Shown here in pieces: positions 1 through 57,974 of a stretch of 57,974 nucleotides of DNA (position 1 is its first letter; each line of letters opens with the position of its first letter). The position numbers were made by a program, and so were the translations under genes. The notes below the pieces were generated by a model. That model saw only the letters and a program-made list of their open reading frames with translations. It had not been told where the DNA came from and searched no databases. The DNA lies in contig QKGR01000026.1 of NCBI GenBank assembly GCA_003250375.1, positions 1-57,974 on the forward strand, in the 5' to 3' direction. The stretch is from Candidatus Shapirobacteria bacterium. Lineage in GTDB: Bacteria > Patescibacteriota > Microgenomatia > UBA12405.

Positions 1-627
1 GTTACTTTACTTAATAATGATGGAGAAGTAGAAAAACAAAGCAGACCATTTGTGGCACAGACAGTGGAGGTGGAAAATCCAGAAGATGTGTTGTCCAGAA
101 AGATAAGTGTACTGGAAGAAGAGGCCAAAAAAGAGATTGATGAACACGAAAAAGTACTTGCAAAGGAAGAGGAGGAAAAGAAAAAAATGGAGGAAGAAAA
201 AATGAAGATGAATAAGCAATTTGGAGGAGAATTGCCTAAATACCAAGATTTGTTCAAATCATTTGGAAGTCAAAATAGCGGTGGAAGTGGTAGTGGAAAA
301 CTACCTCCCCTACCACCATTACCTCCATTACCAAAATATGACAACAAACAAAGTTTGCCTGTGACTAAAGATAATACACCTAATGATGGGGCAGTAAAGA
401 AAACGAGCGAGGTGATTAATAAAACAATAATGACTGATGTTGTTTCTAGTGGAGCAACGCCAGTGCCAAACGAAGTAAAGAGCGTGACTGATACTAAAGA
501 ATTACCAATAAAAGATGAGAAAGCAAAAGCAGAAATTAAGGTAGAAGTACAACAAAAAGATGGAAATACGGCTGGTAATGATATTGATAAGAAATACGAC
601 GACTTGTTTGGAAATGGGATAGTGTAA
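1..627 (+). CDS. hypothetical Lys/Glu-rich protein with PPLPPLPPLP tract; 5' end may lie outside the window
   Basis: ORF track 52..627 (GTG). The same frame has no stop from base 1. Highly charged N-half and a Pro-rich tract, with no domain recognised. Confidence 0.4.
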   Translation, partial: VTLLNNDGEVEKQSRPFVAQTVEVENPEDVLSRKISVLEEEAKKEIDEHEKVLAKEEEEKKKMEEEKMKMNKQFGGELPKYQDLFKSFGSQNSGGSGSGKLPPLPPLPPLPKYDNKQSLPVTKDNTPNDGAVKKTSEVINKTIMTDVVSSGATPVPNEVKSVTDTKELPIKDEKAKAEIKVEVQQKDGNTAGNDIDKKYDDLFGNGIV

Positions 628-647
628 GCAAAATTTTGACGTATTGC

Positions 648-656
648 TGATATAAT
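648..656 (+). promoter_or_regulatory. extended -10 box TGATATAAT, 9 nt before ATG 666
   Basis: Read directly. Member of the recurrent TGnTAnnnT-start codon pattern. Confidence 0.5.
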
Positions 657-665
657 TCATGGAGA

Positions 666-3600
666 ATGGCACAAGGAAATATTGGACAAAATAATGTAGC
701 TGGAGTGCTAAGGGAAGTTAAGGAGCTGCGTGATAAAACTAAGACTTTTGATGGACTGAGTGAAGAAAGTAAATTGGTGATCGAAAAGTATGGAGCGGAA
801 ATTAATAGTAATGAAAGTTTGAATGAACTAATTACCTTTATTGATGTAGAACTGATTATTGAAAAGGATTTGTCGATTGAAGGATTGCTTGATAAGATCG
901 ATGAAAACAGATTATTAGATGATGATTCTGAAGATGATGGTGATTGGAATAAGGGAATTCCTGAAGAGAAAGAAGAAGATAATGAAGATGATCGGAACAA
1001 CGGAATTCCTGACGAAGAAGAAAGCGTCCCAAGTTCGGAGATAGAATTGGAAAGTAAGGTGCCGGATAGGATTTTGATGGAGGAATTGCTAAGAGAGTTG
1101 GATGAGCATGAAAAGAGTAAAGATAAGAGTAAATTATTGGAAAGTGCAAAAAAACTAGCAGAAAAGAAAGGTTATGCGAAAATTCGAGACCAAGTTGAAA
1201 GACTAATTGAGAAAAAAGTTGAATTGGAAGGAAAGATTGAAAGTGAACTTAGCACTAAGCAAATTAGCAGTGAAGAAAAAGAGATAGTAAGTGAAAGACT
1301 AAGCGAGGCGGTGGCCATAAGTTCAATAGCAATGGAGAACGAGAAGGCTGATAGTGCTGAAATTGCAAAAGTAGAAGAAGAAATTATTAAGAATGTCGAT
1401 AAATTGCTAGTAAACGAAGATACAGAGTTGTATAAGGCCGGAAGAGTAGTAGAAAATATTATTGATAAGGTAAATATTGAGGAAAGTAAAAAAGAACTAT
1501 TGGTTGAAAGTATAAGAGATGAATTAAGTGAAATTAGTGTGGAGAGAATAGCTTCCAAAGAAGCAGAAGAAATAATTCAGAGTTTTGAAGAGTTGAATAT
1601 TGCTAAAGAGACAAAGGTAAAAATTAGGGAAAGAATCGAAGAAAGGATTGTGGAGGTATATAGGGGTAACTTAATTGCAGTAGAATCGAGCCGAGTAGAC
1701 AGGAGTTCGGGACAAAGTAATACAGTGAGAATTGAAGATGAAATTAGACAAATAATAGAAGAAAGTAATACTTTGGGGGATGCAAAACAAATATCGAAGG
1801 ATATTACACAAAGAATTGAGGTAGCACTTAAGGAACCAAGAACAATTACAGATAATAGCGGACAAACAGTAGTATTACCTAGTTTGAATGATGAAATTAA
1901 AGTTAATACTCAAGAAAAAGCAGAGATTGTAGGTGGTTTTAGAAAAAATCTGATTGTAAGAGAATCGGTTGAAGTAGCATTGGAGGCTTGGAATAGGGGT
2001 GAAATTAGTGTTGAGGAAGTTGATGGAGCGTATGAGTCGGCAAGAATTGCAGCAAGAACGGCGTATCCAGATGGTGATTTTGTAAGAAACGAGAATAAAA
2101 TTGAGGAAAAAAATGAGAAAGGAAAGGAATTTTCGAAAATAATTAGTGGAATGGTGAGGAGTGAAACTCCAATTGAGGAACAAGTAAAAGAAGCAAGAGC
2201 AGCAATAAATAAAACAGGCAAGATTTACAATAAACTTCCAATTGAAGTAAAAGCGTTGGATAAGATCAGTTCAGAACTGGAAAAGAATAAGCCACTGGCA
2301 GAATTTTTTGAAAGGGTACGAAAGTTTACGGTGGCAAAAAGAAAAGCCGAGGAAAGGGTGTGGAGAGTAGCCAGCGATGTGGGTAGGTCGGTGGCAAAAA
2401 GCTTGGGAGTAAATATTACTTCGGAAACAATAAACAATATGGCTTTTATTGCCAGTGGTGGTTTGACGAGTCAGGCAATGTGGGCAATTGGACACCAGAT
2501 TATGTCGGGAGCTTTGCCGGCAACACTCGAAGGTATTGGAGCAGTATACACGAGTGGTGGATTTATGGCTGGGGCAACCCAAGCTTTTGAGTCCTTAGGA
2601 TTGTTAAACACACAGGGTGGAGTGGCAGCTTTGTCGTGGCTGGGGAAAGCAAGTGCAAACTTGAATAGCGTAGGAGCTAGAATTGCAGCAAGAAGCCCTG
2701 GTTTGGCAAAATTTGGATCGACAATTTCTAAACCGGTAGTAAATGGTTTGGGAAAAGGAATAAGTTCGGCGGCAAGATGGGCTAGTAGAGTAATACCAGC
2801 AGTGGCGAGTAAAATTGCTGCAATTGGGGGGAGCTTGGCACAGGCTTTGGTAGCATTACCAGAGCTAATTGGAGGAGCAATAGCAGCAATAATTCCGATT
2901 ATTGCAATTGTTGTTGTGGCGGTAATTGTGGGAATATTTGTAATTGCACTGATAAATGGGATGCAAACAGCTTCGGTAGTACCACCACCAACGGAAAATG
3001 TGAGTTGTGTACTTCTTGAAGATACAAAAGAAAATCAAGAAAGTGGACAGATTAACTGTAATCAGAGTTTGGATGAAAAGAATGTGCCTGGAGTAGATAG
3101 AGATAATTTCTTTAGAATGGCAGATCAGTGGAGAGGTGGAACAAATTATGCGAGAGAATGCTATAACGACGTGGTATGTAGAGCGAGATCGGTAGGTGTG
3201 GATGAAGCTTTTGCTTTGTGGGTGTGGTTGCATGAATCGGGAGCAAGTAATTATTCAATTAATGAGGTGGAAGATTTTGGAATACATGGACAGGCTGAAG
3301 TGCCAGTGAAGAATTTTGATAAACAAATTGATTACTTTTTAAGGTTGAGCCATACCAATGCTTGTCCAAATCTTGATTTTTGGCTGGGATGGTCGACTAA
3401 ATACTTAACAGGTGGGTGTGATCCTGACAAATTAGTAGGAGTGAACACAGGTAGGACATATTTGGCGGCATTACAGCAACAATATAATTGGATTACTTCA
3501 AAACCATTGCCGGCGCAAATTAAGAAAAATGGGACAGGAGAATCATGTGGATCGGGAGCTGATTATTCTGATGATAATACAAGTTATACCTATGTGGATG

Positions 3601-4175
3601 AAAACGGAGCAACTTGGCTTTGTAAGAATGAACCTGGATTATCAGCTCCGGGAGGACCAATTGTAGTACCTGATTTTCCTGACTGGGATCCAAACACACC
3701 CGTACCGGAAGGTTGTCCTAATAGATTACCAGTAAGCGGCGGACGTTATACGCAGGGACCTAATGCACCAAATTGTTCTCATCAAAGCATGTCTTCGCCG
3801 GCAATCGATATTGGAATAGGAGGAGGAAGTCCAATTTATGCGACACATACAGGAGTGGTGTCGTATGGAGCAGATAATATTTATGGTTATTATATTGATG
3901 TACATGGAACTTGTAATGGTACACCTTTCTTTACAAGATATGCTCATATGCCAGCAAATGGATACATGGTTGAGAACGGAGCGACAGTACAAGCAGGAGA
4001 AAGGATTGGAACGGTTGACAACACAGGGAGTTCAACAGGAAATCATATTCATTATCATATTAATGGTTTGGATAAAAGTTTATTTGGACAATATCTGGGA
4101 ATAACACCAGCAAAACTAACACAACTATGGGGGTGCTGTGGAAGTCAAAATGGAAAAATATGTCCAAGCATATAA
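666..4175 (+). CDS. giant membrane-anchored putative cell-wall hydrolase: acidic coiled-coil N-region, one TM, C-terminal M23/LytM peptidase domain
   Basis: 1169-aa ORF. Residues ~1-740 are E/K-rich and repetitive. One hydrophobic helix, AIAAIIPIIAIVVVAVIVGIFVIALI. M23-type motifs SPAIDIG..GSPIYATHTGVV and TGSSTGNHIHYHI. A weak SLT-like ES motif (WLHESGASNY) lies upstream of the M23 part. Confidence 0.7.
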   Translation: MAQGNIGQNNVAGVLREVKELRDKTKTFDGLSEESKLVIEKYGAEINSNESLNELITFIDVELIIEKDLSIEGLLDKIDENRLLDDDSEDDGDWNKGIPEEKEEDNEDDRNNGIPDEEESVPSSEIELESKVPDRILMEELLRELDEHEKSKDKSKLLESAKKLAEKKGYAKIRDQVERLIEKKVELEGKIESELSTKQISSEEKEIVSERLSEAVAISSIAMENEKADSAEIAKVEEEIIKNVDKLLVNEDTELYKAGRVVENIIDKVNIEESKKELLVESIRDELSEISVERIASKEAEEIIQSFEELNIAKETKVKIRERIEERIVEVYRGNLIAVESSRVDRSSGQSNTVRIEDEIRQIIEESNTLGDAKQISKDITQRIEVALKEPRTITDNSGQTVVLPSLNDEIKVNTQEKAEIVGGFRKNLIVRESVEVALEAWNRGEISVEEVDGAYESARIAARTAYPDGDFVRNENKIEEKNEKGKEFSKIISGMVRSETPIEEQVKEARAAINKTGKIYNKLPIEVKALDKISSELEKNKPLAEFFERVRKFTVAKRKAEERVWRVASDVGRSVAKSLGVNITSETINNMAFIASGGLTSQAMWAIGHQIMSGALPATLEGIGAVYTSGGFMAGATQAFESLGLLNTQGGVAALSWLGKASANLNSVGARIAARSPGLAKFGSTISKPVVNGLGKGISSAARWASRVIPAVASKIAAIGGSLAQALVALPELIGGAIAAIIPIIAIVVVAVIVGIFVIALINGMQTASVVPPPTENVSCVLLEDTKENQESGQINCNQSLDEKNVPGVDRDNFFRMADQWRGGTNYARECYNDVVCRARSVGVDEAFALWVWLHESGASNYSINEVEDFGIHGQAEVPVKNFDKQIDYFLRLSHTNACPNLDFWLGWSTKYLTGGCDPDKLVGVNTGRTYLAALQQQYNWITSKPLPAQIKKNGTGESCGSGADYSDDNTSYTYVDENGATWLCKNEPGLSAPGGPIVVPDFPDWDPNTPVPEGCPNRLPVSGGRYTQGPNAPNCSHQSMSSPAIDIGIGGGSPIYATHTGVVSYGADNIYGYYIDVHGTCNGTPFFTRYAHMPANGYMVENGATVQAGERIGTVDNTGSSTGNHIHYHINGLDKSLFGQYLGITPAKLTQLWGCCGSQNGKICPSI

Positions 4176-4196
4176 AGCTTAGTTTAAAATTAAATT

Positions 4197-5165
4197 ATGA
4201 ATAAGAAAAAAATTTTGATGGGAGTGGCAAGTGTGGGAATGGTAGGATTTTTGGTTTGGAACTTGTTTGGTAAAAAAACAAATCAAAATGGAGATATAGG
4301 AATTGATATACAGGCACCGGTTGAAGTAGTACCTATGGAAAGAGCAGCTAGGATTAGTTGGCAAATAAGTGGAGATAATTTGCCTAAAACAGCGAATATT
4401 TATATTGGAGAAACTGGAAATGGAGAAAACTTAGATAGATTGCTGAGCGAAGTGGGACTAAGTAGAAGTGAAGTAATTTCGGATGATCCACAAACTATTT
4501 TTTTGGGCAACAGTGCGACAAGAAAGAATGTATACATGTCTAAAAGTAATGGGAAGATAGGATTTAGTTTGGATATTTATTCGAGTGAGGATATACCTAA
4601 AGGAAACTTATTGAACGAAACAGAGGCGGAAGAAAAATTAGTGGACTTGATTAAAAGAATTGAAAATAATGATAAATTGGGGATAAAAATTAATTCGATA
4701 AAGTATAAAAAGGTACTTTTCCCAAGATGGGTAGAATCGACGAAGTCTGAGGCTGATGCGGTTGAGATCAGTGCCTCATGGACAATTGAGGGAATAGAAG
4801 TAAAAACATTTTATGATTCCCCTATTTTGGCTGTGTTTGGAAGAGGGGGAACAATAATTAAGCTGGAATATGTACCATTGGCAAAAGTTAATGAAAAGAA
4901 AGAAGTAAATTTGTTGAGTCTGACTGAAATACAAACTTTGAGTGAAGATAATTTTGGAATATGGAAAAAGGAAGGAAACACAAGTTATAGTTTGAGTGAA
5001 GATAAAGAAATTGTGGGACAAATAGTGGTAAGATCGATTGAATTGATTTATGTACAAGGAGATAGAAGTGAAAAGATTTGGCCTTATTATTTGATTGAAG
5101 GTAATAGTATTAGTAAAAATAATGGGCCAATTAAGGTGTATTTGATGGTTCGAGCAACAAAATAA
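4197..5165 (+). CDS. hypothetical membrane-anchored protein
   Basis: 322-aa ORF with N-terminal TM ILMGVASVGMVGFLVW. TAAAAT (4185-4190) lies 6 nt before the ATG. Confidence 0.55.
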   Translation: MNKKKILMGVASVGMVGFLVWNLFGKKTNQNGDIGIDIQAPVEVVPMERAARISWQISGDNLPKTANIYIGETGNGENLDRLLSEVGLSRSEVISDDPQTIFLGNSATRKNVYMSKSNGKIGFSLDIYSSEDIPKGNLLNETEAEEKLVDLIKRIENNDKLGIKINSIKYKKVLFPRWVESTKSEADAVEISASWTIEGIEVKTFYDSPILAVFGRGGTIIKLEYVPLAKVNEKKEVNLLSLTEIQTLSEDNFGIWKKEGNTSYSLSEDKEIVGQIVVRSIELIYVQGDRSEKIWPYYLIEGNSISKNNGPIKVYLMVRATK

Positions 5166-5166
5166 T

Positions 5167-5538
5167 ATGGAAAAAAGAGGTTTTTGGCAAAGATATGGAT
5201 TGGTTTTAGTTTTGGGAATAGTGGCGGTGTTGATGGTGGCAATTAAGATTAGATATAGCAAGGTGGAATGGGTAGTAGAAAACGAGAATGCGACAGTAAT
5301 TTTGACACCAACAGAGATACCTAAACCAACAGAAAGAGTACTACAGAATATGGACTATCCTTTGTGGCAAGAGTTGCCGTATAAGGGAGAGGGGTTTGTG
5401 ATTGATAGATATATTAATGAAAGTACGGTGGTGGTAATACCAAAGGGCTTGGATAAGAAGATTGTGGAGAAAGAGGTATGGAATTGGTTTGAAGAGAATA
5501 ATGTGGCTACAGAGGAAATGAAGATATCCTGGGAGTGA
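5167..5538 (+). CDS. hypothetical membrane-anchored protein
   Basis: 123-aa ORF with N-terminal TM. The ATG is 1 nt after the preceding stop, so it is probably co-transcribed. Confidence 0.5.
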   Translation: MEKRGFWQRYGLVLVLGIVAVLMVAIKIRYSKVEWVVENENATVILTPTEIPKPTERVLQNMDYPLWQELPYKGEGFVIDRYINESTVVVIPKGLDKKIVEKEVWNWFEENNVATEEMKISWE

Positions 5539-5578
5539 AATAAATTTGATTCTTGAAGGGCGATTCGTGAGCTTTGAA

Positions 5579-5603
5579 GGGCGGGTGCAAGACCCGCCCG
5601 TAC
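5579..5603. repeat. family A GC-rich hairpin repeat GGGCGGGTGCAAGACCCGCCCGTAC
   Basis: Stem GGGCGGGT/ACCCGCCC with loop GCAAG. A truncated variant (GGGCGATTCGTGA) lies at 5558-5570. Confidence 0.9.
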
Positions 5604-5625
5604 AGTACATATTATGTTTGTAATT

Positions 5626-5634
5626 TGTTAAATT
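5626..5634 (+). promoter_or_regulatory. extended -10 box TGTTAAATT, 5 nt before ATG 5640
   Basis: Read directly. Confidence 0.45.
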
Positions 5635-5639
5635 TAATT

Positions 5640-5915
5640 ATGAAGAAATTATTAATAATAGCTTTGGTAGTAGTTAGTGGTTTGGGATTGGGAGGTTGTA
5701 CTAGCAGCGAGCCAAGCGAAAATAAAAGTACGGGAGTAGTGGAAATTAAGGGAACTTTGACGACAAAAATGGGAGATGAATATTTACTTAATACTGAAAG
5801 TGGAATAATAAACATAACAAGCAATATAGTGAATTTAGACAAAGAAATCGGGAAAGAGATTAAGGTAAAAGGAATGTACAGCGGGTCGACCTTGTATGTG
5901 GATGAGATTGAATAA
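5640..5915 (+). CDS. small lipoprotein
   Basis: MKKLLIIALVVVSGLGLGGC is a signal peptide plus lipobox. The track start at 5574 would translate a family A repeat (MKGGCKTRPY), so the internal ATG is preferred. Confidence 0.55.
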   Translation: MKKLLIIALVVVSGLGLGGCTSSEPSENKSTGVVEIKGTLTTKMGDEYLLNTESGIINITSNIVNLDKEIGKEIKVKGMYSGSTLYVDEIE

Positions 5916-5916
5916 G

Positions 5917-5948
5917 TTTGTCAGTTGGTCAGTTTTTCAGATTGTCAG
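5917..5948. repeat. TCAG-type microrepeat, four tandem 8-nt units (TTTGTCAG TTGGTCAG TTTTTCAG ATTGTCAG)
   Basis: Read directly. Lies between two convergent gene ends. Confidence 0.85.
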
Positions 5949-5962
5949 AATAAGAAATGAGT

Positions 5963-7087
5963 TTAGTCCTGGAGACGGACAGGCATGATGACGTGGGTAT
6001 AGGAAGGATCGTGGGAATCATGGAAAAGACCAGGGCTAAGTGATTCATTGAGTTCGATAGTGATTTGATCGCCTTTGACGGAAGCAATGTAGTCGGAAAT
6101 AAATTTGTAGTTGAAAGCAATTTCGAGAGGGTTACCTTCGATTTTAGCTTCGACTTGAGCTTTGTTGTGGCCTAATTGAGGCGCGTTGGCAGTAATTTCG
6201 ACAGAATCGGATTTGAGACTAAAGCGGATAACATTGGCGGATTCACGAGCAAAAACAGAAGCAATTTTAATGGCTTGAGAAAACTCTTCCTTGTCGAGAG
6301 TGATTTTGGTAGCCGAAGTTTTGGGAATAATACGATTGTAGTCGGGAAATTCCCCTTCGACGAGACGAGAGACAATTTCGAGATCGTCGTAAACAAAAAC
6401 AACTTGATGCTGATCTTGAGTGAGACCAATTTTGATGGAAGAGACGTTTTTGGAAAGTCGAACAACTTCGGAAAGGGCTTTGGCGGGAATTAGATAGACA
6501 GCTTCTGATTGATCCTGATGAATTTGGATTGGATTGACTAATTTGATTTCTTTGAGAGAGAGGCGAAAACCATCGGTGGCAGCCATAGTGAAGGTGTCTT
6601 TGGTAAAGCGCCAATAGACGGCAGTGAGAACAGGACGAGTGTCATCGGCAGCGGCAGAAAAAACTGTTTGAGAAACAGATTGGGAGAGAAGTGAGTAATC
6701 GAGTTCGAAGGAGGTGGAAGGATCGAGGGAAGGGATTTGGGGAAAATCGGAAGGAGACATGGTGGCAAAAGATGATTCAGCTTTGGAAGAATTGACAGTA
6801 AGAAGGGAGGAATCGTTGAGTGAGAGAGAGATTTTGCCTGTGGGAAGATAGGAGACAAATTCTGTGATTTCTTTGGATGGTACGGTAATACTCCCCTGCT
6901 TGTCGATTTGGGCTGAGAGCCAATAATTGATTCCCATTTCGAGATTGGTGGCAGAAAGTTTGAGACGAGCAGCATCGGTGGAGATAAGAATATTGCCAAG
7001 AATGGGTAGTTGAGATTTGCCAGTACAAAAGCGAGAGACATGAGTGAGGGCGGTGTTGAGACTTTCCTGAAGAAGCGATACTTGCAT
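5963..7087 (-). CDS. dnaN: DNA polymerase III beta sliding clamp
   Basis: Lies downstream of dnaA and has a beta-clamp-like sequence throughout. ATG 7087 is preferred over the track TTG 7102 because TGTTAACAT lies 5 nt upstream of it. Confidence 0.9.
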   Translation of the reverse strand: MQVSLLQESLNTALTHVSRFCTGKSQLPILGNILISTDAARLKLSATNLEMGINYWLSAQIDKQGSITVPSKEITEFVSYLPTGKISLSLNDSSLLTVNSSKAESSFATMSPSDFPQIPSLDPSTSFELDYSLLSQSVSQTVFSAAADDTRPVLTAVYWRFTKDTFTMAATDGFRLSLKEIKLVNPIQIHQDQSEAVYLIPAKALSEVVRLSKNVSSIKIGLTQDQHQVVFVYDDLEIVSRLVEGEFPDYNRIIPKTSATKITLDKEEFSQAIKIASVFARESANVIRFSLKSDSVEITANAPQLGHNKAQVEAKIEGNPLEIAFNYKFISDYIASVKGDQITIELNESLSPGLFHDSHDPSYTHVIMPVRLQD

Positions 7088-7092
7088 GGTTG

Positions 7093-7101
7093 ATGTTAAC
7101 A
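7093..7101 (-). promoter_or_regulatory. extended -10 box TGTTAACAT (minus strand), 5 nt before dnaN ATG
   Basis: Read directly on the reverse complement. Confidence 0.45.
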
Positions 7102-7174
7102 ATTTAATAAATACGAGTAAACGAGATTTTGTAATGACAATTAAATAAGTGAAGAGAATGTGAGGTTATTTAAG

Positions 7175-7206
7175 TTGGTCAGTTAGTCAGTTGATCGGTT
7201 GGTCAG
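7175..7206. repeat. TCAG-type microrepeat, four 8-nt units (TTGGTCAG TTAGTCAG TTGATCGG TTGGTCAG)
   Basis: Read directly in the dnaA-dnaN spacer. Confidence 0.85.
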
Positions 7207-7514
7207 ATTATTGGATGTCGAAAAGAAATTAAGAGATATTGAATAATGAGAATTAACAAAATGTGTATAAGTTTTTGGTTTTTGAAATTTTGAAAATATC
7301 TTATTTACAAAATAGAAGCAGTATTATTAGGGGCGGTGGATATGTTGAGAAGAGAGGTTTTGGGTGGGAAATTGTAGATAAGATAGGGATAATGGATAAA
7401 AAAGTAGTGGTTGAAAAGTGAAAAATGATGGAAAGTGATACGGAAAAGATAGTGTTTGTCTTATAAGTTTGACTGGGGTTGGGGTTTGTTTCGGGGGAAA
7501 AAGAACAACAGTAA

Positions 7515-7555
7515 TGTGGATAAAGTTGTGGATAAGTGAGAAGAAATGTGGATAA
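7515..7555. promoter_or_regulatory. three perfect DnaA boxes (TGTGGATAA = TTATCCACA), same orientation; candidate oriC core
   Basis: Boxes at 7515-7523, 7527-7535 and 7547-7555. A fourth perfect box lies at 7650-7658 inside the dnaA 3' end. The AT-rich spacer 7103-7320 lies nearby. Confidence 0.7.
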
Positions 7556-7566
7556 GCTTGAATTGA

Positions 7567-7592
7567 GGGCGGGCACGCCGGTCTACTAGTAC
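7567..7592. repeat. degenerate family A repeat (GGGCGGGCACGCCGGTCTACTAGTAC)
   Basis: Shares the GGGCGGG head and GTAC tail. The stem is decayed. Confidence 0.5.
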
Positions 7593-7601
7593 ACAATTTG
7601 A

Positions 7602-8984
7602 TTAAAACTGGGACTTAATATTGTTGATAAGAGTACGAATTTGGGGATTTGTGGATAAGTCGTTGTGGATTTTGTCGCGGGCATGCATGATGCTGGTGTG
7701 ATCGCGACCACCAAGGAGACGACCGACTTCTTCGAGAGGGAGATTGATTTCGGTTAAAAGTAGATAAGCGGTGACATGGCGAGCACTAACTAATTCTTTT
7801 TTACGGCTTTTGCCACATAAATCCCCTGTTTTGATGTCGAAATGTTTGGCACAAACGGAAATAATATGGCGAGGAGTGAGTTTTGAATCGGAGGCTTGAA
7901 TTCGAGATTCTGAAGAGTTGGTGGAGAAGTAATTCTTAACGAATTCAGCATCGACCTCCCCTACCCTATTGGCCATGGAGGCGACAGAAACTTCTTGGAG
8001 TTTGCCTTCAATGTCGCGAATATTGGAAACAATGTTGTCGGCCATGTATTGGGAGGCTTCAGTGGTGATTCTAATCCCCTTCTCTTCGGCTTTTTGGTTG
8101 ATAATGGCGACGCGCATTTCGAAATCGGGAAGCTGAATGTCGACAGTGAGACCACCCATAAAACGTGAAACAAGACGGTCTTCGAGAGATTGAATTTCGG
8201 AGGGTTTACGATCGGAAGTAAGAACAATTTGCTTACCGGCCATATGAAGAGCATTGAAAGTGTGGAAGAATTCTTCTTGAATATACTCTTTGCCTGCAAT
8301 GAATTGGATGTCGTCGACAAGAATACAATCGAGATTGCGGTACTTGTCTTTGAATTGATTCATGTTTTTGGCTTTGAGAGCGTTGATAAGGTCGTTGCCG
8401 AAGGTTTCGGCGGGAAAATAGCGAATTTTGAGATCGGGATTCTTTTTGAGAAGTTCGTGGCCGATGGCTTGCATAAGATGGGTTTTGCCGACTCCTACCC
8501 CACCCCAGATGAAGAATGGATTGTAGAGAAGACCGGGAGTTTTGGTGATACCTTGGGCGGCAGCAAAGGCAAAATTGTTGCTATTGCCAACAACTAGAGT
8601 TTCGAAAGTGTATTTTGGATGGAGACCAGCTTTGACAGAAAGATTGAGGGAAGTGTTGGGCTTGGGAATGTCGAAAAGAGGAAGGTTGTTTTTGGGAGTT
8701 TTTTTGGATTCTTTGGTAGGAGTTGAATCGTCTTGGGTAGTGGCTTGGAGGATAAAATCGAGAGTAGTGTTTTGTTTGGTTTGACTGTCGAGGGCGGTTT
8801 TGAAGAGATGGTAGTAGCGTTTTTTGTTCATGTCGACGAGATAGGCATTGGGACAGGCGATGATAGCTTTGCTATCTTCGAGAGATAAAAGTTGGGTTTT
8901 GGCGACGAAGGTTTGAAAAACGGCAGGGGCCAGCAAAGATTTGAGCTCGGCGACAGTATTTTTCCAAAGTGTTTGAGTATCCAT
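7602..8984 (-). CDS. dnaA: chromosomal replication initiator DnaA
   Basis: 460 aa. Walker A GGVGVGKTHL, and a C-terminal DNA-binding helix region (VSARHVTAYLL..GGRDHTSIMHA). Confidence 0.95.
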   Translation of the reverse strand: MDTQTLWKNTVAELKSLLAPAVFQTFVAKTQLLSLEDSKAIIACPNAYLVDMNKKRYYHLFKTALDSQTKQNTTLDFILQATTQDDSTPTKESKKTPKNNLPLFDIPKPNTSLNLSVKAGLHPKYTFETLVVGNSNNFAFAAAQGITKTPGLLYNPFFIWGGVGVGKTHLMQAIGHELLKKNPDLKIRYFPAETFGNDLINALKAKNMNQFKDKYRNLDCILVDDIQFIAGKEYIQEEFFHTFNALHMAGKQIVLTSDRKPSEIQSLEDRLVSRFMGGLTVDIQLPDFEMRVAIINQKAEEKGIRITTEASQYMADNIVSNIRDIEGKLQEVSVASMANRVGEVDAEFVKNYFSTNSSESRIQASDSKLTPRHIISVCAKHFDIKTGDLCGKSRKKELVSARHVTAYLLLTEINLPLEEVGRLLGGRDHTSIMHARDKIHNDLSTNPQIRTLINNIKSQF

Positions 8985-9079
8985 GATAATTTATCACCAA
9001 TTGATGGAGATACTTATTTTATTGTTTAATTCGTAAAACAGGCAGAAAATAAACCAGATTTCGAGGGGTAGGTTTTGGC

Positions 9080-9111
9080 TTATCCACATGATAATAGAGT
9101 AGTTTTCCACA
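9080..9111. promoter_or_regulatory. DnaA boxes upstream of dnaA (TTATCCACA 9080-9088; TTTTCCACA 9103-9111)
   Basis: Read directly in the divergent dnaA/rpmH spacer. Confidence 0.55.
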
Positions 9112-9147
9112 ATTGGGAATAGATCAAATGATAATTAGAAATATTAA

Positions 9148-9172
9148 GGGCGGGCGCAAGACCCGCCCGTAC
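9148..9172. repeat. family A hairpin repeat (GGGCGGGCGCAAGACCCGCCCGTAC)
   Basis: Read directly. Confidence 0.9.
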
Positions 9173-9188
9173 ATAATATAGAAGGATG

Positions 9189-9197
9189 TGATAAAAT
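9189..9197 (+). promoter_or_regulatory. extended -10 box TGATAAAAT, 7 nt before rpmH ATG
   Basis: Read directly. Confidence 0.5.
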
Positions 9198-9204
9198 AGT
9201 CGTC

Positions 9205-9342
9205 ATGGATAAAGGTACATATCAACCAAAAACAAAAAAAAGAGGACGAGTTCATGGCTTTCTGAAAAGAATGGCTTCGAAGTCGGGAAGAAACGTTCTA
9301 AAAAGAAGAAGGACAGTGGGAAGAAAGAAACTAACAGTGTAA
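9205..9342 (+). CDS. rpmH: 50S ribosomal protein L34
   Basis: 45-aa ORF absent from the track (below the size cutoff): [45 protein letters not shown]. Canonical L34 pattern, in the canonical position before rnpA. Confidence 0.9.
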
Positions 9343-9368
9343 GTGGATTTTTTAAAATATTTAAATAA

Positions 9369-9393
9369 GGGCGGGTGCAAGACCCGCCCGTAC
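9369..9393. repeat. family A hairpin repeat
   Basis: GGGCGGGTGCAAGACCCGCCCGTAC between rpmH and rnpA. Confidence 0.9.
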
Positions 9394-9396
9394 TTT

Positions 9397-9405
9397 TGGT
9401 AAGAT
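9397..9405 (+). promoter_or_regulatory. extended -10 box TGGTAAGAT, 5 nt before rnpA ATG
   Basis: Read directly. Confidence 0.45.
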
Positions 9406-9410
9406 AAATT

Positions 9411-9749
9411 ATGTTGAAAAAGATTAATAGATTATCGAGCCAGAAGGACTTTGAGGAACTAAAGAAGGAAGGGAGAAAGGTGTGGACTCCCCTATTTGGA
9501 TTGGTATATAAAGTTGACGGGGAAAGAAAAGAAGAGAAGAAGGTAGGAATGGTGGTGAGTAAGAAAATAAGTAAAAAAGCAGTGGAAAGAAATAAAATTA
9601 GGAGATTGATGGCTGAGGCAATAAGAAATTATTGGGAAGAAATACCTGAAGGATTTGTGGGGGTATTGTTGGCGACGAAACAGAGTTTGGGAAAGAAATT
9701 TGGTGAAATTGATGAGAAAATGGGAAAGATTGTTAAATTAATAAGATAA
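9411..9749 (+). CDS. rnpA: ribonuclease P protein component
   Basis: 112 aa and basic, with a KKINRLSSQKDFEEL start typical of RnpA. Synteny rpmH-rnpA-yidD-yidC. Confidence 0.85.
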   Translation: MLKKINRLSSQKDFEELKKEGRKVWTPLFGLVYKVDGERKEEKKVGMVVSKKISKKAVERNKIRRLMAEAIRNYWEEIPEGFVGVLLATKQSLGKKFGEIDEKMGKIVKLIR

Positions 9750-9783
9750 AACCCTTTGGTGCTTCGACAAGCTTCAGGGCACA
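9748..9783. repeat. family B-related half element (AAAACCCTTTGGTGCTTCGACAAGCTTCAGGGCAC)
   Basis: Same head as 51580 (AAACCCTTTGGCCTTCGACAAGCTCAGGCC). Confidence 0.6.
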
Positions 9784-9788
9784 CTATA

Positions 9789-9992
9789 ATGAAAAAAATA
9801 ATTCTATATATTTTGAGATTTTATAAGAGGTATATTTCGAGAGGATATCATTGTAGATTTGTGCCGAGTTGTTCGGAGTATACATATGAGGCAGTGGAGA
9901 AATATGGAGTAATGAAAGGGTTGCTAAAAGGTGGGTGGAGAGTGTTGAGATGTAATCCTTGGAGTAAAGGTGGGGTTGATCTGGTAGAATAG
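9789..9992 (+). CDS. yidD: membrane protein insertion efficiency factor YidD
   Basis: MKKIILYILRFYKRYIS..CRFVPSCSEY matches YidD. The track start at 9756 would translate repeat sequence. Confidence 0.85.
   Translation: MKKIILYILRFYKRYISRGYHCRFVPSCSEYTYEAVEKYGVMKGLLKGGWRVLRCNPWSKGGVDLVE
9982..9990 (+). promoter_or_regulatory. extended -10 box TGGTAGAAT, 10 nt before yidC ATG
   Basis: Read directly. Overlaps the yidD stop. Confidence 0.4.
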
Positions 9993-10000
9993 TTGGAGTT

Positions 10001-10795
10001 ATGGACATATTAATAATACCTTTTGTGAATGCCTTGATGGCATTTTATTATTTGACAGGATCGCTGGGATGGGCGGTAATTATTGTGACAGTACTGGTAA
10101 AACTGGTACTTTTCCCACTAGTATTCCCCTCTTTGAAATCGGCAGAAAAAATGAGAGAGATTCAGCCGAAATTAAAAAAACTTCAGGAGAAATATGGGAA
10201 AGATAGTAAGGGTCTGGCGAGTGCGCAAATGGATTTGTATAGAAATGAAGGGGTGAACCCGATGTCGGGTTGTTTGCCTCAGTTGTTGCAATTGTTTGTG
10301 TTGATTGTGTTTTATCAGGCATTTAATAAGGTGGTAATGTTTGCAATGGATAAGGTAGCCTTGGTGGATATTAATAAGTTGTTGGTGAATGGATTTAAAT
10401 TAGATGAAGGAATTAAACTGTCGATGGACTTTTTGGGATCGAATTTGTCGTCGACTCCAAGTAGTACTTTTTCGAGTGGAAATTGGGCTGCAATTGTAAT
10501 TCCATTAATTTTATTGGTAGGTTCGGCATTGGGACAGTATTTGTCGGCTAAGTTGATGATGCCAAATAGTAAAAAGATTGATGAGAATGCCTTTACTAAA
10601 GCGACTCCAGATAAGGAAGACGATATGATGGCTATGATGAGAACACAGTCGACTTATATGATGCCCCTGATGACTTTGTTTATTGGTTGGAATTTTAATT
10701 TGGGAATTTTGCTGTATTGGTTTATTAATTCCTTTTTTGCATACGGACAACAATTGGTGGTGAATGAATTGGTGAAGAGGAATAAGAAAAAATAG
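10001..10795 (+). CDS. yidC: YidC/Oxa1-family membrane protein insertase (short form)
   Basis: 264 aa and polytopic, with GCLPQLLQLFVLIVFYQ. Supported by synteny. Confidence 0.9.
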   Translation: MDILIIPFVNALMAFYYLTGSLGWAVIIVTVLVKLVLFPLVFPSLKSAEKMREIQPKLKKLQEKYGKDSKGLASAQMDLYRNEGVNPMSGCLPQLLQLFVLIVFYQAFNKVVMFAMDKVALVDINKLLVNGFKLDEGIKLSMDFLGSNLSSTPSSTFSSGNWAAIVIPLILLVGSALGQYLSAKLMMPNSKKIDENAFTKATPDKEDDMMAMMRTQSTYMMPLMTLFIGWNFNLGILLYWFINSFFAYGQQLVVNELVKRNKKK

Positions 10796-10839
10796 AAGAT
10801 TAAGCACAGAGAATAAGCGTTATTTTGTTTGGAGTTTTA

Positions 10840-10848
10840 TGATAGAAT
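10840..10848 (+). promoter_or_regulatory. extended -10 box TGATAGAAT, 7 nt before ATG 10856
   Basis: Read directly. Confidence 0.5.
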
Positions 10849-10855
10849 AGTGACC

Positions 10856-11344
10856 ATGGATAACAAAGAAAGAAATGAACAAATTATGGCAATTACAATG
10901 GAGTTACTGGAGTTCCTGAACCAGGAAGTGAGCAACGCTTTTGTAGAAGATATTGAAAGCGAAGAAAATAACCAAGTAATGATTGGGTTGACAGTGTCGA
11001 ATCCAGCATTATTGATCGGTTTTAAGGGTAAAAATTTGGCAGCGTTGCAATTGCTTTTGGCTTTGATGGTGAAAAAGAAATTGGGTGCTTGGGTGAGAGT
11101 ATTAGTAGATGTGAATGATTATAGAAATGAACAAAGAGAAAGATTGGAGACTATGGCAAGAAATTGTGCGACAAAAGCAATACAAACTGGCAATCCGGTG
11201 GCTTTGGCTAGCATGAGCTCGTATGAAAGAAGAATTTGTCATATGGTACTGCAAACAATTGAAGGAATTGAAGAAGAAAGTGTGGGTGAAAATGACGATA
11301 GGCATATTGTGATTAAGCCTTTGGGAACAGTAGAGACTGAATAA
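10856..11344 (+). CDS. jag: Jag/KhpB-type RNA-binding protein (KH + R3H)
   Basis: R3H-like C-terminus (SYERRICHMVLQ..DDRHIVIKP) and a position after yidC. ATG 10856 was chosen over the track TTG 10829 because of the -10 spacing. Confidence 0.75.
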   Translation: MDNKERNEQIMAITMELLEFLNQEVSNAFVEDIESEENNQVMIGLTVSNPALLIGFKGKNLAALQLLLALMVKKKLGAWVRVLVDVNDYRNEQRERLETMARNCATKAIQTGNPVALASMSSYERRICHMVLQTIEGIEEESVGENDDRHIVIKPLGTVETE

Positions 11345-11358
11345 GGACTTGGACTTGA

Positions 11359-11367
11359 TGAGATAAT
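11359..11367 (+). promoter_or_regulatory. extended -10 box TGAGATAAT, 8 nt before GTG 11376
   Basis: Read directly. Confidence 0.4.
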
Positions 11368-11375
11368 AGTTGGAA

Positions 11376-12716
11376 GTGAGGAAAATATTTCTTTTTTTAT
11401 TTTTGCTGTTGATACCAACACAGTTGGGTAGTTTTTTTTGGCCGGAATGGAGCTTGGTGAATGGAATTCGAAGTGATTATTTGTCCCCTACTTTGTACTT
11501 GGTAGATTTGGTGTGGATGGGATGGATTTTGAGTGAAATGTATAGCTATTCAGTTAGTCAGATTGTCGGATTGTCAGAAAGAAAAAGAAAAAAGGAAATT
11601 TTTGATTTTTTGAAAACAAAGAAATGGATACTGATAATGTTGACTGGGGTGGTGGTAGTGGTGAATATACTGATGGCAATAAATTGGCAGGTGGCGATTT
11701 ATAGATGGATAAGAATAGGACAATGGATGGTGACAGTGTGGATGTTGGGAAGATGGAGGAATGAAGGGGCGATTCGCGAATCGCCCGTACAGGAAATTCT
11801 AAGGACAATAATCCCGATTTGGATGATAGTGGAAGGATTGTTGAGTGTGGCCCAGGTGGGAAAAAATGGAAGTTTACAGGGAATATTTTATTGGATTGGT
11901 GAAAGAAAGTTTGATTATATGACGATTGGAACAGCGTTGATGAGCTGGGGTAATGAAGTATTTGTGAGAGCATATGGGAGTTTTTCACATCCGAATAGTT
12001 TGGCTGGTTTTAGTTTGGTGGCGATAATGATGATGAAAACCCTTTCGGCTTCGCCGAATTCCCCTTCAAAAGGGGAAACAAAGATGGTGAAAAGAATTAT
12101 TTGGTGGCTTGGGATTTTTTTTGGAATAGTGATAGTAGTACTGAGTGGAAGCAGGACAGTGTGGGCGCTGGGAGTAATAATATTGGGAGGGCGATTCGTG
12201 AATTGCCCGTACGGAAAAATTAGGGATTGGCAAGATGAATTTTGGAATAAGGGCGGGTGCAAGACCCGCCCGTACAAGGCATTAAGATTTTTTGTTGGAT
12301 TGATGTTATTAATGTTTGTAATTTGGTTTTCTTGGGGAAAGGTTGGTGGTTGGGATAAAGACAGTTGGGGGAAAAGAAAAGATTTGAATAAGGCGGCGTT
12401 TGAAATGATTGAACGAAATCCCCTATTTGGAGTGGGAGCGGGAAATTTTGTGGTGGAAATAGTGAATTATGAAAAGACAGGAATATTGTGGCTACAGCCG
12501 GTGCATAATGTGGTACTGCTAGGATTGAGTGAGATTGGAGTTTTGGGAGTGACTATGGTTTTGATATGGCTGAGTAGAATTAAGAAGATTAGAAAAATTA
12601 AGTTTGAAGGATGGATGATGTTGGGGGCGATATTGGCTTTGGGGATGATGGATCATTATTGGCTGACATTGAGTCAAAATTATTGGCTAATGGCGATAGT
12701 GGTGGCAATAATCTGA
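11376..12716 (+). CDS. O-antigen ligase (Wzy_C/WaaL)-like polytopic membrane protein carrying five in-frame repeat insertions
   Basis: Many TMs, with FSHPNSLAGF and QPVHNVVLLGLSEIGVLG typical of the O-antigen ligase family. The start could also be TTG 11370. Confidence 0.7.
   Translation: MRKIFLFLFLLLIPTQLGSFFWPEWSLVNGIRSDYLSPTLYLVDLVWMGWILSEMYSYSVSQIVGLSERKRKKEIFDFLKTKKWILIMLTGVVVVVNILMAINWQVAIYRWIRIGQWMVTVWMLGRWRNEGAIRESPVQEILRTIIPIWMIVEGLLSVAQVGKNGSLQGIFYWIGERKFDYMTIGTALMSWGNEVFVRAYGSFSHPNSLAGFSLVAIMMMKTLSASPNSPSKGETKMVKRIIWWLGIFFGIVIVVLSGSRTVWALGVIILGGRFVNCPYGKIRDWQDEFWNKGGCKTRPYKALRFFVGLMLLMFVIWFSWGKVGGWDKDSWGKRKDLNKAAFEMIERNPLFGVGAGNFVVEIVNYEKTGILWLQPVHNVVLLGLSEIGVLGVTMVLIWLSRIKKIRKIKFEGWMMLGAILALGMMDHYWLTLSQNYWLMAIVVAII
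11546..11577. repeat. TCAG-type microrepeat inside CDS (CTATTCAG TTAGTCAG ATTGTCGG ATTGTCAG)
   Basis: Translated as YSVSQIVGLS. Confidence 0.7.
11767..11790. repeat. family A variant inside CDS (GGGCGATTCGCGAATCGCCCGTAC)
   Basis: Translated as EGAIRESPVQ. Confidence 0.85.
12036..12080. repeat. family B element inside CDS (AAAACCCTTTCGGCTTCGCCGAATTCCCCTTCAAAAGGGGAAACA)
   Basis: Near-identical to 15283-15326. Translated as KTLSASPNSPSKGET. Confidence 0.9.
12189..12212. repeat. family A variant inside CDS (GGGCGATTCGTGAATTGCCCGTAC)
   Basis: Translated as GRFVNCPY. Confidence 0.85.
12251..12275. repeat. family A canonical copy inside CDS
   Basis: GGGCGGGTGCAAGACCCGCCCGTAC, translated as KGGCKTRPYK. 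Confidence 0.9.
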
Positions 12717-12722
12717 TAAGAT
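12714..12722 (+). promoter_or_regulatory. extended -10 box TGATAAGAT, 6 nt before GTG 12729
   Basis: Read directly. Overlaps the ligase stop. Confidence 0.45.
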
Positions 12723-12728
12723 AAGGAT

Positions 12729-13952
12729 GTGATTAAAGGGGTAATAAGAAATACAGCAGTGCAAACACTGGGAAAGGTAGTAATGGTGCTAGTGAGCCTA
12801 GTGACGACAGGAATACTGACTCGGAGATTGGGAGTGAATGGATATGGAGCTTTTACACTAACGACATCGATATTTCTGCTGATTGATAGCTTGGCGGATA
12901 TGGGGACGAGGATGATTGGGGTGAGAGAGGCGGCTAAGTGTGAGAACTGGAAAAGTAAAAAGAAGGTGCTGGTGAATGTATTTATACTTAGAAAAATATT
13001 AGCTTTGGCGGCATTTGTTCTAGGATTGGGGTTGGTAGCTTGGTACCCAGGATTTGAGGGATTTAGATGGTGGGCTTTAGTGGCTTTGGGGATGAGCTTG
13101 ATGACTAGCTTGGCAGGAGATGAAGAAATAGTGTTCCAGACGGAAGCGAGACTTGATTTGAAGACTATTATGGACGTGCTCTACCCTATTGGATTTTTGG
13201 TAATGGCAATATTTTTAGGTGATAATTTGAGCTTGGGATGGGCTTTTTTGGGATATTTGATTAGCCGAATAATTAGTATTGGGGTGGGATGGAAATTGAT
13301 GCTGGTGAAAATTAAGAAGATTGATTTTGGAGATTGGAGAGATGTGGTGGAAACAAAATTGTGGTGGAAACTGCTGAAACAGAGCTGGCCAATGGGAGTG
13401 TATATGTTGGTATTTATTGGCTACGACAGGGCGGCAGATTCGATGATGATTCGAGCCTTTTGGGACGAGACATATGTGGCAAGCTATGGATTAGCCTACA
13501 AAATGTATAGCAATTTGATTACTCCGGCCTATTTTTTGGCGAGCGCGGTGTTCCCTATTATGGCCAAAAACCAGGAAAAAAATGTGACGAGAAAATCGCT
13601 TTTTGTAGCTGGATTGATGATTTTGTCGATAGTACCGATAGTGTATTTTCTAGCTCCTTGGATGGTGCAAATTTTGGCGGGAAGCGATTTTGATATGGCG
13701 GCGACAGTACTAAGAATTTTGTTGGGAGCGCTGGTGTTTTCATATATAAACCACATAGTTGGATTTAGATTAATTTCGAAAGAAGGACAGAAGGAATTGC
13801 TTTGGTTGGGAGTGTCGGCGCTAGTAATTAATATAAGCCTAAATTGGATTTTTATACCTAAATACGGAATTATTTCGGCGGCATGGGTGACTGTGTGGAC
13901 GGAAGCGGTGATGCTTTTGATGACTTTGATTTCGCTAAGAAAGAAAAATTAA
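12729..13952 (+). CDS. Wzx/MOP-family polysaccharide flippase-like membrane protein
   Basis: 407 aa with ~12 hydrophobic segments. The N-terminus VQTLGKVVMVLVSLVTTGILTRRLG is typical of polysaccharide biosynthesis (PST) proteins. Lies next to the O-antigen ligase. Confidence 0.65.
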   Translation: MIKGVIRNTAVQTLGKVVMVLVSLVTTGILTRRLGVNGYGAFTLTTSIFLLIDSLADMGTRMIGVREAAKCENWKSKKKVLVNVFILRKILALAAFVLGLGLVAWYPGFEGFRWWALVALGMSLMTSLAGDEEIVFQTEARLDLKTIMDVLYPIGFLVMAIFLGDNLSLGWAFLGYLISRIISIGVGWKLMLVKIKKIDFGDWRDVVETKLWWKLLKQSWPMGVYMLVFIGYDRAADSMMIRAFWDETYVASYGLAYKMYSNLITPAYFLASAVFPIMAKNQEKNVTRKSLFVAGLMILSIVPIVYFLAPWMVQILAGSDFDMAATVLRILLGALVFSYINHIVGFRLISKEGQKELLWLGVSALVINISLNWIFIPKYGIISAAWVTVWTEAVMLLMTLISLRKKN

Positions 13953-14366
13953 TTCGATTTTTTGATATATTCCCCTACTTAATATACTGACGTTTTTGGC
14001 CTCTTATAACAATAATACTAACGAATTTTGCTTGGCCTAGATGGAGAGTTGCGAGCATTTTTTGGCTTTGATAGCCTTGGTCGAGTTTTTTTTGGCTCAC
14101 CTCCCTTTCTTGTCCTAACAAATCCCTACCCCTTTTCACGTCATTACATATTTTCATGGGCAGGACTAAACTTACCTTTACTGATAGTTAATTGTTGTTA
14201 TGTACGGAGGGGATGGGAGAAATAATGACATTTACAGCGAAGTAATAACCGCATAATAACCGAAATATTACCGTAAATTAAATCTGACTAGAAAATGGGG
14301 TGGCTGATATGTGGTGAATTGGAAAGAACAAAAGAGGGAGGAATCGGGTATGATTTATGGTAGGAA

Positions 14367-17300
14367 ATGAATCAAGGAGGACCAATTGCAATTGTAAACG
14401 GCTGCGAAAATTTTGTGGCTAAATTTTTGGTGGCTGAATTGATTAAAAAGGATATTGAAGTAATAGAAATAGGGGAAGGTGAGGCAAGTAATAGAAGGGT
14501 GAGAAGAATTGACAATGTAGAAGATTTAGTGGAAGAAGTGAACTATGTGTTTGATTTTGAGGAAGATCAGAAAGTGTGGCAAAAAGCGGTGAATGATGAG
14601 GCAAGGTTGGCGATTGTACGAGTGAATAAGAATGATGGGGAGAAGTTTAAGAAAATGTTGTTGAGTTATCATTTTGATTGGAGAGTGTTGGATTTGAATG
14701 GAGTGTACGGAGAAGGAATGGAAAGAGGGTCGAAGGTGGCAAATATATTTGAGAAGGCAGTGAGGAATCAGGTGTTGGAATTGCCGGCAGTAAATTTGGA
14801 AATAAGACTGATGAATGTGGCGGATGCGGTGGAAGCGATATTTAGGGGAACACTGATGTCGGGGACGAGTGAGGAGAATTGGGAAGTGTGGGGTGATAAG
14901 TATATGAGCGGAAAAGTGGCTGAAATAATGTATAGGGGAGCGAAGATGACTAAGAAGGGAGTGAGTGAAAGTGAAGAGTGGAGAGCAAATCTGAGTGATG
15001 AGGAGATAGAAAAGACTTGGGATAAGCTGAGGTGGAAGCCTGAAATTGAATTGGGAGAAGGAGTAAAAAGCACTTTGCAATACTTTTTTGGATTGATTGA
15101 TGAGGAAGCAAGGAAGACCAAGATTGATTCTAAGAGTAAGATTTTGGATTCTAGAAATAAAGAAAGAGAGGCAAAGAGAATGTGGCAGGTGGAAGTGGAG
15201 GAGGGGGAAGAAGAGATGGTAGATGTTAGATCTCAGGAGGAAGAAGAAGATAGATCTCAGATGACAGATAGAGAAGAAAATGAAACCCTTTCGGCTACGC
15301 CGAATTCCCCTTCAAAAGGGGAAACAGAGATAGAATTTGAAGATAAGGATGAAGAGGAAATTGAGGAAGTGGAGGAAGAAGATGAGGTGGGTGAAAGAAT
15401 GTTGCCTCAGAGTGAGACTGGAGGAGAATTTAGAATAAAAAATTCTAAGCTTGAAGAAGAAAGTAAGCCAATTGTGCTGCCTTATGAGGCAAATGAAATT
15501 AAACCAAAAATATTAAAGGAAATTCCCTTGTCTGATAATAGCAGGAGCAGACTGAAGTTTAAGAATAAACCAAAGATTAGACTGAAAATTAATGTGGAGT
15601 GGGAAAAAATAGCAATTTCGATGGGGGTGGTACTGGTGCTGATGTCGATTGTGCCAATATTTACGATTTGGAGAACTTTGGATGTGGTGAAAGACATTGA
15701 GAAAATGCCGGCAATGTTGGAAGAAAAGAAATATGATGAGCTAAGTAATAAAATTGATAGCGATTTACTAAAAATTAAGAAGATTGAAGGAACAATTGAC
15801 GATTTGGCTTTGAAAAGAATTGCTTTGGTGAGAAATTATTATGGTGGGGCGAAGGTGATTGAGGAAGTGTTGGGATTGGCAAGTAGAGGTGTGGAATTGG
15901 CTAAGATGGGGGAGGAATTTAATGAGGGAGTGTTTGGGGAAAAGGAAATTGATTGGAATAAAGAAGTGACGATAATTAATGACAAGCTGTTGGAGTTTGA
16001 AGAGAAGGCAGGTTTGTTGCAGGCAAGACTGGATGGTGATTGGAGCTGGGTGCCAGCCAGATGGCATAATTTGCCAAATAAGGGTAAGAGCCAATTGAGT
16101 GAGGTGAGAGAAATGGTGAGCTTGACTAGAAAAACATTGGATTTTTTGCCGGAGATGATTGGAGCTGATGGAAAGAGAAAAGAGTATTTGGTATTACTCC
16201 AAAACGAAATGGAACTGAGGCCAGGAGGCGGCTTTATAGGCTCTTACGCGATACTTAGTTTTGAAGGAGGTAAATTACTTAACTTCGATGTAAAAGACGT
16301 GTACGAGGCCGATGGACAACTGAAAGGGCATGTGGAACCACCAGAGGAGATTAAAGAATATTTGGGTGAGGCAAGTTGGTACATGAGAGATGCAAATTGG
16401 AAAGCAGCCTTTGGTTCGTCGTCGAAGGATATTCAATGGTTCTTTGAAAAAGAAACAGGAAGAAAAGTAGATGGAGTGATTGGAGTTGATTTGGCAGTGG
16501 CTAAGGAAATATTGAAAGTGACAGGAGAGATTTATATTCCTGATTTTGATGAGAAGATTGGTGCGGATAATTTGTATGAACAGGCTGAATTTTATTCGGA
16601 AACTAAATTCTTCCCAGGGTCGAATCAAAAAGAAAGCTTTTTGGGATTGGTGGGAAGCCAATTGTTTGGAGCAATTAAAGAGACTAGTCCGACAAAGAGA
16701 TTGGAATTGGCCGGAGCGGCGATTGATTTGTTGGAAAGAAATGAAATACAAATAGCTTTGAACGAGAGTAAGATGGCCGCAAAGGTGGCAGAGCTGGGAT
16801 GGGATGGGGGACTTTATGAGGGGAGATGTGCGGGAGAGAATTGTTATACGGATTATGTGTATGTGGTGGAAGCGAATGTGGGTGTGAATAAGGCAAATTT
16901 CTTTTTGTATAGAAATACTGATTTGACGGTGGATTTGTCGAATAATGCAGTGACAAGAGTGCTGAAAATTAATTATGAGAACACAGCAAAGAATACTAAT
17001 TGGCCGGGAGGTGATTATAAGAATTACATGAGAATTTATATTCCAGTGGAGGCTAATTTGGCGGAAGTGTCGATTTATAATCCGGACGATATGACGACAA
17101 AGAGAGTGTACAGAAGTGATGAAATCAAGATTAATCAGGCGGGAAATAAGAAAGAAATAGGATTTTTGGTGAATGTGCCAGTGACGGCGAAGAGGGCGGT
17201 GGAGGTGAGATACACTAGTCAAATTGATTTGGCGAGTAAAGATAAGTTCTCCTATCTTTGTTATGTGCAAAGACAGCCGGGGTATGGAAATAGTGGACTA

Positions 17301-17435
17301 GTGTCGTTGGTGTCCTTTCCGGAGGAGTGGAAGCCATTGCAGGTGGAGCCGGCGGCAAATTTGGTGGGTGGAAAGCTACTGTTTAATCATAAATTTGATA
17401 GGGATATGAAGATGGGTGTGGAGATTAGTAGATAG
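14367..17435 (+). CDS. fusion protein: N-terminal Rossmann/epimerase-like domain, acidic linker, TM, C-terminal DUF4012-type domain
   Basis: 1022 aa. IAIVNGCENFVAKFLVAELIK is Rossmann-like. The linker is E-rich with repeat insertions. The TM is ISMGVVLVLMSIVPIFTIW. LLQNEMELRPGGGFIGSYAIL is the DUF4012 signature as I remember it. Confidence 0.65.
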   Translation: MNQGGPIAIVNGCENFVAKFLVAELIKKDIEVIEIGEGEASNRRVRRIDNVEDLVEEVNYVFDFEEDQKVWQKAVNDEARLAIVRVNKNDGEKFKKMLLSYHFDWRVLDLNGVYGEGMERGSKVANIFEKAVRNQVLELPAVNLEIRLMNVADAVEAIFRGTLMSGTSEENWEVWGDKYMSGKVAEIMYRGAKMTKKGVSESEEWRANLSDEEIEKTWDKLRWKPEIELGEGVKSTLQYFFGLIDEEARKTKIDSKSKILDSRNKEREAKRMWQVEVEEGEEEMVDVRSQEEEEDRSQMTDREENETLSATPNSPSKGETEIEFEDKDEEEIEEVEEEDEVGERMLPQSETGGEFRIKNSKLEEESKPIVLPYEANEIKPKILKEIPLSDNSRSRLKFKNKPKIRLKINVEWEKIAISMGVVLVLMSIVPIFTIWRTLDVVKDIEKMPAMLEEKKYDELSNKIDSDLLKIKKIEGTIDDLALKRIALVRNYYGGAKVIEEVLGLASRGVELAKMGEEFNEGVFGEKEIDWNKEVTIINDKLLEFEEKAGLLQARLDGDWSWVPARWHNLPNKGKSQLSEVREMVSLTRKTLDFLPEMIGADGKRKEYLVLLQNEMELRPGGGFIGSYAILSFEGGKLLNFDVKDVYEADGQLKGHVEPPEEIKEYLGEASWYMRDANWKAAFGSSSKDIQWFFEKETGRKVDGVIGVDLAVAKEILKVTGEIYIPDFDEKIGADNLYEQAEFYSETKFFPGSNQKESFLGLVGSQLFGAIKETSPTKRLELAGAAIDLLERNEIQIALNESKMAAKVAELGWDGGLYEGRCAGENCYTDYVYVVEANVGVNKANFFLYRNTDLTVDLSNNAVTRVLKINYENTAKNTNWPGGDYKNYMRIYIPVEANLAEVSIYNPDDMTTKRVYRSDEIKINQAGNKKEIGFLVNVPVTAKRAVEVRYTSQIDLASKDKFSYLCYVQRQPGYGNSGLVSLVSFPEEWKPLQVEPAANLVGGKLLFNHKFDRDMKMGVEISR
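15221..15270. repeat. TCAG-type microrepeats inside CDS (AGATGTTAGATCTCAG ... AGATCTCAGATGACAGATA)
   Basis: Same motif as 43691-43720. Translated as DVRSQ..DRSQMTD. Confidence 0.7.
15283..15326. repeat. family B element inside CDS
   Basis: AAACCCTTTCGGCTACGCCGAATTCCCCTTCAAAAGGGGAAACA, translated as ETLSATPNSPSKGET. Confidence 0.9.
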
Positions 17436-17659
17436 AGATTGTACTCATAATAAGCTTTAATCGGACCGATAATCAGCTAGCTGTACCAGATTAATAGACA
17501 GAGTCGGCTGTTATCTACATGCTCGTCGACTACCGAATGAAAACCAAGTCGACTGCGCAAGTTCCTCTTAAAACTTATTAAGATTTATTAGTTGAAATTT
17601 TGTTTTATAAACATGACATAATGGTTTGTGTGTATGTTTATCGGCATAATATTGGCTCA

Positions 17660-17744
17660 TTAAACGAAAATTTGCAGTGCTCGCTACCTTCGGGCTCGGC
17701 GTAAGCTGGCTCGCGTTCGCTGTGCGCTGAAATTTTGTTTAATT
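17660..17744. repeat. family C palindromic element (~85 nt; core GTGCTCGCTACCTTCGGGCTCGGCGTAAGCTGGCTCGCGTTCGCTGTGC)
   Basis: The core is identical to 35378-35467 and 36569-36657. Flanked by imperfect inverted AAATTTT arms. Confidence 0.9.
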
Positions 17745-17768
17745 CGCTACTAGGATTATTGGACAATT

Positions 17769-18068
17769 ATGAAAAATTTTATTAGAAAAATTGAAGATTT
17801 TGTGTGTGAGAACTGTGGATTTGAGGTGGAAGGAAATGGATATACGGATCATTGTCCGAAATGTTTGTGGGGGAAGCATGTGGATGAGGAGATTCCGGGG
17901 GATAGAGCGTCGGAATGCAGAGGTTTGATGGAGCCGGTGGGGGTGAGTTATGAGAAAGGTGATTTTAGAATTCATCATAAGTGTACGAAATGCAGCCATG
18001 AATTTTGGGTGTGGTGTAGTAAAGATGATGATAGAGAGGAGCTGGTGAGGATTGGTAGGGAGTATTGA
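17769..18068 (+). CDS. RNHCP-domain zinc-ribbon protein
   Basis: FVCENCGFEV..YTDHCPKCLWGKHVD..GDRASEC..KCTKCSHEF matches the RNHCP family pattern. Confidence 0.7.
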   Translation: MKNFIRKIEDFVCENCGFEVEGNGYTDHCPKCLWGKHVDEEIPGDRASECRGLMEPVGVSYEKGDFRIHHKCTKCSHEFWVWCSKDDDREELVRIGREY

Positions 18069-18083
18069 TTCTGGATTCTGGAG

Positions 18084-18108
18084 GGGCGGGTGCAAGACCC
18101 GCCCGTAC
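18084..18108. repeat. family A hairpin repeat
   Basis: GGGCGGGTGCAAGACCCGCCCGTAC. Preceded by GATTCTGGATTCTGG microrepeat. Confidence 0.9.
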
Positions 18109-18170
18109 ATTAAATTAATGTGGAAAAAAAGAGACGCATAATAATGCGTCTGTACGATAAATATAAATGA

Positions 18171-18179
18171 TGGTAATAT
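18171..18179 (+). promoter_or_regulatory. extended -10 box TGGTAATAT, 7 nt before ATG 18187
   Basis: Read directly. Confidence 0.5.
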
Positions 18180-18186
18180 AGGATAT

Positions 18187-18438
18187 ATGTTGAGAGGTAG
18201 AGAAGTAACTATTGCGGATTTGACAGATTTTGAGTCGAAAGACAAAAAGCTAGCCAATCAGTTGATTCCTAAGTTTATTGATTTGCAGATAGCTAGAATT
18301 GGAAGTCAGGCAGATCCTGTTGCAGAAATGGCTGCTAAGTATAATATTCGTGAAGCTATAGGGATATTAATTCGAATTAATCCTAATTATCCTGTAAAAG
18401 AAGAATGGGCAAGTTATGTCCCGATCGTGGACAGATAG
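18187..18438 (+). CDS. hypothetical protein
   Basis: 83-aa ORF with a well-placed -10 box. No domain recognised. Confidence 0.4.
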   Translation: MLRGREVTIADLTDFESKDKKLANQLIPKFIDLQIARIGSQADPVAEMAAKYNIREAIGILIRINPNYPVKEEWASYVPIVDR

Positions 18439-18527
18439 TTTGCGGGGATAAAACGGGGAATGTGCGGTAATTAGGAGAGGGAACTTGGCAGAGCGGCTGG
18501 TTGTTTGCTAAATTTTGGGAAAATCGA

Positions 18528-18536
18528 TGATATAAT
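18528..18536 (+). promoter_or_regulatory. extended -10 box TGATATAAT, 7 nt before ATG 18544
   Basis: Read directly. Confidence 0.55.
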
Positions 18537-18543
18537 TTTTAGC

Positions 18544-20484
18544 ATGATAAAAGAAATGAATAAAAAATTGAAAGAGATGTTGGGAATTAAAAATAATAAA
18601 AAAGTAGCTAAGAAAGAAGAAAATGAGATGGGTTTGCCAAAAGAGGTGATGGATAAATTGCCAAAAGATGTGAAGATTAAGAAAATTACAATTGACAGCT
18701 CGACGATTTTGAGAACAGCTTTGTACGGAGTACTGTTGATTTGGTTGTTTGCAGCGGTAAGAGGGGCAGTGGTGGGAGAAAATGTGAGCCATGTACCTAT
18801 TTCGGAGATTGTGAGCCAAGTTAAGGATGGGAAAGTGGATGAATTGAAAGTAATTGATAATGAAATTGTGGCTAAATTAAAAGATAGCGACAAAGTACTG
18901 ACTTCTTCAAAAGAACAGAATATTTCGATGGCAGAAATTTTGCAAAGCGAGGGAGTGGATATTGCTAATGTGAAAGTAGTAGTAGAGAACAGAGAAATGT
19001 GGAAGATGTTTTTGAGTGCAATTGGAATGTTTTTGACGGTAGGATTGCCAATACTGGTACTAATTTGGTTGTTTAGAAAAATGGGAAGCGGGGCAGGAAA
19101 TGGGGGAATGTTTGGATTTGGAAAATCGCCAGCTAAATTGTTCGTGAAAGGTAAACAAAAAACAACTTTTAAGGATGTGGCAGGAGTGGAAGAGGCTAAA
19201 AAAGATTTGGAAGAAGTAGTAGACTTTTTGAAATTTCCTGAGAAATACATGAAAATGGGAGCCAGAGCACCAAAAGGAGTGTTGCTGGTAGGACCAGCTG
19301 GGGTGGGTAAGACTTTGTTGGCGAAGGCAGTGGCAGGAGAGGCAAATGTGTCCTTTTTCTCGATGGCAGGATCGGAATTTATGGAAATGTTGGTGGGTGT
19401 GGGTGCGGCTAGAGTAAGAGATTTGTTTGGAACAGCGAAAAAAGCCGGAAAGGCAATTATCTTTATTGATGAAATTGATGCGATTGGAAGAATGAGGGGT
19501 GGACTGGATGGCGGCCATGGGGAAAGAGAACAGACTTTGAATCAGATTTTGGTAGAAATGGATGGATTTGAGGCTAATACAGCAGTAGTAGTGTTGGCAG
19601 CAACCAACCGGGGAGACTTGTTGGACCCAGCTTTGATGAGACCAGGAAGATTTGATAGAAGAGTGGTACTGGAAATGCCTGATTTGGAGGCAAGATTGGA
19701 AATGCTAAAGATACATTCCAAAGGAAAACCAATGGATACTGATGTTGATTGGGAAGCGGTAGCTAGAAGAACGGTGGGATTTTCGGGAGCTGATATTGAA
19801 AATATGTTGAATGAGGCGGCAATCGGAGCAGCAAGAGAAAATAAAAAGAAAATTAATATGGAAGAAATTGAAGAGGCAGCTTTGAAAGTCAAGCTGGGGG
19901 CGGCTAAGAAGAGAACCCAAACTGAGGAAGATAAACTGATGACGGCTTACCATGAGGCGGGACACGCAATTGTGAACTATGTGGAAGGACTTGATCCGGT
20001 GCATAGAATTTCGATTGTCTCAAGAGGAATGGCGCTAGGATTCACTTTGGTGCCGCCAAAGAGAGACGAAGTGCACCAGACTAAATCGAATTTAATTAAG
20101 AGAATGGCGATGGCGATGGGTGGAAGAGCGGCGGAAGAGATTGTGTTTGGGGATATTACTACCGGGGCAGCTTCGGATATTTCTCATGTGACTAATATTG
20201 CTAGAAATATGGTGACTGAATGGGGAATGTCGGAATTGGGGCCGGTGAACTGGGGAGCCCAGATTGATATTAATGACTTTGGTAAGGCTTATATGGAGCC
20301 GTCGAAGGTGTCGGATGGGATGCTTGAAAAAGTTGACGAGGAAATTAAAAAATTGGTGAATACGGCTCAAGAAAGAGCTGTTGAAATTCTGAAAGCCAAT
20401 AGAGAAAAGATGGAGAAGATTGCCAAACTTCTGGTGGAAAAAGAAACTTTGGATGATAAAGAATTTGCGAAGATGATGGAGTGA
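18544..20484 (+). CDS. ftsH: ATP-dependent zinc metalloprotease FtsH
   Basis: Walker A GPAGVGKTLLAKA, Walker B IIFIDEIDA, and HEAGHA zinc site. The start was moved from the track TTG 18505 to the in-frame ATG 18544. Confidence 0.95.
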   Translation: MIKEMNKKLKEMLGIKNNKKVAKKEENEMGLPKEVMDKLPKDVKIKKITIDSSTILRTALYGVLLIWLFAAVRGAVVGENVSHVPISEIVSQVKDGKVDELKVIDNEIVAKLKDSDKVLTSSKEQNISMAEILQSEGVDIANVKVVVENREMWKMFLSAIGMFLTVGLPILVLIWLFRKMGSGAGNGGMFGFGKSPAKLFVKGKQKTTFKDVAGVEEAKKDLEEVVDFLKFPEKYMKMGARAPKGVLLVGPAGVGKTLLAKAVAGEANVSFFSMAGSEFMEMLVGVGAARVRDLFGTAKKAGKAIIFIDEIDAIGRMRGGLDGGHGEREQTLNQILVEMDGFEANTAVVVLAATNRGDLLDPALMRPGRFDRRVVLEMPDLEARLEMLKIHSKGKPMDTDVDWEAVARRTVGFSGADIENMLNEAAIGAARENKKKINMEEIEEAALKVKLGAAKKRTQTEEDKLMTAYHEAGHAIVNYVEGLDPVHRISIVSRGMALGFTLVPPKRDEVHQTKSNLIKRMAMAMGGRAAEEIVFGDITTGAASDISHVTNIARNMVTEWGMSELGPVNWGAQIDINDFGKAYMEPSKVSDGMLEKVDEEIKKLVNTAQERAVEILKANREKMEKIAKLLVEKETLDDKEFAKMME

Positions 20485-20490
20485 GATATA

Positions 20491-20662
20491 AGACATGATT
20501 CAAGAAGCATGATGCATGATTCATGAAGAAGACAGAAGACATGATTCAAGAAGCATGATGCATGATTCATGAAGAAGACAGAAGACATGATTCAAGAAGC
20601 ATGATGCATGATTCATGAAGAAGACAGAAGACGTGATTCAAGAAGCATGATACATGAGACAG
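20491..20662. repeat. tandem repeat, 46-bp unit x ~3.7 (AGACATGATTCAAGAAGCATGATGCATGATTCATGAAGAAGACAGA)
   Basis: Unit starts at 20491, 20537, 20583 and 20629. Lies between convergent ftsH and the four-helix-bundle gene. Confidence 0.9.
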
Positions 20663-20665
20663 GAT

Positions 20666-21043
20666 TTATGGTAAGAAAGTTTTGGTTTTTTTGATGAGAC
20701 CTTGGAGTAGTTGATGGGTTGTTTGCAGTTGGTTGTAAATTTGTTGGTAATCAGTTTGATTTATGTAATTAAGATCTTTACTTATTATTAATTGGTTTTT
20801 GACTTCTGTTAATGAGCCATGGGCTTGGTAATAGAATTGAATCTTTTCTTTGATTGAATGTCTACCAAAACCTTCTGCAATATTTGAAGTAATTGAAACA
20901 ACCGCTCTTCTTATTTGATCTGATAAAGCATATATTTCTTCTCGAGGAAACTTTATTTTGTAAACCATAAGAACCAACTTGTGTCCTTCTTTCCAGGTAT
21001 TTAGATCAGTAAATTCTTTTATTGTCGTATTATCTTGAATCAT
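20666..21043 (-). CDS. four-helix-bundle protein (23S rRNA intervening-sequence protein / Avd family)
   Basis: FTDLNTWKEGHKL..EEIYALSDQIRRAVVSITSNIAEGFGR..GSLTEVKNQL is the family signature. The track start at 21064 adds MIHDSRN, which is encoded by GATTCATGA-type repeat sequence. Confidence 0.8.
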   Translation of the reverse strand: MIQDNTTIKEFTDLNTWKEGHKLVLMVYKIKFPREEIYALSDQIRRAVVSITSNIAEGFGRHSIKEKIQFYYQAHGSLTEVKNQLIISKDLNYINQTDYQQIYNQLQTTHQLLQGLIKKTKTFLP

Positions 21044-21067
21044 GTTTCGTGAGTCATGAATCAATAT

Positions 21068-22789
21068 TTACGTTTGTTCTTCCAAATTGATAATCCTTTG
21101 GAGAATGGCGAGGGAGCAGAGATATACGGGTTCAATGCCGTCGAGGGTGAGGTTCTTGACACCTAAATTCTTGGCTTTGGAATAGGGAGTGTCGGAAGTG
21201 TAGTTGAGAATGCCGACATCGAAGGGGGCGTTGTTGAGATCGATAATAGTGTTTTTGGGAGTTTGCTGGTCGTAGGAGGCTTCGGTGATGGCGTTGAGAT
21301 AGGGACCGGACTCCATTTCGATGACGGTGAGATTGTTTTTGGAGTAAGTTTCGAGAAGAGCTTCATTTTCCAGAAAGGTGCCAAGAACAGAAACGGCTTT
21401 TTGATTGGTAAGAATTGAGCCTTGATTGTTGACGAAGGGAAAGAAGGAATTGAAACAATTTTTGAAAATATAGGAGTTTTGGGTGTGCTCGTCGAAGACA
21501 AGGCGGTGGACTTGAATGTCGCCAATTTCGCCATTGAGGACGGCAGCTTTGCCCATGACATAGACACCTTTGATTTTGTAGGCGTTGGCTAAAGTTTCGG
21601 AAAGAATGTGGTAGGCAGCAAAGCCGAGTGGGTAGTCGATGTTGAGAATGACAGAATTGGACTTTTGGAGAAGTTGGGGTTTGGAGACTTTGAGGCGGGG
21701 ATCGAGGGACTTTGAATTGATAAGAGAATTGAGAGGAATGATTTGGGTGTTGATGTCCAGATAGTGGGAGGAGGGGACATTGATGATGCCAAGAGATTGA
21801 AGATAGAGGTCGAATTGTTGCTGATGTTCGGTTTCTTTGAAATAGAATTTGGAGGCAAAATAGAGAAAATCGTTGGGATTTAGGAGAGAATCTTTGGATT
21901 CGATAGTTTTCCAAATAGAATAAAGCTCGGGGAAGTTGGATTTGATGTATTGGAGGATTTTGGTTTGATGTTTGAGAACAAAGCCTGAAGTGAGATTGAT
22001 AAGAGAGTGGGTGTTGCTGGAGACGAAATAGATAGTGGGGGTGGAGAGGTGGATTTTGTGGGGATTGGAGGGAGAATTGACATAAGCAAGAGAGATGTTT
22101 TTCCACCATTTTTGGGTGGCTTTGGTGTAGTCGATCCAGGAACCAGCTAGAAGTTGGAGACGAAGATTGATTTTTGATTTGTAGATGTGGCGAAGACGAA
22201 GTTTCCAATTTTTACCAAGAGCAATAGTGAAGGCATTGAAATCGTTGAGGGTGACATTGAAGCGCTTGAGAAATTCGGTAGGATCGGTAGGATTTGAGGG
22301 ACCGCCGGGACCATAGAATGATTTTTTGAGGGCTTGATAGGTGGGAAAATTACTACGAAGGAGGGAATGAAGTTTGTTCCATTCGGTTTGGTAGGCGATG
22401 AGGAGATTGGTGATGTCGTCGACATCGGAGATGGAGGCGGCAAACATGGCTAAAAGATGCTTGGATTGATTGAAATGCATGGAGCGACGACGGCCGGGGG
22501 CAGTGACTTTGGGCCAGGATTCGACGTCGGCGAAGCCACTTTGGGAGAAAATGTCGGTGATTTGGCCGACGACGACTTTTTCGACTTTATCGATGCAGGT
22601 GGGAAGACGGAGAAGGGAATAGACAAAGGCGGCGGTGTCGATTTGGAAGTTGTCCTGAGCGTAGGGATGGAGGATGGGCTCCATTTTGAGATGGGAGTTG
22701 GAGAGGGAGTTGATGGTGACCTCGAGAGTGGATTTGAGGGCAGAGCGGTAGGAACGGACGTGGAGATCGATATCTTGGACAGTTGACAT
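21068..22789 (-). CDS. uncharacterised protein with C-terminal nucleoside-phosphorylase (PNP_UDP_1 / AMP-nucleosidase-like) fold
   Basis: 573 aa. The C-terminal ~200 aa follow the PNP pattern: ILNIDYPLG.., VYVMGKAAVLNGEIGD, VIEMESGPY, NYTSDTP (compare Amn: IGHCGGL..GD, IDMESA, VSDKP). The N-terminal ~370 aa are unrecognised. Confidence 0.5.
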   Translation of the reverse strand: MSTVQDIDLHVRSYRSALKSTLEVTINSLSNSHLKMEPILHPYAQDNFQIDTAAFVYSLLRLPTCIDKVEKVVVGQITDIFSQSGFADVESWPKVTAPGRRRSMHFNQSKHLLAMFAASISDVDDITNLLIAYQTEWNKLHSLLRSNFPTYQALKKSFYGPGGPSNPTDPTEFLKRFNVTLNDFNAFTIALGKNWKLRLRHIYKSKINLRLQLLAGSWIDYTKATQKWWKNISLAYVNSPSNPHKIHLSTPTIYFVSSNTHSLINLTSGFVLKHQTKILQYIKSNFPELYSIWKTIESKDSLLNPNDFLYFASKFYFKETEHQQQFDLYLQSLGIINVPSSHYLDINTQIIPLNSLINSKSLDPRLKVSKPQLLQKSNSVILNIDYPLGFAAYHILSETLANAYKIKGVYVMGKAAVLNGEIGDIQVHRLVFDEHTQNSYIFKNCFNSFFPFVNNQGSILTNQKAVSVLGTFLENEALLETYSKNNLTVIEMESGPYLNAITEASYDQQTPKNTIIDLNNAPFDVGILNYTSDTPYSKAKNLGVKNLTLDGIEPVYLCSLAILQRIINLEEQT

Positions 22790-22925
22790 GAATACATGAT
22801 ACAGGAAATGGGGTGAGAGAGAGTAGAGCTGATGGCTAGGTTTGTAGGTAGGGCAAAAACTGGGTATTGAGTCCTATAATGTAAGTAGTATAATAATGGA
22901 AATTAAAATAGTGTATATTTATAGT

Positions 22926-24770
22926 ATGAGTGAAAAAGCAAGAAATAATGATGGTCAAAGAACTCTTATTCCTCAAGATATGGAGGCAGAAAAAAAGAGG
23001 TGGGAGGCGATAAAAATGAAGATTGACCATGCGGTTGCGTTTGGGAATAGTGAACCAGGAGTTTCGCGTGTTTCTAAAGGAGGTTCCTCATCTGGAATAC
23101 TCGGTGGTGGTGGTTATGATAATGTGTCGGAGAGCTATAGCGGAAGAAGGCTCGATGAGAATACTAGGTATACATATATTCCGGAAAGAAAACATGAAGG
23201 TTTGGATGATAAGTTTTTGAAAAATAATGGTTTGAGTGGAGTTGAAGCTCCTGAAGAAAATGCCGGCTGGAAACCTAATACTACTAACCAGAGATATGAA
23301 GGACCTTCTGAAGAATTTTGGAAGAAAGTCCAAGGATATCATGAGAGTGGAAATGATAGAGTAATCAAATTGATATCTCGAGACGGAGTGGAAGAGAATG
23401 CTTATCTTGAAGATGTTCTTGAGCAATGGTTGGAATTAGACGATGAGGTAAATGAGATTCCTAATCGAAAAAGTGCTAGTTCTGATGAAGAATGGAAAGA
23501 AAGAGAGGCTAAGAGGACTCGAAGAAATGAATTAGCTAGAAAAATGGACAGAGGTATGGGTATTGGTAGAGATGAAGGGGATGAGATTCGAGATGATTTT
23601 AGAATGAAAAAGAGAGAAGAGGAATTTAAGGAGAATCACCCCGAGCCTGTAGTTGAAGAAGACACAAGTGTTGCATCGACTGCTGAGCTTAGCGGAACTG
23701 TGACTGAAGAAAGTGCAGATGTGGCTGCTGTAGATGAGAGAATTGGTGAATATTTACGATTGGCGAGATTGCGTCATGCTGATAGACAAGAAGGTGAAGA
23801 TGAAAGAATGCAGGAATTAATGAGTGAATTAAGAGAAGAGTATGGTGATGAATTAGAGGGTAAGATGAGGGAATATATTAGATCTAAATCTGAGTCTAAT
23901 CAAGTTAGTGAAAGGGAAGAAAAAAGTCCAGTCGTTAATGTGGGATCTTTTGAAAATGATCTTGAAGAAGGTCCAGAGGTTGGACCTGTAGGTGTTGAAG
24001 ATAAAGATATAGATATGGATGAAGGTCCAGATGTTGGTGTGGTTGGTGTTGAAAATAATGATGCGGGCATGGATGATGGTCCGGAGGTTGAAGTATTGCC
24101 TGTTGATGAGGACTTAGGTGAAGAAGGTCCTGATGTGGGTAATAATCTTTTTGATGATTTTAGATTAGGTAGAAATGAACCAGTTCAGGTTGAAAATAAT
24201 CAAGTTGAGATTGATAATAATCTTGGAAACAATGAAAATGAAAGAAGAGGACTTTTTGGATGGTTTGATAGGTTAAGGGATAGGCTTCGTGGAAGAGGTG
24301 ACACTGAAGAGAATAGAAATACAGTTGGAAGGGTGGTTGATCGAATTAGACAGAATGCTAGAGGGGCAATGGAGAGGTTCAGAGAAGCTTGGACGGGATT
24401 TTGGTCGCCTAGGAGAGAAGTTGTTGATGAGGGTAGATTGATAAATGCGATGATGAGCGGAGTAAAATCTATCGAAGATGAGAATGGTAATCCGATTATT
24501 GAAGATTATGATGAGGCTGATAGGGATTTGATTTCTAGTAAATTAAGTGAAAGTAAAAATGTATTGGGTGGTTTAAATAGAACTAGGGTTTTGGCTGATA
24601 GGCAGGTGCAGGAAGCGTTGCTTAGAATTGAAGAAAATGCACGTGTTTTGAGAGAGGTGATGGCAGAAATAGCTGAGCAACGTCCTGAGACAATAAACAA
24701 TTTACAAGCAGCTAGAAGAGCAGCTGATAATTTTAGAATGTCTAATAACAATAGAGGAGGAAGGCAATGA
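22926..24770 (+). CDS. hypothetical highly acidic protein with internal EGP(E/D)VG repeats
   Basis: ORF track 22896..24770. ATG 22896 sits 1 nt after TATAAT (22889-22894), so the in-frame ATG 22926 is preferred. No TM and no known domain. Confidence 0.5.
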   Translation: MSEKARNNDGQRTLIPQDMEAEKKRWEAIKMKIDHAVAFGNSEPGVSRVSKGGSSSGILGGGGYDNVSESYSGRRLDENTRYTYIPERKHEGLDDKFLKNNGLSGVEAPEENAGWKPNTTNQRYEGPSEEFWKKVQGYHESGNDRVIKLISRDGVEENAYLEDVLEQWLELDDEVNEIPNRKSASSDEEWKEREAKRTRRNELARKMDRGMGIGRDEGDEIRDDFRMKKREEEFKENHPEPVVEEDTSVASTAELSGTVTEESADVAAVDERIGEYLRLARLRHADRQEGEDERMQELMSELREEYGDELEGKMREYIRSKSESNQVSEREEKSPVVNVGSFENDLEEGPEVGPVGVEDKDIDMDEGPDVGVVGVENNDAGMDDGPEVEVLPVDEDLGEEGPDVGNNLFDDFRLGRNEPVQVENNQVEIDNNLGNNENERRGLFGWFDRLRDRLRGRGDTEENRNTVGRVVDRIRQNARGAMERFREAWTGFWSPRREVVDEGRLINAMMSGVKSIEDENGNPIIEDYDEADRDLISSKLSESKNVLGGLNRTRVLADRQVQEALLRIEENARVLREVMAEIAEQRPETINNLQAARRAADNFRMSNNNRGGRQ

Positions 24771-25042
24771 ATATAAATGATATTAGAAAAGTACTTGATG
24801 GCGCTAAGTTGTGTGCTGAAAACAGAAAGAAAGCAGAAAAAGTATTTGAAAGGATGAAAAGCGAGGGAGTGACGGATTTACTTAGAGGCCAGCTTGTACA
24901 AATAATTAATGATGAGTTGGAGATGAATAAAACAGAAGCTGCTTATTTTCGTGATTTGAGGACAACAATAGATAATATACTTGATGATGCAGAAAAACGC
25001 CTAAGAATGGCAGATGAAGAGATTGAGGAAGGAGAAAAATAA
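24767..25042 (+). CDS. hypothetical small helical protein
   Basis: 91 aa. ATGA start/stop overlap with the upstream gene suggests translational coupling. Confidence 0.5.
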   Translation: MNINDIRKVLDGAKLCAENRKKAEKVFERMKSEGVTDLLRGQLVQIINDELEMNKTEAAYFRDLRTTIDNILDDAEKRLRMADEEIEEGEK

Positions 25043-25044
25043 GG

Positions 25045-25050
25045 TATAAT
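25045..25050 (+). promoter_or_regulatory. -10 box TATAAT, 7 nt before ATG 25058
   Basis: Read directly. Confidence 0.45.
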
Positions 25051-25057
25051 ATAGCAC

Positions 25058-27247
25058 ATGACAGAGCACTTAAATCGAAGAGAAAGTGAGGCCGACAGGG
25101 CGATGGTTGGGAGGGTGATGAATAGGGTCCTTTTGATAAACAATAACAATCCCGATCATGATAAAAAAACAAGAATTGATCAAAGAAATCAACTAAACGC
25201 AGAATTTTTTAATGATGTGGCAAGTGGATTGAGTGGAAAGATTGAGACAAGAGAAATTAATGGAAACAACATACAAGGAGTCGTAGTGAAAGGTAGTTTG
25301 ATTGCAAACGTGCAAGGGTTGGATGGTTTTATACGAAATTCTTCTGTTGGCGTTGAAGATAGAGAAAAAGCAGCTAGAATTAGAGATAATTATGTGTGGG
25401 GAGCGATATATGCGACGGATGGTGATGTGAGGTTGAGGGATGTTATGGAGAGAGGTGGTGATCCCCGTGAAATTAGAGCACTGCTTGATAGTGGATGGGT
25501 GCTTAGAGGAGCTGAGGATTATGTGGCAGCTTATTACAATCAAAATAATCCCGTTGAGGTGAATGTAGATGAGGAGGAAGGGCCAAGTGTGGGGGGAAGA
25601 GGTGAGAGGCAGGAAAATACACAGGATAATAGACCGAACTTCAGAAATGCTGACTTGAGAGGTATCTATGCAGGTCTTGAGGAGCAAATTGGTGATAGTG
25701 ATTTTTGGAATGCAATGTCGAGAGAGCAGAGGGGGAAGGTGTTAGATGGCGCTGTGGAGAAGCTGGGTGATTTACGGGATACATTGGGCAGGTCTGAGGA
25801 ATTCAAACAATTAGCTAGATTTATTGCCGAGGCACGTAAGAGGTATGTGGAGACAAATACTGGTGATGGTGAGGGTGCTGTTGAGTTAGGTAATTATTCG
25901 GAACAGCTTAAATATGCAAGAGGATTATTGGACAGGATGGAGGTAACTGTGAGAACTACTAGAGATCCGTCTTATACCGGTCAATTAGCAGCGACTTTGG
26001 AGAGATTTTCTGAAACAGAAGGTGTTGACGAGAGAGTTAAGAGGGAAATTCACGCAAGAATCTGCTTGCATGATTGTTCTGTATTGATGAGAAAAGCTAA
26101 TGGTTATATTGAGAGAAATGAAAACGGTAGTGACCCTGAATGTCCCACTGTTGGCTATGCAGCGACTTTGGCTGCCGGAATGAATCATGATTTGGATACA
26201 GATGCGATTAATTTTTTAATTAAAGATGGCTCGAATGGTATTCCGGTTAGTTCTGCTTGGGATGCTTATCAATGGGTGAATTTGAACTATAGACAAGTTT
26301 TAGGTGAGATAGGAAGAATAGATAGACGCGATTATCTTGATAAGATCGAAATGATAATTGATAACGATCCGGACATGGGTAAGATCGACTCCAACTATGT
26401 CACTGATTCTTATTCTAGTCGCAAAGAGAGAGTTGATCAATTTATTATTGATCGTATTATGCATCAGACTAGAAGTAGTAAGAAAGATGCTGAAAAAGCT
26501 TGGAAATTGGCTAAGAACCTAGCTTTAGCTACTGGTGAAGATTCAGTCTTTTTTGTTTCCTTGGCTGGCAATGATGAGATGGCGGAAGCAATGTTTTTGA
26601 GAAAGTATAGAGAAGGTAGGGATGAATCCGGGAGACCAAGGGGGCCTCAAATTCATTTGAAAAAGATTCCTGGAATAGGAAATTCATGGTTACGTCGTGT
26701 TTCAGGAGTGCCACCTTATGGTCCTGATGGTTATATACCATTGAATGCAAAAGATATTGTTGTTGATCCAACTGGTAATAGTAAGAAACCGGGAATTGAG
26801 ACTGGTAGTTATGTGGCTCATTTTGCTGTTTGGTGGTCTGGGAAAATTCATCCTTTAAGACAATTATTATTAGACAGAGCTCCTGACCCAAAAAAGTATA
26901 CAAACTTAGATTTCTTTCAGAAAGCTATTGACTATTTTAATAAAGCTGACCCGAGTGGTGCGCTTCAATTGAGGAAATGGTGGATTGCTGGTGTGTGTGA
27001 TTTGGCGGTGTCTCAGGGTCAATTGGGATGGACCCAGACTGATTTATCTAGGTTTGAACAATTTGCTACAAAAGAAATTTTGTCTGATAATATAAAATTT
27101 TTAGCAAAGGGTGGAGTGTTCTTAAATCCAAAGACTTGGGGTGAACTTGAAGAACAGTATAAATTTACTAAAAGAATGGCGACTATGGAGCTTAAACGTC
27201 TTGGGTCCACTATTGTGGCCGGTTTTACTGGTGGTGCAAGTAGGTAG
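25058..27247 (+). CDS. hypothetical 729-aa soluble protein, no recognisable domain
   Basis: Long uninterrupted ORF. No Walker motifs, no TM and no signal peptide seen. Confidence 0.6.
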   Translation: MTEHLNRRESEADRAMVGRVMNRVLLINNNNPDHDKKTRIDQRNQLNAEFFNDVASGLSGKIETREINGNNIQGVVVKGSLIANVQGLDGFIRNSSVGVEDREKAARIRDNYVWGAIYATDGDVRLRDVMERGGDPREIRALLDSGWVLRGAEDYVAAYYNQNNPVEVNVDEEEGPSVGGRGERQENTQDNRPNFRNADLRGIYAGLEEQIGDSDFWNAMSREQRGKVLDGAVEKLGDLRDTLGRSEEFKQLARFIAEARKRYVETNTGDGEGAVELGNYSEQLKYARGLLDRMEVTVRTTRDPSYTGQLAATLERFSETEGVDERVKREIHARICLHDCSVLMRKANGYIERNENGSDPECPTVGYAATLAAGMNHDLDTDAINFLIKDGSNGIPVSSAWDAYQWVNLNYRQVLGEIGRIDRRDYLDKIEMIIDNDPDMGKIDSNYVTDSYSSRKERVDQFIIDRIMHQTRSSKKDAEKAWKLAKNLALATGEDSVFFVSLAGNDEMAEAMFLRKYREGRDESGRPRGPQIHLKKIPGIGNSWLRRVSGVPPYGPDGYIPLNAKDIVVDPTGNSKKPGIETGSYVAHFAVWWSGKIHPLRQLLLDRAPDPKKYTNLDFFQKAIDYFNKADPSGALQLRKWWIAGVCDLAVSQGQLGWTQTDLSRFEQFATKEILSDNIKFLAKGGVFLNPKTWGELEEQYKFTKRMATMELKRLGSTIVAGFTGGASR

Positions 27248-27319
27248 ATCAAACAATAGCACTTAAAGTAATTTTGCTGATTAGATACGGAAATAAATGT
27301 GAACAAATGTGTAAGCGTC

Positions 27320-28939
27320 TTAATTTGACTCTGGTTGTTGCGGTGCTTTGGTAAGCCCAGCTTTGCTGGCTGCCCACCCAAAGCCTGTACCGACAGCACC
27401 TTGAATACCTTTATCAGCTGCAGCTTTGGAGTTCTTATACAAACCTCCAATTACAGGGATATTTTCAAGCATAACTGATTTACCAATAGCAGAACCCCAT
27501 GGAGATGGTTTGAGGGAGAAGATGACCTGAGGAATCATTTCGGGTAATTTTGATAGAAGAATGAAGGAGCCAATGCCGAAAAGGGCGGCGATGAGACGGC
27601 CACCAAAAGCGGCACCAGCAACACCCATAATGGATGGAGTCCAGAGACCACCGCCTTGGATTCGTTCCATAATAACATTGGAAAATACTAGGAAAATAAG
27701 GACAAAAGGGAAGACGGCTAAGTTGGCAATGAGATCCCAAATCCAATTTGAAAAACCAGCTTTGGAACCCGGAAAGGCACCCATGCCAATTTCGAAAGGA
27801 GCAAGAATGACTTTGAGAAGAACATTGATGTAGACAGAAATTAGACTGAAAAGAAAACCGATTAATTTGATAAGGACTACAACACCGATAATAAGTAGCA
27901 TAAGGGCGGTGAATCCACCCCCACCAATGAGTAATCCTGCACCGGCAGTGATTGGAGAGCCGAAACCTCCACTAAAGAAGAACCCGGCAATACCACCAAT
28001 AATAAAACTGAGTAGGGCGATGAAAGTGGTAGGAACAAGTCTGGAAGTAAGATCGAAGGTTTGAAGAAAACCGTTATTTTGAACTAAATCTGAGAGATTG
28101 TAGGCTGTGTAGGATCCGCCAAAAAGACCACTAAGAGCAGACATAAGACTTTGTCCAAGTCCTGGTTGGATAATACTATCGGCTGATCCAACACCAAGAG
28201 CTGAGAACATAGCACTGATGGCGACACCCTGGATGATGTAGCTGAGATCGATGAGAAGGCCAGCTATGGCATAGGAGAAGCTAACAAGAATAAGAGTGGT
28301 GATAACTTGGGGAATGGCTGCCTGAATGGTGATGACAGCTTGAGGAGAGATTTTGACACGAAGGACAACCATGAGACCGATGATGATAATGACAATGGAA
28401 GACAAAAGATAGACGACATTACGGAAACCTCGCCAAACGGGAAGGAGTGGTTGGAGACCGGTGAATCCGGCACCTTGGGCATAGGCAGGCTTACCAAGAA
28501 AATTATCGAAAGATGAGGCGATATATTCAACACCAGAGGCTGGTTTTTGGTAGAGATAGCCGATCATTTGAGTGGTACCACCAATGGCACCACCAGGGAC
28601 CCAGTTGAGGGTGTTGCCATTGTCGTCGATGAAATTTCCATTGAGAAGATCGTCGGCTTGACCTTTGATGTTCCAAATTAAATCAACAAGAGAGGTGAGA
28701 AAGTCGTTTTGAAGGGAACCGTCGTTGAAAAGAGTGCGGTTGGGGGAGGCAGTGCCGAGAGTGGCGGTTTTGTAGTTGAGTAGGGCGGAAGCAGTTTGAG
28801 TTTGGGCAAGAACAGCACGAGAAAAGTTGACAAGAGTGAGGATGGTAAGAATGAGAACAGCGAATTTGAAGAATTTCGGTTTGGAGATTATTGTTTGATC
28901 TTTACGGTTAAGTTGGTGGAGGAAATTCTTGATGGACAT
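27320..28939 (-). CDS. polytopic membrane protein, VirB6/TrbL-like (tentative)
   Basis: N-terminal signal/TM, a ~110-aa exported segment, then >=7 Gly-rich TMs. Adjacent to the pilin-like gene array. ATG 28939 is preferred over 28957 (TGATAAAAT lies 8 nt upstream). Confidence 0.45.
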   Translation of the reverse strand: MSIKNFLHQLNRKDQTIISKPKFFKFAVLILTILTLVNFSRAVLAQTQTASALLNYKTATLGTASPNRTLFNDGSLQNDFLTSLVDLIWNIKGQADDLLNGNFIDDNGNTLNWVPGGAIGGTTQMIGYLYQKPASGVEYIASSFDNFLGKPAYAQGAGFTGLQPLLPVWRGFRNVVYLLSSIVIIIIGLMVVLRVKISPQAVITIQAAIPQVITTLILVSFSYAIAGLLIDLSYIIQGVAISAMFSALGVGSADSIIQPGLGQSLMSALSGLFGGSYTAYNLSDLVQNNGFLQTFDLTSRLVPTTFIALLSFIIGGIAGFFFSGGFGSPITAGAGLLIGGGGFTALMLLIIGVVVLIKLIGFLFSLISVYINVLLKVILAPFEIGMGAFPGSKAGFSNWIWDLIANLAVFPFVLIFLVFSNVIMERIQGGGLWTPSIMGVAGAAFGGRLIAALFGIGSFILLSKLPEMIPQVIFSLKPSPWGSAIGKSVMLENIPVIGGLYKNSKAAADKGIQGAVGTGFGWAASKAGLTKAPQQPESN

Positions 28940-28947
28940 GATAGGTA

Positions 28948-28956
28948 ATTTTATCA
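28948..28956 (-). promoter_or_regulatory. extended -10 box TGATAAAAT (minus strand), 8 nt before ATG 28939
   Basis: Read on the reverse complement. Confidence 0.45.
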
Positions 28957-28963
28957 TAAATTG

Positions 28964-30421
28964 TTATTGGCAGATGCCTAGCTGTTGCTGTTGTTCGATG
29001 GTGTAGAAATAGCATTTGAAGAGGTTGTCGTAGGTGACAATGGAATCGTTGCCAGGAGAAGCAGAGATGTTTTTGTCGGAGGTGGCATTGGCTTGGAGAG
29101 AATCGAGTTGATATTTGCTTTGGTCCTCGAGAGTGGTGTAATTGCGAAGCATGGTGTTGAAACTATTGAAAACTTGTTGTTGTTTGGCGGGTTGGACTTG
29201 TTTAATGACAATAGTTTCTGAATGGGTGACAAGAGTGTCTGTAACCCAAATTTGGAGACGATTGACTAAATCTTTGACGTAGGCCATGAAACTGATAGGA
29301 TTTTTTTCGTCGATGGTTTCGTTGTCGGTGGTGTCGGCACAGGGATCGCGGGTGATGAGTTTTTGACCGGAACCGATGCGATGGCTGTAGATATTTTTGG
29401 AATTGTCGCCGTGGTTGGCGCCAAAAGGAATGGCACGTTGGATTATGGTGGGGGTGACACTACTGTCCTCTTCGATGTTGTAGACAATTAATTCTTCGTT
29501 GGTGGAACCAATAGGAGAGAGGGCTAAGTTTTTGTAGATAGTTTTGGCGTAGGAGGTGGTACCAGTACTGCCAATAAGTCCAAGGATACTGTCTGCTGGA
29601 GGACAGCGTTCTTCGCCATACTTACTGACACAACTATTGTAGGTGACATTGATGGCTGATTCGAGAGAATAGGCTTTGGTTTTGGCGGTACATTCGGCAT
29701 AGTAATCGTAAAATATGGGAGAACCTTTGAGTGAGTTGGCGATTTGGGAGAGGAAAATGTTGGTGTTGGATTTGATTTTGGAGGAACAGCGACCGCCCAG
29801 ATCGTAGGCAACAGGCATGTCGTTGCTGACATTGTCGGGGAGGGAAAGATCCTTGTAGAGAGAAAAAATAGAACCGACAAGGTGGCGACCTTTGAGGCAT
29901 TCCTGTTCTTGGAGAGTGGTGGAGCGATCGGACATGTTGAGGCCTTCGAGGAGGTTGTAGTTGGCTAATTGATTGTGAACTTCGTCGTCGGAAGCACAAA
30001 CATCGGGTTTGTTGGTGGTGTAGAGGGCAGTGTCGCGATTTTTGACGGCGAGGGCGGTGTTGGGAGCAACGCCAGTTTGAACTTGTCGAACTAAGTAGGG
30101 GTCGTAGCCGATCACCTCAGTGATGGTTTCACCGGTGTTGGGATCGACGGTGGTGGCTGTTTTTTCTTTAGGTTCGAAAGAATTGGTGATGGTGTAGCTT
30201 CGGCTACAGATGTCTTGAGTGTCGTTTTTGACAGCATTGGCATTGTTGCCAGAAAAAGTTGATTGAAGATCGCCGGCAGGGGCTGGTTGACGCTGAGAAT
30301 ATGGAGTTCTAACGGCTGGATAGACTAAAGTTGAACTTGATTGGGCTAAAATTTGGGGTGGAGTAAGGGAGTATTGAAAAAAGAGAGCGAGAAGTAAAAA
30401 AAGAAGAGGGAGCTTCCTCAT
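28964..30421 (-). CDS. secreted Cys-containing protein of unknown function
   Basis: The internal ATG 30421 gives the signal peptide MRKLPLLFLLLALFFQYSLTPPQILAQ. The track start at 30499 overlaps the upstream gene. Confidence 0.55.
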   Translation of the reverse strand: MRKLPLLFLLLALFFQYSLTPPQILAQSSSTLVYPAVRTPYSQRQPAPAGDLQSTFSGNNANAVKNDTQDICSRSYTITNSFEPKEKTATTVDPNTGETITEVIGYDPYLVRQVQTGVAPNTALAVKNRDTALYTTNKPDVCASDDEVHNQLANYNLLEGLNMSDRSTTLQEQECLKGRHLVGSIFSLYKDLSLPDNVSNDMPVAYDLGGRCSSKIKSNTNIFLSQIANSLKGSPIFYDYYAECTAKTKAYSLESAINVTYNSCVSKYGEERCPPADSILGLIGSTGTTSYAKTIYKNLALSPIGSTNEELIVYNIEEDSSVTPTIIQRAIPFGANHGDNSKNIYSHRIGSGQKLITRDPCADTTDNETIDEKNPISFMAYVKDLVNRLQIWVTDTLVTHSETIVIKQVQPAKQQQVFNSFNTMLRNYTTLEDQSKYQLDSLQANATSDKNISASPGNDSIVTYDNLFKCYFYTIEQQQQLGICQ

Positions 30422-30426
30422 TGTGT

Positions 30427-30810
30427 TTATGGGCCAGGAATAGTGAAATCGATAATGTTGACGCCGGTGAAATTGTTGATGAAGAGAATGACTAGCCAAG
30501 AAATGACGATGCCGACGAGGCCGACGATGGCCATGGTAAGGGTGGATGAAGCGGCGGCAACTTTCTTTTGATCGTTGCTAGAAAAAAGATAATTGAAACC
30601 GCCAATGATAAACATAATGAAAAAAGCGAGACCAGCGGCATAGGAGATAATCTGGAGAAGATTATAGAAAAGACATTCGAGTCCTTGGATGGTGGCGACG
30701 TCGGTGTTGGCGACACAACGGCCGGTCCAAGCGGTTTGGGCAAAGGATGTTTTGGGGAAAGTGAGGGAAATGAGGGATAGGACAGGTAATAATTTAAGGC
30801 GTTTTAACAT
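30427..30810 (-). CDS. VirB2/TrbC-like T4SS mini-pilin paralogue 1
   Basis: Signal peptide, two TMs, and a shared loop motif GGFNYLFSSNDQKKVAAA. Confidence 0.6.
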   Translation of the reverse strand: MLKRLKLLPVLSLISLTFPKTSFAQTAWTGRCVANTDVATIQGLECLFYNLLQIISYAAGLAFFIMFIIGGFNYLFSSNDQKKVAAASSTLTMAIVGLVGIVISWLVILFINNFTGVNIIDFTIPGP

Positions 30811-30815
30811 GGCAT

Positions 30816-30824
30816 ATTATAGCA
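30816..30824 (-). promoter_or_regulatory. extended -10 box TGCTATAAT (minus strand), 5 nt before ATG 30810
   Basis: Read on the reverse complement. Confidence 0.55.
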
Positions 30825-30828
30825 AAAG

Positions 30829-30852
30829 TTGATCAGATAATCAGTTTGTCAG
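30829..30852. repeat. TCAG-type microrepeat (TTGATCAG ATAATCAG TTTGTCAG)
   Basis: Read directly. Confidence 0.8.
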
Positions 30853-30866
30853 ATAAAAGAAATATG

Positions 30867-30912
30867 AAACCCACCCGCCCTACGGGCACCCTCCCTTGAA
30901 AAAGGAGGGTGG
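30867..30912. repeat. family D element (AAACCCACCCGCCCTACGGGCACCCTCCCTTGAAAAAGGAGGGTGG)
   Basis: Second copy at 52575-52619. Confidence 0.85.
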
Positions 30913-30949
30913 ATGTGAAATATAAAAGGGGAAACTGAGAAAAATTGAA

Positions 30950-30987
30950 GAAACAAAAAAATCCCCCAGGTTGCCCTAGGGGATTTT
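30950..30987 (-). terminator. rho-independent terminator after pilin paralogue 2
   Basis: 8-bp stem AAATCCCC/GGGGATTT plus 3 inner pairs, followed on the minus strand by TTTTTTTGTTT. Confidence 0.55.
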
Positions 30988-30999
30988 GATTGACGAAAA

Positions 31000-31383
31000 T
31001 TAGGCTCCAGTTTGAACTGAGGGAATAGTGAGATTGAGAATGTTGATGCCGAAGACGAGTTCGATGAGCTTAACGATGGCCCAAGCAGCAAAGACAATGG
31101 CCAAACCAATGAGAGCATTGGTAATTTGATTGCGAGCAGCTTCGACATTCTTTTGATCGCCACCAGACATGACCCATTTGAGTCCGCCCCAGACGAGCAT
31201 GAAGAAGAAAACTAAAGCAACGATTAACATGACTAAGGAAATGGCTCCAGAGACTAAGCTAGCAGGAGTGATGTTGGTGAGACCTTCAAATTCACCATTG
31301 GGAGAGAGGTTGAGCTCTCTTTGAGCTAGTGCAGGAACTGCTAAGGCTGCCATTTGGACTTTGTGGGACAGTTTTTTGAACAT
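31000..31383 (-). CDS. VirB2/TrbC-like T4SS mini-pilin paralogue 2
   Basis: Two TMs, with loop WGGLKWVMSGGDQKNVEAA. Confidence 0.6.
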   Translation of the reverse strand: MFKKLSHKVQMAALAVPALAQRELNLSPNGEFEGLTNITPASLVSGAISLVMLIVALVFFFMLVWGGLKWVMSGGDQKNVEAARNQITNALIGLAIVFAAWAIVKLIELVFGINILNLTIPSVQTGA

Positions 31384-31443
31384 TTTGTCTATGTGTTGAT
31401 AAATTTTTAATATAACGGTATTTTAACAGGATTATTGTTATTT

Positions 31444-31806
31444 TTAAAGTGTGAGAGAAGGAAGACTAATTTGGAGATTGGCAAGGTTGTCGAGACCGAA
31501 AGCTAAACCAAGTAATTTGAGAATGGCAAAGATGGAGAAAACAACAACAACTCCGAGAACGGCGTTGGTGAGAGAATTGCGACCTTCTTCGAGCTTCTTG
31601 GCATCACCCTGGGAGGTGATAATACGAATACCACCGTTGATGAAATGATAAACGAAGAAAATTACCGCAATAATGATGAACCAATTGAAGAAAGTTTGGA
31701 CTAAATTTTGAGTGGTAGTAATAGGGTCGGGGTTGCTGGTGCAATTGGGATTAAAAAGAGTATTGCAGACTTCGGCGTAAACTGGTTTGACTAGTTGAAA
31801 ATTCAT
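31444..31806 (-). CDS. VirB2/TrbC-like T4SS mini-pilin paralogue 3
   Basis: Two TMs, with loop INGGIRIITSQGDAKKLEEG. Confidence 0.6.
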   Translation of the reverse strand: MNFQLVKPVYAEVCNTLFNPNCTSNPDPITTTQNLVQTFFNWFIIIAVIFFVYHFINGGIRIITSQGDAKKLEEGRNSLTNAVLGVVVVFSIFAILKLLGLAFGLDNLANLQISLPSLTL

Positions 31807-31812
31807 GTTGAT

Positions 31813-32172
31813 TTAGAGACCTAAGCTGGTGAAGAATCCGTTGAGATCGAGGATGCTTTGAATGCCAGCAAGTCGGCCGAGTAAATTGGTAAGTGTGACA
31901 GCAACAACAACGACGACAATACCGAGAATGCCGTTGGTAATTCTGGTTTTGGCAGCATCGAGACGTTTGGGATCGCCTTGGGAAGAAATGAATTCATAGC
32001 CAGCAAAGATAATTTGGATGGCAAAAAAGATGAAAGCTACGACAGAAAGAACACCAATGACAACACTAATTATTCGTTCCATGGTGACGACTGGAGTGCC
32101 GGTAGGGTCGACACCTGGACCAGTGAGTTGGTAGGTGGCGGCTTGAGCGTAAAGTGTATGAATGAGACTCAT
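31813..32172 (-). CDS. VirB2/TrbC-like T4SS mini-pilin paralogue 4
   Basis: The in-frame ATG 32172 (MSLIHTLYAQAA..) avoids overlap with paralogue 5. Loop FAGYEFISSQGDPKRLDAA. Confidence 0.6.
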   Translation of the reverse strand: MSLIHTLYAQAATYQLTGPGVDPTGTPVVTMERIISVVIGVLSVVAFIFFAIQIIFAGYEFISSQGDPKRLDAAKTRITNGILGIVVVVVAVTLTNLLGRLAGIQSILDLNGFFTSLGL

Positions 32173-32174
32173 AG

Positions 32175-32501
32175 TTAGTTGATAGTAGGATTGAGAATAT
32201 TTAAACCTGTAAGTCGACCGACAACGGCAGCAATGGTGAAGGCAGAGGCGATAATGACTAAACCAAGAATAGCCTGCCAAATTTTTGTCCAGGCTTGTTC
32301 GGTCTTTTTGACGTCGCCGTTGGCGGAAATGTACATGTAGCCAGCGAGGACAAACTGAACGACCATGACAATGCCAGCGATGACAGCGGCAAATTTGAGA
32401 ACATTGCTAAGAAAGAGAAATAAGCCCTGGCCTTGAGTACCAGCAGTGGTGTACTTGCTTAATTGTGTTGGTGCTTGGATGTTGCCGAATATGCCAGCCA
32501 T
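32175..32501 (-). CDS. VirB2/TrbC-like T4SS mini-pilin paralogue 5
   Basis: Two TMs, with loop LAGYMYISANGDVKKTEQA. Confidence 0.6.
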   Translation of the reverse strand: MAGIFGNIQAPTQLSKYTTAGTQGQGLFLFLSNVLKFAAVIAGIVMVVQFVLAGYMYISANGDVKKTEQAWTKIWQAILGLVIIASAFTIAAVVGRLTGLNILNPTIN

Positions 32502-32544
32502 AAATTCAATTTTTAATTTTCAATTTATAATTTTAAATTAGTTT

Positions 32545-32877
32545 CTAAATACCGGAATTGAGAATTCTCATGCCGGTGATGACTTCGACTATCTGAATAA
32601 TAAAGAAAGCTAAGAAAACAACAGCGAAGCCAATTAGAGCGTCGGTAATGATGGCTTGTGCCTGTGCGGACTTTTTGGGGTCGCCACTACCTGCGGAAAT
32701 TATATAGTTAACTCCGCCAAAAATCAAAAGGACAACCAAAAGAACACTAATGACAGCAAAGGAGTTGCGGAGGATGGAGGAGACGAGGACGGAGGCATCG
32801 GAATAGGCGCCGGAGAGATTGACACCATTGGCAATGGGGGTGTCGGAACCGATGTTGACTGCGAGCAGCGATTTCAT
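32545..32877 (-). CDS. VirB2/TrbC-like T4SS mini-pilin paralogue 6
   Basis: Two TMs, with loop FGGVNYIISAGSGDPKKSAQA. TAGAAT (32885-32890, minus strand) lies 7 nt before the ATG. Confidence 0.6.
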   Translation of the reverse strand: MKSLLAVNIGSDTPIANGVNLSGAYSDASVLVSSILRNSFAVISVLLVVLLIFGGVNYIISAGSGDPKKSAQAQAIITDALIGFAVVFLAFFIIQIVEVITGMRILNSGI

Positions 32878-33015
32878 TGCCTTTATTCTATAATATAAAC
32901 AGAGATTTTTAAATATTGCAGTTGGAAGTAAAATCTTGGATTTTTGGGCTTTATCTGTTATTATACGCCGAGGTCAAAATTTAATATTTAATAAGTTATA
33001 AATTTACCCTATTCT

Positions 33016-33957
33016 ATGAGAAAATATTTAATAGTACTGATGGTAAGTTTGATGTTTGTGGTGGGCGGAAAAAGAGAGGTTTTGGGGGTGGTGGAGCCTG
33101 TGGCTTCCGAAAGTGCGGTTGAAGCAACGATGGCAGCAACAATTGAGCCAACAGCAACTGTGGTTCCAGTGAAAGAAAATATTACTGAACCTGGTGAGAA
33201 AAATGTGAGTTATAGATTGGAGTCGGTACTAGATAGCCAGGAAGTGGGAAAATGGAATGGGTTGAATTCTTTGAAGTGGTTAGTGAGACTAGCGGTGAGC
33301 AGAGGGGTGGCAGCTAATACTATAGTATTGTTGCTTTTGTTGCCAATGGTGGCAACGATTGTGTCGGTGCTGCATTATGTGTTTGGGGTGACTGGATACG
33401 GAATTTTTACCCCAACAATGGTGGCAATTACTTTTTTGGCAACGGGAATTTTTGGAGGATTGGCTTTGTTTGCAATGATTTTGGGAATTTCGATTGTGGC
33501 TAATATGTTTTTGAAGAAGCTGAAATTGCATTTTTGGCCAGCCAGGTCGATGGGTCTGGTATTTATTTCAATAGGAGCTTTCTTGTTGATGATTTTGTCG
33601 TCTTATTTTGAGCTAATTAATTTGTCGAAGGTGTCGATTTTCCCGGTTCTCCTGATGATTTTGTTGGCAGAAGATTTTGTGAGAACCCAGCTAGTGAAGA
33701 GTAAAAGTGAGGCAAAAAAGCTAACGATTGGGACCCTAATTTTGTCGATGGTGGGTGCTTTGGGGATGTCGGTGAGAGTGGTACAAGAATCGGTGATACT
33801 GCACCCAGAGATTGTGATTGTGGCAGTACTGGTAATTAATTTGTGGGTAGGAAGCTACAGTGGGATAAGATTGACTGAAATTGGTAGATTTAAAGAAGCA
33901 GTTAGAGTGAAGAACAAGAAGCAAGATTCAAGATTCAGGATTCAGGATAAAAAATAA
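33016..33957 (+). CDS. 7-TM membrane protein (7TM_transglut-like, without transglutaminase domain; tentative)
   Basis: 313 aa: signal-like N-terminus, a ~90-aa exported part, then 7 hydrophobic helices. First gene of the ATP-grasp cluster. Confidence 0.45.
   Translation: MRKYLIVLMVSLMFVVGGKREVLGVVEPVASESAVEATMAATIEPTATVVPVKENITEPGEKNVSYRLESVLDSQEVGKWNGLNSLKWLVRLAVSRGVAANTIVLLLLLPMVATIVSVLHYVFGVTGYGIFTPTMVAITFLATGIFGGLALFAMILGISIVANMFLKKLKLHFWPARSMGLVFISIGAFLLMILSSYFELINLSKVSIFPVLLMILLAEDFVRTQLVKSKSEAKKLTIGTLILSMVGALGMSVRVVQESVILHPEIVIVAVLVINLWVGSYSGIRLTEIGRFKEAVRVKNKKQDSRFRIQDKK
33925..33947. repeat. 7-nt microrepeat inside CDS 3' end (GATTCAA GATTCAG GATTCAG GA)
   Basis: Translated as DSRFRIQD. 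Confidence 0.75.
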
Positions 33958-33975
33958 GATACAAAATATAGAATT

Positions 33976-35361
33976 ATGCTAAAGAATTTAATAAAGACAA
34001 TTAAGAAGGTGGGGGAACTAAAACAGTATAGGAAGTTCTTAACGAAGAATGAAAGAAACAAAATGTACTTGAGGAAGAATTCGGCGAGCGGAAGATCGTT
34101 GGCGGATTCTAAATTTAAGACTAAATTGAAATTGGCTAAGGCTGGAGTAGGAGTACCAAAGCTATTAGCAAGATTTAGAACAGAGGAAGATGTAGAAAAA
34201 TTTGAGTGGAATAAGCTTGAGGGAAATTTCGTGATTAAACCGGTGTCGGGATATGGTGGTGATGGAATTATTATTATTAGGAAAAGAGGTAAGTGGGCTG
34301 GAGATTGGGTGAAGATGGATGGGGAGACGGTGAGTACTCAGGATATACAGGCACATTGTATGGAGATTCTGGCGGGAAAATATAGCTTATATGGAATGCC
34401 GGATAGCGTGCTAGTGGAAGAAAGAATTAAGATTCATCCGATGTTTTTGTCGATTACGAAGGCGGGGACGCCTGATATTAGGGTGATTGTATATAATAGT
34501 GTGCCAGTGATGGCAATGTTTAGAATTCCGACGGAAAAATCGGGAGGTAAGGCTAATTTGCAGCAGGGAGCTTATGGACTGGGAATTGATTTGGCAACTG
34601 GAATTACGACTTTTGGGACAGAGGGTAAGAGTGAGACGGTGACAAAGATATATGATTTTGGAAAAAAGAAAATGCGAAAGGTGAATGGAATTAAGATTCC
34701 GTTTTGGAAAGAAGTGTTGGAGACGGCAATTAAGTGCCAGAAAGCGATTGGGGGGTTGGGATTTTTGGGAGTAGATATTGTACTTGATAAGGATAAGGGT
34801 CCGGTAGTGCTAGAAGTGAATGCGAGACCAGGCTTATCGATTCAAATTTGTAATAAGGCTGGGTTGAAAGCAAGAATGGAAAAGGTGGAAGATATGGAGG
34901 TGAGATCGGTGGAACATGGAGTGACCTTGGCTAAATATTTGTTTGGAGAGAGTTTTTTTGAAAAGGTGGAAGCTAAAGAAAAGACTCAAGTGGTGAAGCC
35001 ACTAGAGCAAATTAAAATAAAACTAGGTCCCGACTTCGCCAAGGCTTCGACGGGTAAAAAAGGGAAACATTGGGTGAAGGAAATTAGGGCCAAGGTGGAT
35101 ACTGGGGCATTTAGGAGTTCGATTGACAAGAGTTTTGCGGAATCTTTGGGATTGCTTGATGAGAGTAAAATTCTTTATTATAGACATTATAGATCGAGTT
35201 TGGGGAAGCATAGGGATAGGCCGGTGGTCGGTTTGACTTTTTGGTTGAAGGGGAAGAAGATTGTGACGGCAGTGAATGTGGCTGATAGACATAAACTGAG
35301 GACGAAGTTTTTGTTGGGAAGAAAAGATTTGGAAGGATTTTTAGTTAGTGCTAAAAAATAA
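33976..35361 (+). CDS. ATP-grasp ligase fused to C-terminal retropepsin-like (RimB / 'ATP-dependent zinc protease' PF05618-type) domain
   Basis: ATP-grasp core (FVIKPVSGYGGDGIIII.., LVEERI, VLEVNARPGL). C-terminal IRAKVDTGAFRSSID...VADRHKLRTKFLLGRKDLEGFLV matches the retropepsin-like family pattern. Confidence 0.6.
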   Translation: MLKNLIKTIKKVGELKQYRKFLTKNERNKMYLRKNSASGRSLADSKFKTKLKLAKAGVGVPKLLARFRTEEDVEKFEWNKLEGNFVIKPVSGYGGDGIIIIRKRGKWAGDWVKMDGETVSTQDIQAHCMEILAGKYSLYGMPDSVLVEERIKIHPMFLSITKAGTPDIRVIVYNSVPVMAMFRIPTEKSGGKANLQQGAYGLGIDLATGITTFGTEGKSETVTKIYDFGKKKMRKVNGIKIPFWKEVLETAIKCQKAIGGLGFLGVDIVLDKDKGPVVLEVNARPGLSIQICNKAGLKARMEKVEDMEVRSVEHGVTLAKYLFGESFFEKVEAKEKTQVVKPLEQIKIKLGPDFAKASTGKKGKHWVKEIRAKVDTGAFRSSIDKSFAESLGLLDESKILYYRHYRSSLGKHRDRPVVGLTFWLKGKKIVTAVNVADRHKLRTKFLLGRKDLEGFLVSAKK

Positions 35362-35377
35362 TATGAAAATACTGCAA

Positions 35378-35467
35378 CTTGATAATAAATTTTTCGTACT
35401 CGCTACCTTCGGGCTCGGCGTAAGCTGGCTCGCGTTCGCTGCGTGCGAAAAATTAATTATCTTCGTT
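35378..35467. repeat. family C palindromic element
   Basis: Same core as 17660-17744. Arms GATAATAAATTTTT / AAAAATTAATTATC. Confidence 0.9.
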
Positions 35468-35499
35468 GCTTTAGTTTGAATAAAAATTAACTTAATAAT

Positions 35500-36558
35500 A
35501 TGAAAGATAAAGCTAAAATCGGACTGTTCTTTGGAGGTAAGATTTCCCAACATTTACTATTGCTTAAAAAGGCGGCAAAGAGATTGGGGGTGAGGTTGGA
35601 TTTGCTCTCTTATAATAGAGTATGTTTTGATTCTGAGAATCAAAAAGTGATGATACGAGGGTCGGTGGGAGAAGAATCGAGATTGGGCTATGAGGGATCG
35701 ATGAAGGAAGTGGGAGAGTATGATGTGTTGTTTTTTAGAACTACAGGAAAACATTGGGAAGAAGTGGATTTGGTGATTAGGGCTGTGGAGGAAAACAAAA
35801 ATAAAGACGTGGTGGTGATTGATCCTTTGGTGAGATTTGGAAAGCCATCGTATGCCTGCAAGGCTTGGCAAATGTTGAAGTTGAAAGAGGCTGGAATTGA
35901 GGTGCCGAAGACTGTTTATGGATCCTTGTGGTATTTGTATGAGTTTATGAAAATCAGTTCAGATTCTCGTCAACGAATTTTGTCCGTGCTCACGCCCTTC
36001 GGGGATAAACCCACTCGGATGATTGCGCGCGGAAAAATTGTTGACTCCGAATCTATTGCAAACATGCATTTTCCGGTGATCTTGAAGGGAAGTGGAGGTG
36101 ATAGGGGGACTCGAGTGTTTAAAGCTAATAATTTGGAAGAATTGGGTTCTTTGGTGAGAGAGCTAAGAATGAGTGAAATTAAGGAAGGAAGAAGGTATAT
36201 GTTGCAGGAATATATTGAAAATGATGGTGATTATAGAGTGTTGGTGTTGGGAGATAGAGTGCTTGGAGTGATGAAAAGATCGAGCCAAAGCAAGGCTGAA
36301 TTTAGAAATAATTTTTCGGCGGGAGGGAAAGTGGAAGTGGCTGATTTGCCTGAGAATATTAAAAAGATGGCAGTGGAGGCGGCCAGAGTATGCGGATTGG
36401 CGATTGCTGGTGTGGATGTGGCCTTTAGGAATTTTGATATGAGTAAGCCAGTGGTGTGGGAAGTGAACAAAGGGCCGCAATTTAAAGGATTTATGGAAGC
36501 GACTGGAATTGATGTACCTGAAGAAATAGTTAAATATTTAGTTAGTTTAAAAAAATAG
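35500..36558 (+). CDS. RimK-type ATP-grasp ligase (alpha-L-glutamate-ligase-like), with in-frame palindromic insertion
   Basis: FPVILKGSGGDRGTRVFK, MLQEYIE..DYRVLVLGDRVLGVMKR, FRNNFSAGG, AGVDV..VWEVNKGPQF. Confidence 0.7.
   Translation: MKDKAKIGLFFGGKISQHLLLLKKAAKRLGVRLDLLSYNRVCFDSENQKVMIRGSVGEESRLGYEGSMKEVGEYDVLFFRTTGKHWEEVDLVIRAVEENKNKDVVVIDPLVRFGKPSYACKAWQMLKLKEAGIEVPKTVYGSLWYLYEFMKISSDSRQRILSVLTPFGDKPTRMIARGKIVDSESIANMHFPVILKGSGGDRGTRVFKANNLEELGSLVRELRMSEIKEGRRYMLQEYIENDGDYRVLVLGDRVLGVMKRSSQSKAEFRNNFSAGGKVEVADLPENIKKMAVEAARVCGLAIAGVDVAFRNFDMSKPVVWEVNKGPQFKGFMEATGIDVPEEIVKYLVSLKK
35961..36054. repeat. family C' palindromic element inside CDS (core GTGCTCACGCCCTTCGGGGATAAACCCACTCGGATGATTGCGCGCGG)
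   Basis: Near-identical intergenic copy at 57714-57804. Translated as SDSRQRILSVLTPFGDKPTRMIARGKIVDSES. Confidence 0.85.
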
Positions 36559-36568
36559 ATGATAATAG

Positions 36569-36657
36569 ACTCGATACTAAATTTTTAGTGCTCGCTACCT
36601 TCGGGCTCGGCGTAAGCTGGCTCGCGTTCGCTGTGCTCTAAAAATTTAGTATCTTCG
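36569..36657. repeat. family C palindromic element
   Basis: Arms GATACTAAATTTTTA / TAAAAATTTAGTATC. Core identical to the other copies. Confidence 0.9.
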
Positions 36658-36683
36658 TCTAGATATATATTTAAATAAATAGT

Positions 36684-37667
36684 ATGAAAAGAAAAATATT
36701 AGTCTTAACAATGTCGCAATCGCAAAGTAATTTTGAGGTGACAAGATTGGTGGAAGAAGCGGCAAAACATGGGATTGAGGTGGAGAGAGCTTTGTACAGA
36801 GATTTAACTTTTGATTTGACCAGTGATAAGGAAAAAGTGTTTGTGAAAGGGAAAGAAATTACTCCAGAAAACACAATGGCAGTGTGGTTTAGGGTGGCAG
36901 GGACAATTAGTGGAAAATATACTGAGGGAAGGAATTTGCTGATTCGAGTATTGAGATCGAGAGGAATTTTTTGCGCCAACCACAAAGGATATTTGGGCTG
37001 GACGAGAATGGGGAAGATTGCTCAACACGCAGTGTTTGTGGAGAATCAGATTCCAGTAGTGCCAACCAGAATTTTTTATCAAATTAGCCAGGTGCTAGAT
37101 TTGAAAAACAAGTCGAAAGAGAAATTTGGAGATTGGGATTTTCCAATTATTGCCAAGCACGAGAGAGGCTACCAGGGGAAGTCGGTACGAAAATTTAAGA
37201 GCTGGAAGAGAGTGGAAAGATGGCTAAATAAAATAGATGAGATTAATTTGGGAATGTTTTTGTGGCAAAAATGTTTGCCGACCAGATGGGATTTGAGAAT
37301 AATTGTGCTGGGTGGAAAAGCGATTGGAGCCATGAAAAGATCGGCAGTAGGAAAAGAATTTAGAAGTAATTTTTCACTAGGTGGGAATGTGGAAAAGTGG
37401 GAATTGTCCGAAGATGATAAAGTTTTGGCGGAAAAAGTGGCTAAGGTGTGCGGGCTTGATTATTGTGGTGTGGATATTATGAAGGACGATGAAGGTAATA
37501 GTTATATTCTGGAGGTAAACCGACAGTGTCAATATCAGGGATTTGAGAAAGCGACGGGGATTAATGTGGCTGAGAAAGTAGTGGAAATGCTTTCAGAAAT
37601 GACTTATGATGGTAGTAGTGAAAAGGAGTCGATGGATACAATTTTTGGCAATATTAGCTGTTGTTAG
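36684..37667 (+). CDS. RimK-type ATP-grasp ligase paralogue
   Basis: FPIIAKHERGYQGKSVRKF, DLRIIVLGGKAIGAMKR, FRSNFSLGG, CGVDIM..ILEVNRQCQYQGF. Confidence 0.7.
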   Translation: MKRKILVLTMSQSQSNFEVTRLVEEAAKHGIEVERALYRDLTFDLTSDKEKVFVKGKEITPENTMAVWFRVAGTISGKYTEGRNLLIRVLRSRGIFCANHKGYLGWTRMGKIAQHAVFVENQIPVVPTRIFYQISQVLDLKNKSKEKFGDWDFPIIAKHERGYQGKSVRKFKSWKRVERWLNKIDEINLGMFLWQKCLPTRWDLRIIVLGGKAIGAMKRSAVGKEFRSNFSLGGNVEKWELSEDDKVLAEKVAKVCGLDYCGVDIMKDDEGNSYILEVNRQCQYQGFEKATGINVAEKVVEMLSEMTYDGSSEKESMDTIFGNISCC

Positions 37668-38352
37668 CATTGGAACGTACAAAAGCGTAGTTCCTTCTGA
37701 GGCAGCACTAACCACACCTTATTGTGGAAAATGTGGTGATACTTGTGTGGATACACCAGAATCTTTTGCGGCATGTCCGGCGACAACAAGAGATGATTTT
37801 GAATGTTTGATGGTGGATGGGGTTTGCGAGACGGTGACCATTGGTGATCCTGAAGTGCCGACATTGACGCCAACAGTGGCGGCTCCAACACCATCCGATA
37901 GAGATCAATCTTGTATGGCATGTGGAAGCGAGTGCAAGTGGGTGGTACCAGGAATAGATAGTTGTTTGCCAACTATTGGCAATTTTGTATGTATGGAGCA
38001 GGGGGCAAACTGTGTGGTGAAAGAAGTGTCGTACCAGATTACACCGACGTCGGGTGCACCAACAAGCGATTTAGATGTGTGTGTGGTTTGTGGAACAAAA
38101 GAGTATGGAGATGCAAATTGTGATGGATCGGTGGAATTGGATGATTTTGTAGTATGGAGAGCTGATTATATAAATGGTATGAATAGTAGTTGTACAAATG
38201 GTGACTTTGATGGGGATGGGAGAGTGGAACTGTCTGACTTTGTAATATGGAGGAGTGGGTATATTAATGGACTACCTAAGAAGACATTATCGGGCGAAAT
38301 TGAGAATCCTGGTCCAATTAAACCAACAATTACTGGTTTTGAAGAATATTAA
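37606..38352 (+). CDS. secreted Cys-rich protein with C-terminal paired dockerin-like repeats
   Basis: Signal peptide MMVVVKRSRWIQFLAILAVVSIGTYKSVVPSEA. 2.5 six-Cys modules. DANCDGSVELDDFVVWRADY and NGDFDGDGRVELSDFVIWRSGY. The start overlaps the upstream gene by 62 nt and is uncertain. Confidence 0.55.
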   Translation: MMVVVKRSRWIQFLAILAVVSIGTYKSVVPSEAALTTPYCGKCGDTCVDTPESFAACPATTRDDFECLMVDGVCETVTIGDPEVPTLTPTVAAPTPSDRDQSCMACGSECKWVVPGIDSCLPTIGNFVCMEQGANCVVKEVSYQITPTSGAPTSDLDVCVVCGTKEYGDANCDGSVELDDFVVWRADYINGMNSSCTNGDFDGDGRVELSDFVIWRSGYINGLPKKTLSGEIENPGPIKPTITGFEEY

Positions 38353-38376
38353 TTTAAGGTAATATTTATATAGCAA

Positions 38377-39981
38377 ATGAAAATAGTAGGTAAAATTTTA
38401 ACTTTGGTAATAGTGTTGGCAGCTTTGGGAGCAGGAGTGTACTTGGTGATGAAAAACCAGGAAACCAGAAGAGGAGCGGCAGCAATTACACCATCGTTGA
38501 TATTTCAATCGCCTAAGAATGAAGGCTTGGCGGTGGGAGAGCAATTTACTATTAATTTGGCGGTAGATACTAAATCGAGTTCGATGAAAGTGTCGGCTTT
38601 TGAGGTTCATTTGGCTTTTGATAACACTAAGATAAGAATTGATGAGGCGACGCCAAGTTGGTATAGTTGGGATTCAGCCAGTTTGTATAGTAGACAAACA
38701 AGTTTCTTTAAACACCTGGAAGGGGATGATTTGTCGGATTTGAGCAAACCCGCTGATTTGAAAGGAAGATTTGAAATTAATAATGATACGGGAGTGCTGA
38801 CTTTGAGTGGTATTTCGACGAGAGGAAATGATGATTTGTGTTCGGGAGTGGTGCAAACTTATAAAATTAAGGGAACGATTTTGGCGGAGGGACAAAGTAA
38901 ATTTACGCTAACTGGAACATTAAATAATGCAGCTATTACTGAAATTAGTTCGAGTGGAGCAGGACAACCTGAGACGATTGCAATCGACCCAGCAGTAGAG
39001 TTCTTCGTGAGTACTGGTAGTAGTAATGTGAGTCCGGAAGAATCGAGCCCGACACCAACTCCAAGCGGAGTGATTGATGGAAATGATATGACGTCAACAC
39101 CAGGTGATGAGCCAGAAGCAACAGCAACACCAACTAGTCCTGCAGCAACAGCGACTCCAACAAAGCCTGCAGCAACAGCGACTCCAACTAGTGGGATTAG
39201 TGATAGTTGTAGTAGTGATAATGATTGTGGAAACAATGAGAGCTGTGGAAATGATGGAACTTGTAGTGCTTTGAGCTGCCAAGACAATAGCGGGGTAGAT
39301 ATGACTTGTAAGAATTTGGTGACTGCGGCACACGAATGTAGTGTGGTGACTAATAAAAATGATGGGGTGAGTTGTGGAAGCGGAAAGGTGTGTACAGCGG
39401 GTGAGTGCATTAGTAGCGGTAGTGTGGGAATACTGAACTTTAAGATGGCTTTTGCCGGAGTGAGTGCTAAATCGAAATGTGCCACTGATTGGAAAGTAAA
39501 AGCGATTGTGCGGGATGCTAATGGAACAATGAAGACTTATGAGGATGTGGTACTGAGTTTGGATGAAAGTTCGGCGGCGAAGAATATATATAAGGGTAGT
39601 ATTGCCTTGGAAGGAATTAGCTCACAAAGTGGTTTGTCGGTGTTCTTGAAGGGTCCTAAGCATATTCAAGTGAAATATGGTGAGGATAGTCAATCGGAAA
39701 TGTATAACCGAGAAGGTGGAAACTTGAGTGTGACGACCGATATTAATACAAGCAAGTGGTATGACTTTAGTAACTATGCCATGGGTCCTGGAGATGTGAA
39801 TCAGGATGGAGTAGTAAACGCTTTGGATTTCTCGATTGTGAAGTCGAAATCCTTGTCGCATGAGGTAGTAAGCGAGGGAGTTTACTTAGAAGAAGACTTG
39901 GATGGAAACTGTATTATGAATACAAATGATGTGTTGCTTTTGAGAGAAACTTTGAAAGATAAACAAGATCAAATTTATTAA
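38377..39981 (+). CDS. membrane-anchored surface protein: cohesin-like N-domain (tentative), Thr/Pro linkers, Cys-rich module, C-terminal dockerin
   Basis: N-terminal TM. LAVGEQFTINLAVDT..VSAFEVHLAFDNTKIRI is cohesin-like. ATATPTSPAATATPTKPAATATPTSG is a linker. GDVNQDGVVNALDFSIV...DLDGNCIMNTNDVLLL is a dockerin pair. Confidence 0.55.
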   Translation: MKIVGKILTLVIVLAALGAGVYLVMKNQETRRGAAAITPSLIFQSPKNEGLAVGEQFTINLAVDTKSSSMKVSAFEVHLAFDNTKIRIDEATPSWYSWDSASLYSRQTSFFKHLEGDDLSDLSKPADLKGRFEINNDTGVLTLSGISTRGNDDLCSGVVQTYKIKGTILAEGQSKFTLTGTLNNAAITEISSSGAGQPETIAIDPAVEFFVSTGSSNVSPEESSPTPTPSGVIDGNDMTSTPGDEPEATATPTSPAATATPTKPAATATPTSGISDSCSSDNDCGNNESCGNDGTCSALSCQDNSGVDMTCKNLVTAAHECSVVTNKNDGVSCGSGKVCTAGECISSGSVGILNFKMAFAGVSAKSKCATDWKVKAIVRDANGTMKTYEDVVLSLDESSAAKNIYKGSIALEGISSQSGLSVFLKGPKHIQVKYGEDSQSEMYNREGGNLSVTTDINTSKWYDFSNYAMGPGDVNQDGVVNALDFSIVKSKSLSHEVVSEGVYLEEDLDGNCIMNTNDVLLLRETLKDKQDQIY

Positions 39982-40007
39982 AGATTGTGTTATACTAACT
40001 GCACAGT

Positions 40008-40039
40008 CCATTCGCCTTCGCATGAAGCTATGGCGTAAC
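40008..40039. repeat. short hairpin element G (CCATTCGCCTTCGCATGAAGCTATGGCGTAAC)
   Basis: Related copy at 52504-52531 (GGTCGCCTTCGCTAATGCTACGGCGAAC). Confidence 0.5.
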
Positions 40040-40042
40040 AAT

Positions 40043-40116
40043 GGGTGATTAGCTCAGTTGGTTAGAGCACCGTCCTGATAAGACGGGGGTCGGAGATTCG
40101 AGTTCTCCATCACCCA
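40043..40116 (+). tRNA. tRNA-Ile (anticodon GAU), CCA not encoded
   Basis: Cloverleaf read by eye: acceptor GGGTGAT/ATCACCC, anticodon stem CCGTC/GACGG with loop CTGATAA, T-arm GGAGATTCGAGTTCTCC. Confidence 0.9.
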
Positions 40117-40181
40117 CACTTTGTAATAATCGAATAGTCATCTGGGTCGGACCCAGCCTACGCAAGCTTCGGCGGGCAAAG

Positions 40182-40205
40182 GATTCGAGTTCTCCATCAC
40201 CCACA
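40182..40205 (+). repeat. duplicated 3' end of tRNA-Ile (24 nt identical to 40095-40118)
   Basis: GATTCGAGTTCTCCATCACCCACA occurs twice, 87 nt apart. No matching 5' half for the second copy. Confidence 0.9.
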
Positions 40206-40363
40206 AAAAACCCTTCCTCACTCCTTCCCTTCACAGGGCAGGACGTTGGATAGAAGAGGAATACAAAGATAGATGATCTCTCGATCGGATGATTACTTTG
40301 AATAAACCCCTCGGTGCAAAAGCCCCATCCCCTTTAAAAGGGAACGCTTATTCTTGAGTGGTA

Positions 40364-40372
40364 TGAGATAAT
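40364..40372 (+). promoter_or_regulatory. extended -10 box TGAGATAAT, 6 nt before GTG 40379
   Basis: Read directly. Confidence 0.45.
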
Positions 40373-40378
40373 TAAAGG

Positions 40379-41563
40379 GTGAAAAAATGGTATTGGATAT
40401 TGGTTGTGGTTGGGGTAGTAATAATAGGATTGGTGAGTTGGATGGTTTGGAAAGATAAAATTCCTTTGAACGATCCTTTGGGAAGAAATAATGGGTATGT
40501 GAGAAATAGGGGAGACTATAAAGTAATTGGATTCTTGCCGACTTGGATGATTGGGAAAACAAAAGACTATACGACTGAGCTGGATGAATTGGTGTTTTTG
40601 GGGATTGAGGCAGATGAGAATGGAGATTTGATATGGGAGCTGCAATCGAAAAAGATAAATAATGAGACATATATTGGAATGAAGAATAAAATTCGGGCGG
40701 CGGGAGGCAAAAATATTGTGGGAATTAAACTATTTGATGATGAAAAATTACATACATTTTTGGCGAGTGATACGGCGAGAAGAAACTTGATAGAACAAAT
40801 TAAGGCAGTGGTGGTGACGGGAAATTTTGATGGTGTGAATATTGATTTTGAATTTATGAATGACCCGAACGCAGTGATGGGAGATGAGAATTATAGATTT
40901 ATGAAAGAGCTAAGCGAAGCGGAAGTAGGAGTAATTAGCTTGGATGTGTTTGCGAATACGGTGATTAAAGGAGATGTGGGTGAACTAAATAGAATGCTGG
41001 AAGTAATCGATAATTTGATTGTGATGGCGTATGATTTTCATAGACCGGGGAGTAATAATGTGGGGCCAGTGGCACCGATTAAATCGGAAGTGGGTGAGAG
41101 GAATATTATGGAAGTGGTGACGAAAGTGGTGGATGGAGGATTGAACAAAAAGAAAGTGATTTTGGCTTATCCTTTGTATGGATATGAATGGAAAACTAGT
41201 GTGGATGAGTACGGAGCGAAGGCGGTGAAGGGGTGGTCGGCAATGGCTTCGTACAAGAGGGTAAAAGAATTGATTCACGATTCACAATTCACGATTCAGG
41301 AAGTAAAAACAGAAGATGATGAGAAAATTAAACTGGAAGATGGGGTTTTAAAATTAAGGTGGGATGAGTTGTCGATGAGTCCGTGGCTATCGTATTTTGA
41401 TGGAGGAGAAATGATGCAGATTTATTTTGAGAATTTGGAAAGTTTGAGATTGAAATTTAATTTGGTGGCAGAAAGCCAGATGGGAGGAGTAGGGTTTTGG
41501 GCTTTGGGATATGAGGGGGAGACAAATGAGGTGTGGAAGACGGTGGATGAGGAGCTGAAATAG
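40379..41563 (+). CDS. glycoside hydrolase family 18 (chitinase-like) membrane-anchored protein
   Basis: N-terminal TM. FDGVNIDFEF is a DxxDxDxE-type motif with the second Asp replaced by Asn. MAYDFH and GFWALGYE are also present. Confidence 0.7.
   Translation: MKKWYWILVVVGVVIIGLVSWMVWKDKIPLNDPLGRNNGYVRNRGDYKVIGFLPTWMIGKTKDYTTELDELVFLGIEADENGDLIWELQSKKINNETYIGMKNKIRAAGGKNIVGIKLFDDEKLHTFLASDTARRNLIEQIKAVVVTGNFDGVNIDFEFMNDPNAVMGDENYRFMKELSEAEVGVISLDVFANTVIKGDVGELNRMLEVIDNLIVMAYDFHRPGSNNVGPVAPIKSEVGERNIMEVVTKVVDGGLNKKKVILAYPLYGYEWKTSVDEYGAKAVKGWSAMASYKRVKELIHDSQFTIQEVKTEDDEKIKLEDGVLKLRWDELSMSPWLSYFDGGEMMQIYFENLESLRLKFNLVAESQMGGVGFWALGYEGETNEVWKTVDEELK
41272..41300. repeat. 7-nt microrepeat inside CDS (GATTCAC GATTCAC AATTCAC GATTCAG G)
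   Basis: Translated as IHDSQFTIQE. Confidence 0.75.
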
Positions 41564-41602
41564 CTTGGTGATATAATTCGAGTAGTATTGATTTAATTAT
41601 AA

Positions 41603-41989
41603 ATGGCTAGAAGAGTTGAAGCAGAAGAGTATCTTAAAGGTGATAATTCAGAAAAAGTTAGATATATCTGGAGTGCGTGGCTTGTTGATCGTGGTATACA
41701 TGAAATGTATCAAATGGTGAGGGGTTTCCTTGAACATGGGAGGGTGGACTTAAAGTTTTTATTTGAGATCAATTTTAATAATTCACCGACAGAAATTTTC
41801 GATTGTATACAATTCTATTTTAAGTCTCACGATTTGTACGCAGGACAATTTTTTAGAAAAACAGTTGAGATTTGGAGGACGATGGATGATGATAGAAAAA
41901 GCATATTAACGTCTGGAGATATAACAATTGAAGATGAATATGACAGGTTTGTTGAGACATTGGAGAGTAAACTTAATGATCCTAATTGA
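41603..41989 (+). CDS. hypothetical protein
   Basis: 128-aa ORF. TGATATAAT lies at 41569-41577 upstream. No domain recognised. Confidence 0.45.
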   Translation: MARRVEAEEYLKGDNSEKVRYIWSAWLVDRGIHEMYQMVRGFLEHGRVDLKFLFEINFNNSPTEIFDCIQFYFKSHDLYAGQFFRKTVEIWRTMDDDRKSILTSGDITIEDEYDRFVETLESKLNDPN

Positions 41990-42031
41990 GTTGATTGGTA
42001 CTGGAGATAGAGGCTGAGATGTGATTAAATT

Positions 42032-42718
42032 ATGCTCATGACAGCAATAAAATGGGCGATTGAGTTCTTTTTGCATATTGATAAACATTTGGCCGAGATA
42101 ATCGGAATGTTTGGAGGTTGGAGCTATGCAATTTTGTTTGCGGTGATTTTTGTGGAAACAGGATTGGTGATTATGCCTTTTTTGCCTGGAGATTCTTTGC
42201 TTTTTGCAGCTGGAGCTTTGACGGCATCGCTGGGAGTATTCAATCATTGGCTACTTTGGGTGTTGATGATGTTGGCGGCAGTGGTTGGGGATACGGCTAA
42301 TTATTGGATTGGCCATACGGTGGGAGCTAAAGCATTTGACCCAAATTTTGAAGTAAGTTTGATGGGAAAGAAAATTAAGATGAGTAAAATTTTGAAGCCA
42401 GAATATATGGAGAAAGCCCAGGGTTTTTATGAGAAGCATGGTGGGAAGGCAATTGTATTGGCAAGATTTGTACCAATTGTGAGAACTTTTGCACCTTTTG
42501 TGGCTGGAGTAGGCAAGATGAATTATTCGAAATTCATTTCTTATAATGTGATCGGCGGAGTGGCTTGGGTGTCGGCATTTTTGTGGGGAGGATATTTCTT
42601 TGGTAATTTGCCAATAATTAAGGACAATTTCCATTATTCGGTGGTGATTATTATTGCGGTGTCGTTTGTGCCGGTGGTGATGGAATTGGTGAAGGCGAGA
42701 AGGGAAAAGACTTCTTAA
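42032..42718 (+). CDS. dedA: DedA-family (VTT domain) membrane protein
   Basis: FVETGLVIMPFLPGDSLLFAAGAL and ARFVPIVRTFAPFVAGV are DedA signatures. Confidence 0.8.
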   Translation: MLMTAIKWAIEFFLHIDKHLAEIIGMFGGWSYAILFAVIFVETGLVIMPFLPGDSLLFAAGALTASLGVFNHWLLWVLMMLAAVVGDTANYWIGHTVGAKAFDPNFEVSLMGKKIKMSKILKPEYMEKAQGFYEKHGGKAIVLARFVPIVRTFAPFVAGVGKMNYSKFISYNVIGGVAWVSAFLWGGYFFGNLPIIKDNFHYSVVIIIAVSFVPVVMELVKARREKTS

Positions 42719-42745
42719 TGACGTAGATAATGGGTATACTAGTGT

Positions 42746-43351
42746 ATGTCTGATGGTGTTGGAGAAAAAATCGTATTTGGGGGAGATAAAAGATGGGATG
42801 ATTCACCAGTATGGAAGTCTAATTTGGTTGGTTTACCGAAGAACTTGCAAGGTAAGGTGGTGGTGGAGTTTTATTCTGGTAGTGATAAGGAAAGTATTGG
42901 CAGTGAGGTGTTGGGTAGAGGAGGAAGGTATGTGTCGGTTACATTGAGTGATGACAATACTCATGATGTAAGTTTTAGGGGTAGAGCAGGGGAGATAGTG
43001 AGAGGGTTTGAGGATAATTCAGTTGATTATGTGGTGTTGTATGGACCACCATGGTGGGAGGGTAATAGAGATATGGGGAGAGTATCGAGGTTTAGTAGTA
43101 TTGGTGTTGAACAGCTAGAAGAAGTGGTTGTGAATTCGATGCGCATAATTAAGAAAGAGAACGGTAATTTTATGGCTATGGGAATTGGTTTTTCGAGGAA
43201 TGACTTTGAAAAGGCACGGGAAATCGTGGGGAAGACTGATCCTGGTTGGATGTGGAGTTGGGAGGAGGTGCCTGAGATGGGTAAAGATAATAGAGGAGAG
43301 TCGTATGGTTTTATTAAAATCGAGTACAAGAAACTGGTTTGGGGAGAATAA
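42746..43351 (+). CDS. hypothetical protein
   Basis: 201-aa ORF. TATACT (42735-42740) lies 5 nt before the ATG. The weak methyltransferase-like motifs (FYSGSD, LYGPPW) were not judged sufficient. Confidence 0.45.
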   Translation: MSDGVGEKIVFGGDKRWDDSPVWKSNLVGLPKNLQGKVVVEFYSGSDKESIGSEVLGRGGRYVSVTLSDDNTHDVSFRGRAGEIVRGFEDNSVDYVVLYGPPWWEGNRDMGRVSRFSSIGVEQLEEVVVNSMRIIKKENGNFMAMGIGFSRNDFEKAREIVGKTDPGWMWSWEEVPEMGKDNRGESYGFIKIEYKKLVWGE

Positions 43352-43372
43352 TTTTTACTTGTAATTTGGTCG

Positions 43373-43401
43373 TTGACTAGGCACAAGTGATCGTATAAAA
43401 T
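43373..43401 (+). promoter_or_regulatory. candidate sigma70-type promoter of the tRNA-Ala/23S/5S unit (TTGACT-N17-TAAAAT)
   Basis: TTGACT at 43373-43378 and TAAAAT at 43396-43401, about 210 nt upstream of tRNA-Ala. Confidence 0.45.
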
Positions 43402-43610
43402 AGGGACACTTGCTTGATATGCAAGGCGCTAAAGTAAATGAGGATAAAATCTTTAGAGGTAAAGAAAAATACGTAAGAATAGGGGTTTTATATAGCGCCG
43501 GAAGCTTTTGAGCAACCGGTCTTTTTTATTATAGAAAAAGCCGAAGTACATTGAACAAAAAAGGATCGTACCTGCTTGGGGCAGGATAGCCAAGTGAGCA
43601 GGGTCTTTGA

Positions 43611-43684
43611 GGGCCTGTGGCTTAGTTGGTTATAGCGCTTCATTTGCAATGAAGAGGTCGGGAGTTCGAATCTCCCCAGGTCCA
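43611..43684 (+). tRNA. tRNA-Ala (anticodon UGC), CCA not encoded
   Basis: Acceptor GGGCCTG/CAGGTCC with the G3:U70 Ala identity pair. Anticodon loop TTTGCAA. T-arm GGGAGTTCGAATCTCCC. Confidence 0.9.
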
Positions 43685-43690
43685 CAAAAA

Positions 43691-43720
43691 AGATGTCAGA
43701 TCTCAGATGTCAGATCTCAG
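43691..43720. repeat. direct microrepeat AGATGTCAGATCTC x2 (+AG)
   Basis: Read directly, right after tRNA-Ala. Confidence 0.85.
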
Positions 43721-43861
43721 AAATGAGACGATAAATGCGACTGAATCTTGTCCGCCTAGTGCGGATCAAACGTTAACAATCTGTTTTTTTGGTTTACTTT
43801 CAATTTCTTGGCAACTTAATTGAGTTGCCTAACCCGCCTCATCGGCGGGTAAATTTTATTG

Positions 43862-46839
<2,978 letters not shown>

Positions 46840-46950
46840 CAATAAAATCTGGCTCTTTGGACGTCTTTTCTTGACGATCAAGGAGCTGGAGTAGGTAACT
46901 CAATTAAGAGGCCAAGATAATTAGTAGTAAACCAAATAGTTTGATTTTTG

Positions 46951-47072
46951 AATTCCGGTCGCCTGAGCGAGATGGTACCACCTCTTCCCATTTCGAACAG
47001 AGTCGTGAAACGTTTTAGCGCCGACAATAGTTTTCCCGCAAGGGATCTTGAAGATAGGTCGCGGCCGGAATT
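46951..47072 (+). rRNA. rrf: 5S ribosomal RNA
   Basis: Terminal helix TTCCGGTCGC/GCGGCCGGAA. The internal CCACCTCTTCCCATTTCGAACAGAGTCGTGAAACG resembles the universal 5S loop region. Confidence 0.85.
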
Positions 47073-47181
47073 GAGAAATCAACTAAATCTCCCTTTGACA
47101 AGGGAGACTTAAAAGATAAAACAGATTGTTAATATATCCGCTTTCGCTGAAGCTTCAGCGTGACAAGGGCGGATTTTTTTT
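47057..47181. repeat. direct repeat copy 1 (5S 3' end + downstream hairpins + terminator)
   Basis: GGTCGCGGCCGGAATTGAGAAATCAA...GTGACAAGGGCGGATTTTTTTT is repeated at 47469-47603. Confidence 0.9.
47136..47181 (+). terminator. rho-independent terminator after 5S rRNA
   Basis: ATCCGC...CGCTGAAGCTTCAGCG (perfect palindrome)...GCGGAT, followed by T8. Confidence 0.6.
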
Positions 47182-47189
47182 GGTATCAT
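47181..47189 (+). promoter_or_regulatory. extended -10 box TGGTATCAT, 6 nt before ATG 47196
   Basis: Read directly. Confidence 0.45.
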
Positions 47190-47195
47190 GATTTC

Positions 47196-47465
47196 ATGAA
47201 CATGGTTTTGTTGGTAGTTATTTTGTCCTGTGCATTGATGATGATATTTTGGTTAATAAAACATATTAATCTAGTATTGAAGAATTACGGCATTAGGATA
47301 AAGATAGGTGGAGATTACAATGGGACTTCAATGAGTTTTGTGAAACCAGGACAGGCGAGTTTTTATGAAAAATTTAGATTGAAAGTGTTAGTGATCACTT
47401 ATTTATTTTTTATTTTTTATTTAATTCTCATATTGTATAGAATAGTTTTGAGAATGATAGGATAA
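47196..47465 (+). CDS. small two-TM membrane protein (orphan) nested between the direct repeats
   Basis: In-frame ATG within track ORF 47160..47465: MNMVLLVVILSCALMMIFWLI....LVITYLFFIFYLILILY. The insert is AT-rich. Confidence 0.4.
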   Translation: MNMVLLVVILSCALMMIFWLIKHINLVLKNYGIRIKIGGDYNGTSMSFVKPGQASFYEKFRLKVLVITYLFFIFYLILILYRIVLRMIG

Positions 47466-47468
47466 TGT

Positions 47469-47603
47469 GGTCGCGGCCGGAATTGAGAAATCAAGCAAAT
47501 CCCTCTAAATCTCCCTCTGGCAAGGGAGACTTAAAAGATAAAACAGATTGTTAATATATCCGCTTTCGCTGAAGCTTCAGCGTGACAAGGGTTGATTTTT
47601 TTT
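47469..47603. repeat. direct repeat copy 2 (contains a 10-nt insertion and a decayed terminator stem)
   Basis: Aligned by eye to 47057-47181. GGGCGGA has become GGGTTGA. Confidence 0.9.
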
Positions 47604-47617
47604 GTGATAACGGATGA

Positions 47618-47643
47618 GGGCGGACACGTCGGTCCGCCCGTAC
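47618..47643. repeat. family A variant (GGGCGGACACGTCGGTCCGCCCGTAC)
   Basis: Same head and tail as family A, with a different stem-loop. Confidence 0.8.
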
Positions 47644-47666
47644 ATATGGATTATATCGGATTGATG

Positions 47667-47675
47667 TGCTAGAAT
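47667..47675 (+). promoter_or_regulatory. extended -10 box TGCTAGAAT, ~105 nt upstream of rpsA (one of the few genes with a long leader)
   Basis: Read directly. Confidence 0.4.
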
Positions 47676-47781
47676 AGACGAGTTCATTTTGAGCGAATTA
47701 TTGGTTTATTTAGGGTATTTAATCCCATGAATAAACTCCCTTGAGGAGTTTTTTTAATTCCGCCTCGTCGGCGGACTAAAG

Positions 47782-48876
47782 ATGGCTAAAAAAATAAAGA
47801 AAGGAAAAAGACAGATTTTATCGATGGAAGATCTGTTGAAAATTGAAGGTATTGAACTGTCCGGTCTTAAGAAAGGACAGGAAACAAGAGGAAAAATCAC
47901 CTCGATAAAAAATAAAGCAATCTACATTGATGTTGGAGGAAAATCCGACGCAGTAGTAAGCGGAAAGGAATTCGAATTTGTGCGTGATTATGTGAATGAT
48001 TTGAAAGTTGGTGATGAAATTGAAGTTCAAATTAAATCGCCTGAGAACGATAAGGGTCAGATTCTAGTGTCGATTCGAGGCGCAGCTTCGGGATACGGCT
48101 GGAATTACTTTACTGAAAAGCAAAAAGCTGAAGGTGAGGTGACTGTATTTGCAAAGGAATTGAACCGAGGCGGGGCAGTGGTTATTGCACCGTTTGGTTT
48201 TTATGGATTCATTCCTGGTTCTCAGATCGGATCGAAATATGATGGAGATCCTGATAAGATGATCAATAAGAAAATTAAAGTTAAGGTGTTGGAAGTAGAC
48301 CAAGCCAAAAACAGATTGGTTTTCTCGGAAAGATTGGTGTCTGAACCTAATAAAGTAGGCGAGGAAGTGTCGGCTATCGGCGATTTGGAAATCGGTGATG
48401 TGTTTGATGCTGAAATCGTGAGAGTTGAACCTTTCGGAATTTTCGTAAGAATTGATTATGGTGAATTAACTTTGGAAGGTTTGGTGCATATTTCGGAAAT
48501 CTCTTGGGAGAAAGTAGACAATGTGTCCCAGATGTACAAAGCTAAAGAGAAGATTAAAGTAAAATTGATTAATAAGACTGAAGGAAGACTGCAATTCTCA
48601 ATTAAGAGAATGAGTAATGATCCTTGGGAGAATATTTCCGACAGATATCCAAAAGACAAAGAGGTTGATGGCGAAGTAGTTCGAATTGCCAACTTCGGTG
48701 CTTTGGTGAAATTGGAATCGGGAATTGAAGGATTGATTCATGTGTCTAAATTGGCTGGAAATCCTGGATTGAAAGAAGGAGAGAAAGTCCAAGTTTACAT
48801 TGAATCGATTGACGTGGCTAAAAGAAAAATTTCTTTGGGCTTGGTGACTTCGAATAAAAACGTGATTTATAAATAA
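47782..48876 (+). CDS. rpsA: 30S ribosomal protein S1 (four S1 domains)
   Basis: 364 aa with repeated S1/OB motifs (GDEIEVQIK, GFIPGSQI, FGIFVRI..GLVHISEISW, FGALVKL..GLIHVSKL). Confidence 0.85.
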   Translation: MAKKIKKGKRQILSMEDLLKIEGIELSGLKKGQETRGKITSIKNKAIYIDVGGKSDAVVSGKEFEFVRDYVNDLKVGDEIEVQIKSPENDKGQILVSIRGAASGYGWNYFTEKQKAEGEVTVFAKELNRGGAVVIAPFGFYGFIPGSQIGSKYDGDPDKMINKKIKVKVLEVDQAKNRLVFSERLVSEPNKVGEEVSAIGDLEIGDVFDAEIVRVEPFGIFVRIDYGELTLEGLVHISEISWEKVDNVSQMYKAKEKIKVKLINKTEGRLQFSIKRMSNDPWENISDRYPKDKEVDGEVVRIANFGALVKLESGIEGLIHVSKLAGNPGLKEGEKVQVYIESIDVAKRKISLGLVTSNKNVIYK

Positions 48877-48887
48877 AATCTCCCCTG

Positions 48888-48909
48888 CCCCTCTTTGAAG
48901 AAAGAGGGG
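48888..48909. repeat. short hairpin of the CCCCTTCAAAAGGGG class (CCCCTCTTTGAAGAAAGAGGGG)
   Basis: 9-bp stem with a 4-nt loop. Confidence 0.7.
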
Positions 48910-48916
48910 TAAAAGA

Positions 48917-48942
48917 GACCCCGGGGAAACTCGGGGTTTTTT
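48917..48942 (+). terminator. rho-independent terminator after rpsA
   Basis: ACCCCG/CGGGGT stem followed by TTTTTT. Confidence 0.6.
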
Positions 48943-48944
48943 GG

Positions 48945-48953
48945 TGGTATAAT
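48945..48953 (+). promoter_or_regulatory. extended -10 box TGGTATAAT, 7 nt before ATG 48961
   Basis: Read directly. Confidence 0.55.
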
Positions 48954-48960
48954 AGGCAGT

Positions 48961-49206
48961 ATGGTAAATAATAAAATTGAAGAAATGCTTAATCCGTTTG
49001 TTGGACGATTGTGTAGAAATTGTGGTGAGGATGGATGTCCGAAGACAATAGTTGTTGATGATGGTAATAGTGTGTTGCCACATTGTTATAGAAAAAGAGA
49101 TAGGGTGACTAATCTCATGTTACTTTTGGTTGAAGAGTATCCCGAGATGTCGGATGCTACAGTGGAGAAAATTGATCAGTATCTGGGTGAAATTGTTTGT
49201 CGATAG
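48961..49206 (+). CDS. hypothetical small Cys-containing protein
   Basis: 81 aa with CRNCGEDGC..HC (zinc-ribbon-like). Confidence 0.4.
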   Translation: MVNNKIEEMLNPFVGRLCRNCGEDGCPKTIVVDDGNSVLPHCYRKRDRVTNLMLLLVEEYPEMSDATVEKIDQYLGEIVCR

Positions 49207-49224
49207 AAATTAATATATGGAAAG

Positions 49225-49458
49225 ATGGGGTGTTGTCGTAGATTTCCAGAAGTACAAATTGAAGCACTAAGTTTGCTTAATTATGTGTGTCCGATGAAAA
49301 GAGGTGGGGTATGTGGTATGGTTGGAATTGGGGACCAAACTTGTGATTATGAGAGATCGGAACTAGGGCAGGATAGGAAAAGTGTGGCTTATGGGGAGGT
49401 GGTGCAAGAGAGAAAAAAACAACATGGAATAATTTCAAGGAAGGATAAGGTATTATAA
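49225..49458 (+). CDS. hypothetical small protein
   Basis: 77-aa ORF. TAATAT lies 8 nt upstream of the ATG. Confidence 0.3.
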   Translation: MGCCRRFPEVQIEALSLLNYVCPMKRGGVCGMVGIGDQTCDYERSELGQDRKSVAYGEVVQERKKQHGIISRKDKVL

Positions 49459-49466
49459 TTGTAGAT

Positions 49467-49814
49467 ATGAAAAAACAAAAAGAAGTAGAAAAGGGAATTA
49501 GCTATGATACAAAAACAATAATTACGGTGATCTGTTTGGTGGTACTGTATCCTGTTGGAGTGGTGTTGATGTTTGTGTGGATGAAGTGGAAGTGGTGGGT
49601 AAAATTGTTGGTGTTGTTGCCAGTTTCATTGTTTATATTTTTGCCAATATTGGCGGCAGCAATTTTGATAGCAATTAATCCAAGTGCCCAAATTGAGAAG
49701 GCTAAAAAGGTAAATGACTGTAATACTGTTTGTGCGATGAAGTATGATGATAGTCAGAGTGTGGATATGTGTATAAAAGAATGTGTGGCTACGACAGTTG
49801 GACAAGAGGAGTAG
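49467..49814 (+). CDS. hypothetical membrane protein
   Basis: 115 aa with three hydrophobic helices. TATAAT (49454-49459) lies 7 nt before the ATG. Confidence 0.45.
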   Translation: MKKQKEVEKGISYDTKTIITVICLVVLYPVGVVLMFVWMKWKWWVKLLVLLPVSLFIFLPILAAAILIAINPSAQIEKAKKVNDCNTVCAMKYDDSQSVDMCIKECVATTVGQEE

Positions 49815-49834
49815 AAAGGGTTATGATGGTGTAG

Positions 49835-50056
49835 ATGCCAGAAAATTGTGCGTGGTGCAGAAAAGTTAAAAGTGACGTAGGTTTGTGGTTGGATGGAAGT
49901 ATGTACGTATGTTTTAGTCCAAGATGTAAAAGCAGATTTGCAAGAAGAGTGTTGACAGTTGAACACGGAGAGGTAAGGAATTGTCATAAAGAGAATGCAA
50001 AGGCGAATAGGCGAAGAATACGGCAAGCTAAGGCAGAAAATCAAACAACTTCGTGA
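49835..50056 (+). CDS. hypothetical zinc-ribbon-like basic protein
   Basis: 73 aa with CAWC..C..PRC. TATGAT (49822-49827) lies 7 nt before the ATG. Confidence 0.4.
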   Translation: MPENCAWCRKVKSDVGLWLDGSMYVCFSPRCKSRFARRVLTVEHGEVRNCHKENAKANRRRIRQAKAENQTTS

Positions 50057-50080
50057 GAGGCGCTAGAAATGAAGATTTTT

Positions 50081-50105
50081 AGATATCAGATGTTCAGATA
50101 CTCAG
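50081..50105. repeat. TCAG-type microrepeat (AGATATCAG ATGTTCAG ATACTCAG)
   Basis: Read directly. Confidence 0.75.
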
Positions 50106-50142
50106 AAATATGAGATGAGTGATATGCGAATAATACCCGAAG

Positions 50143-50151
50143 TGGTAGAAT
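50143..50151 (+). promoter_or_regulatory. extended -10 box TGGTAGAAT, 5 nt before ATG 50157
   Basis: Read directly. Confidence 0.5.
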
Positions 50152-50156
50152 GAGTG

Positions 50157-51548
50157 ATGAAGAAAATTTCAGGAACTGTTTTTGTGTGTTCAAATTGTGG
50201 AAATGAATTTAGGAGATGGGCGGGACAGTGCCCGAGTTGTAAGGAATGGAATAGTTTGAAAGAAGTGACAGGGAGAATTTCGGGGACAACATCGAAAGGG
50301 GGAAGAGTACAGAGGTCCTCCCGGACAGAAAATAAAAGTGAGGTCGTAAATTTGGGCCGCCTTCGTCAAAACTCCGGCGAGCCGAGGGAAATTGTAGATG
50401 TGTTTTCGACCAACATAGGGGAATTTGATAGAGTATTGGGTAAGGGAGTTGTTCGAGGAGCAGTGGTGCTGTTTGCGGGAGAGCCAGGGATTGGAAAGTC
50501 GACACTTTTGACGCAACTTGTGGGTAATGTTGGTGGGTTGTATGCGGCAGGAGAGGAGTCGGCGGAGCAGATTGGATTGAGAGTGAAGAGATTGGGTTTG
50601 GATGCAAATAAGTTCGATGTTTTAGGGACAAATTCAATTGATGAAATTATTGAAGTTTTGGAACGAACAAATAAGTTGTACAAATTAGTGGTGGTGGACA
50701 GTATTCAGGTGATGATGGCGTCGGAGGCGAGTGGAGCGACGGGGTCGCCGAGCCAAATTAGGGAAGGAACCTTCCGACTAGTAGAAGCAGCAAAAAGATT
50801 GGGGGTGGCAATTTTTATTGTGGGGCATGTGACCAAAGACGGGGACATTGCCGGACCGAAATTGTTGGAGCATATGGTGGACACGGTACTTTATTTTGAG
50901 GGAGAGAAAAATGGAGACTTGAGAATTTTGAGATGTAGTAAGAATCGATTTGGAAGTAATGATGAGGTGGGAGTGTTCGTGATGGAAGAAAAAGGATTGA
51001 AGGAAATGAGATCGGATGAAATTAATTTGGTTGCGTCGAATGCGATGGCGCCTGGAAAAGTTTTGACGGTGGTGATGGAGGGGAGCAGACCGATGATGGT
51101 GGAGATTCAGGCTTTAGTGACCGAAAGTTTTGGACAGTTTCCAAAAAGAGTATTTTCGGGAGTGGATTTTAATAGAGGACAATTACTGATGGCGGTGGCT
51201 CAGAAGGTGCTGGGAATTCCGATGTATAACCAGGATGTGTATGTGTCGGTGAGTGGAGGACTACGAATTGAAGATACGGGAGCAGATTTGGCAGTGGTGG
51301 GAGCGATATGGAGTAGTTTTAAAAATCAAGCGTTAAAATCCGCCCCTAACCCATCCTTTGACAAGGAGGGGAAAAACGATGGGCAGACACACCGGTCTGC
51401 CCGTACTAATGTTTTGTGTGGGGAAGTGTCGCTTTTGGGAGAAGTGAAGAAAGTACGAGGCTGGGAAAGAAGAAAAAAAGAGGCTGAAAGATTGGGGAGG
51501 AAGATGGTGGAAATAGAGAAATTGGTGGATTTGAAAAAGATGGTTTAA
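50157..51548 (+). CDS. radA: DNA repair protein RadA/Sms, with an in-frame repeat-derived insertion
   Basis: Zinc finger CSNCG..CPSCKEWNS, Walker A GEPGIGKSTLL, KNRFG motif, and a Lon-like C-domain. The track start GTG 50154 is also possible. Confidence 0.9.
   Translation: MKKISGTVFVCSNCGNEFRRWAGQCPSCKEWNSLKEVTGRISGTTSKGGRVQRSSRTENKSEVVNLGRLRQNSGEPREIVDVFSTNIGEFDRVLGKGVVRGAVVLFAGEPGIGKSTLLTQLVGNVGGLYAAGEESAEQIGLRVKRLGLDANKFDVLGTNSIDEIIEVLERTNKLYKLVVVDSIQVMMASEASGATGSPSQIREGTFRLVEAAKRLGVAIFIVGHVTKDGDIAGPKLLEHMVDTVLYFEGEKNGDLRILRCSKNRFGSNDEVGVFVMEEKGLKEMRSDEINLVASNAMAPGKVLTVVMEGSRPMMVEIQALVTESFGQFPKRVFSGVDFNRGQLLMAVAQKVLGIPMYNQDVYVSVSGGLRIEDTGADLAVVGAIWSSFKNQALKSAPNPSFDKEGKNDGQTHRSARTNVLCGEVSLLGEVKKVRGWERRKKEAERLGRKMVEIEKLVDLKKMV
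51330..51410. repeat. 81-nt repeat-derived insertion inside radA (hairpin TCCTTTGACAAGGA + family A variant GGGCAGACACACCGGTCTGCCCGTAC at 51381-51406)
   Basis: Encodes ALKSAPNPSFDKEGKNDGQTHRSARTN between conserved RadA blocks. Confidence 0.8.
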
Positions 51549-51579
51549 AACCATTCAAAAGAGGAAACGGAGAGGGAAG

Positions 51580-51634
51580 AAACCCTTTGGCCTTCGACAA
51601 GCTCAGGCCATTCCCCTTCAAAAGGGGAAACGGA
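51580..51634. repeat. family B variant (AAACCCTTTGGCCTTCGACAAGCTCAGGCCATTCCCCTTCAAAAGGGGAAACGGA)
   Basis: The head matches 9748-9783. The tail matches 12061-12080. Confidence 0.8.
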
Positions 51635-51676
51635 GGGGGAAAATGAGTAAGAATTTGATGAATCAAAATTTCTAAA

Positions 51677-51701
51677 GGGCGGGCGCAAGACCCGCCCGTA
51701 C
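51677..51701. repeat. family A hairpin repeat
   Basis: GGGCGGGCGCAAGACCCGCCCGTAC. Confidence 0.9.
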
Positions 51702-51861
51702 CTGATACATTAGTGGGAAAATAAAAAATCGTGCGTTTTGGGGGATGTGAGAGTGTGGGTAGGAAAATGTGTGGTAGGAAAGGTTAATTTTTAATTTGTA
51801 TAATTGTTGGATGATCGGCTGGTGAAAAAGAGGGGATAATCCGCCTCAACGGCGGAATAAA

Positions 51862-51929
51862 TAGTTTTCCACAATGAGTTGATTGGATGTTGATTAAGGA
51901 ATTTTGGGGTTGTTCTTTAGTTATCCACA
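51862..51929. promoter_or_regulatory. second DnaA-box pair (TTTTCCACA 51865-51873; TTATCCACA 51921-51929)
   Basis: The 14-mer TAGTTTTCCACAAT is identical to 9100-9113 upstream of dnaA. An AT-rich tract follows. Confidence 0.45.
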
Positions 51930-52064
51930 ATGATATTTATACGTATTGATACATGAAACATGAATTATGATTCATGAATATATAAATATAGGATACTGAT
52001 AAAAAGACGAGATAATTAATATGGGATATAGACATGGCAAAAAGGGAATTATATAATGAGATTA

Positions 52065-52193
52065 ATGATTAGCTGGATTAAAAAGTTACTCGGGAAAAGT
52101 GAAGTTAAGAAATCGAAGGAAGTGGCTAATAAGTGGGCGAGAACACAGATTCGGGAGATGGCAAAACTGAAAGGAAAGCTGATTCTGATGTAG
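52065..52193 (+). CDS. candidate 42-aa basic small ORF (speculative)
   Basis: TATAAT (52052-52057) lies 7 nt before the ATG: MISWIKKLLGKSEVKKSKEVANKWARTQIREMAKLKGKLILM. Below the track size cutoff. Confidence 0.2.
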   Translation: MISWIKKLLGKSEVKKSKEVANKWARTQIREMAKLKGKLILM

Positions 52194-52503
52194 TTTGAAA
52201 ATTAGGGAGATTGCTCCGATACTCATTGGATTCGATCGGAGTTGTGTTTTTGAACAAATTTTCATCGCCAAACAGCTTGAAAATTTATGCAAAGATACAA
52301 AAAAATAAGAAACAATCTTATCGATATTCTCAAAGCAGGTGGAACACGTAAAAGATTGTTTCTTGTTTTTAAAATACAGTTTTGGGGAATGATTGTCAAA
52401 TTTAGCCTTGAGGCTAAAAGTGATAAATTTAGCGGTACTGTTGAGAGTGGCAGAGGGGGCAGGTCTGCCACTTTCAACAGTGTTGCTTGATTGTGTTTGG
52501 TAG

Positions 52504-52531
52504 GGTCGCCTTCGCTAATGCTACGGCGAAC
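52504..52531. repeat. short hairpin element G, second copy
   Basis: GGTCGCCTTCGCTAATGCTACGGCGAAC, compared with 40008-40039. Confidence 0.5.
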
Positions 52532-52574
52532 TAAATCCTCTACTTTCAACTTGGGAGCTCTTTTTTTTGAAATT

Positions 52575-52619
52575 AAACCACCCACCCTGCGGGCACCCTC
52601 CCTTGAAAAGGGAGGGCTG
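52575..52619. repeat. family D element, second copy
   Basis: AAACCACCCACCCTGCGGGCACCCTCCCTTGAAAAGGGAGGGCTG. Confidence 0.85.
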
Positions 52620-52630
52620 AAAAAAGAGAA

Positions 52631-52695
52631 AAACCCTTTCGGCTGCGCCGAATTCCCCCTACCTCAACGGCAGGCAAGCTTCAAAAGGGGAAACA
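52631..52695. repeat. family B element with ~20-nt internal insertion
   Basis: AAACCCTTTCGGCTGCGCCGAATTCCCC[CTACCTCAACGGCAGGCAAGC]TTCAAAAGGGGAAACA. Confidence 0.8.
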
Positions 52696-52734
52696 GAGAG
52701 AAGAAATTATGAAGAGAATTGTCTATACTGAAGT

Positions 52735-54153
52735 GTGAAATTTAGAAGTTGGTATGTAGTACTTGGATTGGTAGTAGTATTGTGCTGGCCAATGAGCGTG
52801 GAAGCAGTGGAACCTAAGGGAAATATAGATGGAATTTCGAATGGGGTGATAAGTGGCTGGGCCTATGATCCTGATGAGCCGAGCAAATCGATAACAATAC
52901 ATGTGTATGTGGATGGGCCAGTGGGAAATGGAAGAGTGGTAGGATCGGCAACAGCAAATAAACTAAGAAATGATGTGAATGCGGCTTACGGAATAAGCGG
53001 GAATCATGGATTTGGATTTACAATACCGAGTGAATTGTTGAAAGGGTATAGGAAATTTTATGTGTATGCGATTGATAGTCAGGGTGGGGTGAATCCTTTG
53101 GTGGCGGGAAGTCCAAAAGAAAATGGGGTGCGTCCGACGGGAAATATGAGTATTAGTAAGTCGGTACTAGGAAGTGAATTGAAAATTACGGCGATGGAAA
53201 GATTTGGAGGAGCAATTGGGTCGCTAACTTGGAAGGGAGTGGAATTTGTGGATATTGCTGACCATGGAAGGCAATTGCAAAGCGCTTGTCATTTTGATGA
53301 TGAAGGCGAGTGCTACAATCCAACGGAAGCAGGGTCGATGGCTGACGGAACAAAACAAACGTCGACTTCGGAATGGCAGTATGGGAGTAATGAGGGAGGA
53401 GCGCTGAAAACTCAATCGAGAATGGCTTTTTGGTTGAGCCCAGGAGGGGTGCTTGGGGGAGGATGTGTGAGTGGGAGGGTGATTAATACTGCGCCGGTGT
53501 CGAATTTTATTTTTGGCAAGGAAATTAAGATTGGATATGATAACTGGGAAAACGTGATTGAGTATGATGTGAATTTTTGGGTGGCAGAGGATCATGGGAA
53601 GGGGGTGTTTGAAATTTTGACGGGGTATATGCCGATTAAATTTAATAAATTTTATGCCTTTGATAAGGCAACAAAATCGATTAAAAGTATTGTTTCGGGG
53701 GGAAGTGATAAGCCGGTGATTCAGGCGACAGCAGATGGGAGCTTGGCGATGGGGATTTATACGCCATGGAAACAATTGGGGGTGAGGGGGACTGATTATT
53801 ATGCGGCTTATTATTCGGTGAGAGATTTTAGTGATGTGAGCGTGGCGGCAACAAAATGGAATGTGGCGATGCATAACATGACAGCGAAAAAAGGAAATTA
53901 TGCATTTAAGAATTTTGTAATAGTAGGAAGTTTGGAGGAGGTGGTGAAGACGATGGGAGAGTTGATGGATTTTGAAGAAAGTGATTTGGAAGGTGACGCA
54001 AATGGAGACGGAAAGGTAGACTTGGAAGATTTTGTGATTTGGAGAGGGGAATATACAGGGGTATTGAATACAAAGAGGGCGGATTTTAATGGGGATGGAA
54101 AAGTTGATTTGGGGGATTTTGTGGTGTGGAGGGGAGCTTATGTGGGGAATTAG
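52735..54153 (+). CDS. secreted modular protein: shared N-module, unknown central domain, C-terminal paired dockerin-like repeats
   Basis: Signal peptide MKFRSWYVVLGLVVVLCWPMSVEA. The N-module is similar to the next gene. GDANGDGKVDLEDFVIWRGEY and ADFNGDGKVDLGDFVVWRGAY. TATACT lies 5 nt before the GTG. Confidence 0.65.
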   Translation: MKFRSWYVVLGLVVVLCWPMSVEAVEPKGNIDGISNGVISGWAYDPDEPSKSITIHVYVDGPVGNGRVVGSATANKLRNDVNAAYGISGNHGFGFTIPSELLKGYRKFYVYAIDSQGGVNPLVAGSPKENGVRPTGNMSISKSVLGSELKITAMERFGGAIGSLTWKGVEFVDIADHGRQLQSACHFDDEGECYNPTEAGSMADGTKQTSTSEWQYGSNEGGALKTQSRMAFWLSPGGVLGGGCVSGRVINTAPVSNFIFGKEIKIGYDNWENVIEYDVNFWVAEDHGKGVFEILTGYMPIKFNKFYAFDKATKSIKSIVSGGSDKPVIQATADGSLAMGIYTPWKQLGVRGTDYYAAYYSVRDFSDVSVAATKWNVAMHNMTAKKGNYAFKNFVIVGSLEEVVKTMGELMDFEESDLEGDANGDGKVDLEDFVIWRGEYTGVLNTKRADFNGDGKVDLGDFVVWRGAYVGN

Positions 54154-55675
54154 GTTGATTAAAATATTTTTAGTATTGGCCTTGTTGGGTTGTTGGATGC
54201 CGGTGCGGGTGGAGGCAGCAGAACCAAAAGGAGTGGTTGATGGAATTTCAAATGGAGTAATTAGTGGTTGGGCTTATGATCCAGATGAGACTGCTAAGTC
54301 GATTAATGTTCATTTTTATGTGGAAAATGAGAATGGAGGGAAGACTTTGATGGGGGGAAAAGCGACTGATGTATTGAGAAATGATGTTAATACGATATTT
54401 TCGATTAGTGGAAACCATGGGTTTGGATATGGCTTAGCGGAGGAATATCTGACTGGTTATAGAAAGTTTTTTGTGTATGGAATAGATAGTGCTGGTGGTG
54501 TGAATCCACAAATTAGTGGTTCGCCTAAGGATGGATTTAATGTTGGCGGAGGGGCGGACTATGAGATTGTGGTGTTGCCGGATACTCAGATGTATACGTA
54601 CTACGATAAGTGGGTTGATAGGTTGAAGTCACAAATAGATTGGATAATTAATAACAAGGATAAAGAAAAAATTAAGATGGTGATACAGGTGGGGGACTTG
54701 ACTAATATGAGTGAGGATCGTGAATGGTTGATAATTCAAGAACAGATGATGCGATTGGAGAGAGCAGGTATACCGTGGTTGGTTGCATATGGAAACCATG
54801 ATACAGATGAGACAAACAGACGGTTTACTGAACGGCTGACAACAAAATATAATAAATACTTCCCGCTGAGCAGATATACAAGTAAAGGTTATTTTTATGA
54901 TGAGTACGAAGAAGGTAAATCGGACAATGTGGCTTTAAAGATGGATATTGGAGATAAAAGTTGGGTATTTGTCTCTCTGGAGCATACGCCTAGAGATGGA
55001 GTATTGGCATGGGCGAGAAAGATAATGGATGACAATCCTGAGAGTGTTGGGGTAGTAATAGTTCATTCATATTTGGTTTATACAAATGAGTGGTCAGGAG
55101 AAAAGTCGTCTAGCGGTGATGCTAATAGTGGTAGAGATATATGGGATGAATTAGTGTACCCGAGTAAAAACATACGGATGGTGTTGAGTGGACACGATAA
55201 TACAAATATAGGTGGTTGGGGAACTTATGGTAGGAGAGTTGATAAGAATAGCGGTGGCTTGGAAGTGTACCAGATGATGGGTAATTATCAGGGAAACAAA
55301 GATACGTATTTGGCTTTGAATGGTGGTGATGGGTATTTGAGAAGGATTAGTGTTTTTGAGAATAAGAAAAAAATTGGAGTGGCAACTTACTCGCCATATT
55401 TAAATAAATATTTTGTGAATGATGGTAATCAATTCAGATTTACCAATGTTGATTTGGAAGGAAAGAGTATTGAGGTGTCTCCAGTGGCAACAGCAACGCC
55501 AAGCATGGCAAAAGTAGCAGGAGATGCAACGGGGGATGGGAAAGTAGAACTAGATGATTTTGTAATATGGAGAAGTGAGTACTTGGGAAATGTGACAACT
55601 AAGAAAGCTGATTTTAATGGAGATGGAAAAGTAGAGCTGGATGATTTTGTAGTGTGGAGGGGGAGGTATATTTAG
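54140..55675 (+). CDS. secreted modular protein: shared N-module, calcineurin-like metallophosphoesterase domain, dockerin-like repeats
   Basis: VVLPDTQMY, QVGDLTN, YGNHD, VIVHSY and LSGHDN are phosphoesterase motifs. C-terminal GDATGDGKVELDDFVIWRSEY and ADFNGDGKVELDDFVVWRGRY. ATG 54140 is preferred over the track 54089; TTG 54155 is also possible. Confidence 0.65.
   Translation: MWGIRLIKIFLVLALLGCWMPVRVEAAEPKGVVDGISNGVISGWAYDPDETAKSINVHFYVENENGGKTLMGGKATDVLRNDVNTIFSISGNHGFGYGLAEEYLTGYRKFFVYGIDSAGGVNPQISGSPKDGFNVGGGADYEIVVLPDTQMYTYYDKWVDRLKSQIDWIINNKDKEKIKMVIQVGDLTNMSEDREWLIIQEQMMRLERAGIPWLVAYGNHDTDETNRRFTERLTTKYNKYFPLSRYTSKGYFYDEYEEGKSDNVALKMDIGDKSWVFVSLEHTPRDGVLAWARKIMDDNPESVGVVIVHSYLVYTNEWSGEKSSSGDANSGRDIWDELVYPSKNIRMVLSGHDNTNIGGWGTYGRRVDKNSGGLEVYQMMGNYQGNKDTYLALNGGDGYLRRISVFENKKKIGVATYSPYLNKYFVNDGNQFRFTNVDLEGKSIEVSPVATATPSMAKVAGDATGDGKVELDDFVIWRSEYLGNVTTKKADFNGDGKVELDDFVVWRGRYI
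55487..55675. repeat. 189-nt dockerin-encoding segment nearly identical to 57512-57700
   Basis: Aligned by eye: 15 substitutions over 189 nt, mostly at third codon positions. Confidence 0.85.
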
Positions 55676-55708
55676 GAAATTTAGAAGAGAATTGTTTATA
55701 CTGAGAGT

Positions 55709-57700
55709 GTGAAATGCTACAAATGGAGTTTATGGTTGGGATTGATACTGATATCGTGTTGGCCAAGAGGGGTAGAGGCGGCGTCGGCAGAACATTTGAA
55801 AAATGTGCAGGAAATGACTTTGGGGAAGATTGCCAGAATTTCGGATTTGTATCCAAGTAATGATACTAATTCGACCTATTTTAAGACGATAATTGATTTT
55901 AGTAATAAGGGCTATACGATTTTTAATGTGAGATTGCCGGGGAAGTTGGATGATACGGCAGGAAGTGTGAAGATGGCGGTGGAGATGATGAAAAAGATTG
56001 ATACGACAACAGGGAAGAAAAATAAATATTTGGTGAATGTGGATATTTATACTGCGAATTCGAGTAGTTTATTGAAGGACAGATTGAATAATGGGAAAGA
56101 GATAGTTCAGTCGTCAATAATATGTCCGAATTTTGCTTTTGTAGATGTGACTGATACAAATCAAAGGAAGTATGTAATAGATTATTCTTCGGAATATACA
56201 AGACTAATGAATGCATCGGAAATTGGAAGCCAGGTGGTGGGGTATTTACCATACTATGGAATGTATGGAGAGACGGGAATCTATGTGGGAGATGCGGGGT
56301 GTAGTGGTAGAAATGGTGAATTTGATAGCTTTAAACATGGTTATTTGGATGTGGTAGCAGGGTATTCGGTGAATAGTTTGACTGAATTTAAGAGCTTTTA
56401 TGCGACGAAAAAGACTGAAGGAGTAATTCCGGCCAATAGTGCAGTGGATGCATTGGTGGACAAAATAGATGTGAATGTGAGTTCGACTTGGCCAAAGCCG
56501 AGTGAATATGAGGCTAATAGAATTATGTATGCCTATTATTTGATGTATAGAAAAGGTGAGTCGAGAAGTTTTAATGGAGAAATTGCAAAAGCAATTGCTG
56601 GGTCGGGAGAAAGTAAGGCAATAGCTTCATTTTGTTATTTGCCGGTGAGGTATGCTCAGGCAGCTAATGGCTGGGCTGATTTTCCCGGGGCAGATTTTTG
56701 TATGGCACAAATTGGAACAGGAACTTATGGAACTAGAAAGATACTGTTGGAGACTGATTGTGTTGGTGGGAGCGATTATTCTGGGGGTAATTCTTGTTCG
56801 AGGTCGGGTAGTAATTGGTTTAGAGTGGAGACAGAGAGGACTATAAAAATGGGAGGGAATACTGCAACATTTAACAGAGCAGAGTATTGGCCAGATGAGG
56901 TGAACGCGGTGACTGAGGGGCTAAATAACAGGAGTAGTCTGTTGAATAATCAATATAAATATAGTAGACAAATTGCAATTTTAATTCCAAGTTATTCGAG
57001 AGCATTGATTAAACAGTCCAGTGGAGACCCTGCTTTTAGATTGGCCTTATTGGAACATAACTTGACAGTGGTGAGTAAATTGAATGAATTGGGTGTGTCG
57101 TATGATTTTATTTCAGAAGACGAGCTGTTTGATTTGGATGGTTTGAAGAATTATAAAGTTATCGTGATTCATGATCAGAATTTATTTTCAAAGTTGTTCC
57201 CAAGCCAATGGCAGAAGTTTTTGGCTAGGTACGCGGGGGTGGCTTTTGGTGATAATAACGGAAGTTTAGATTATGCTGGGTTGGTAACAAGAGTGAGGAA
57301 TTCGGTGATGAATGTGGCTGATAGGTGTGCGAATATTTGTACTAACGCGACTTATGCTTATTTGGAAAATACGAGTTGTAGAAAGACTTGTCCGGCGGCT
57401 ACAGCATTGGCAACAGCGACGCCAACAATTAAAGCAACAGCGACGCCAACTATTATGCCGAGTCCAACCGTAACAATTAAGCCAAGCGCAACGGCGACGA
57501 TTAAGCCAAATGCAACAGCAACGCCAAGCATGGCAAAGGTAGTAGGAGATGCTAATGGGGATGGGAAAGTAGAACTAGATGATTTTGTGATTTGGAGAAG
57601 TGAGTATTTGGGAAATGTGACAACAAAGAAAGCTGATTTTAATGGAGATGGGAAAGTAGAGTTGGATGATTTTGTAGTGTGGAGAGGGAGGTATATTTAG
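55709..57700 (+). CDS. secreted protein, unknown large domain, ATATP-type linkers, C-terminal paired dockerin-like repeats
   Basis: Signal peptide MKCYKWSLWLGLILISCWPRGVEA. ATATPTIKATATPTIMPSPTVTIKPSATATIKPNATATPS linker. The dockerin pair is identical in protein sequence to that of the preceding gene, apart from a few residues. TATACT lies 6 nt before the GTG. Confidence 0.65.
   Translation: MKCYKWSLWLGLILISCWPRGVEAASAEHLKNVQEMTLGKIARISDLYPSNDTNSTYFKTIIDFSNKGYTIFNVRLPGKLDDTAGSVKMAVEMMKKIDTTTGKKNKYLVNVDIYTANSSSLLKDRLNNGKEIVQSSIICPNFAFVDVTDTNQRKYVIDYSSEYTRLMNASEIGSQVVGYLPYYGMYGETGIYVGDAGCSGRNGEFDSFKHGYLDVVAGYSVNSLTEFKSFYATKKTEGVIPANSAVDALVDKIDVNVSSTWPKPSEYEANRIMYAYYLMYRKGESRSFNGEIAKAIAGSGESKAIASFCYLPVRYAQAANGWADFPGADFCMAQIGTGTYGTRKILLETDCVGGSDYSGGNSCSRSGSNWFRVETERTIKMGGNTATFNRAEYWPDEVNAVTEGLNNRSSLLNNQYKYSRQIAILIPSYSRALIKQSSGDPAFRLALLEHNLTVVSKLNELGVSYDFISEDELFDLDGLKNYKVIVIHDQNLFSKLFPSQWQKFLARYAGVAFGDNNGSLDYAGLVTRVRNSVMNVADRCANICTNATYAYLENTSCRKTCPAATALATATPTIKATATPTIMPSPTVTIKPSATATIKPNATATPSMAKVVGDANGDGKVELDDFVIWRSEYLGNVTTKKADFNGDGKVELDDFVVWRGRYI
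57512..57700. repeat. second copy of the 189-nt dockerin-encoding segment
   Basis: See 55487-55675. Confidence 0.85.
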
Positions 57701-57713
57701 AAGTTGGCTTTGT

Positions 57714-57804
57714 TTCGCCTCATGACGAAATTTTGCCGTGCTCACGCCCTTCGGGGATAAACCCCTCGGATGATTGCGCGCGGAAAATTTGTCATTTCGG
57801 CGAA
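57714..57804. repeat. family C' palindromic element (intergenic copy)
   Basis: TTCGCCTCATGACGAAATTTTGCCGTGCTCACGCCCTTCGGGGATAAACCCCTCGGATGATTGCGCGCGGAAAATTTGTCATTTCGGCGAA. Confidence 0.9.
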
Positions 57805-57974
57805 TGTTTAGTCGGTTGCCTGAAGTTGGTTTGGAGTTGACAAGGGGAGGGGGAGGAGGTAGAATAGTTAAGTTTTGAAATAATTTCCCCTGTTTTATTG
57901 GAAAAATCCCTTTTTAATGCAAACGATTGAATGAAACCCCCTTATATTTTGTTTTTTTATTAATTTTTATATTT

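Follow-up and report, generated by a model that had tools for sequence, protein, structure and literature searches.

The contig analysed here comes from an uncultured Candidatus Shapirobacteria (Microgenomates, candidate phyla radiation, i.e. CPR/Patescibacteria) and has a GC content of about 40%. A hexamer resembling a promoter -10 box abuts many start codons in the window, the whole 57,974-nucleotide stretch, and the question arises where the mRNAs of these genes begin. An earlier sequence-only reading had proposed that almost every gene has its own promoter and is transcribed without a leader. The core of this proposal, promoter boxes and leaderless mRNAs, is borne out by the sequence evidence, whereas its statements on coverage, individual promotion and the oddity of GTG starts need correcting. 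Since a -10 box lies 5-8 bases 5' of most start codons and ribosome-binding sites are almost lacking, most genes of the window probably have leaderless mRNAs whose 5' end is the start codon. The motif, its position, enrichment and conservation, and the absence of Shine-Dalgarno (SD) sequences were read off the DNA directly.

All 25 hexamers listed in the earlier reading were found in place, with 5-10 nt between the hexamer 3' end and the start codon (the gap). They have the form TAnnnT except at 11376 and 40379, where TGAGATAAT gives GATAAT. A box at "almost every start" was an overstatement, the real coverage being about 56-71%, judged on 48 curated protein genes. Among these, 34 (71%) show a -10-like hexamer within gap 4-11 and 14 lack one; the best box lies at gap 5-8 in 28 (58%), the extended TGn is present in 17 of the 34 box-bearing genes, and the gap mode is 5, 6 and 7 nt (8, 8 and 9 genes). 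Weak sequence or odd spacing marks about six of these 34: 22896 (gap 4), 33016 and 38377 (gap 11), 32172, 35500 and 42038. Internal in-frame ATG, GTG and TTG codons were used as decoys; 11.9% of them had the hexamer and 0.54% the extended form (binomial P for curated starts versus decoys, 3e-21 and 1e-26, respectively). After a free pick among five candidate starts per gene was allowed for, P was 7e-4 (hexamer) and 3e-15 (extended). Longest-ORF starts, which are blind to the motif, had a box in 37% of cases versus 11.8% in decoys. At the same starts, TAnnnT density was 7.25 per position at gap 5-8 versus 1.0 per position at gap 15-54.

In the first part of the window, the boxes described here are on the plus strand except that of dnaN. 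TGATATAAT (648..668, gap 9) precedes ATG 666 of a 1169-aa M23 peptidase-domain protein, TAAAAT (4185..4199, gap 6) precedes ATG 4197 of a 322-aa hypothetical protein, and TGTTAAATT (5626..5642, gap 5) precedes ATG 5640 of a 91-aa hypothetical protein; the three starts equal those of the public annotation. On the minus strand, TGTTAACAT (7085..7101, gap 5) adjoins ATG 7087 of dnaN, whose product has 374 aa, as in the public annotation (homologues, 370-375 aa). Then follow rpmH, encoding L34 (TGATAAAAT, 9189..9207, gap 7, ATG 9205), rnpA (TGGTAAGAT, 9397..9413, gap 5, ATG 9411) and yidC (TGGTAGAAT, 9982..10003, gap 10, ATG 10001), whose box is embedded in the 3' end of yidD, stop codon included. 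The starts of the next three genes also equal the public annotation: a jag/KhpB-like gene (TGATAGAAT, 10840..10858, gap 7, ATG 10856), a Wzy_C-domain protein gene (TGAGATAAT, 11359..11378, gap 8, GTG 11376) and a Polysacc_synt gene (TGATAAGAT, 12714..12731, gap 6, GTG 12729), in whose box the TGA is the upstream gene's stop codon. A DUF4012 protein gene (TATGGT, 14356..14369, gap 5, ATG 14367) was absent from the earlier list. An 83-aa ORF (TGGTAATAT, 18171..18189, gap 7, ATG 18187) likewise begins as in the public annotation, and ftsH (TGATATAAT, 18528..18546, gap 7, ATG 18544) encodes a 646-aa product equal to that of the NCBI/JGI annotation.

In the second part, boxes on the minus strand include TATCAT (22787..22801, gap 6) at ATG 22789 of a DUF6909 gene, unlisted before and with a start not in the public annotation; TGATAAAAT (28937..28956, gap 8) at ATG 28939 (539 aa); and, for two T4SS_pilin family genes, TGCTATAAT (30808..30824, gap 5) at ATG 30810 and TAGAAT (32875..32890, gap 7) at ATG 32877. 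On the plus strand, TATAAT (25045..25060, gap 7) precedes ATG 25058 (729 aa), TGAGATAAT (40364..40381, gap 6) precedes GTG 40379 of a GH18 gene (start absent from the public annotation), and TATACT (42735..42748, gap 5) precedes ATG 42746 (201 aa). A group of short genes follows: ATG 47196 (89 aa; TGGTATCAT, 47181..47198, gap 6), ATG 48961 (81 aa; TGGTATAAT, 48945..48963, gap 7), the previously unlisted ATG 49225 (77 aa; TAATAT, 49211..49227, gap 8), ATG 49467 (115 aa; TATAAT, 49454..49469, gap 7), whose box overlaps the stop codon of the preceding gene, and ATG 49835 (73 aa; TATGAT, 49822..49837, gap 7). TGGTAGAAT (50143..50159, gap 5) precedes ATG 50157 of radA, the exact product of which is not in the public annotation. 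Two dockerin protein genes start with GTG, at 52735 (TATACT, 52724..52737, gap 5) and 55709 (TATACT, 55697..55711, gap 6); their upstream regions are paralogous. At 52029..52193 (plus strand), TAGACA-17-TATAAT (gap 7) precedes ATG 52065 of a predicted 42-aa leaderless ORF, which sits in a 1.2-kb stretch with no curated gene.

Conservation was examined, with motif-blind starts of 543 genes, in 59 Shapirobacteria-like loci whose flanks have diverged and whose YidC is 53-61% identical. TAnnnT occurs at gaps 5/6/7/8 in 16/26/11/7% of these genes (decoys, at most 2.5%) and TGnTAnnnT in 3/12/7/3% (decoys, at most 0.2%), with a sharp peak at gap 6; as all loci are centred on yidC, these values describe roughly one gene set rather than the genome at large. 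The box is kept in 92-100% of distinct upstream sequences for dnaN (34/34), jag (54/59 relatives, 52 with the extended form), rpmH (extended, 9/9), the polysaccharide-synthesis gene at 12729 (33/34, with ATG at the homologous codon) and the DUF4012 gene (TAnnnT at gap 5-8 in 19/19). It is kept in 31/47 relatives for rnpA and, in the extended form, in 37/66 for yidC; for ftsH, TGGTATAAT lies 6 nt before ATG in three relatives (L002, L004 and L006). The 5640 box was not conserved among seven relatives, and no conservation of the sequence flanking the boxes was found among relatives. dnaA (8/41) and yidD (5/35) have a box in only 14-20% of relatives. They belong to a stable box-less minority, together with rpsA, 41603, 24767, several pilin genes and ATP-grasp genes.

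The composition of the motif is that of an extended -10 element, with the consensus T-15 G-14 n T A w A A T. Positions -11 (A) and -7 (T) are near-invariant, the unselected positions are biased (A at -9, 62%; A at -8, 76%; T at -15, 62%; G at -14, 62%), and the region from -17 to -19 is T-rich. An unsupervised Gibbs sampler, run on 130 genes with motif-blind starts from the window and loci L002-L006, recovered G-n-T-A-n-n-A-T. No -35 signal was found upstream of the boxes. rpoD is absent from the window, and a classical promoter, TTGACT-17-TAAAAT (43373..43401, plus strand), lies upstream of tRNA-Ala, 23S and 5S. On the plus strand, the extended motif also occurs away from start codons: TGTTATACT (39988..39996) lies 46 nt 5' of the untranslated tRNA-Ile gene (40043), TGATATAAT (41569..41577) 25 nt 5' of ATG 41603, in a short leader with no SD, and TGCTAGAAT (47667..47675) about 106 nt 5' of the rpsA ATG 47782, with two hairpins in the leader. 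These leaders agree with the earlier designation of rpsA and 41603 as exceptions, and TGnTAnnnT before tRNA-Ile, rpsA and 41603 points to a promoter element working independently of translation, not to a ribosome site.

SD sequences are nearly lacking, as had been claimed. An SD 4-mer between -20 and -4 occurs in only three of the 48 genes, and the mean anti-SD duplex energy is weaker at real starts (-2.3 kcal/mol) than at decoys (-4.45 kcal/mol). The sole canonical SD, AGGAGG with a 7-nt spacer (24753..24769, plus strand; -12 kcal/mol), precedes ATG 24767, a start codon sharing bases with the stop codon of the preceding gene (ATGA). In the related loci (543 genes), no position showed SD 4-mers above the decoy level. 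Leadered genes would thus need another signal, and the motif might be a non-SD translation-initiation element of the Bacteroidetes type ("group B"), an A/T-rich site read by the ribosome or S1 rather than RNA polymerase on leadered, largely polycistronic mRNAs. The observed gaps overlap ribosome-site spacers of 5-10 nt, and 10 of the 18 tightly packed genes have a box, which in places lies within the upstream coding sequence (yidC, 12729) or in its 3' end or stop codon. GeneMarkS-2 takes such boxes at internal genes as an argument for a non-SD ribosome site, and they count against the promoter reading. Some of the hexamers at tightly packed genes share bases with a stop codon (TAA or TAG), so that a match is likelier to arise by chance there. 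We nevertheless consider the ribosomal element unlikely. The motif matches the extended -10 position by position (TG at -15/-14, A at -11, T at -7), and it is rarer before tightly packed genes (56%; extended, 3 of 18, 17%) than before genes with upstream space (24 of 30, 80%; extended, 14, 47%), so that "individually promoted" fits the latter and the former less so. Furthermore, it precedes tRNA-Ile and lies far upstream of rpsA, terminators adjoin it at three genes, TTG starts are nearly excluded, and dnaA and yidD consistently lack it across relatives, unlike what is expected of a general ribosome signal.

Most starts are confirmed by homologue alignments and public annotation, and the earlier suggestion that the motif picks better starts held for dnaN, jag, ftsH, 5640 and 28939, whose products equal those of the NCBI/JGI annotation and whose homologue alignments begin at residue 1. 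Agreement with public starts may stem from a gene finder that models the same motif. Behind extended boxes, 148 start codons are ATG, 47 GTG and 5 TTG, against a TTG share of 40% among candidate codons; C stands at -1 in 25% of them versus 8% of all candidates. Initiation at a pyrimidine-purine step, exactly at the codon, agrees with this C and the purine that follows it. [quoted passage not shown] GTG-initiated leaderless genes, regarded as unusual in the sequence-only reading, are no anomaly in leaderless-rich bacteria, and rnpA starts with GTG in 37/47 relatives. Terminator-like hairpins or T-runs end directly 5' of the boxes at 9411 (hairpin 9369-9389), 47196 (T-run) and 48961 (hairpin and T-run ending near 48943), leaving no space for a leader.

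Real promoters might instead give leaders of about 3-8 nt, or serve mainly as internal promoters for downstream genes, with translation by another SD-independent route; the adjoining start codon would then not lie strictly at the 5' end. The distance from -10 box to transcription start varies by species (PMC12641261), and gaps of 8-11 nt at 666, 10001, 11376, 28939, 33016 and 38377 would leave 1-4 nt or more. We judge this slightly less probable even than the ribosomal element, as the gap modes (window, 5-7 nt; pooled loci, 6 nt) put +1 at the start codon or beside it, and as both the C-purine step and the ATG/GTG restriction fit 5'-terminal initiation. That the pattern is an artefact of AT-rich intergenic DNA, upstream stop codons and motif-guided start choice is very improbable: TAnnnT is common (2080 copies on both strands), some starts were first chosen by the motif and an any-candidate rule over the first 20 codons finds it in 30% of decoys, but the decoy, motif-blind and upstream-density controls contradict it, with the extended form enriched more than 50-fold, TAnnnT seven times sparser farther upstream in the same intergenic DNA, a sharp gap-6 peak in relatives and backing for most starts from homologue alignments and public annotation.

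The promoter reading of the hexamers thus draws on positional statistics, the extended -10 consensus, SD absence, ATG/GTG-only starts, conservation among relatives and the occurrence of the motif before a tRNA gene and leadered genes. Promoter -10 boxes placed for leaderless transcription, as the main expression mode of this Shapirobacteria genome, are in our view quite likely the best explanation. A sigma-70-type promoter with no -35, often an extended -10, would be the main route of gene expression. RNA polymerase would start on the A or G of ATG/GTG, or 1-3 nt upstream; a start within 0-3 nt of the codon is a well-supported prediction from the sequence. The mRNAs would have neither leader nor SD, and the ribosome with initiator tRNA would bind the 5'-terminal AUG or GUG. 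About 55-70% of window genes would use this layout, some inside tight clusters. dnaA, yidD, rpsA, 41603, several pilin and ATP-grasp genes and the stop-start coupled 5167 and 24767 would form a leadered minority, in which only 24767 has an SD.

We found no literature report of this layout for the Shapirobacteria lineage; it appears to match the leaderless architecture already known from Actinobacteria and Deinococcus (GeneMarkS-2 group C). In Actinobacteria (Mycobacterium, Streptomyces, Corynebacterium), Deinococcus-Thermus and group C, TAnnnT likewise lies 6-8 nt before many starts (PMC6028130; PMC4633059). The box spacing of M. tuberculosis leaderless genes is 6-8 nt (PMC6028130), and its agreement with the window spacing supports the leaderless reading. 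As there, no SD lies between box and start, starts are ATG or GTG only, and leadered genes coexist. The leaderless fraction, here estimated from sequence, is similar to that of Deinococcus deserti (167/262 genes with mapped starts). Unlike group C, the window belongs to a CPR/Patescibacteria lineage with a small genome, about 40% GC and a reduced ribosome; extended boxes with no -35 make up half of the total, boxes occur within tight gene clusters too, and leadered and internal genes mostly lack the SD that group C uses there. The boxes resemble extended -10 sigma-70 promoters of E. coli and Gram-positive bacteria (TG one base 5' of TAnnnT, dispensable -35, T-rich -17 to -19), which normally drive leadered, SD-bearing mRNAs, whereas the window boxes adjoin the start codon. 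The nearly SD-free genome and the A/T-rich signal before many starts, including some internal genes, recall Bacteroidetes group B; the window motif differs in being promoter-like (TG, T at -7), enriched at cluster-first genes, missing from a fixed gene subset and present before a tRNA gene. In haloarchaea and Sulfolobus (group D), most genes are also leaderless and SD has a minor role, but the TATA box of archaea is placed about 22-26 nt upstream, and their transcription machinery differs.

A -10-like hexamer (TAnnnT, or TGnTAnnnT in its extended form) lying just 5' of the start codon is hereafter termed a box. The gap is the number of nucleotides between the hexamer and the start codon, and genes without a name are designated by their start-codon positions. 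All 25 hexamers listed by the sequence-only reading were recovered at their positions, 5-10 nt before the start codon. Twenty-three of them are TAnnnT; those of 11376 and 40379 are both GATAAT. Forty-eight protein genes were then curated by Pfam model positions, homologue alignments, and ORF structure. A -10-like hexamer was present 4-11 nt upstream of 34 of the 48 genes, with TGn in 17 of these 34, and the boxes missing from the original list include 14367, 22789, 49225, and 42038. The gap was 5 nt in eight genes, 6 nt in eight, 7 nt in nine, and 8 nt in three. This mode of 5-7 nt localizes the Pribnow-type motif as in a leaderless architecture. A box at "almost every start codon", as had been proposed, is too strong a statement because 14 of the 48 genes have none (5167, dnaA, yidD, 21043, 24767, 30421, 31383, 31806, 33976, 36684, 37606, 41603, rpsA, and 54089).

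The abundance of boxes exceeds chance expectation. TAnnnT density upstream of the 48 starts was 7.25 per position at gaps of 5-8 nt versus 1.0 per position at gaps of 15-54 nt. Among 1,300 decoys (internal in-frame ATG, GTG, or TTG codons), 11.9% had the hexamer and 0.54% the extended form, giving binomial P values of 3e-21 and 1e-26, respectively, or 7e-4 and 3e-15 if five candidate starts are allowed per gene. At motif-blind starts of the window, i.e., those of the longest ORF, the box rate was 37% vs 11.8% at decoys. An unsupervised Gibbs sampler, applied to motif-blind upstream regions of 130 genes from the window and five related Shapirobacteria loci, returned G-n-T-A-n-n-A-T, whose spacing peak corresponds to a gap of 5-6 nt for the hexamer. 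As a side observation, the five tandem T4SS_pilin (PF18895) paralogues at 30427-32877 on the minus strand differ in this respect: a box is found only at 30810 and 32877, with a weaker one at 32172, and 31383 and 31806 have neither box nor Shine-Dalgarno (SD) sequence.

The window (57,974 bp, approximately 41% GC) carries dnaA, dnaN, rpmH, rnpA, yidD, yidC, jag, ftsH, radA, and rpsA, a 23S-5S rRNA unit, tRNA-Ile, and tRNA-Ala. It also encodes DUF4012, DUF6909, the five T4SS_pilin paralogues, and dockerin proteins, all of them characteristic families of the candidate phyla radiation. The nearest genomic relatives of its YidC are in Candidatus Shapirobacteria MAGs (53-59% identity). Exact-protein look-ups of contigs gave no match for DnaA or DnaN and a single 3.1-kb Logan contig for YidC. 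Among the best 120 DnaN matches, all at least 60% identical, nearly all those bearing a name are from Candidatus Shapirobacteria; both collection scans covered Shapirobacteria-level relatives. The G>C skew of the plus strand is extreme throughout the window (0.19-0.49 per 4 kb, mean approximately 0.40) and is 0.27-0.36 in related loci. It is independent of gene orientation, the minus-strand genes of 27320-32877 being C-rich on their own coding strand, and does not switch near dnaA/dnaN, both on the minus strand. The rRNA region (40043-47070) is split, with four protein genes (40379-43351) between tRNA-Ile and tRNA-Ala/23S/5S and no adjoining 16S gene. The PF05635 gene ("23S rRNA intervening sequence protein"; 20666-21064, minus strand) lies next to DUF6909, distant from the 23S gene.

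The boxes are conserved in relatives. A TGnTAnnnT or TAnnnT box is retained 5-7 nt before the homologous start codon of dnaN, rpmH, rnpA, yidC, jag, the Polysacc_synt gene, and ftsH in five Shapirobacteria MAGs, and the sequence farther upstream has diverged. A metagenome scan added 80 further loci, in which YidC is 53-61% identical. Pooling the loci that reached 4 kb (n = 59) yielded 543 genes with motif-blind starts. TAnnnT occurred in this set at gaps of 5, 6, 7, and 8 nt in 16.4%, 25.6%, 10.5%, and 6.6% of genes (decoys, 0.6-2.5%), and TGnTAnnnT in 3.3%, 11.6%, 7.0%, and 2.9% (decoys, at most 0.2%), so that the peak is at gap 6. Counted over distinct upstream sequences of relatives, the box was found in 34/34 for dnaN, 54/59 for jag, 33/34 for Polysacc_synt, 19/19 for DUF4012, 9/9 for rpmH, 31/47 for rnpA, and 40/66 for yidC. 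For dnaA and yidD the counts were 8/41 and 5/35. Judged from these upstream regions, the split between boxed and box-less genes is stable across relatives. Since the related loci all surround yidC, they document selection on one gene set rather than genome-wide generality; the breadth across genes comes from the 48 different window genes.

Six lines of evidence, two of which are the start-codon usage and the scarcity of SD sequences described below, point to a predicted promoter element, not a ribosome signal. TG at -15/-14 accompanies 17 of the 34 boxes vs 5.4% of all TAnnnT in the window. In the hexamer-aligned sites, the extended -10 consensus is also apparent at unselected positions (A at -9, 62%; A at -8, 76%; T at -15, 62%; G at -14, 62%), and no -35 signal was detected in these sites. 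Classical -35/-10 pairs in three segments numbered 45, 65, and 35 vs 49.0, 40.9 (sd 6.7), and 38.5 in shuffles, a scan that is uninformative here because it cannot detect promoters without a -35. TGnTAnnnT also precedes a non-coding RNA gene, with TGTTATACT 46 nt before tRNA-Ile as the single RNA-gene example, and stands 25 nt before gene 41603. The sequence-only reading had set rpsA apart as an exception with a leader, and TGCTAGAAT does lie approximately 106 nt upstream of it. At these three genes the motif cannot serve as a ribosome site, in line with an action independent of translation. The boxes of 9411, 47196, and 48961 are directly preceded by a terminator-like hairpin or T-run, so the transcript must start within the remaining approximately 15 nt.

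The base at -1 behind extended boxes is C in 25% of cases vs 8% of all candidates, and C before the purine of the codon would be the pyrimidine-purine signature of a transcription start. A ribosome signal of the group B (Bacteroidetes) type, standing alike before first and internal genes, is a poor description of the distribution. Boxes precede 24 of the 30 genes that have free space or a divergent gene upstream (14 extended) and 10 of the 18 genes no more than 30 nt behind a same-strand gene (3 extended), i.e., 80% vs 56% for all boxes and 47% vs 17% for extended ones. The absence of the box from dnaA and yidD across relatives contradicts it as well. We rejected the explanation that upstream stop codons alone produce the pattern, since the signal is strongest at genes with no close upstream neighbour.

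Several repeats and further promoter-like sequences were observed in the window. The octamer GCCCGTAC occurs 11 times, always on the plus strand (5596, 9165, 9386, 11783, 12205, 12268, 18101, 44620, 47636, 51399, and 51694), vs 0.36 expected. In the intergenic copies inspected (9165, 9386, 47636, 51399, and 51694), it supplies the 3' arm of a GC-rich hairpin (GGGCGGG..CCCGCCC then GTAC), and the same element lies ahead of yidD in one relative (locus L004). The element possibly represents a terminator-like or REP-like repeat. A direct repeat of approximately 126 nt, 89-96% identical (47057-47182 and 47469-47604), contains the 5S rRNA 3' end and downstream hairpins and flanks an 89-aa ORF (47196-47465). 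Its first copy leads into the TGGTATCAT box, in place of which the second copy has TGTGATAAC; the pair looks like an insertion or duplication around the small gene. The last 24 nt of tRNA-Ile (40095-40118) are exactly repeated 87 nt downstream (40182-40205), possibly the remains of an attachment-site duplication left by an integrated element. The approximately 100-nt rpsA leader (47676-47781) contains a terminator-like hairpin with a T-run at 47733-47751, as well as a second GC hairpin (ccgcctcgtcggcgg) that stops 7 nt short of the ATG; this arrangement would fit attenuation or autoregulation of S1. At 52029-52193, a 42-aa ORF (MISWIKKLLGKSEV...) with ATG 52065 begins 7 nt behind TAGACA-17-TATAAT (11/12 matches). 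It is a candidate small leaderless gene in a 1.2-kb stretch with otherwise only short minus-strand ORFs, not curated as genes. A near-consensus promoter, TTGACA-17-TAGAAT (57837-57865), is followed by non-coding-looking sequence to the window end and may drive the missing 16S rRNA gene.

Starts chosen by the box agree with other evidence. Homologue alignments begin at residue 1 for dnaN (homologue length, 370-375 aa) and jag and at residues 1-3 for ftsH, which bears out the view that box-defined starts improve on longest-ORF ones. They also begin at residue 1 of the proposed starts for yidC, rpmH, and the Polysacc_synt gene. Of 28 box-defined starts looked up, 22 correspond to exact products recorded for the contig in NCBI, JGI, or Logan, including the GTG starts 11376, 12729, and 55709, although this agreement is supportive rather than independent because gene finders may model the motif themselves. 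No recorded product in these sources matched 40379, 52735, 50157, 22789, 22896, rpmH (9205), or 42038, the last being recorded with a start at 42032 instead. Starts behind extended boxes are ATG in 148 cases, GTG in 47, and TTG in 5, compared with a 40% share of TTG among candidate codons; the boxed window genes start with 29 ATG, 5 GTG, and no TTG. This is the leaderless preference for ATG/GTG over TTG/CTG, and the same ATG/GTG rule has been shown experimentally for mycobacterial leaderless mRNAs (PMC4633059). The concern that GTG-initiated leaderless genes would be unusual proved unfounded. rnpA starts with ATG in the window and GTG in 37 of 47 relatives, and the Polysacc_synt gene with GTG in the window and ATG in 32 of 34 relatives; such alternation between orthologues makes GTG leaderless starts normal in the lineage.

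The reported lack of an SD sequence between box and start was confirmed, an SD 4-mer being present in only 3 of the 48 genes. No 16S gene was found in the window or in any of the 86 fetched related loci; as the 16S 3' end is thus absent, a canonical anti-SD was assumed. On this assumption, anti-SD pairing was weaker at real starts than at decoys, with mean duplex energies of -2.3 and -4.45 kcal/mol, respectively. The single outlier is 24767 (-12 kcal/mol), with AGGAGG at a distance of 7 nt and a start codon that overlaps the end of the upstream gene (ATGA). Among the 14 box-less genes, a canonical SD was found in this one and a GAGG 4-mer in one (54089). In the 543 genes of the related loci, SD 4-mers were at or below the decoy level at every position. 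Loss of the anti-SD has been reported mainly in a Parcubacteria subgroup (PMC9297842).

Taken together, the core of the proposal of predominantly leaderless, individually promoted genes is supported by sequence evidence, and its extent was overstated. We infer that the boxed window genes would be leaderless. A broader reading, to which we give somewhat less than an even chance, is that SD-led initiation has been almost entirely abandoned in Shapirobacteria and perhaps across Microgenomates. Well over half of their genes, including those in compact clusters, would be expressed from -35-less extended -10 promoters abutting the start, approaching "one gene, one leaderless transcript", and the leadered rest would use another SD-independent route. 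If true, this leaderless fraction would rank with the highest in Bacteria, and in a lineage whose ribosome is reduced.

The finding is of use mainly for annotating genomes of the candidate phyla radiation, for building tools, and for the study of how translation initiation evolved in that radiation. Automatically annotated metagenome bins make up most of its genomes, and longest-ORF or SD-based gene finders would misplace starts here; Logan calls differ from box-defined starts for ftsH (659 vs 646 aa) and the 28939 gene (545 vs 539 aa). A promoter-aware gene model would also uncover small ORFs, such as 52065-52193. The first genetic tools for Patescibacteria will need promoters and translation signals, for which a minimal expression cassette would consist of a 9-nt extended -10 box, a 6-nt spacer, and ATG. 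An example of a box with its start is TGGTATAAT-N7-ATG. Leaderless initiation is often regarded as ancestral. A deep-branching, ribosome-reduced, leaderless-rich, and SD-poor lineage would be a useful comparison for the loss or retention of initiation mechanisms.

The known mechanism is unchanged by the finding, and the leaderless mechanism predicted here rests on sequence. In our literature search, no paper was found that describes leaderless or SD-poor initiation in Patescibacteria, CPR, Saccharibacteria, TM7x, or Microgenomates. In GeneMarkS-2 group C, leaderless genes that come first in their operon have a Pribnow box approximately 10 nt from the start, and the Pribnow-to-start spacer is 6-8 nt in M. 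tuberculosis (PMC6028130). Actinobacteria and Deinococcus-Thermus commonly have genomes of this group, for which the predicted share of leaderless transcripts is 25-50%, and 167 of 262 genes of D. deserti are leaderless by experiment (PMC6028130). The predicted gene layout of the window fits this architecture. In group C, the remaining internal and leadered genes use SD, a pattern found neither in the window nor in the related loci; SD is nearly absent from the window even at leadered and internal genes. The window further differs from group C in its lineage, the candidate phyla radiation, in boxes that are predominantly of the extended -10 type without a -35 signal, and in the occurrence of these boxes inside tight gene clusters.

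What the first reader, a model, noticed from the sequence alone, without database searches (positions are those of the whole stretch)
11546..12275. One O-antigen-ligase-like gene tolerates five repeat insertions, with family A read in all three frames
Seen: the CDS 11376..12716 stays open although it contains five elements. These are a TCAG microrepeat (11546-11577), a family A variant (11767-11790), a family B element (12036-12080), a second family A variant (12189-12212) and a canonical family A copy (12251-12275). The three A copies start at codon positions 2, 1 and 3 and are read as EGAIRESPVQ, GGRFVNCPYG and KGGCKTRPYK. All of them lie between hydrophobic segments, that is, in predicted loops. 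Inference: the elements seem to be selected, or filtered, to lack stops in several frames, so they can persist in loops of membrane proteins. Alternatively the gene is a decaying pseudogene that happens to remain open.
Basis: partly seen in the sequence, partly recalled or inferred. Interest (0 to 1): 0.65.

Follow-up and report, generated by a model that had tools for sequence, protein, structure and literature searches.

The report
Hairpin repeats translated inside membrane-protein gene
A conserved, apparently working membrane-protein gene of an uncultured "Shapirobacteria" bacterium carries several copies of the genome's small GC-rich hairpin repeats, translated as extra loop residues; this is already known from Rickettsia and other REP-rich bacteria, and I found no report of it in this group.

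Summary
ORF 11376-12716 is an intact Wzy_C/WaaL-like gene in conserved synteny. It contains three hairpin+GTAC elements (family A) read in codon phases 2, 1 and 3, one two-hairpin element (family B), and an 8-nt-period TCAG microrepeat. All five lie in loops of a confident AlphaFold model; by inference these are the cytoplasmic loops.

Family A fits the REP pattern: on the minus strand it reads GTAC followed by a 20-22 nt palindrome. All ten copies in the window lie on the G-rich strand. Six are intergenic, three are in this gene and one is in radA.

Orthologues from other Shapirobacteria carry A- or B-type elements in the same gene, at the same or different loops, with a patchy phylogenetic distribution. 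Even close relatives differ at one loop. The inserts are therefore not ancestral loops, and the gene is very unlikely to be a pseudogene.

"Selected to lack stops" is not needed for family A: composition-matched shuffles are stop-free in all six frames 12-46% of the time. The TCAG repeat has stops in four frames. Purifying selection after insertion explains the pattern.

Intragenic REPs and RPEs are already described, so this is a new member of a known kind. How the elements spread is not shown: no transposase is in the window.

The parts
11376..12716 (+). Host gene: Wzy_C / WaaL-like polytopic membrane protein, 446 aa, intact
   Evidence: Pfam PF04932, E 2.3e-10. 2149 homologues, the best only about 40-48% identical. 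AlphaFold pLDDT 84; the only significant PDB fold hit is WaaL 7tpg_B, E 4.9e-4. Conserved synteny rnpA-yidC-jag-Wzy_C-flippase-DUF4012.
11546..11581 (+). TCAG microrepeat: four 8-nt units (TCAGNTTG), read SYSVSQIVGLSE at the end of helix 42-65 and the following turn
   Evidence: Similar arrays at 5913, 7179, 30825 and 50086, all on the + strand. No hairpin, z +0.46. Stops in 4 of 6 frames. The loop is length-variable in all orthologues. Its origin as an insertion is not shown.
11765..11790 (+). A1: REP-like hairpin GGGCGATT-cgcg-AATCGCCC plus GTAC, codon phase 2, read GAIRESPVQ, loop 131-136
   Evidence: RNA fold -13 kcal/mol. A 7-residue insertion found in fewer than 10% of 119 orthologues.
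12037..12085 (+). Family B: AAACCC leader plus hairpin TTCGGC-ttc-GCCGAA plus hairpin TTCCCCTT-ca-AAGGGGAA, read TLSASPNSPSKGET, loop 225-235
   Evidence: Twin copy at 15283-15331 inside the DUF4012 CDS. Intergenic relatives at 51580 and 52631.
12187..12212 (+). A2: decaying copy of the A1 subfamily (two C-to-T changes on the + strand), codon phase 1, read GRFVNCPY, start of loop 276-298
   Evidence: Fold -10.7 kcal/mol; the stem change gives a G-U wobble. pLDDT below 50 for residues 278-289.
12249..12275 (+). A3: canonical family A, AAGGGCGGGTGCAAGACCCGCCCGTAC, codon phase 3, read KGGCKTRPY, loop 276-298
   Evidence: Identical to the intergenic copies. Fold -18.4 kcal/mol, z -4.6. Part of an 11-residue insertion absent from orthologues.
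5579..5603 (+). Intergenic canonical A copy, preceded by a truncated A1/A2-type half
9148..9172 (+). Intergenic canonical A copy in the dnaA-rnpA spacer
9369..9393 (+). Intergenic canonical A copy in the dnaA-rnpA spacer
18084..18108 (+). Intergenic canonical A copy, 16 nt after the stop of the RNHCP gene
47618..47643 (+). Intergenic A-type variant GGGCGGAC-acgtcg-GTCCGCCC plus GTAC
51337..51406 (+). Two adjacent elements (B-like hairpin, then A-type GGGCAGAC..GTCTGCCC plus GTAC) in frame inside radA
   Evidence: About 21 extra residues compared with S. pneumoniae RadA 5lkm/8rxc at this point. Hairpins shown.
51677..51701 (+). Intergenic canonical A copy downstream of radA
15283..15331 (+). 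Family B copy in frame in the acidic linker of the DUF4012 protein, read TLSATPNSPSKGET
51580..51636 (+). Intergenic B-type copy with a different first hairpin
52576..52695 (+). Two intergenic B-type copies (52576-52616 and 52631-52695)
30867..30911 (+). Intergenic B-type copy on the + strand inside a cluster of minus-strand genes

Best explanation
The gene is a functional Wzy_C/WaaL-like membrane protein whose poorly conserved loops have been colonised by the genome's small dispersed hairpin repeats.

Family A belongs to the REP type: a 20-22 nt GC-rich palindrome next to a conserved tetranucleotide. Here the tag is GTAC; related genomes have GTAG or GTAT. Family B is a two-hairpin element with an AAACCC leader.

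Copies arise anywhere. Those inside genes survive only if three conditions hold: the net length change keeps the frame, the frame being read has no stop, and the extra 4-16 residues fall where the protein tolerates them. That is why the survivors sit in short loops that I infer to be cytoplasmic, and in linkers. It is also why a GC-rich element with almost no stop codons can be found in any codon phase.

After insertion, copies decay under the genome's strong C-to-T bias on this strand; A2 is an example. Loops are also overwritten by other elements.

How the copies spread is inferred, not shown. The most likely route is a hairpin-recognising, single-strand-specific HUH/Y1 (RAYT-like) enzyme acting in trans. 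This would fit the strict single orientation of all copies on the G-rich strand.
For: Shown:
- A copies are exact repeats of intergenic copies, 6 against 0 expected. All ten hairpin+GTAC elements are on the + strand.
- Stems differ between subfamilies by compensatory changes, while GGGC..GCCC+GTAC stays constant.
- The tag-plus-palindrome layout matches the published definition of REP (PMC8266576).
- Two orthologous loci hold hairpin+CTAC copies, which is GTAG on the other strand, one inside Wzy_C and one intergenic.
- Six of ten copies are intergenic although only 15% of the window is intergenic, P = 0.002.
- The inserts are absent from most of 119 orthologues.
- All 54 invariant columns are kept. 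Divergence relative to neighbouring genes is normal, ratio 0.97 against 0.93-1.11.
- The elements lie in loops of a confident model with a WaaL-like fold. These loops are K/R-rich, and the conserved loops 12-41, 164-205 and 320-378 are untouched.
- Orthologues in nine other assemblies carry A- or B-type elements in this gene at the same or other loops.
- About 50 of 120 orthologues carry such peptides, with a patchy distribution on the tree.
- Relatives with 84-88% nucleotide identity differ at one loop: an A-type, a B-type, or a short AT-rich loop.
- RadA and DUF4012 in the window also carry in-frame copies.
- Freedom from stops is what the composition predicts.
- A2 differs from A1 by two C-to-T changes on the C-poor strand.
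- Intragenic REPs, including several per ORF, are documented elsewhere (PMC3733652).
Against: - No transposase of any kind is in the window or in the fetched flanks (gene tables).
- No inverted REP pairs (BIME/REPIN) occur in the window.
- No clean filled-versus-empty footprint could be obtained. Net length differences (+21, +12, +33 nt; +18 nt for L012 against L013) are multiples of three but do not equal the element lengths.
- The window protein departs from 16 of 112 highly conserved positions, the second-lowest score of 120. These include H20F, Q188L and G253I, so some loss or change of function cannot be excluded.
- Recurrent use of the same two or three loops, and a preferred reading frame in orthologues (KPS... 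for B...PP[VIL]Q for A), are not fully explained by passive filtering.
- The TCAG microrepeat is not shown to be an insertion.
Confidence: 0.75

Rival explanations
1. The hairpins inside the gene are kept by selection for a function of their own. Possible functions are RNA structures that slow translation between transmembrane segments or stabilise the mRNA, DNA sites for a hairpin- or tag-binding protein, or useful loop peptides.
For: - The same loops are occupied in many orthologues, and B-type copies are mostly read in one frame (10 of 14 copies start at codon position 1).
- The first hairpin of the B type varies in sequence but always stays a hairpin.
- The same A hairpin (GGGCGGG-loop-CCCGCCC) is kept in distant Shapirobacteria and even in unrelated high-GC contigs.
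- The stem change in A2 leaves a G-U pair.
- Stable structures, -13 to -18 kcal/mol.
Against: - Most orthologues lack each given insert, and presence is patchy.
- Close relatives swap A for B, or have a short AT-rich loop, at the same site.
- In this gene A is read in three different phases, so no single peptide is conserved.
- Inserts occur in unrelated proteins.
- Conservation of hairpins across copies is also what a structure-specific mobilising enzyme would produce.
Confidence: 0.15
2. The gene is a young pseudogene that happens still to be open, so repeats accumulate in it freely.
For: - Three of the four A copies that lie in CDSs are in this one gene; P about 1e-4 for a given gene, 0.004 after correcting for 42 genes.
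- The protein has the second-lowest match of 120 to highly conserved positions, 96 of 112. Non-conservative changes include H20F, Q188L, G253I and F322K.
Against: - The ORF is open over 446 codons where the chance per-codon stop frequency is about 8% (my calculation from the composition).
- All 54 invariant columns are kept.
- Divergence relative to orthologues is no greater than for yidC, jag, ftsH or the flippase.
- Every insert lies in a loop and none is in a conserved segment.
- Orthologues in nine other assemblies carry similar inserts and are also intact.
- Only one assembly of this exact gene exists, so read-level frameshifts could not be checked.
Confidence: 0.06
3. The segments are ancestral loops of the protein family whose GC-rich palindromic look arose by convergence, not by insertion of repeats.
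For: The family-B loop and loop 1 vary in length in all orthologues, and many carry similar peptides such as KPSALRAPPLTGR.
Against: - A3 is base-for-base identical to intergenic copies, and B has a 96% twin in another gene.
- One orthologue has the same 48 nt twice in one gene.
- The same elements occur in intergenic DNA and in unrelated genes of the same contigs.
- Columns at A1, A2 and A3 are filled in fewer than 10% of orthologues.
Confidence: 0.03

Closest known systems
Intragenic REPs of the GTAG-tagged superfamily (Di Nocera, De Gregorio and Rocco 2013, PMC3733652; REP definition in PMC8266576)
   Same: - A short GC-rich palindrome next to a conserved tetranucleotide.
- Dispersed, and mostly downstream of ORFs.
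- Some copies lie wholly inside ORFs of known proteins, sometimes twice in one ORF.
- DNA-repair genes are among the hosts; here radA.
- Those authors also argued that such inserts are neutral because they sit in loops or linkers.
   Different: - The tag in this window is GTAC, not GTAG. GTAG is seen in a related locus.
- All copies are singletons in one orientation on the G-rich strand. There are no head-to-head dimers, no BIMEs, and no RAYT in view.
- The host is a small-genome CPR bacterium with about 40% GC and extreme GC skew.
- Five elements from three families sit in one 1.3-kb gene.
Rickettsia palindromic elements (RPE; Ogata et al. 2000 and 2002, from my own knowledge; cited in PMC3733652)
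   Same: Palindromic repeats are inserted in frame in many functional genes of a reduced genome. They are translated, and are thought to sit at permissive surface positions.
   Different: RPE-1 is about 100-150 bp, against 24-50 nt here. There is no sequence relationship, and the lineage is different. RPEs have no tetranucleotide-tag architecture, apart from the short RPE-4 and RPE-6, which Di Nocera et al. class as CGTC REPs.
IS200/IS605 and REP/RAYT single-strand 'peel and paste' systems (PMC8266576; PMC6006769)
   Same: A hairpin plus an adjacent guide tetranucleotide is the recognition unit. Strict strand specificity is expected if single-stranded DNA at the replication fork is the substrate.
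   Different: No HUH/Y1 gene was found in the 58-kb window or in about 150 kb of related loci. No cleavage sites or target motif could be defined. This is a working model only.
Very small dispersed repeats of cyanobacteria (Elhai et al. 2008) and GC clusters in yeast mitochondrial var1 (both from my own knowledge, not checked here)
   Same: Elements of about 20-50 nt, hairpin-forming and GC-rich relative to the genome, that occur within coding sequence without breaking the frame.
   Different: Unrelated sequences and hosts.

Membership tests
REP (repetitive extragenic palindrome), GTAG-tagged superfamily | [quoted passage not shown] | tested here: met
   On the minus strand all ten copies read GTAC followed by a 20-22 nt palindrome with perfect 8-bp stems. 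Related loci have GTAG (L009), and GTAC or GTAT (L005, L006). The tag here is a variant, not GTAG itself.
REP (repetitive extragenic palindrome), GTAG-tagged superfamily | Many dispersed copies per genome | tested here: inconclusive
   Ten copies in 58 kb. The rest of the genome was not found in the genome or metagenome collections.
REP (repetitive extragenic palindrome), GTAG-tagged superfamily | Mostly intergenic, typically just downstream of ORFs | tested here: met
   Six of ten copies are intergenic against 15% intergenic space, P = 0.002. However, four of ten are inside CDSs.
REP (repetitive extragenic palindrome), GTAG-tagged superfamily | Frequent inverted pairs (BIME / REPIN) | tested here: not met
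   All ten window copies, and all A-type copies in related loci, have the same orientation. An inverted doublet was seen only in an unrelated high-GC contig, L003.
REP (repetitive extragenic palindrome), GTAG-tagged superfamily | A cognate RAYT / TnpA-REP gene flanked by REPs (REPtron) | tested here: inconclusive
   No Y1_Tnp or other transposase domain in any of about 45 ORFs of the window, or in the gene tables of the fetched loci. The whole genome is not available.
Rickettsia palindromic elements (RPE) | Rickettsia-specific repeat families of roughly 100-150 bp inserted in frame | tested here: not met
   The elements here are 24-50 nt and come from a CPR bacterium. The resemblance is in behaviour only.
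Wzy_C / O-antigen ligase-like (host gene) | Match to Pfam PF04932 above the curated threshold | tested here: met
   40.9 bits against a cutoff of 31.7, E 2.3e-10, residues 248-397.
Wzy_C / O-antigen ligase-like (host gene) | WaaL-like polytopic fold | tested here: met
   AlphaFold pTM 0.86. The only PDB hit with E below 0.001 is WaaL 7tpg_B, TM 0.46-0.50.
Wzy_C / O-antigen ligase-like (host gene) | Glycan ligase or polymerase activity | not testable with these tools
   All 54 columns invariant among the 120 aligned sequences are kept, but 16 of 112 highly conserved positions differ.

The most novel reading that the evidence does not exclude
In Shapirobacteria, and perhaps more widely in CPR bacteria, strand-locked hairpin elements are targeted to, or actively retained in, specific cytoplasmic loops and linkers. 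The elements are a REP-like GTAC/GTAG family and a two-hairpin AAACCC family. Under this reading, rapid element turnover is a main source of new loop sequence in these reduced genomes. The hairpins themselves might be used, for example as translation pause sites between transmembrane segments. The same 21-nt A hairpin in unrelated high-GC bacteria would then point to exchange of a REP/enzyme system between CPR cells and their hosts or neighbours.
Probability: 0.15. Interest if true: 0.7.

Novelty: new member of a known kind. Interest (0 to 1): 0.45.

Why it matters
- It shows that the odd GC-rich stretches in this gene are neither sequencing errors nor signs of gene decay. Annotators of CPR genomes should expect translated repeats in real genes.
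- It extends the "protein-decorating palindrome" phenomenon of Rickettsia and REP-rich proteobacteria to the Candidate Phyla Radiation. My literature searches found no report of it there.
- The many orthologous loci with different elements in the same loops offer a natural experiment. They show which loops of a WaaL-like protein tolerate insertions, and how repeats seed new loop sequence.
- The strict one-strand orientation in a genome with extreme GC skew gives a direct way to test whether such elements insert into single-stranded DNA at the replication fork.

Tried and rejected
1. I looked for the rest of the genome or close relatives by scanning genome and metagenome collections with the exact A 25-mer. 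This found only four unrelated high-GC contigs. No near-identical orthologue exists; the best is about 48%. A precise empty-site comparison for the window's own inserts was therefore impossible.

2. I tried filled-versus-empty comparisons in related genomes: L012 against L013 at 84.5% nucleotide identity, and L014 against L015 at 88%. They show different occupants of the same loop, but no clean boundaries or target duplications.

3. I scanned all window ORFs for a transposase or RAYT. None was found.

4. I tested the idea that A copies are intrinsic terminators. Only one of ten is followed by a T run, so I rejected this as a general explanation.

5. I tested 'selected stop-free design' with composition-matched shuffles. 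It is not needed for family A.

6. I tested for gene-specific accelerated divergence as a pseudogene signal. None was found, although conserved-site matches are low.

7. I considered that the B-type peptides (KPS..PLTGR) are a conserved protein motif. I rejected this because the same DNA occurs in intergenic regions and unrelated genes, and twice identically in one gene.

8. The TCAG microrepeat could not be explained. It has no structure, no known motif and no Rfam family.
Full report
**What is in the sequence**

The window is a bacterial contig with about 40% GC and a very strong, uniform GC skew of +0.2 to +0.55. The + strand has 29% G and 11% C in its genes. It carries dnaN, dnaA, rnpA, yidC and jag, followed by the ORF in question. 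Names attached to homologues place the contig in Candidatus Shapirobacteria, a CPR lineage.

The ORF runs from GTG 11376 (or TTG 11370) to the stop at 12716. The 446-aa product is identical to a protein in the public collection. It matches Pfam Wzy_C above threshold. It folds with pLDDT 84 and pTM 0.86 into a polytopic membrane protein whose only significant PDB neighbour is the O-antigen ligase WaaL, 7tpg_B.

**Check of the observation**

The A copies begin at codon positions 2, 1 and 3 and are read GAIRESPVQ, GRFVNCPY and KGGCKTRPY.

The canonical A 25-mer occurs six times in the window, against none expected. The 3' core GCCCGTAC occurs eleven times against 0.36 expected, always on the + strand. 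Ten of these are perfect 8-bp-stem hairpins followed by GTAC, and one lies in 23S rRNA.

| Location | A-type copies (start coordinate) |
|---|---|
| Intergenic | 5579, 9148, 9369, 18084, 47618, 51677 |
| In the Wzy_C gene | 11767 (A1), 12189 (A2), 12251 (A3) |
| In radA | 51381 |

Family B is two adjacent hairpins behind an AAACCC leader. It has a 96% twin inside the DUF4012 gene at 15283, and variants in intergenic DNA.

The "TCAG microrepeat" is four 8-nt units. It resembles four other arrays in the window, forms no structure, and has stops in four of six frames.

**Are they insertions in a live gene?**

I aligned the protein with 119 homologues.
- A1 corresponds to 7 residues that fewer than 10% of homologues have.
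- A2 corresponds to 4 such residues and A3 to 11.
- B and the TCAG repeat lie in loops that vary in length in every sequence.

In the model the elements occupy the end of helix 42-65 and the following turn, loop 131-136, loop 225-235 and loop 276-298. The last has pLDDT below 50. These loops and their flanks are rich in Lys and Arg. The strongly conserved loops 12-41, 164-205 and 320-378 are untouched. By the positive-inside rule I infer that the inserts sit in the cytoplasmic loops and that the catalytic outer face is spared.

Several results argue that the gene is alive.
- It keeps all 54 columns that are invariant across the 120 sequences.
- Its position in the conserved gene order rnpA-yidC-jag-Wzy_C-flippase-DUF4012 is the same in every related locus fetched.
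- Its divergence from four orthologues, relative to their divergence from each other, is the same as for its neighbours: ratio 0.97 against 0.93-1.11.

One caution applies. It matches only 96 of 112 positions that are at least 90% conserved in the others, the second-lowest of 120. Some of the changes are non-conservative. A decaying pseudogene is therefore very unlikely, but some functional drift is possible.

**What the elements are**

Read on the minus strand, family A is GTAC followed directly by a 20-22 nt palindrome. [quoted passage not shown]

Subfamilies differ in the stem by compensatory changes: GGGCGGGT/ACCCGCCC, GGGCGATT/AATCGCCC, GGGCGGAC/GTCCGCCC and GGGCAGAC/GTCTGCCC. The outer GGGC..GCCC and the tag stay constant.

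Related Shapirobacteria loci hold the same kind of element:

| Locus | Element | Position |
|---|---|---|
| L009 | Hairpin+CTAC (GTAG on the other strand) | Inside Wzy_C and intergenic |
| L006 | AAGGGCGGATATAGGAATCCGCCC[G/A]TAC | Twice in Wzy_C at other loops, further copies intergenic |
| L005 | GGGCGGATACAGGGATCCGCCCATAC | Same loop as the window's A1 |
| L012, L014 | The window's own hairpin (GGGCGGGCACAAGACCCGCCC) plus TTAC | Yet another loop |

The exact canonical 25-mer also turns up in four unrelated high-GC contigs, next to ordinary GTAG-type hairpins.

The B-type element (AAACCCTC, a variable hairpin, then a CCTCCCTT-loop-AAGGGAGG hairpin) is dispersed in several loci. It occurs in both "hot" loops of Wzy_C, in a VirB4-like ATPase, in DUF4012, at the end of the flippase gene, and in intergenic DNA.

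All A-type copies found are on the G-rich strand, as are all but one doubtful B-type match. For A this is 17 of 17, P about 1.5e-5.

**How general is it?**

Simple peptide patterns find A-type segments in 9 of 120 orthologues, B-type segments in 35, and some element-derived segment in about 50. On a neighbour-joining tree these are patchy: 7 changes for 9 presences of A, and 16 for 23 and 13 for 20 for B in the two loops.

Close relatives differ at the same loop. L014 has an A-type where L015, 88% identical in DNA, has a B-type. L012 has the A-type where L013, 84.5% identical, has a short AT-rich loop.

The loops are therefore sites of repeated gain and replacement, not ancestral sequence.

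In the window itself, the soluble RadA carries two adjacent elements in frame, about 21 extra residues compared with the solved S. pneumoniae RadA. DUF4012 carries a B copy in its acidic linker. The phenomenon is thus not special to membrane loops.

For family A no special selection is needed. Sequences shuffled to the same composition are stop-free in all six frames with probability 0.12-0.46. A2 has acquired a TGA in one frame, B has one closed frame, and the TCAG repeat has four. B-type variants in other genomes carry TGA or TAA in one forward frame (sequences).

The simplest account is filtering after insertion. Copies inside genes persist only if the frame is kept, the frame being read is open, and the site is permissive. 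This matches two observations:
- A copies are depleted within genes: 4 of 10 in CDSs, although about 80% of the window is coding.
- Every surviving copy lies in a loop or linker.

Di Nocera et al. reached the same view for intragenic REPs in other bacteria, and noted multiple inserts per ORF and hosts among DNA-repair genes (PMC3733652).

**Mechanism: shown and inferred**

Shown:
- The elements are copy-identical dispersed hairpins.
- They are strand-locked and enriched in intergenic DNA.
- They are present in frame in several intact genes and turn over quickly between relatives.

Inferred: they spread through a structure-specific single-strand enzyme of the RAYT/IS200 type, whose substrates are a hairpin plus a guide tetranucleotide (PMC8266576, PMC6006769). 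I could not find such a gene in the window or in about 150 kb of related loci (and the gene tables). There are also no inverted REP pairs, so full membership of the REP/RAYT system is not established.

A2 differs from A1 by two C-to-T changes on the C-poor strand. This fits neutral decay under the genome's mutation bias.

**What remains unexplained**
- Why this gene is hit so often. Three of the four A copies in CDSs are here, corrected P about 0.004.
- Why the same two or three loops recur.
- Why orthologues mostly read B as KPS... and A as ...PP[VIL]Q.

These points leave room for target preference, or for selection on the hairpins themselves.

**Verdict**

The phenomenon is a new instance, in a CPR lineage, of translated REP- or RPE-like palindromes, which are already known. 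I found no paper describing it for CPR/Patescibacteria. Interest is moderate.

Noticed in passing
window 1-57974; DnaA boxes at 7515, 7527, 7547, 7650 (minus strand) and 9080 (plus strand): GC skew stays strongly positive on both sides of dnaA and dnaN. There is no sign change at the cluster of perfect TTATCCACA boxes in the dnaA-dnaN spacer. Minus-strand genes are C-rich on their own coding strand. So either replication does not start here or the skew has another cause.
   Followed up: partly
window 5913-5949, 7179-7210, 11550-11581, 30825-30856, 50086-50105: A family of 8-nt-period microrepeats, (G)TCAGNTTG repeated 3-4 times, all on the + strand and usually followed by an A-rich stretch. 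One is translated inside the Wzy_C gene. No structure and no known motif.
   Followed up: partly
window 20484-20665; 33926-33948; 41273-41300: A 46-nt tandem repeat (four copies) sits directly after the ftsH stop. Short GATTCAxG-type microrepeats also occur, one of them inside the GH18 glycosidase CDS 40379-41563.
   Followed up: no
window 50154-51548, elements at 51337-51406: radA carries two adjacent hairpin elements in frame in its C-terminal Lon-like domain, about 21 extra residues compared with S. pneumoniae RadA.
   Followed up: yes
window 35965-36045 and 57720-57795: A repeat of about 72 nt with terminal inverted ends (ACGAAxTTTTG ... CGGAAAAxTTGT). One copy is inside the RimK-like CDS 35500-36558 and one is intergenic. 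They are nearly identical over the core.
   Followed up: partly
window 17658-17747, 35377-35466, 36569-36658; also 47083-47182 and 47505-47604: Two further intergenic repeat families. One is a 90-nt GC-rich core flanked by AT-rich inverted ends (three copies). The other is a 100-nt repeat (two copies, 96% identical) downstream of 5S rRNA.
   Followed up: no
window 40090-40117 and about 40178-40204: The 3' end of tRNA-Ile (GAT) is duplicated about 90 nt downstream, as at the attachment site of an integrated element. A B-type hairpin follows at 40304.
   Followed up: no
L001 6340-6403, L003 6207-6257, L004 1630-1710: The exact family-A 25-mer of this 40%-GC CPR genome occurs in unrelated contigs. 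L001, measured at 62% GC, is labelled an Anaerolineales MAG. The copies sit beside GTAG-type REP hairpins, and L003 has an inverted doublet.
   Followed up: partly
window 30427-32877 (minus strand): A run of six small genes with the type IV secretion pilin domain (PF18895). Related loci have VirB4/TraG-like ATPases upstream of dnaN.
   Followed up: no
window 38096-38262, 53981-54141, 55509-55669, 57534-57694: Dockerin/EF-hand-like repeat pairs at the C termini of four large secreted-looking proteins. These account for direct-repeat families D1-D3.
   Followed up: no

What the first reader, a model, noticed from the sequence alone, without database searches (positions are those of the whole stretch)
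30427..32877. Six tandem paralogues of a VirB2/TrbC-like mini-pilin
Seen: six consecutive minus-strand genes of 108-127 aa are separated by 2-190 nt. All have the same architecture: an N-terminal signal or leader, TM1, a conserved loop (G)G..Y/W.(I/M)S..GD.KK....A, and TM2. The loops are GGFNYLFSSNDQKKV, GGLKWVMSGGDQKNV, NGGIRIITSQGDAKKL, AGYEFISSQGDPKRL, AGYMYISANGDVKKT and GGVNYIISAGSGDPKKS. Their N-terminal exposed parts are very divergent. Established: this two-TM hairpin layout is that of T4SS pilins (VirB2/TrbC; the Pfam T4SS_pilin family common in Gram-positives and CPR). Usually there are one or two copies, so a six-gene array with diversified exposed regions is unusual. A terminator (30950-30987) and a separate strong promoter (TGCTATAAT) split paralogue 1 from paralogues 2-6. 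Inference: the array may encode a heteropolymeric or variable surface filament, possibly the host-contact structure of an episymbiont.
Basis: partly seen in the sequence, partly recalled or inferred. Interest (0 to 1): 0.66.

Follow-up and report, generated by a model that had tools for sequence, protein, structure and literature searches.

The report
Conserved six-pilin T4SS array in a CPR bacterium
The six small tandem genes are real type IV secretion "pilin-like" genes of an ultrasmall (Patescibacteria/CPR) bacterium, but such arrays are already described, and here the six copies are an ancient fixed set kept in the same order in about 60 related species, not a variable one.

Summary
Six minus-strand genes (108-127 aa) lie at 30427-32877. 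Each has two hydrophobic helices joined by a GD.KK loop, and each scores above Pfam's cutoff for PF18895 T4SS_pilin.

The "unusual" claim does not hold. VirB2-like arrays of 2-11 genes are published for 383 Patescibacteria assemblies, mostly Microgenomatia and Saccharimonadia. A six-pilin array is essential in Southlakia epibionticum.

What this analysis adds:
- In 58 related loci (mostly Ca. Shapirobacteria) there are exactly six pilins in the same order. They form six 1:1 orthologous groups. Identity is 45-59% within a group and 21-27% between paralogues.
- The fifth gene (31000-31383) is the most conserved and the only one ever duplicated. It has its own extended -10 box and a conserved intrinsic terminator, so it is probably the major subunit.
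- The sixth gene starts a leaderless unit. That unit continues into a fast-evolving secreted protein and a conserved polytopic membrane protein whose best fold matches, though weak, are VirB6.
- The window begins inside the 3' end of virB4, so the secretion ATPase is about 30 kb away, on the far side of dnaA.

Verdict: this is a new member of a known kind. It looks like a multi-component pilus or channel set, not a variable filament.

The parts
32545..32877 (-). Pilin paralogue, position 1 of the array (110 aa)
   Evidence: PF18895 E 1.2e-7. It is a 1:1 orthologue in 57/57 other six-gene loci. Its N-terminal motif LLAV.IG...PLG.G is conserved within the group.
32175..32501 (-). Pilin paralogue, position 2 (108 aa); no signal-peptide-like N-terminus
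   Evidence: PF18895 E 6.6e-8. There is also a sub-threshold TrbC/VirB2 PF04956 hit at E 7.9e-4. Orthology holds in 57/57 loci. The motif M.G.FG.I.NPT is conserved from residue 1.
31813..32172 (-). Pilin paralogue, position 3 (119 aa)
   Evidence: PF18895 E 1.4e-7. Orthology holds in 57/57 loci. The motif KLLA....Y.L.GPG is conserved.
31444..31806 (-). Pilin paralogue, position 4 (120 aa)
   Evidence: PF18895 E 7.9e-10. Orthology holds in 56/57 loci. This is the least conserved group, with 45% mean pairwise identity.
31000..31383 (-). Pilin paralogue, position 5 (127 aa); probable major subunit
   Evidence: It has the best PF18895 score, E 3e-12. It is the most conserved group at 59%. It is the only position duplicated in loci with 7-8 pilins. 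It is flanked by its own promoter-like box and a terminator. The AF2 model shows a leader helix at 3-19 and a hairpin at 40-72/77-111. NCBI names homologues 'pilin'.
30427..30810 (-). Pilin paralogue, position 6 (127 aa); classic Sec signal peptide, then two conserved Cys
   Evidence: PF18895 E 6.2e-9. Orthology holds in 57/57 loci. The mature N-terminus AQ..W.G.CV...DVATIQG.ECLF is conserved.
32885..32913 (-). Promoter-like site upstream of position 1 (TTTAAA-17-TAGAAT, 7 nt before the ATG)
   Evidence: Found by the scan. A TATAAT-like box lies 5-14 nt before the ATG of position 1 in most of the 58 loci.
31420..31448 (-). Internal promoter-like site for position 5 (extended -10 TGTTAAAAT at 31428-31420)
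   Evidence: Found by the scan. TGnTAnnAT lies within the 60 nt upstream of the position 5 ATG in 47/58 loci, mostly at 22-43 nt.
30948..30987 (-). Intrinsic terminator between positions 5 and 6
   Evidence: A 13-bp stem plus T-run, -21.6 kcal/mol. A GC hairpin plus T-run lies after position 5 in 47/58 loci under strict criteria and 56/58 under loose criteria. After any other pilin the count is 0-2/58. The hairpin sequences differ between loci.
30816..30824 (-). Extended -10 box TGCTATAAT, 5 nt upstream of the ATG of position 6; implies a leaderless mRNA
   Evidence: Read directly from the sequence. A TAnnAT box is present upstream of the ATG in 55/58 loci, and in most of them it ends 5-6 nt before the ATG.
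28964..30421 (-). Secreted, Cys-rich protein (485 aa) in the slot between position 6 and the membrane protein; fast-evolving, candidate adhesin or tip factor
   Evidence: It has a signal peptide and no other TM segment. There is no Pfam or NCBIfam hit. The slot is occupied in nearly all loci by a signal-peptide protein of 150-1093 aa, and only 9 of about 80 are BLAST-recognisable from the window protein. Identity to the nearest relative is 40% aa, against 81% and 71% for the adjacent pilins.
27320..28957 (-). Conserved polytopic membrane protein (545 aa); candidate divergent VirB6 analogue
   Evidence: It has an N-terminal TM, an outside domain of about 110 aa and at least 6 TM helices. There are 703 homologues, none with a Pfam domain. 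It lies downstream of the array in every locus. The top five Foldseek PDB matches are all R388 TrwI/VirB6 chains, but they are weak: E 0.2-0.6, probability 0.44-0.63.
1..627 (+). 3' end of virB4 (the contig starts inside the gene)
   Evidence: BLASTP to the C-terminal tail of the 861-aa VirB4 of L083 (DUF87/AAA_10/P-loop_TraG) gives E 7e-10. Both share the PPLPPLPPLP stretch and the last residues LFGNGIV. Gene order downstream is collinear.
666..4175 (+). Membrane-anchored M23 peptidase (1169 aa); VirB1-like cell-wall hydrolase of the T4SS core cluster
   Evidence: Peptidase_M23 E 1.6e-15. It has a TM at about 724-773. Its homologues sit directly after virB4 in L083 and L084.
4197..5915 (+). 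Three small single-TM proteins (322, 123 and 113 aa) conserved after the M23 gene
   Evidence: They match the 319/332-, 144- and 81-aa genes in the same positions in L083 and L084. Function is unknown, and their membership of the system is inferred from synteny only.

Best explanation
This is the Microgenomatia (Ca. Shapirobacteria-like) version of the Patescibacteria type IV secretion VirB2-like pilin array. Shown: six PF18895 pilin-like proteins form six ancient, individually conserved orthologous groups in a fixed order. Shown as sequence elements, though no transcript was measured: positions 1-5 lie between a promoter-like box and a conserved terminator; position 5 has an extra extended -10 box of its own; position 6 has a -10 box placed so that its mRNA would be leaderless. 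Position 6 is followed by a fast-evolving secreted protein and a conserved polytopic membrane protein. Shown: the virB4 ATPase gene and an M23 cell-wall hydrolase lie on the same contig, about 26-30 kb away on the other side of dnaA/dnaN. Inferred mechanism: the six proteins insert in the membrane as helical hairpins with the GD.KK loop facing the cytoplasm. They are then extracted by the VirB4-powered machine on a VirB6-like platform (27320-28957) to build one heteromeric surface structure. Position 5 would supply the bulk (major subunit). The other five would have fixed specialised roles such as priming, base or tip, as minor pilins do in type II secretion and type IV pili. The variable secreted protein (28964-30421) is the likeliest host-contact element.
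For: - Family membership: all six score above the PF18895 cutoff. Homologues are precomputed as PF18895 and named 'pilin' by NCBI. All six weakly hit NF045849, a pilin-like conjugal transfer protein.
- Fixed set: 58 loci have exactly six pilins. The best hit in another locus falls at the same position in 95-100% of comparisons. Each group has its own conserved N-terminal motif. dN/dS is about 0.09-0.13.
- Position 5 stands out: it has the highest conservation and is the only position duplicated. It has an extended -10 box in 47/58 loci and a terminator in 47-56/58 loci, against 0-2/58 elsewhere.
- Leaderless geometry at position 6 is conserved.
- Operon partners are conserved in synteny.
- The best fold matches of the membrane protein are VirB6 chains.
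- A VirB4 fragment and a collinear T4SS core are present.
- Published context: such arrays exist, they are essential in S. epibionticum, and virB4 lies near dnaA in Microgenomatia (PMC12102498, PMC10633639, PMC12857230).
Against: - No filament has been seen in any Patescibacterium, and monoderm T4SSs normally lack pili.
- There is no detectable sequence similarity to a bona fide VirB2 (TrwL) by hhalign or to any solved pilin. Foldseek with the pilin model returns only generic helical hairpins.
- The VirB6 assignment rests on non-significant fold matches. hhalign against TrwI and PrgH finds nothing.
- The major/minor roles are inferred from promoter and terminator motifs and from conservation, not from expression data.
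- dS is saturated, so the dN/dS values are rough.
- The array is not next to virB4.
Confidence: 0.62

Rival explanations
1. The six proteins are membrane-embedded parts of the translocation channel of a monoderm-type T4SS. They would act as small hairpin subunits lining or gating the pore, and no extracellular filament would be made.
For: The Patescibacteria T4SS derives from the monoderm MPF_FATA class, which lacks pili (PMC12102498). All six weakly match NF045849, a 'pilin-like conjugal transfer protein' of Mycoplasma ICEs, which are wall-less monoderms. There is no similarity to solved pilus subunits. A fixed stoichiometric set of six distinct subunits would suit a channel as well as a filament.
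Against: Position 5 has its own promoter and terminator and is occasionally duplicated. That suggests one subunit is needed in large excess, which is typical of a polymer. The conserved extracytoplasmic N-terminal motifs, including a disulfide-type Cys pair in position 6, suggest exposed, interacting surfaces.
Confidence: 0.24
2. The array is a diversification or antigenic-variation device. Under this view, duplicated pilins evolve fast to match different host strains or to evade recognition. This is the explanation proposed for Bartonella and Anaplasma VirB2 paralogues, and it is suggested for Patescibacteria in PMC12102498.
For: Identity between paralogues is low at 21-27%. Their N-terminal exposed parts differ. 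The analogy is drawn in PMC12102498.
Against: There is strict 1:1 orthology by position across 58 species. Copy number and order are invariant. Each group keeps its own N-terminal motif. dN/dS is about 0.1. The rapidly changing gene in the operon is the secreted protein, not the pilins.
Confidence: 0.07
3. They are unrelated small two-TM membrane proteins (holin-like, or transporter small subunits, as some JGI annotations say) that only resemble pilins.
For: The hairpin fold is generic. Some sources label homologues 'TRAP-type C4-dicarboxylate transport system permease small subunit'. Weak DctQ hits appear at E 0.016-0.05.
Against: All six pass the curated PF18895 threshold, while the DctQ and other hits fall far below theirs. 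No phage or lysis genes are nearby. The array is linked to a VirB6-like protein, and virB4 is on the same contig.
Confidence: 0.04

Closest known systems
VirB2-like pilin arrays of Patescibacteria (Quinonero-Coronel et al. 2025, PMC12102498)
   Same: Both are tandem PF18895/VirB2-like genes averaging about 25% identity. They are most abundant in Microgenomatia and Saccharimonadia, and virB4 lies near dnaA/dnaN. This window fits that description exactly.
   Different: In the parts read, the paper reports arrays of 2-11 genes and likens their variability to the antigenic-variation pilins of Bartonella and Anaplasma. In this lineage the number (six), the order and the orthology are fixed. The operon has conserved internal signals and two conserved partner genes. 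I did not find these points in the passages of that paper that I read.
Essential six-pilin array in the T4SS locus of Southlakia epibionticum ML1 (Wang et al. 2023, PMC10633639; reviewed in PMC12857230)
   Same: Both have six sequence-divergent, structurally similar VirB2-like pilins in a monoderm epibiont. In S. epibionticum they are essential for growth on the host.
   Different: In S. epibionticum the pilins lie inside the T4SS cluster (SEML1_0006-0019). Here they are about 26-30 kb from virB4, on the other side of dnaA.
VirB2/TrbC/TraA conjugative pilins (Pfam PF04956; R388 TrwL, Agrobacterium VirB2, F TraA)
   Same: All are small proteins with a leader, two hydrophobic helices and a short charged loop. 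All work with VirB4 and VirB6.
   Different: Only one of the six reaches E<1e-3 on PF04956, and none reaches its cutoff. hhalign against TrwL finds nothing. Canonical systems have a single pilin gene next to virB3/virB4.
Tandem VirB2 paralogues of Bartonella and Anaplasma
   Same: Both have several VirB2-like genes in a row.
   Different: Those are thought to provide variation. Here each copy is separately conserved.
Major/minor pilin sets of type II secretion and type IV pili (GspG-K; PilA plus FimU-PilVWXE)
   Same: The resemblance is in working logic only: a fixed set of diverged paralogues in conserved order, with one of them expressed separately as the bulk subunit.
   Different: The protein family and assembly machinery are unrelated (type IV prepilin leader, PilD, PilB). 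This is an analogy, not membership.
Mbov_0395 / MMCAP2_0565 pilin-like conjugal transfer protein of Mycoplasma ICEs (NCBIfam NF045849)
   Same: It is a two-TM hairpin protein of monoderm conjugation systems. All six window proteins hit it at E 3.6e-8 to 3.6e-3.
   Different: All scores (17-33 bits) are below the 40-bit cutoff. The ICE has a single copy, not an array.

Membership tests
Pfam PF18895 T4SS_pilin | Score at or above the curated gathering threshold (26.6 bits) | tested here: met
   All six score 31.9-46.8 bits. Precomputed PF18895 hits are recorded on the identical genes in L001 (one marked weak) and on 119 of the 120 listed homologues.
Patescibacteria VirB2-like pilin array (as defined in PMC12102498) | Two or more PF18895/PF04956-type genes in tandem (or separated by one gene) in a genome that also has VirB4 | tested here: met
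   Six genes are in tandem. A VirB4 3' fragment lies at window 1-627.
Patescibacteria VirB2-like pilin array (as defined in PMC12102498) | Host is a Patescibacterium | tested here: met
   Homologues and syntenic loci come almost entirely from Ca. Shapirobacteria, Woesebacteria and 'Patescibacteria group' MAGs. The window itself carries no name.
Canonical VirB2/TrbC pilin (Pfam PF04956) | Score at or above the PF04956 gathering threshold (27.9 bits) | tested here: not met
   The best is 20.0 bits, E 7.9e-4, for 32175-32501. One other (31000-31383) scores 11.4 bits, E 0.38; the remaining four have no PF04956 hit at E<=1. hhalign against R388 TrwL gives probability 0.1.
Canonical VirB2/TrbC pilin (Pfam PF04956) | Leader peptide plus two hydrophobic helices joined by a short charged loop | tested here: met
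   Shown by the alignment and by the AF2 model of position 5, with helices at 3-19, 40-72 and 77-111. Sec-type leaders are evident for positions 5 and 6 only.
Canonical VirB2/TrbC pilin (Pfam PF04956) | Fold match to a solved conjugative pilin | tested here: inconclusive
   The 50 Foldseek PDB matches listed include no pilin, and none of the 87 matches reaches E<=0.001. A two-helix hairpin is too simple for this test.
Canonical VirB2/TrbC pilin (Pfam PF04956) | Polymerises into an extracellular pilus | not testable with these tools
   This needs microscopy or biochemistry.
VirB6/TrbL (for the 545-aa protein at 27320-28957) | Polytopic inner-membrane protein with at least 5 TM helices | tested here: met
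   Shown by the hydropathy scan and the AF2 model, pLDDT 76.7 and above 85 across most of the TM bundle.
VirB6/TrbL (for the 545-aa protein at 27320-28957) | Sequence or profile similarity to VirB6, TrbL or PrgH | tested here: not met
   There is no Pfam hit even at E<=10 and no NCBIfam hit. hhalign against TrwI gives probability 0.2 and against PrgH 0.4. The profile search against PDB sequences finds nothing relevant.
VirB6/TrbL (for the 545-aa protein at 27320-28957) | Fold similarity to solved VirB6 | tested here: inconclusive
   The five best of 350,542 PDB chains are all R388 TrwI/VirB6. However, E is 0.2-0.6, probability 0.44-0.63 and TM-score (target) 0.28-0.40.
VirB4 (for window 1-627) | Similarity to a protein carrying the VirB4 ATPase domains | tested here: met
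   It matches only the C-terminal tail of the 861-aa DUF87/AAA_10/P-loop_TraG protein of L083, at E 7e-10 with the same terminal LFGNGIV. The ATPase domain itself lies outside the window.

The most novel reading that the evidence does not exclude
The patescibacterial T4SS may build a heteromeric pilus or channel from a fixed set of six non-interchangeable VirB2-like subunits: one major (position 5) and five minor. The set would be assembled on a highly diverged VirB6 platform and capped by a rapidly evolving secreted adhesin. The same six-member set may underlie the essential six-pilin array of Saccharibacteria, which would make it an ancestral host-contact organelle of the phylum. No T4SS is currently known to divide labour among pilins in the way type II secretion and type IV pili do.
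Probability: 0.3. Interest if true: 0.62.

Novelty: new member of a known kind. Interest (0 to 1): 0.36.

Why it matters
The T4SS and its pilin array are essential for the epibiotic life of the one Patescibacterium that has been tested, and what they do is unknown. The result here changes the working hypothesis for a whole class (Microgenomatia). The array is a fixed six-part set with one separately expressed member, a conserved membrane partner and a fast-evolving secreted partner. That points away from antigenic variation and towards a defined multi-subunit machine. It also tells experimenters which gene to tag as the bulk subunit (position 5). The secreted 485-aa protein family is the one to test for host specificity. 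And the 545-aa family is a candidate for the VirB6 that has seemed to be missing from Microgenomatia.

Tried and rejected
- Foldseek of the position 5 pilin model against the PDB returned only generic helical hairpins (HR1 domains, CnrX, chemoreceptor fragments). It was uninformative.
- Profile searches of the pilin alignment and of the 545-aa family against all PDB sequences gave only chance GPCR matches.
- hhalign of the family profiles against R388 TrwL (VirB2), R388 TrwI (VirB6) and pCF10 PrgH gave no signal. Each target was a single sequence, so sensitivity was low.
- Pfam at E<=10 and NCBIfam gave nothing for the 485-, 545-, 729-, 624- and 91-aa neighbours.
- The 729-aa convergent gene was considered as a possible VirB4 or VirD4. 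It was rejected because it has no Pfam/NCBIfam hit of any kind (so no ATPase domain) and no TM segment.
- dN/dS against the nearest relatives was computed, but dS is saturated at 1.5-2.9. Only the ranking of genes is trustworthy.
- Looking up the contig upstream of the window failed. The window is the whole 57,974-bp contig, and the only other copy found is a 5-kb fragment.
- The holin-like idea was rejected on family scores and gene context.


Full report
**1. The observation**

The six minus-strand ORFs exist as described:
- 32545-32877 (110 aa)
- 32175-32501 (108 aa)
- 31813-32172 (119 aa from the ATG; the mechanical ORF starts at a TTG at 32280 and would overlap its neighbour)
- 31444-31806 (120 aa)
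- 31000-31383 (127 aa)
- 30427-30810 (127 aa)

I number them 1-6 in the direction of transcription. The gaps are 43, 2, 6, 60 and 189 nt. The quoted loop sequences are all present. Pairwise identity is 21-27%. The loop G, D and K and a glycine in the second helix are invariant. All six pass the curated threshold of Pfam PF18895 T4SS_pilin, with 31.9-46.8 bits against a cutoff of 26.6 and E from 3e-12 to 1.4e-7. Only one (32175-32501) reaches E<1e-3 on the classical TrbC/VirB2 model PF04956, and none reaches its cutoff. All six also hit NCBIfam NF045849, the Mycoplasma ICE 'pilin-like conjugal transfer protein', below its cutoff. An AlphaFold2 model of gene 5 has a leader helix (3-19) and a helical hairpin (40-72, 77-111), with pLDDT around 90 across the hairpin core.

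**2. Where the window comes from**

The window is a complete 57,974-bp metagenomic contig of a Patescibacterium. It carries dnaN and dnaA (5963-8984), yidC, jag, ftsH, a 23S-5S rRNA pair and two tRNAs. Homologues of its genes and the syntenic loci come almost entirely from Ca. Shapirobacteria and other Microgenomatia MAGs.

**3. Already known**

Quinonero-Coronel et al. 2025 (PMC12102498) searched 3,035 Patescibacteria genomes with PF18895 and PF04956. [quoted passage not shown] They also report virB4 near dnaA/dnaN in Microgenomatia. Wang et al. 2023 (PMC10633639) found a series of predicted pilins inside the essential T4SS cluster of Southlakia epibionticum. A 2025 review counts six of them and calls the array essential (PMC12857230). 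NCBI already names homologues of gene 5 'pilin'. The finding is a further example of a described feature.

**4. What the comparison adds**

I used the conserved 545-aa protein downstream of the array (27320-28957; 703 homologues, none with a Pfam domain) to fetch 80 loci from one-genome-per-species assemblies. I then searched their six-frame ORFs with an HMM built from the window's six pilins.
- Fifty-eight of the fetched loci have exactly six pilin ORFs in tandem on the strand of the 545-aa gene. Three loci have seven or eight, one has six plus two elsewhere, and the others hold fewer pilin ORFs, mostly because the contig ends inside or just before the array.
- The best BLASTP hit of each pilin in every other locus falls at the same ordinal position in 95-100% of about 19,800 comparisons. 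For the window itself the figure is 56-57 of 57.
- Mean identity within an orthologous group is 45-59%, against 21-27% between paralogues.
- Each group has its own conserved N-terminal motif. Examples are AQ..W.G.CV...DVATIQG.ECLF with two cysteines in group 6, AAP.YAQ in group 5 and M.G.FG.I.NPT in group 2.
- The extra genes in the 7-8-copy loci are all group 5 duplicates, and truncated loci show the expected suffix of the order 1-2-3-4-5-6.
- Against the nearest relative (L087), dN/dS is 0.09 for gene 5 and 0.13 for gene 6. dS is saturated, so these values are rough.

The array is therefore an old, fixed, purified set of six different proteins. It is not a recently amplified or diversifying one.

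**5. Conserved signals inside the operon**

After any other pilin the count is 0-2/58. The stems differ in sequence between loci.

*Gene 6 promoter.* A TATAAT-like box is present upstream of the ATG of gene 6 in 55/58 loci, and in most of them it ends 5-6 nt before the ATG. In the window this is TGCTATAAT at 30824-30816, with the ATG at 30810. That geometry puts the transcription start on the start codon, which means a leaderless mRNA (inference).

*Gene 5 promoter.* Gene 5 has an extended -10 box (TGnTAnnAT) within the 60 nt upstream of its ATG in 47/58 loci, mostly at 22-43 nt. In the window it lies at 31428-31420.

*Gene 1 promoter.* Gene 1 has a TATAAT-like box 5-14 nt upstream.

Gene 5 is thus bracketed by its own promoter-like box and a terminator. 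It is also the most conserved group and the only one ever duplicated. I infer that it is the bulk (major) subunit.

**6. Partners**

Synteny across the loci is rigid. Reading along the strand of the array:
- upstream, on the opposite strand: RimK2, RimK1, ATPgrasp_ST and 7TM_transglut
- the array: pilins 1-5, then the terminator, then pilin 6
- next, on the same strand: a signal-peptide protein and then the 545-aa membrane protein
- then, on the opposite strand: a soluble protein of about 700-900 aa
- then DUF6909 on the array strand, followed by ftsH and DUF4012 on the opposite strand

*The secreted protein.* The protein in the slot after pilin 6 (window 28964-30421, 485 aa, Cys-rich, no Pfam hit) varies from 150 to 1,093 aa. 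It is BLAST-recognisable from the window protein in only 9 of about 80 loci, yet most versions link into one cluster. It is 40% identical to its counterpart in the nearest relative, where pilins 5 and 6 are 81% and 71% identical. This is the fast-evolving element, and so the better candidate for a host-contact or tip factor (inference).

*The membrane protein.* The 545-aa protein has an N-terminal TM helix, an outside domain of about 110 aa and at least six TM helices. Its AF2 model (pLDDT 76.7) returns the R388 TrwI/VirB6 chains as the five best of 350,542 PDB chains. The matches are weak: E 0.2-0.6, probability 0.44-0.63 and TM-score 0.28-0.40. Profile comparisons with TrwI and PrgH find nothing. 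PMC12102498 notes that VirB6 is 'scarce' in Microgenomatia and suspects extreme divergence. This family is a reasonable candidate, but that is not shown.

**7. The ATPase**

The ORF that runs off the left edge (1-627) matches the C-terminal tail of the 861-aa VirB4 (DUF87, AAA_10, P-loop_TraG) of a related contig at E 7e-10. It shares the PPLPPLPPLP stretch and the final LFGNGIV. In two relatives the gene order is PrgI-like, TraC/TrsD-like, VirB4, M23 peptidase and the first of the small membrane-protein genes (one relative, L083, has an extra ORF before the M23 gene). L083 continues with the other two small genes, then dnaN and dnaA on the opposite strand; L084's contig ends before them. This is collinear with window 1-8984. 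The T4SS core therefore sits on one side of dnaA, and the pilin operon sits about 26-30 kb away on the other side.

**8. Mechanism and rivals**

*Best explanation (confidence about 0.6).* The six hairpin proteins insert in the membrane with the GD.KK loop inside. A VirB4-driven machine on a VirB6-like platform assembles them into one heteromeric structure. Gene 5 is the bulk subunit and the others have fixed special roles. The variable secreted protein is the contact element.

*Main rival (about 0.24).* The six are membrane-channel subunits of a monoderm T4SS and no filament is made.

*Antigenic variation (about 0.07).* This is contradicted by the orthology, the invariant order and the constraint.

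*Unrelated holin- or transporter-like proteins (about 0.04).* This is contradicted by the family scores and the gene context.

What is shown: family membership, conservation, the operon sequence signals, synteny and the presence of virB4. What is inferred: topology, assembly, the major/minor roles, leaderless transcription and the VirB6 and adhesin assignments.

**9. Verdict**

Novelty: a new member of a known kind. The modest new content is the fixed six-group architecture, its internal signals and its two partner genes.

Noticed in passing
window 1-57974 (whole window); also L003-L082: The GC skew is extreme and strand-wide. G = 16,587 and C = 7,175, giving a skew of +0.40 that rises monotonically with no flip at dnaA/dnaN. 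At third codon positions the skew is +0.66 in plus-strand genes and -0.75 on the coding strand of minus-strand genes, so it is a mutational strand asymmetry. Related Shapirobacteria loci show the same magnitude, and none shows a sign change. Unexplained.
   Followed up: partly
window 40043-47070: The rRNA operon is split. tRNA-Ile (40043-40117) is separated from tRNA-Ala-23S-5S (43611-47070) by four protein genes, including a GH18 chitinase-like gene. No 16S rRNA is in the window.
   Followed up: no
window 33016-37667; L081 about 12000-17525: A cluster diverges from the pilin array: 7TM_transglut + ATPgrasp_ST + two RimK-like ATP-grasp ligases. It is syntenic with the array in about 55 loci. 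In the one rearranged locus (L081), two extra group 1-like pilin genes again sit beside it. This may be a functional link, such as peptide ligation onto pilins or the envelope, or it may be only conserved gene order.
   Followed up: partly
window 25058-27247 (+), also 22896-25042 (+): A soluble 729-aa protein with no detectable domain lies convergent to the pilin operon. A protein of 630-1,280 aa occupies the same position in nearly all loci, but it is BLAST-recognisable in only 21. The 624-aa acidic, low-complexity protein and the 91-aa protein upstream have no match in the loci.
   Followed up: partly
window 666-4175: The M23 peptidase carries an N-terminal extension of about 700 aa that is acidic and coiled-coil-like, placed before its TM segment. 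In relative L083 a separate 341-aa ORF occupies the corresponding position just upstream of a shorter M23 gene, which suggests gene fusion or fission; no sequence match between the extension and that ORF was found.
   Followed up: partly
window 38377-39981, 52735-54153, 55709-57700: Three proteins have C-terminal dockerin type I / EF-hand-like modules. This is unusual surface-protein content for a genome with no obvious cohesin partner in the window.
   Followed up: no
window 30811-30824, 32878-32890 and equivalent sites in 58 loci: Genes 1 and 6 of the array appear to be leaderless or nearly so, and none of the six has an obvious Shine-Dalgarno sequence. Leaderless translation may be common in this lineage.
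   Followed up: partly
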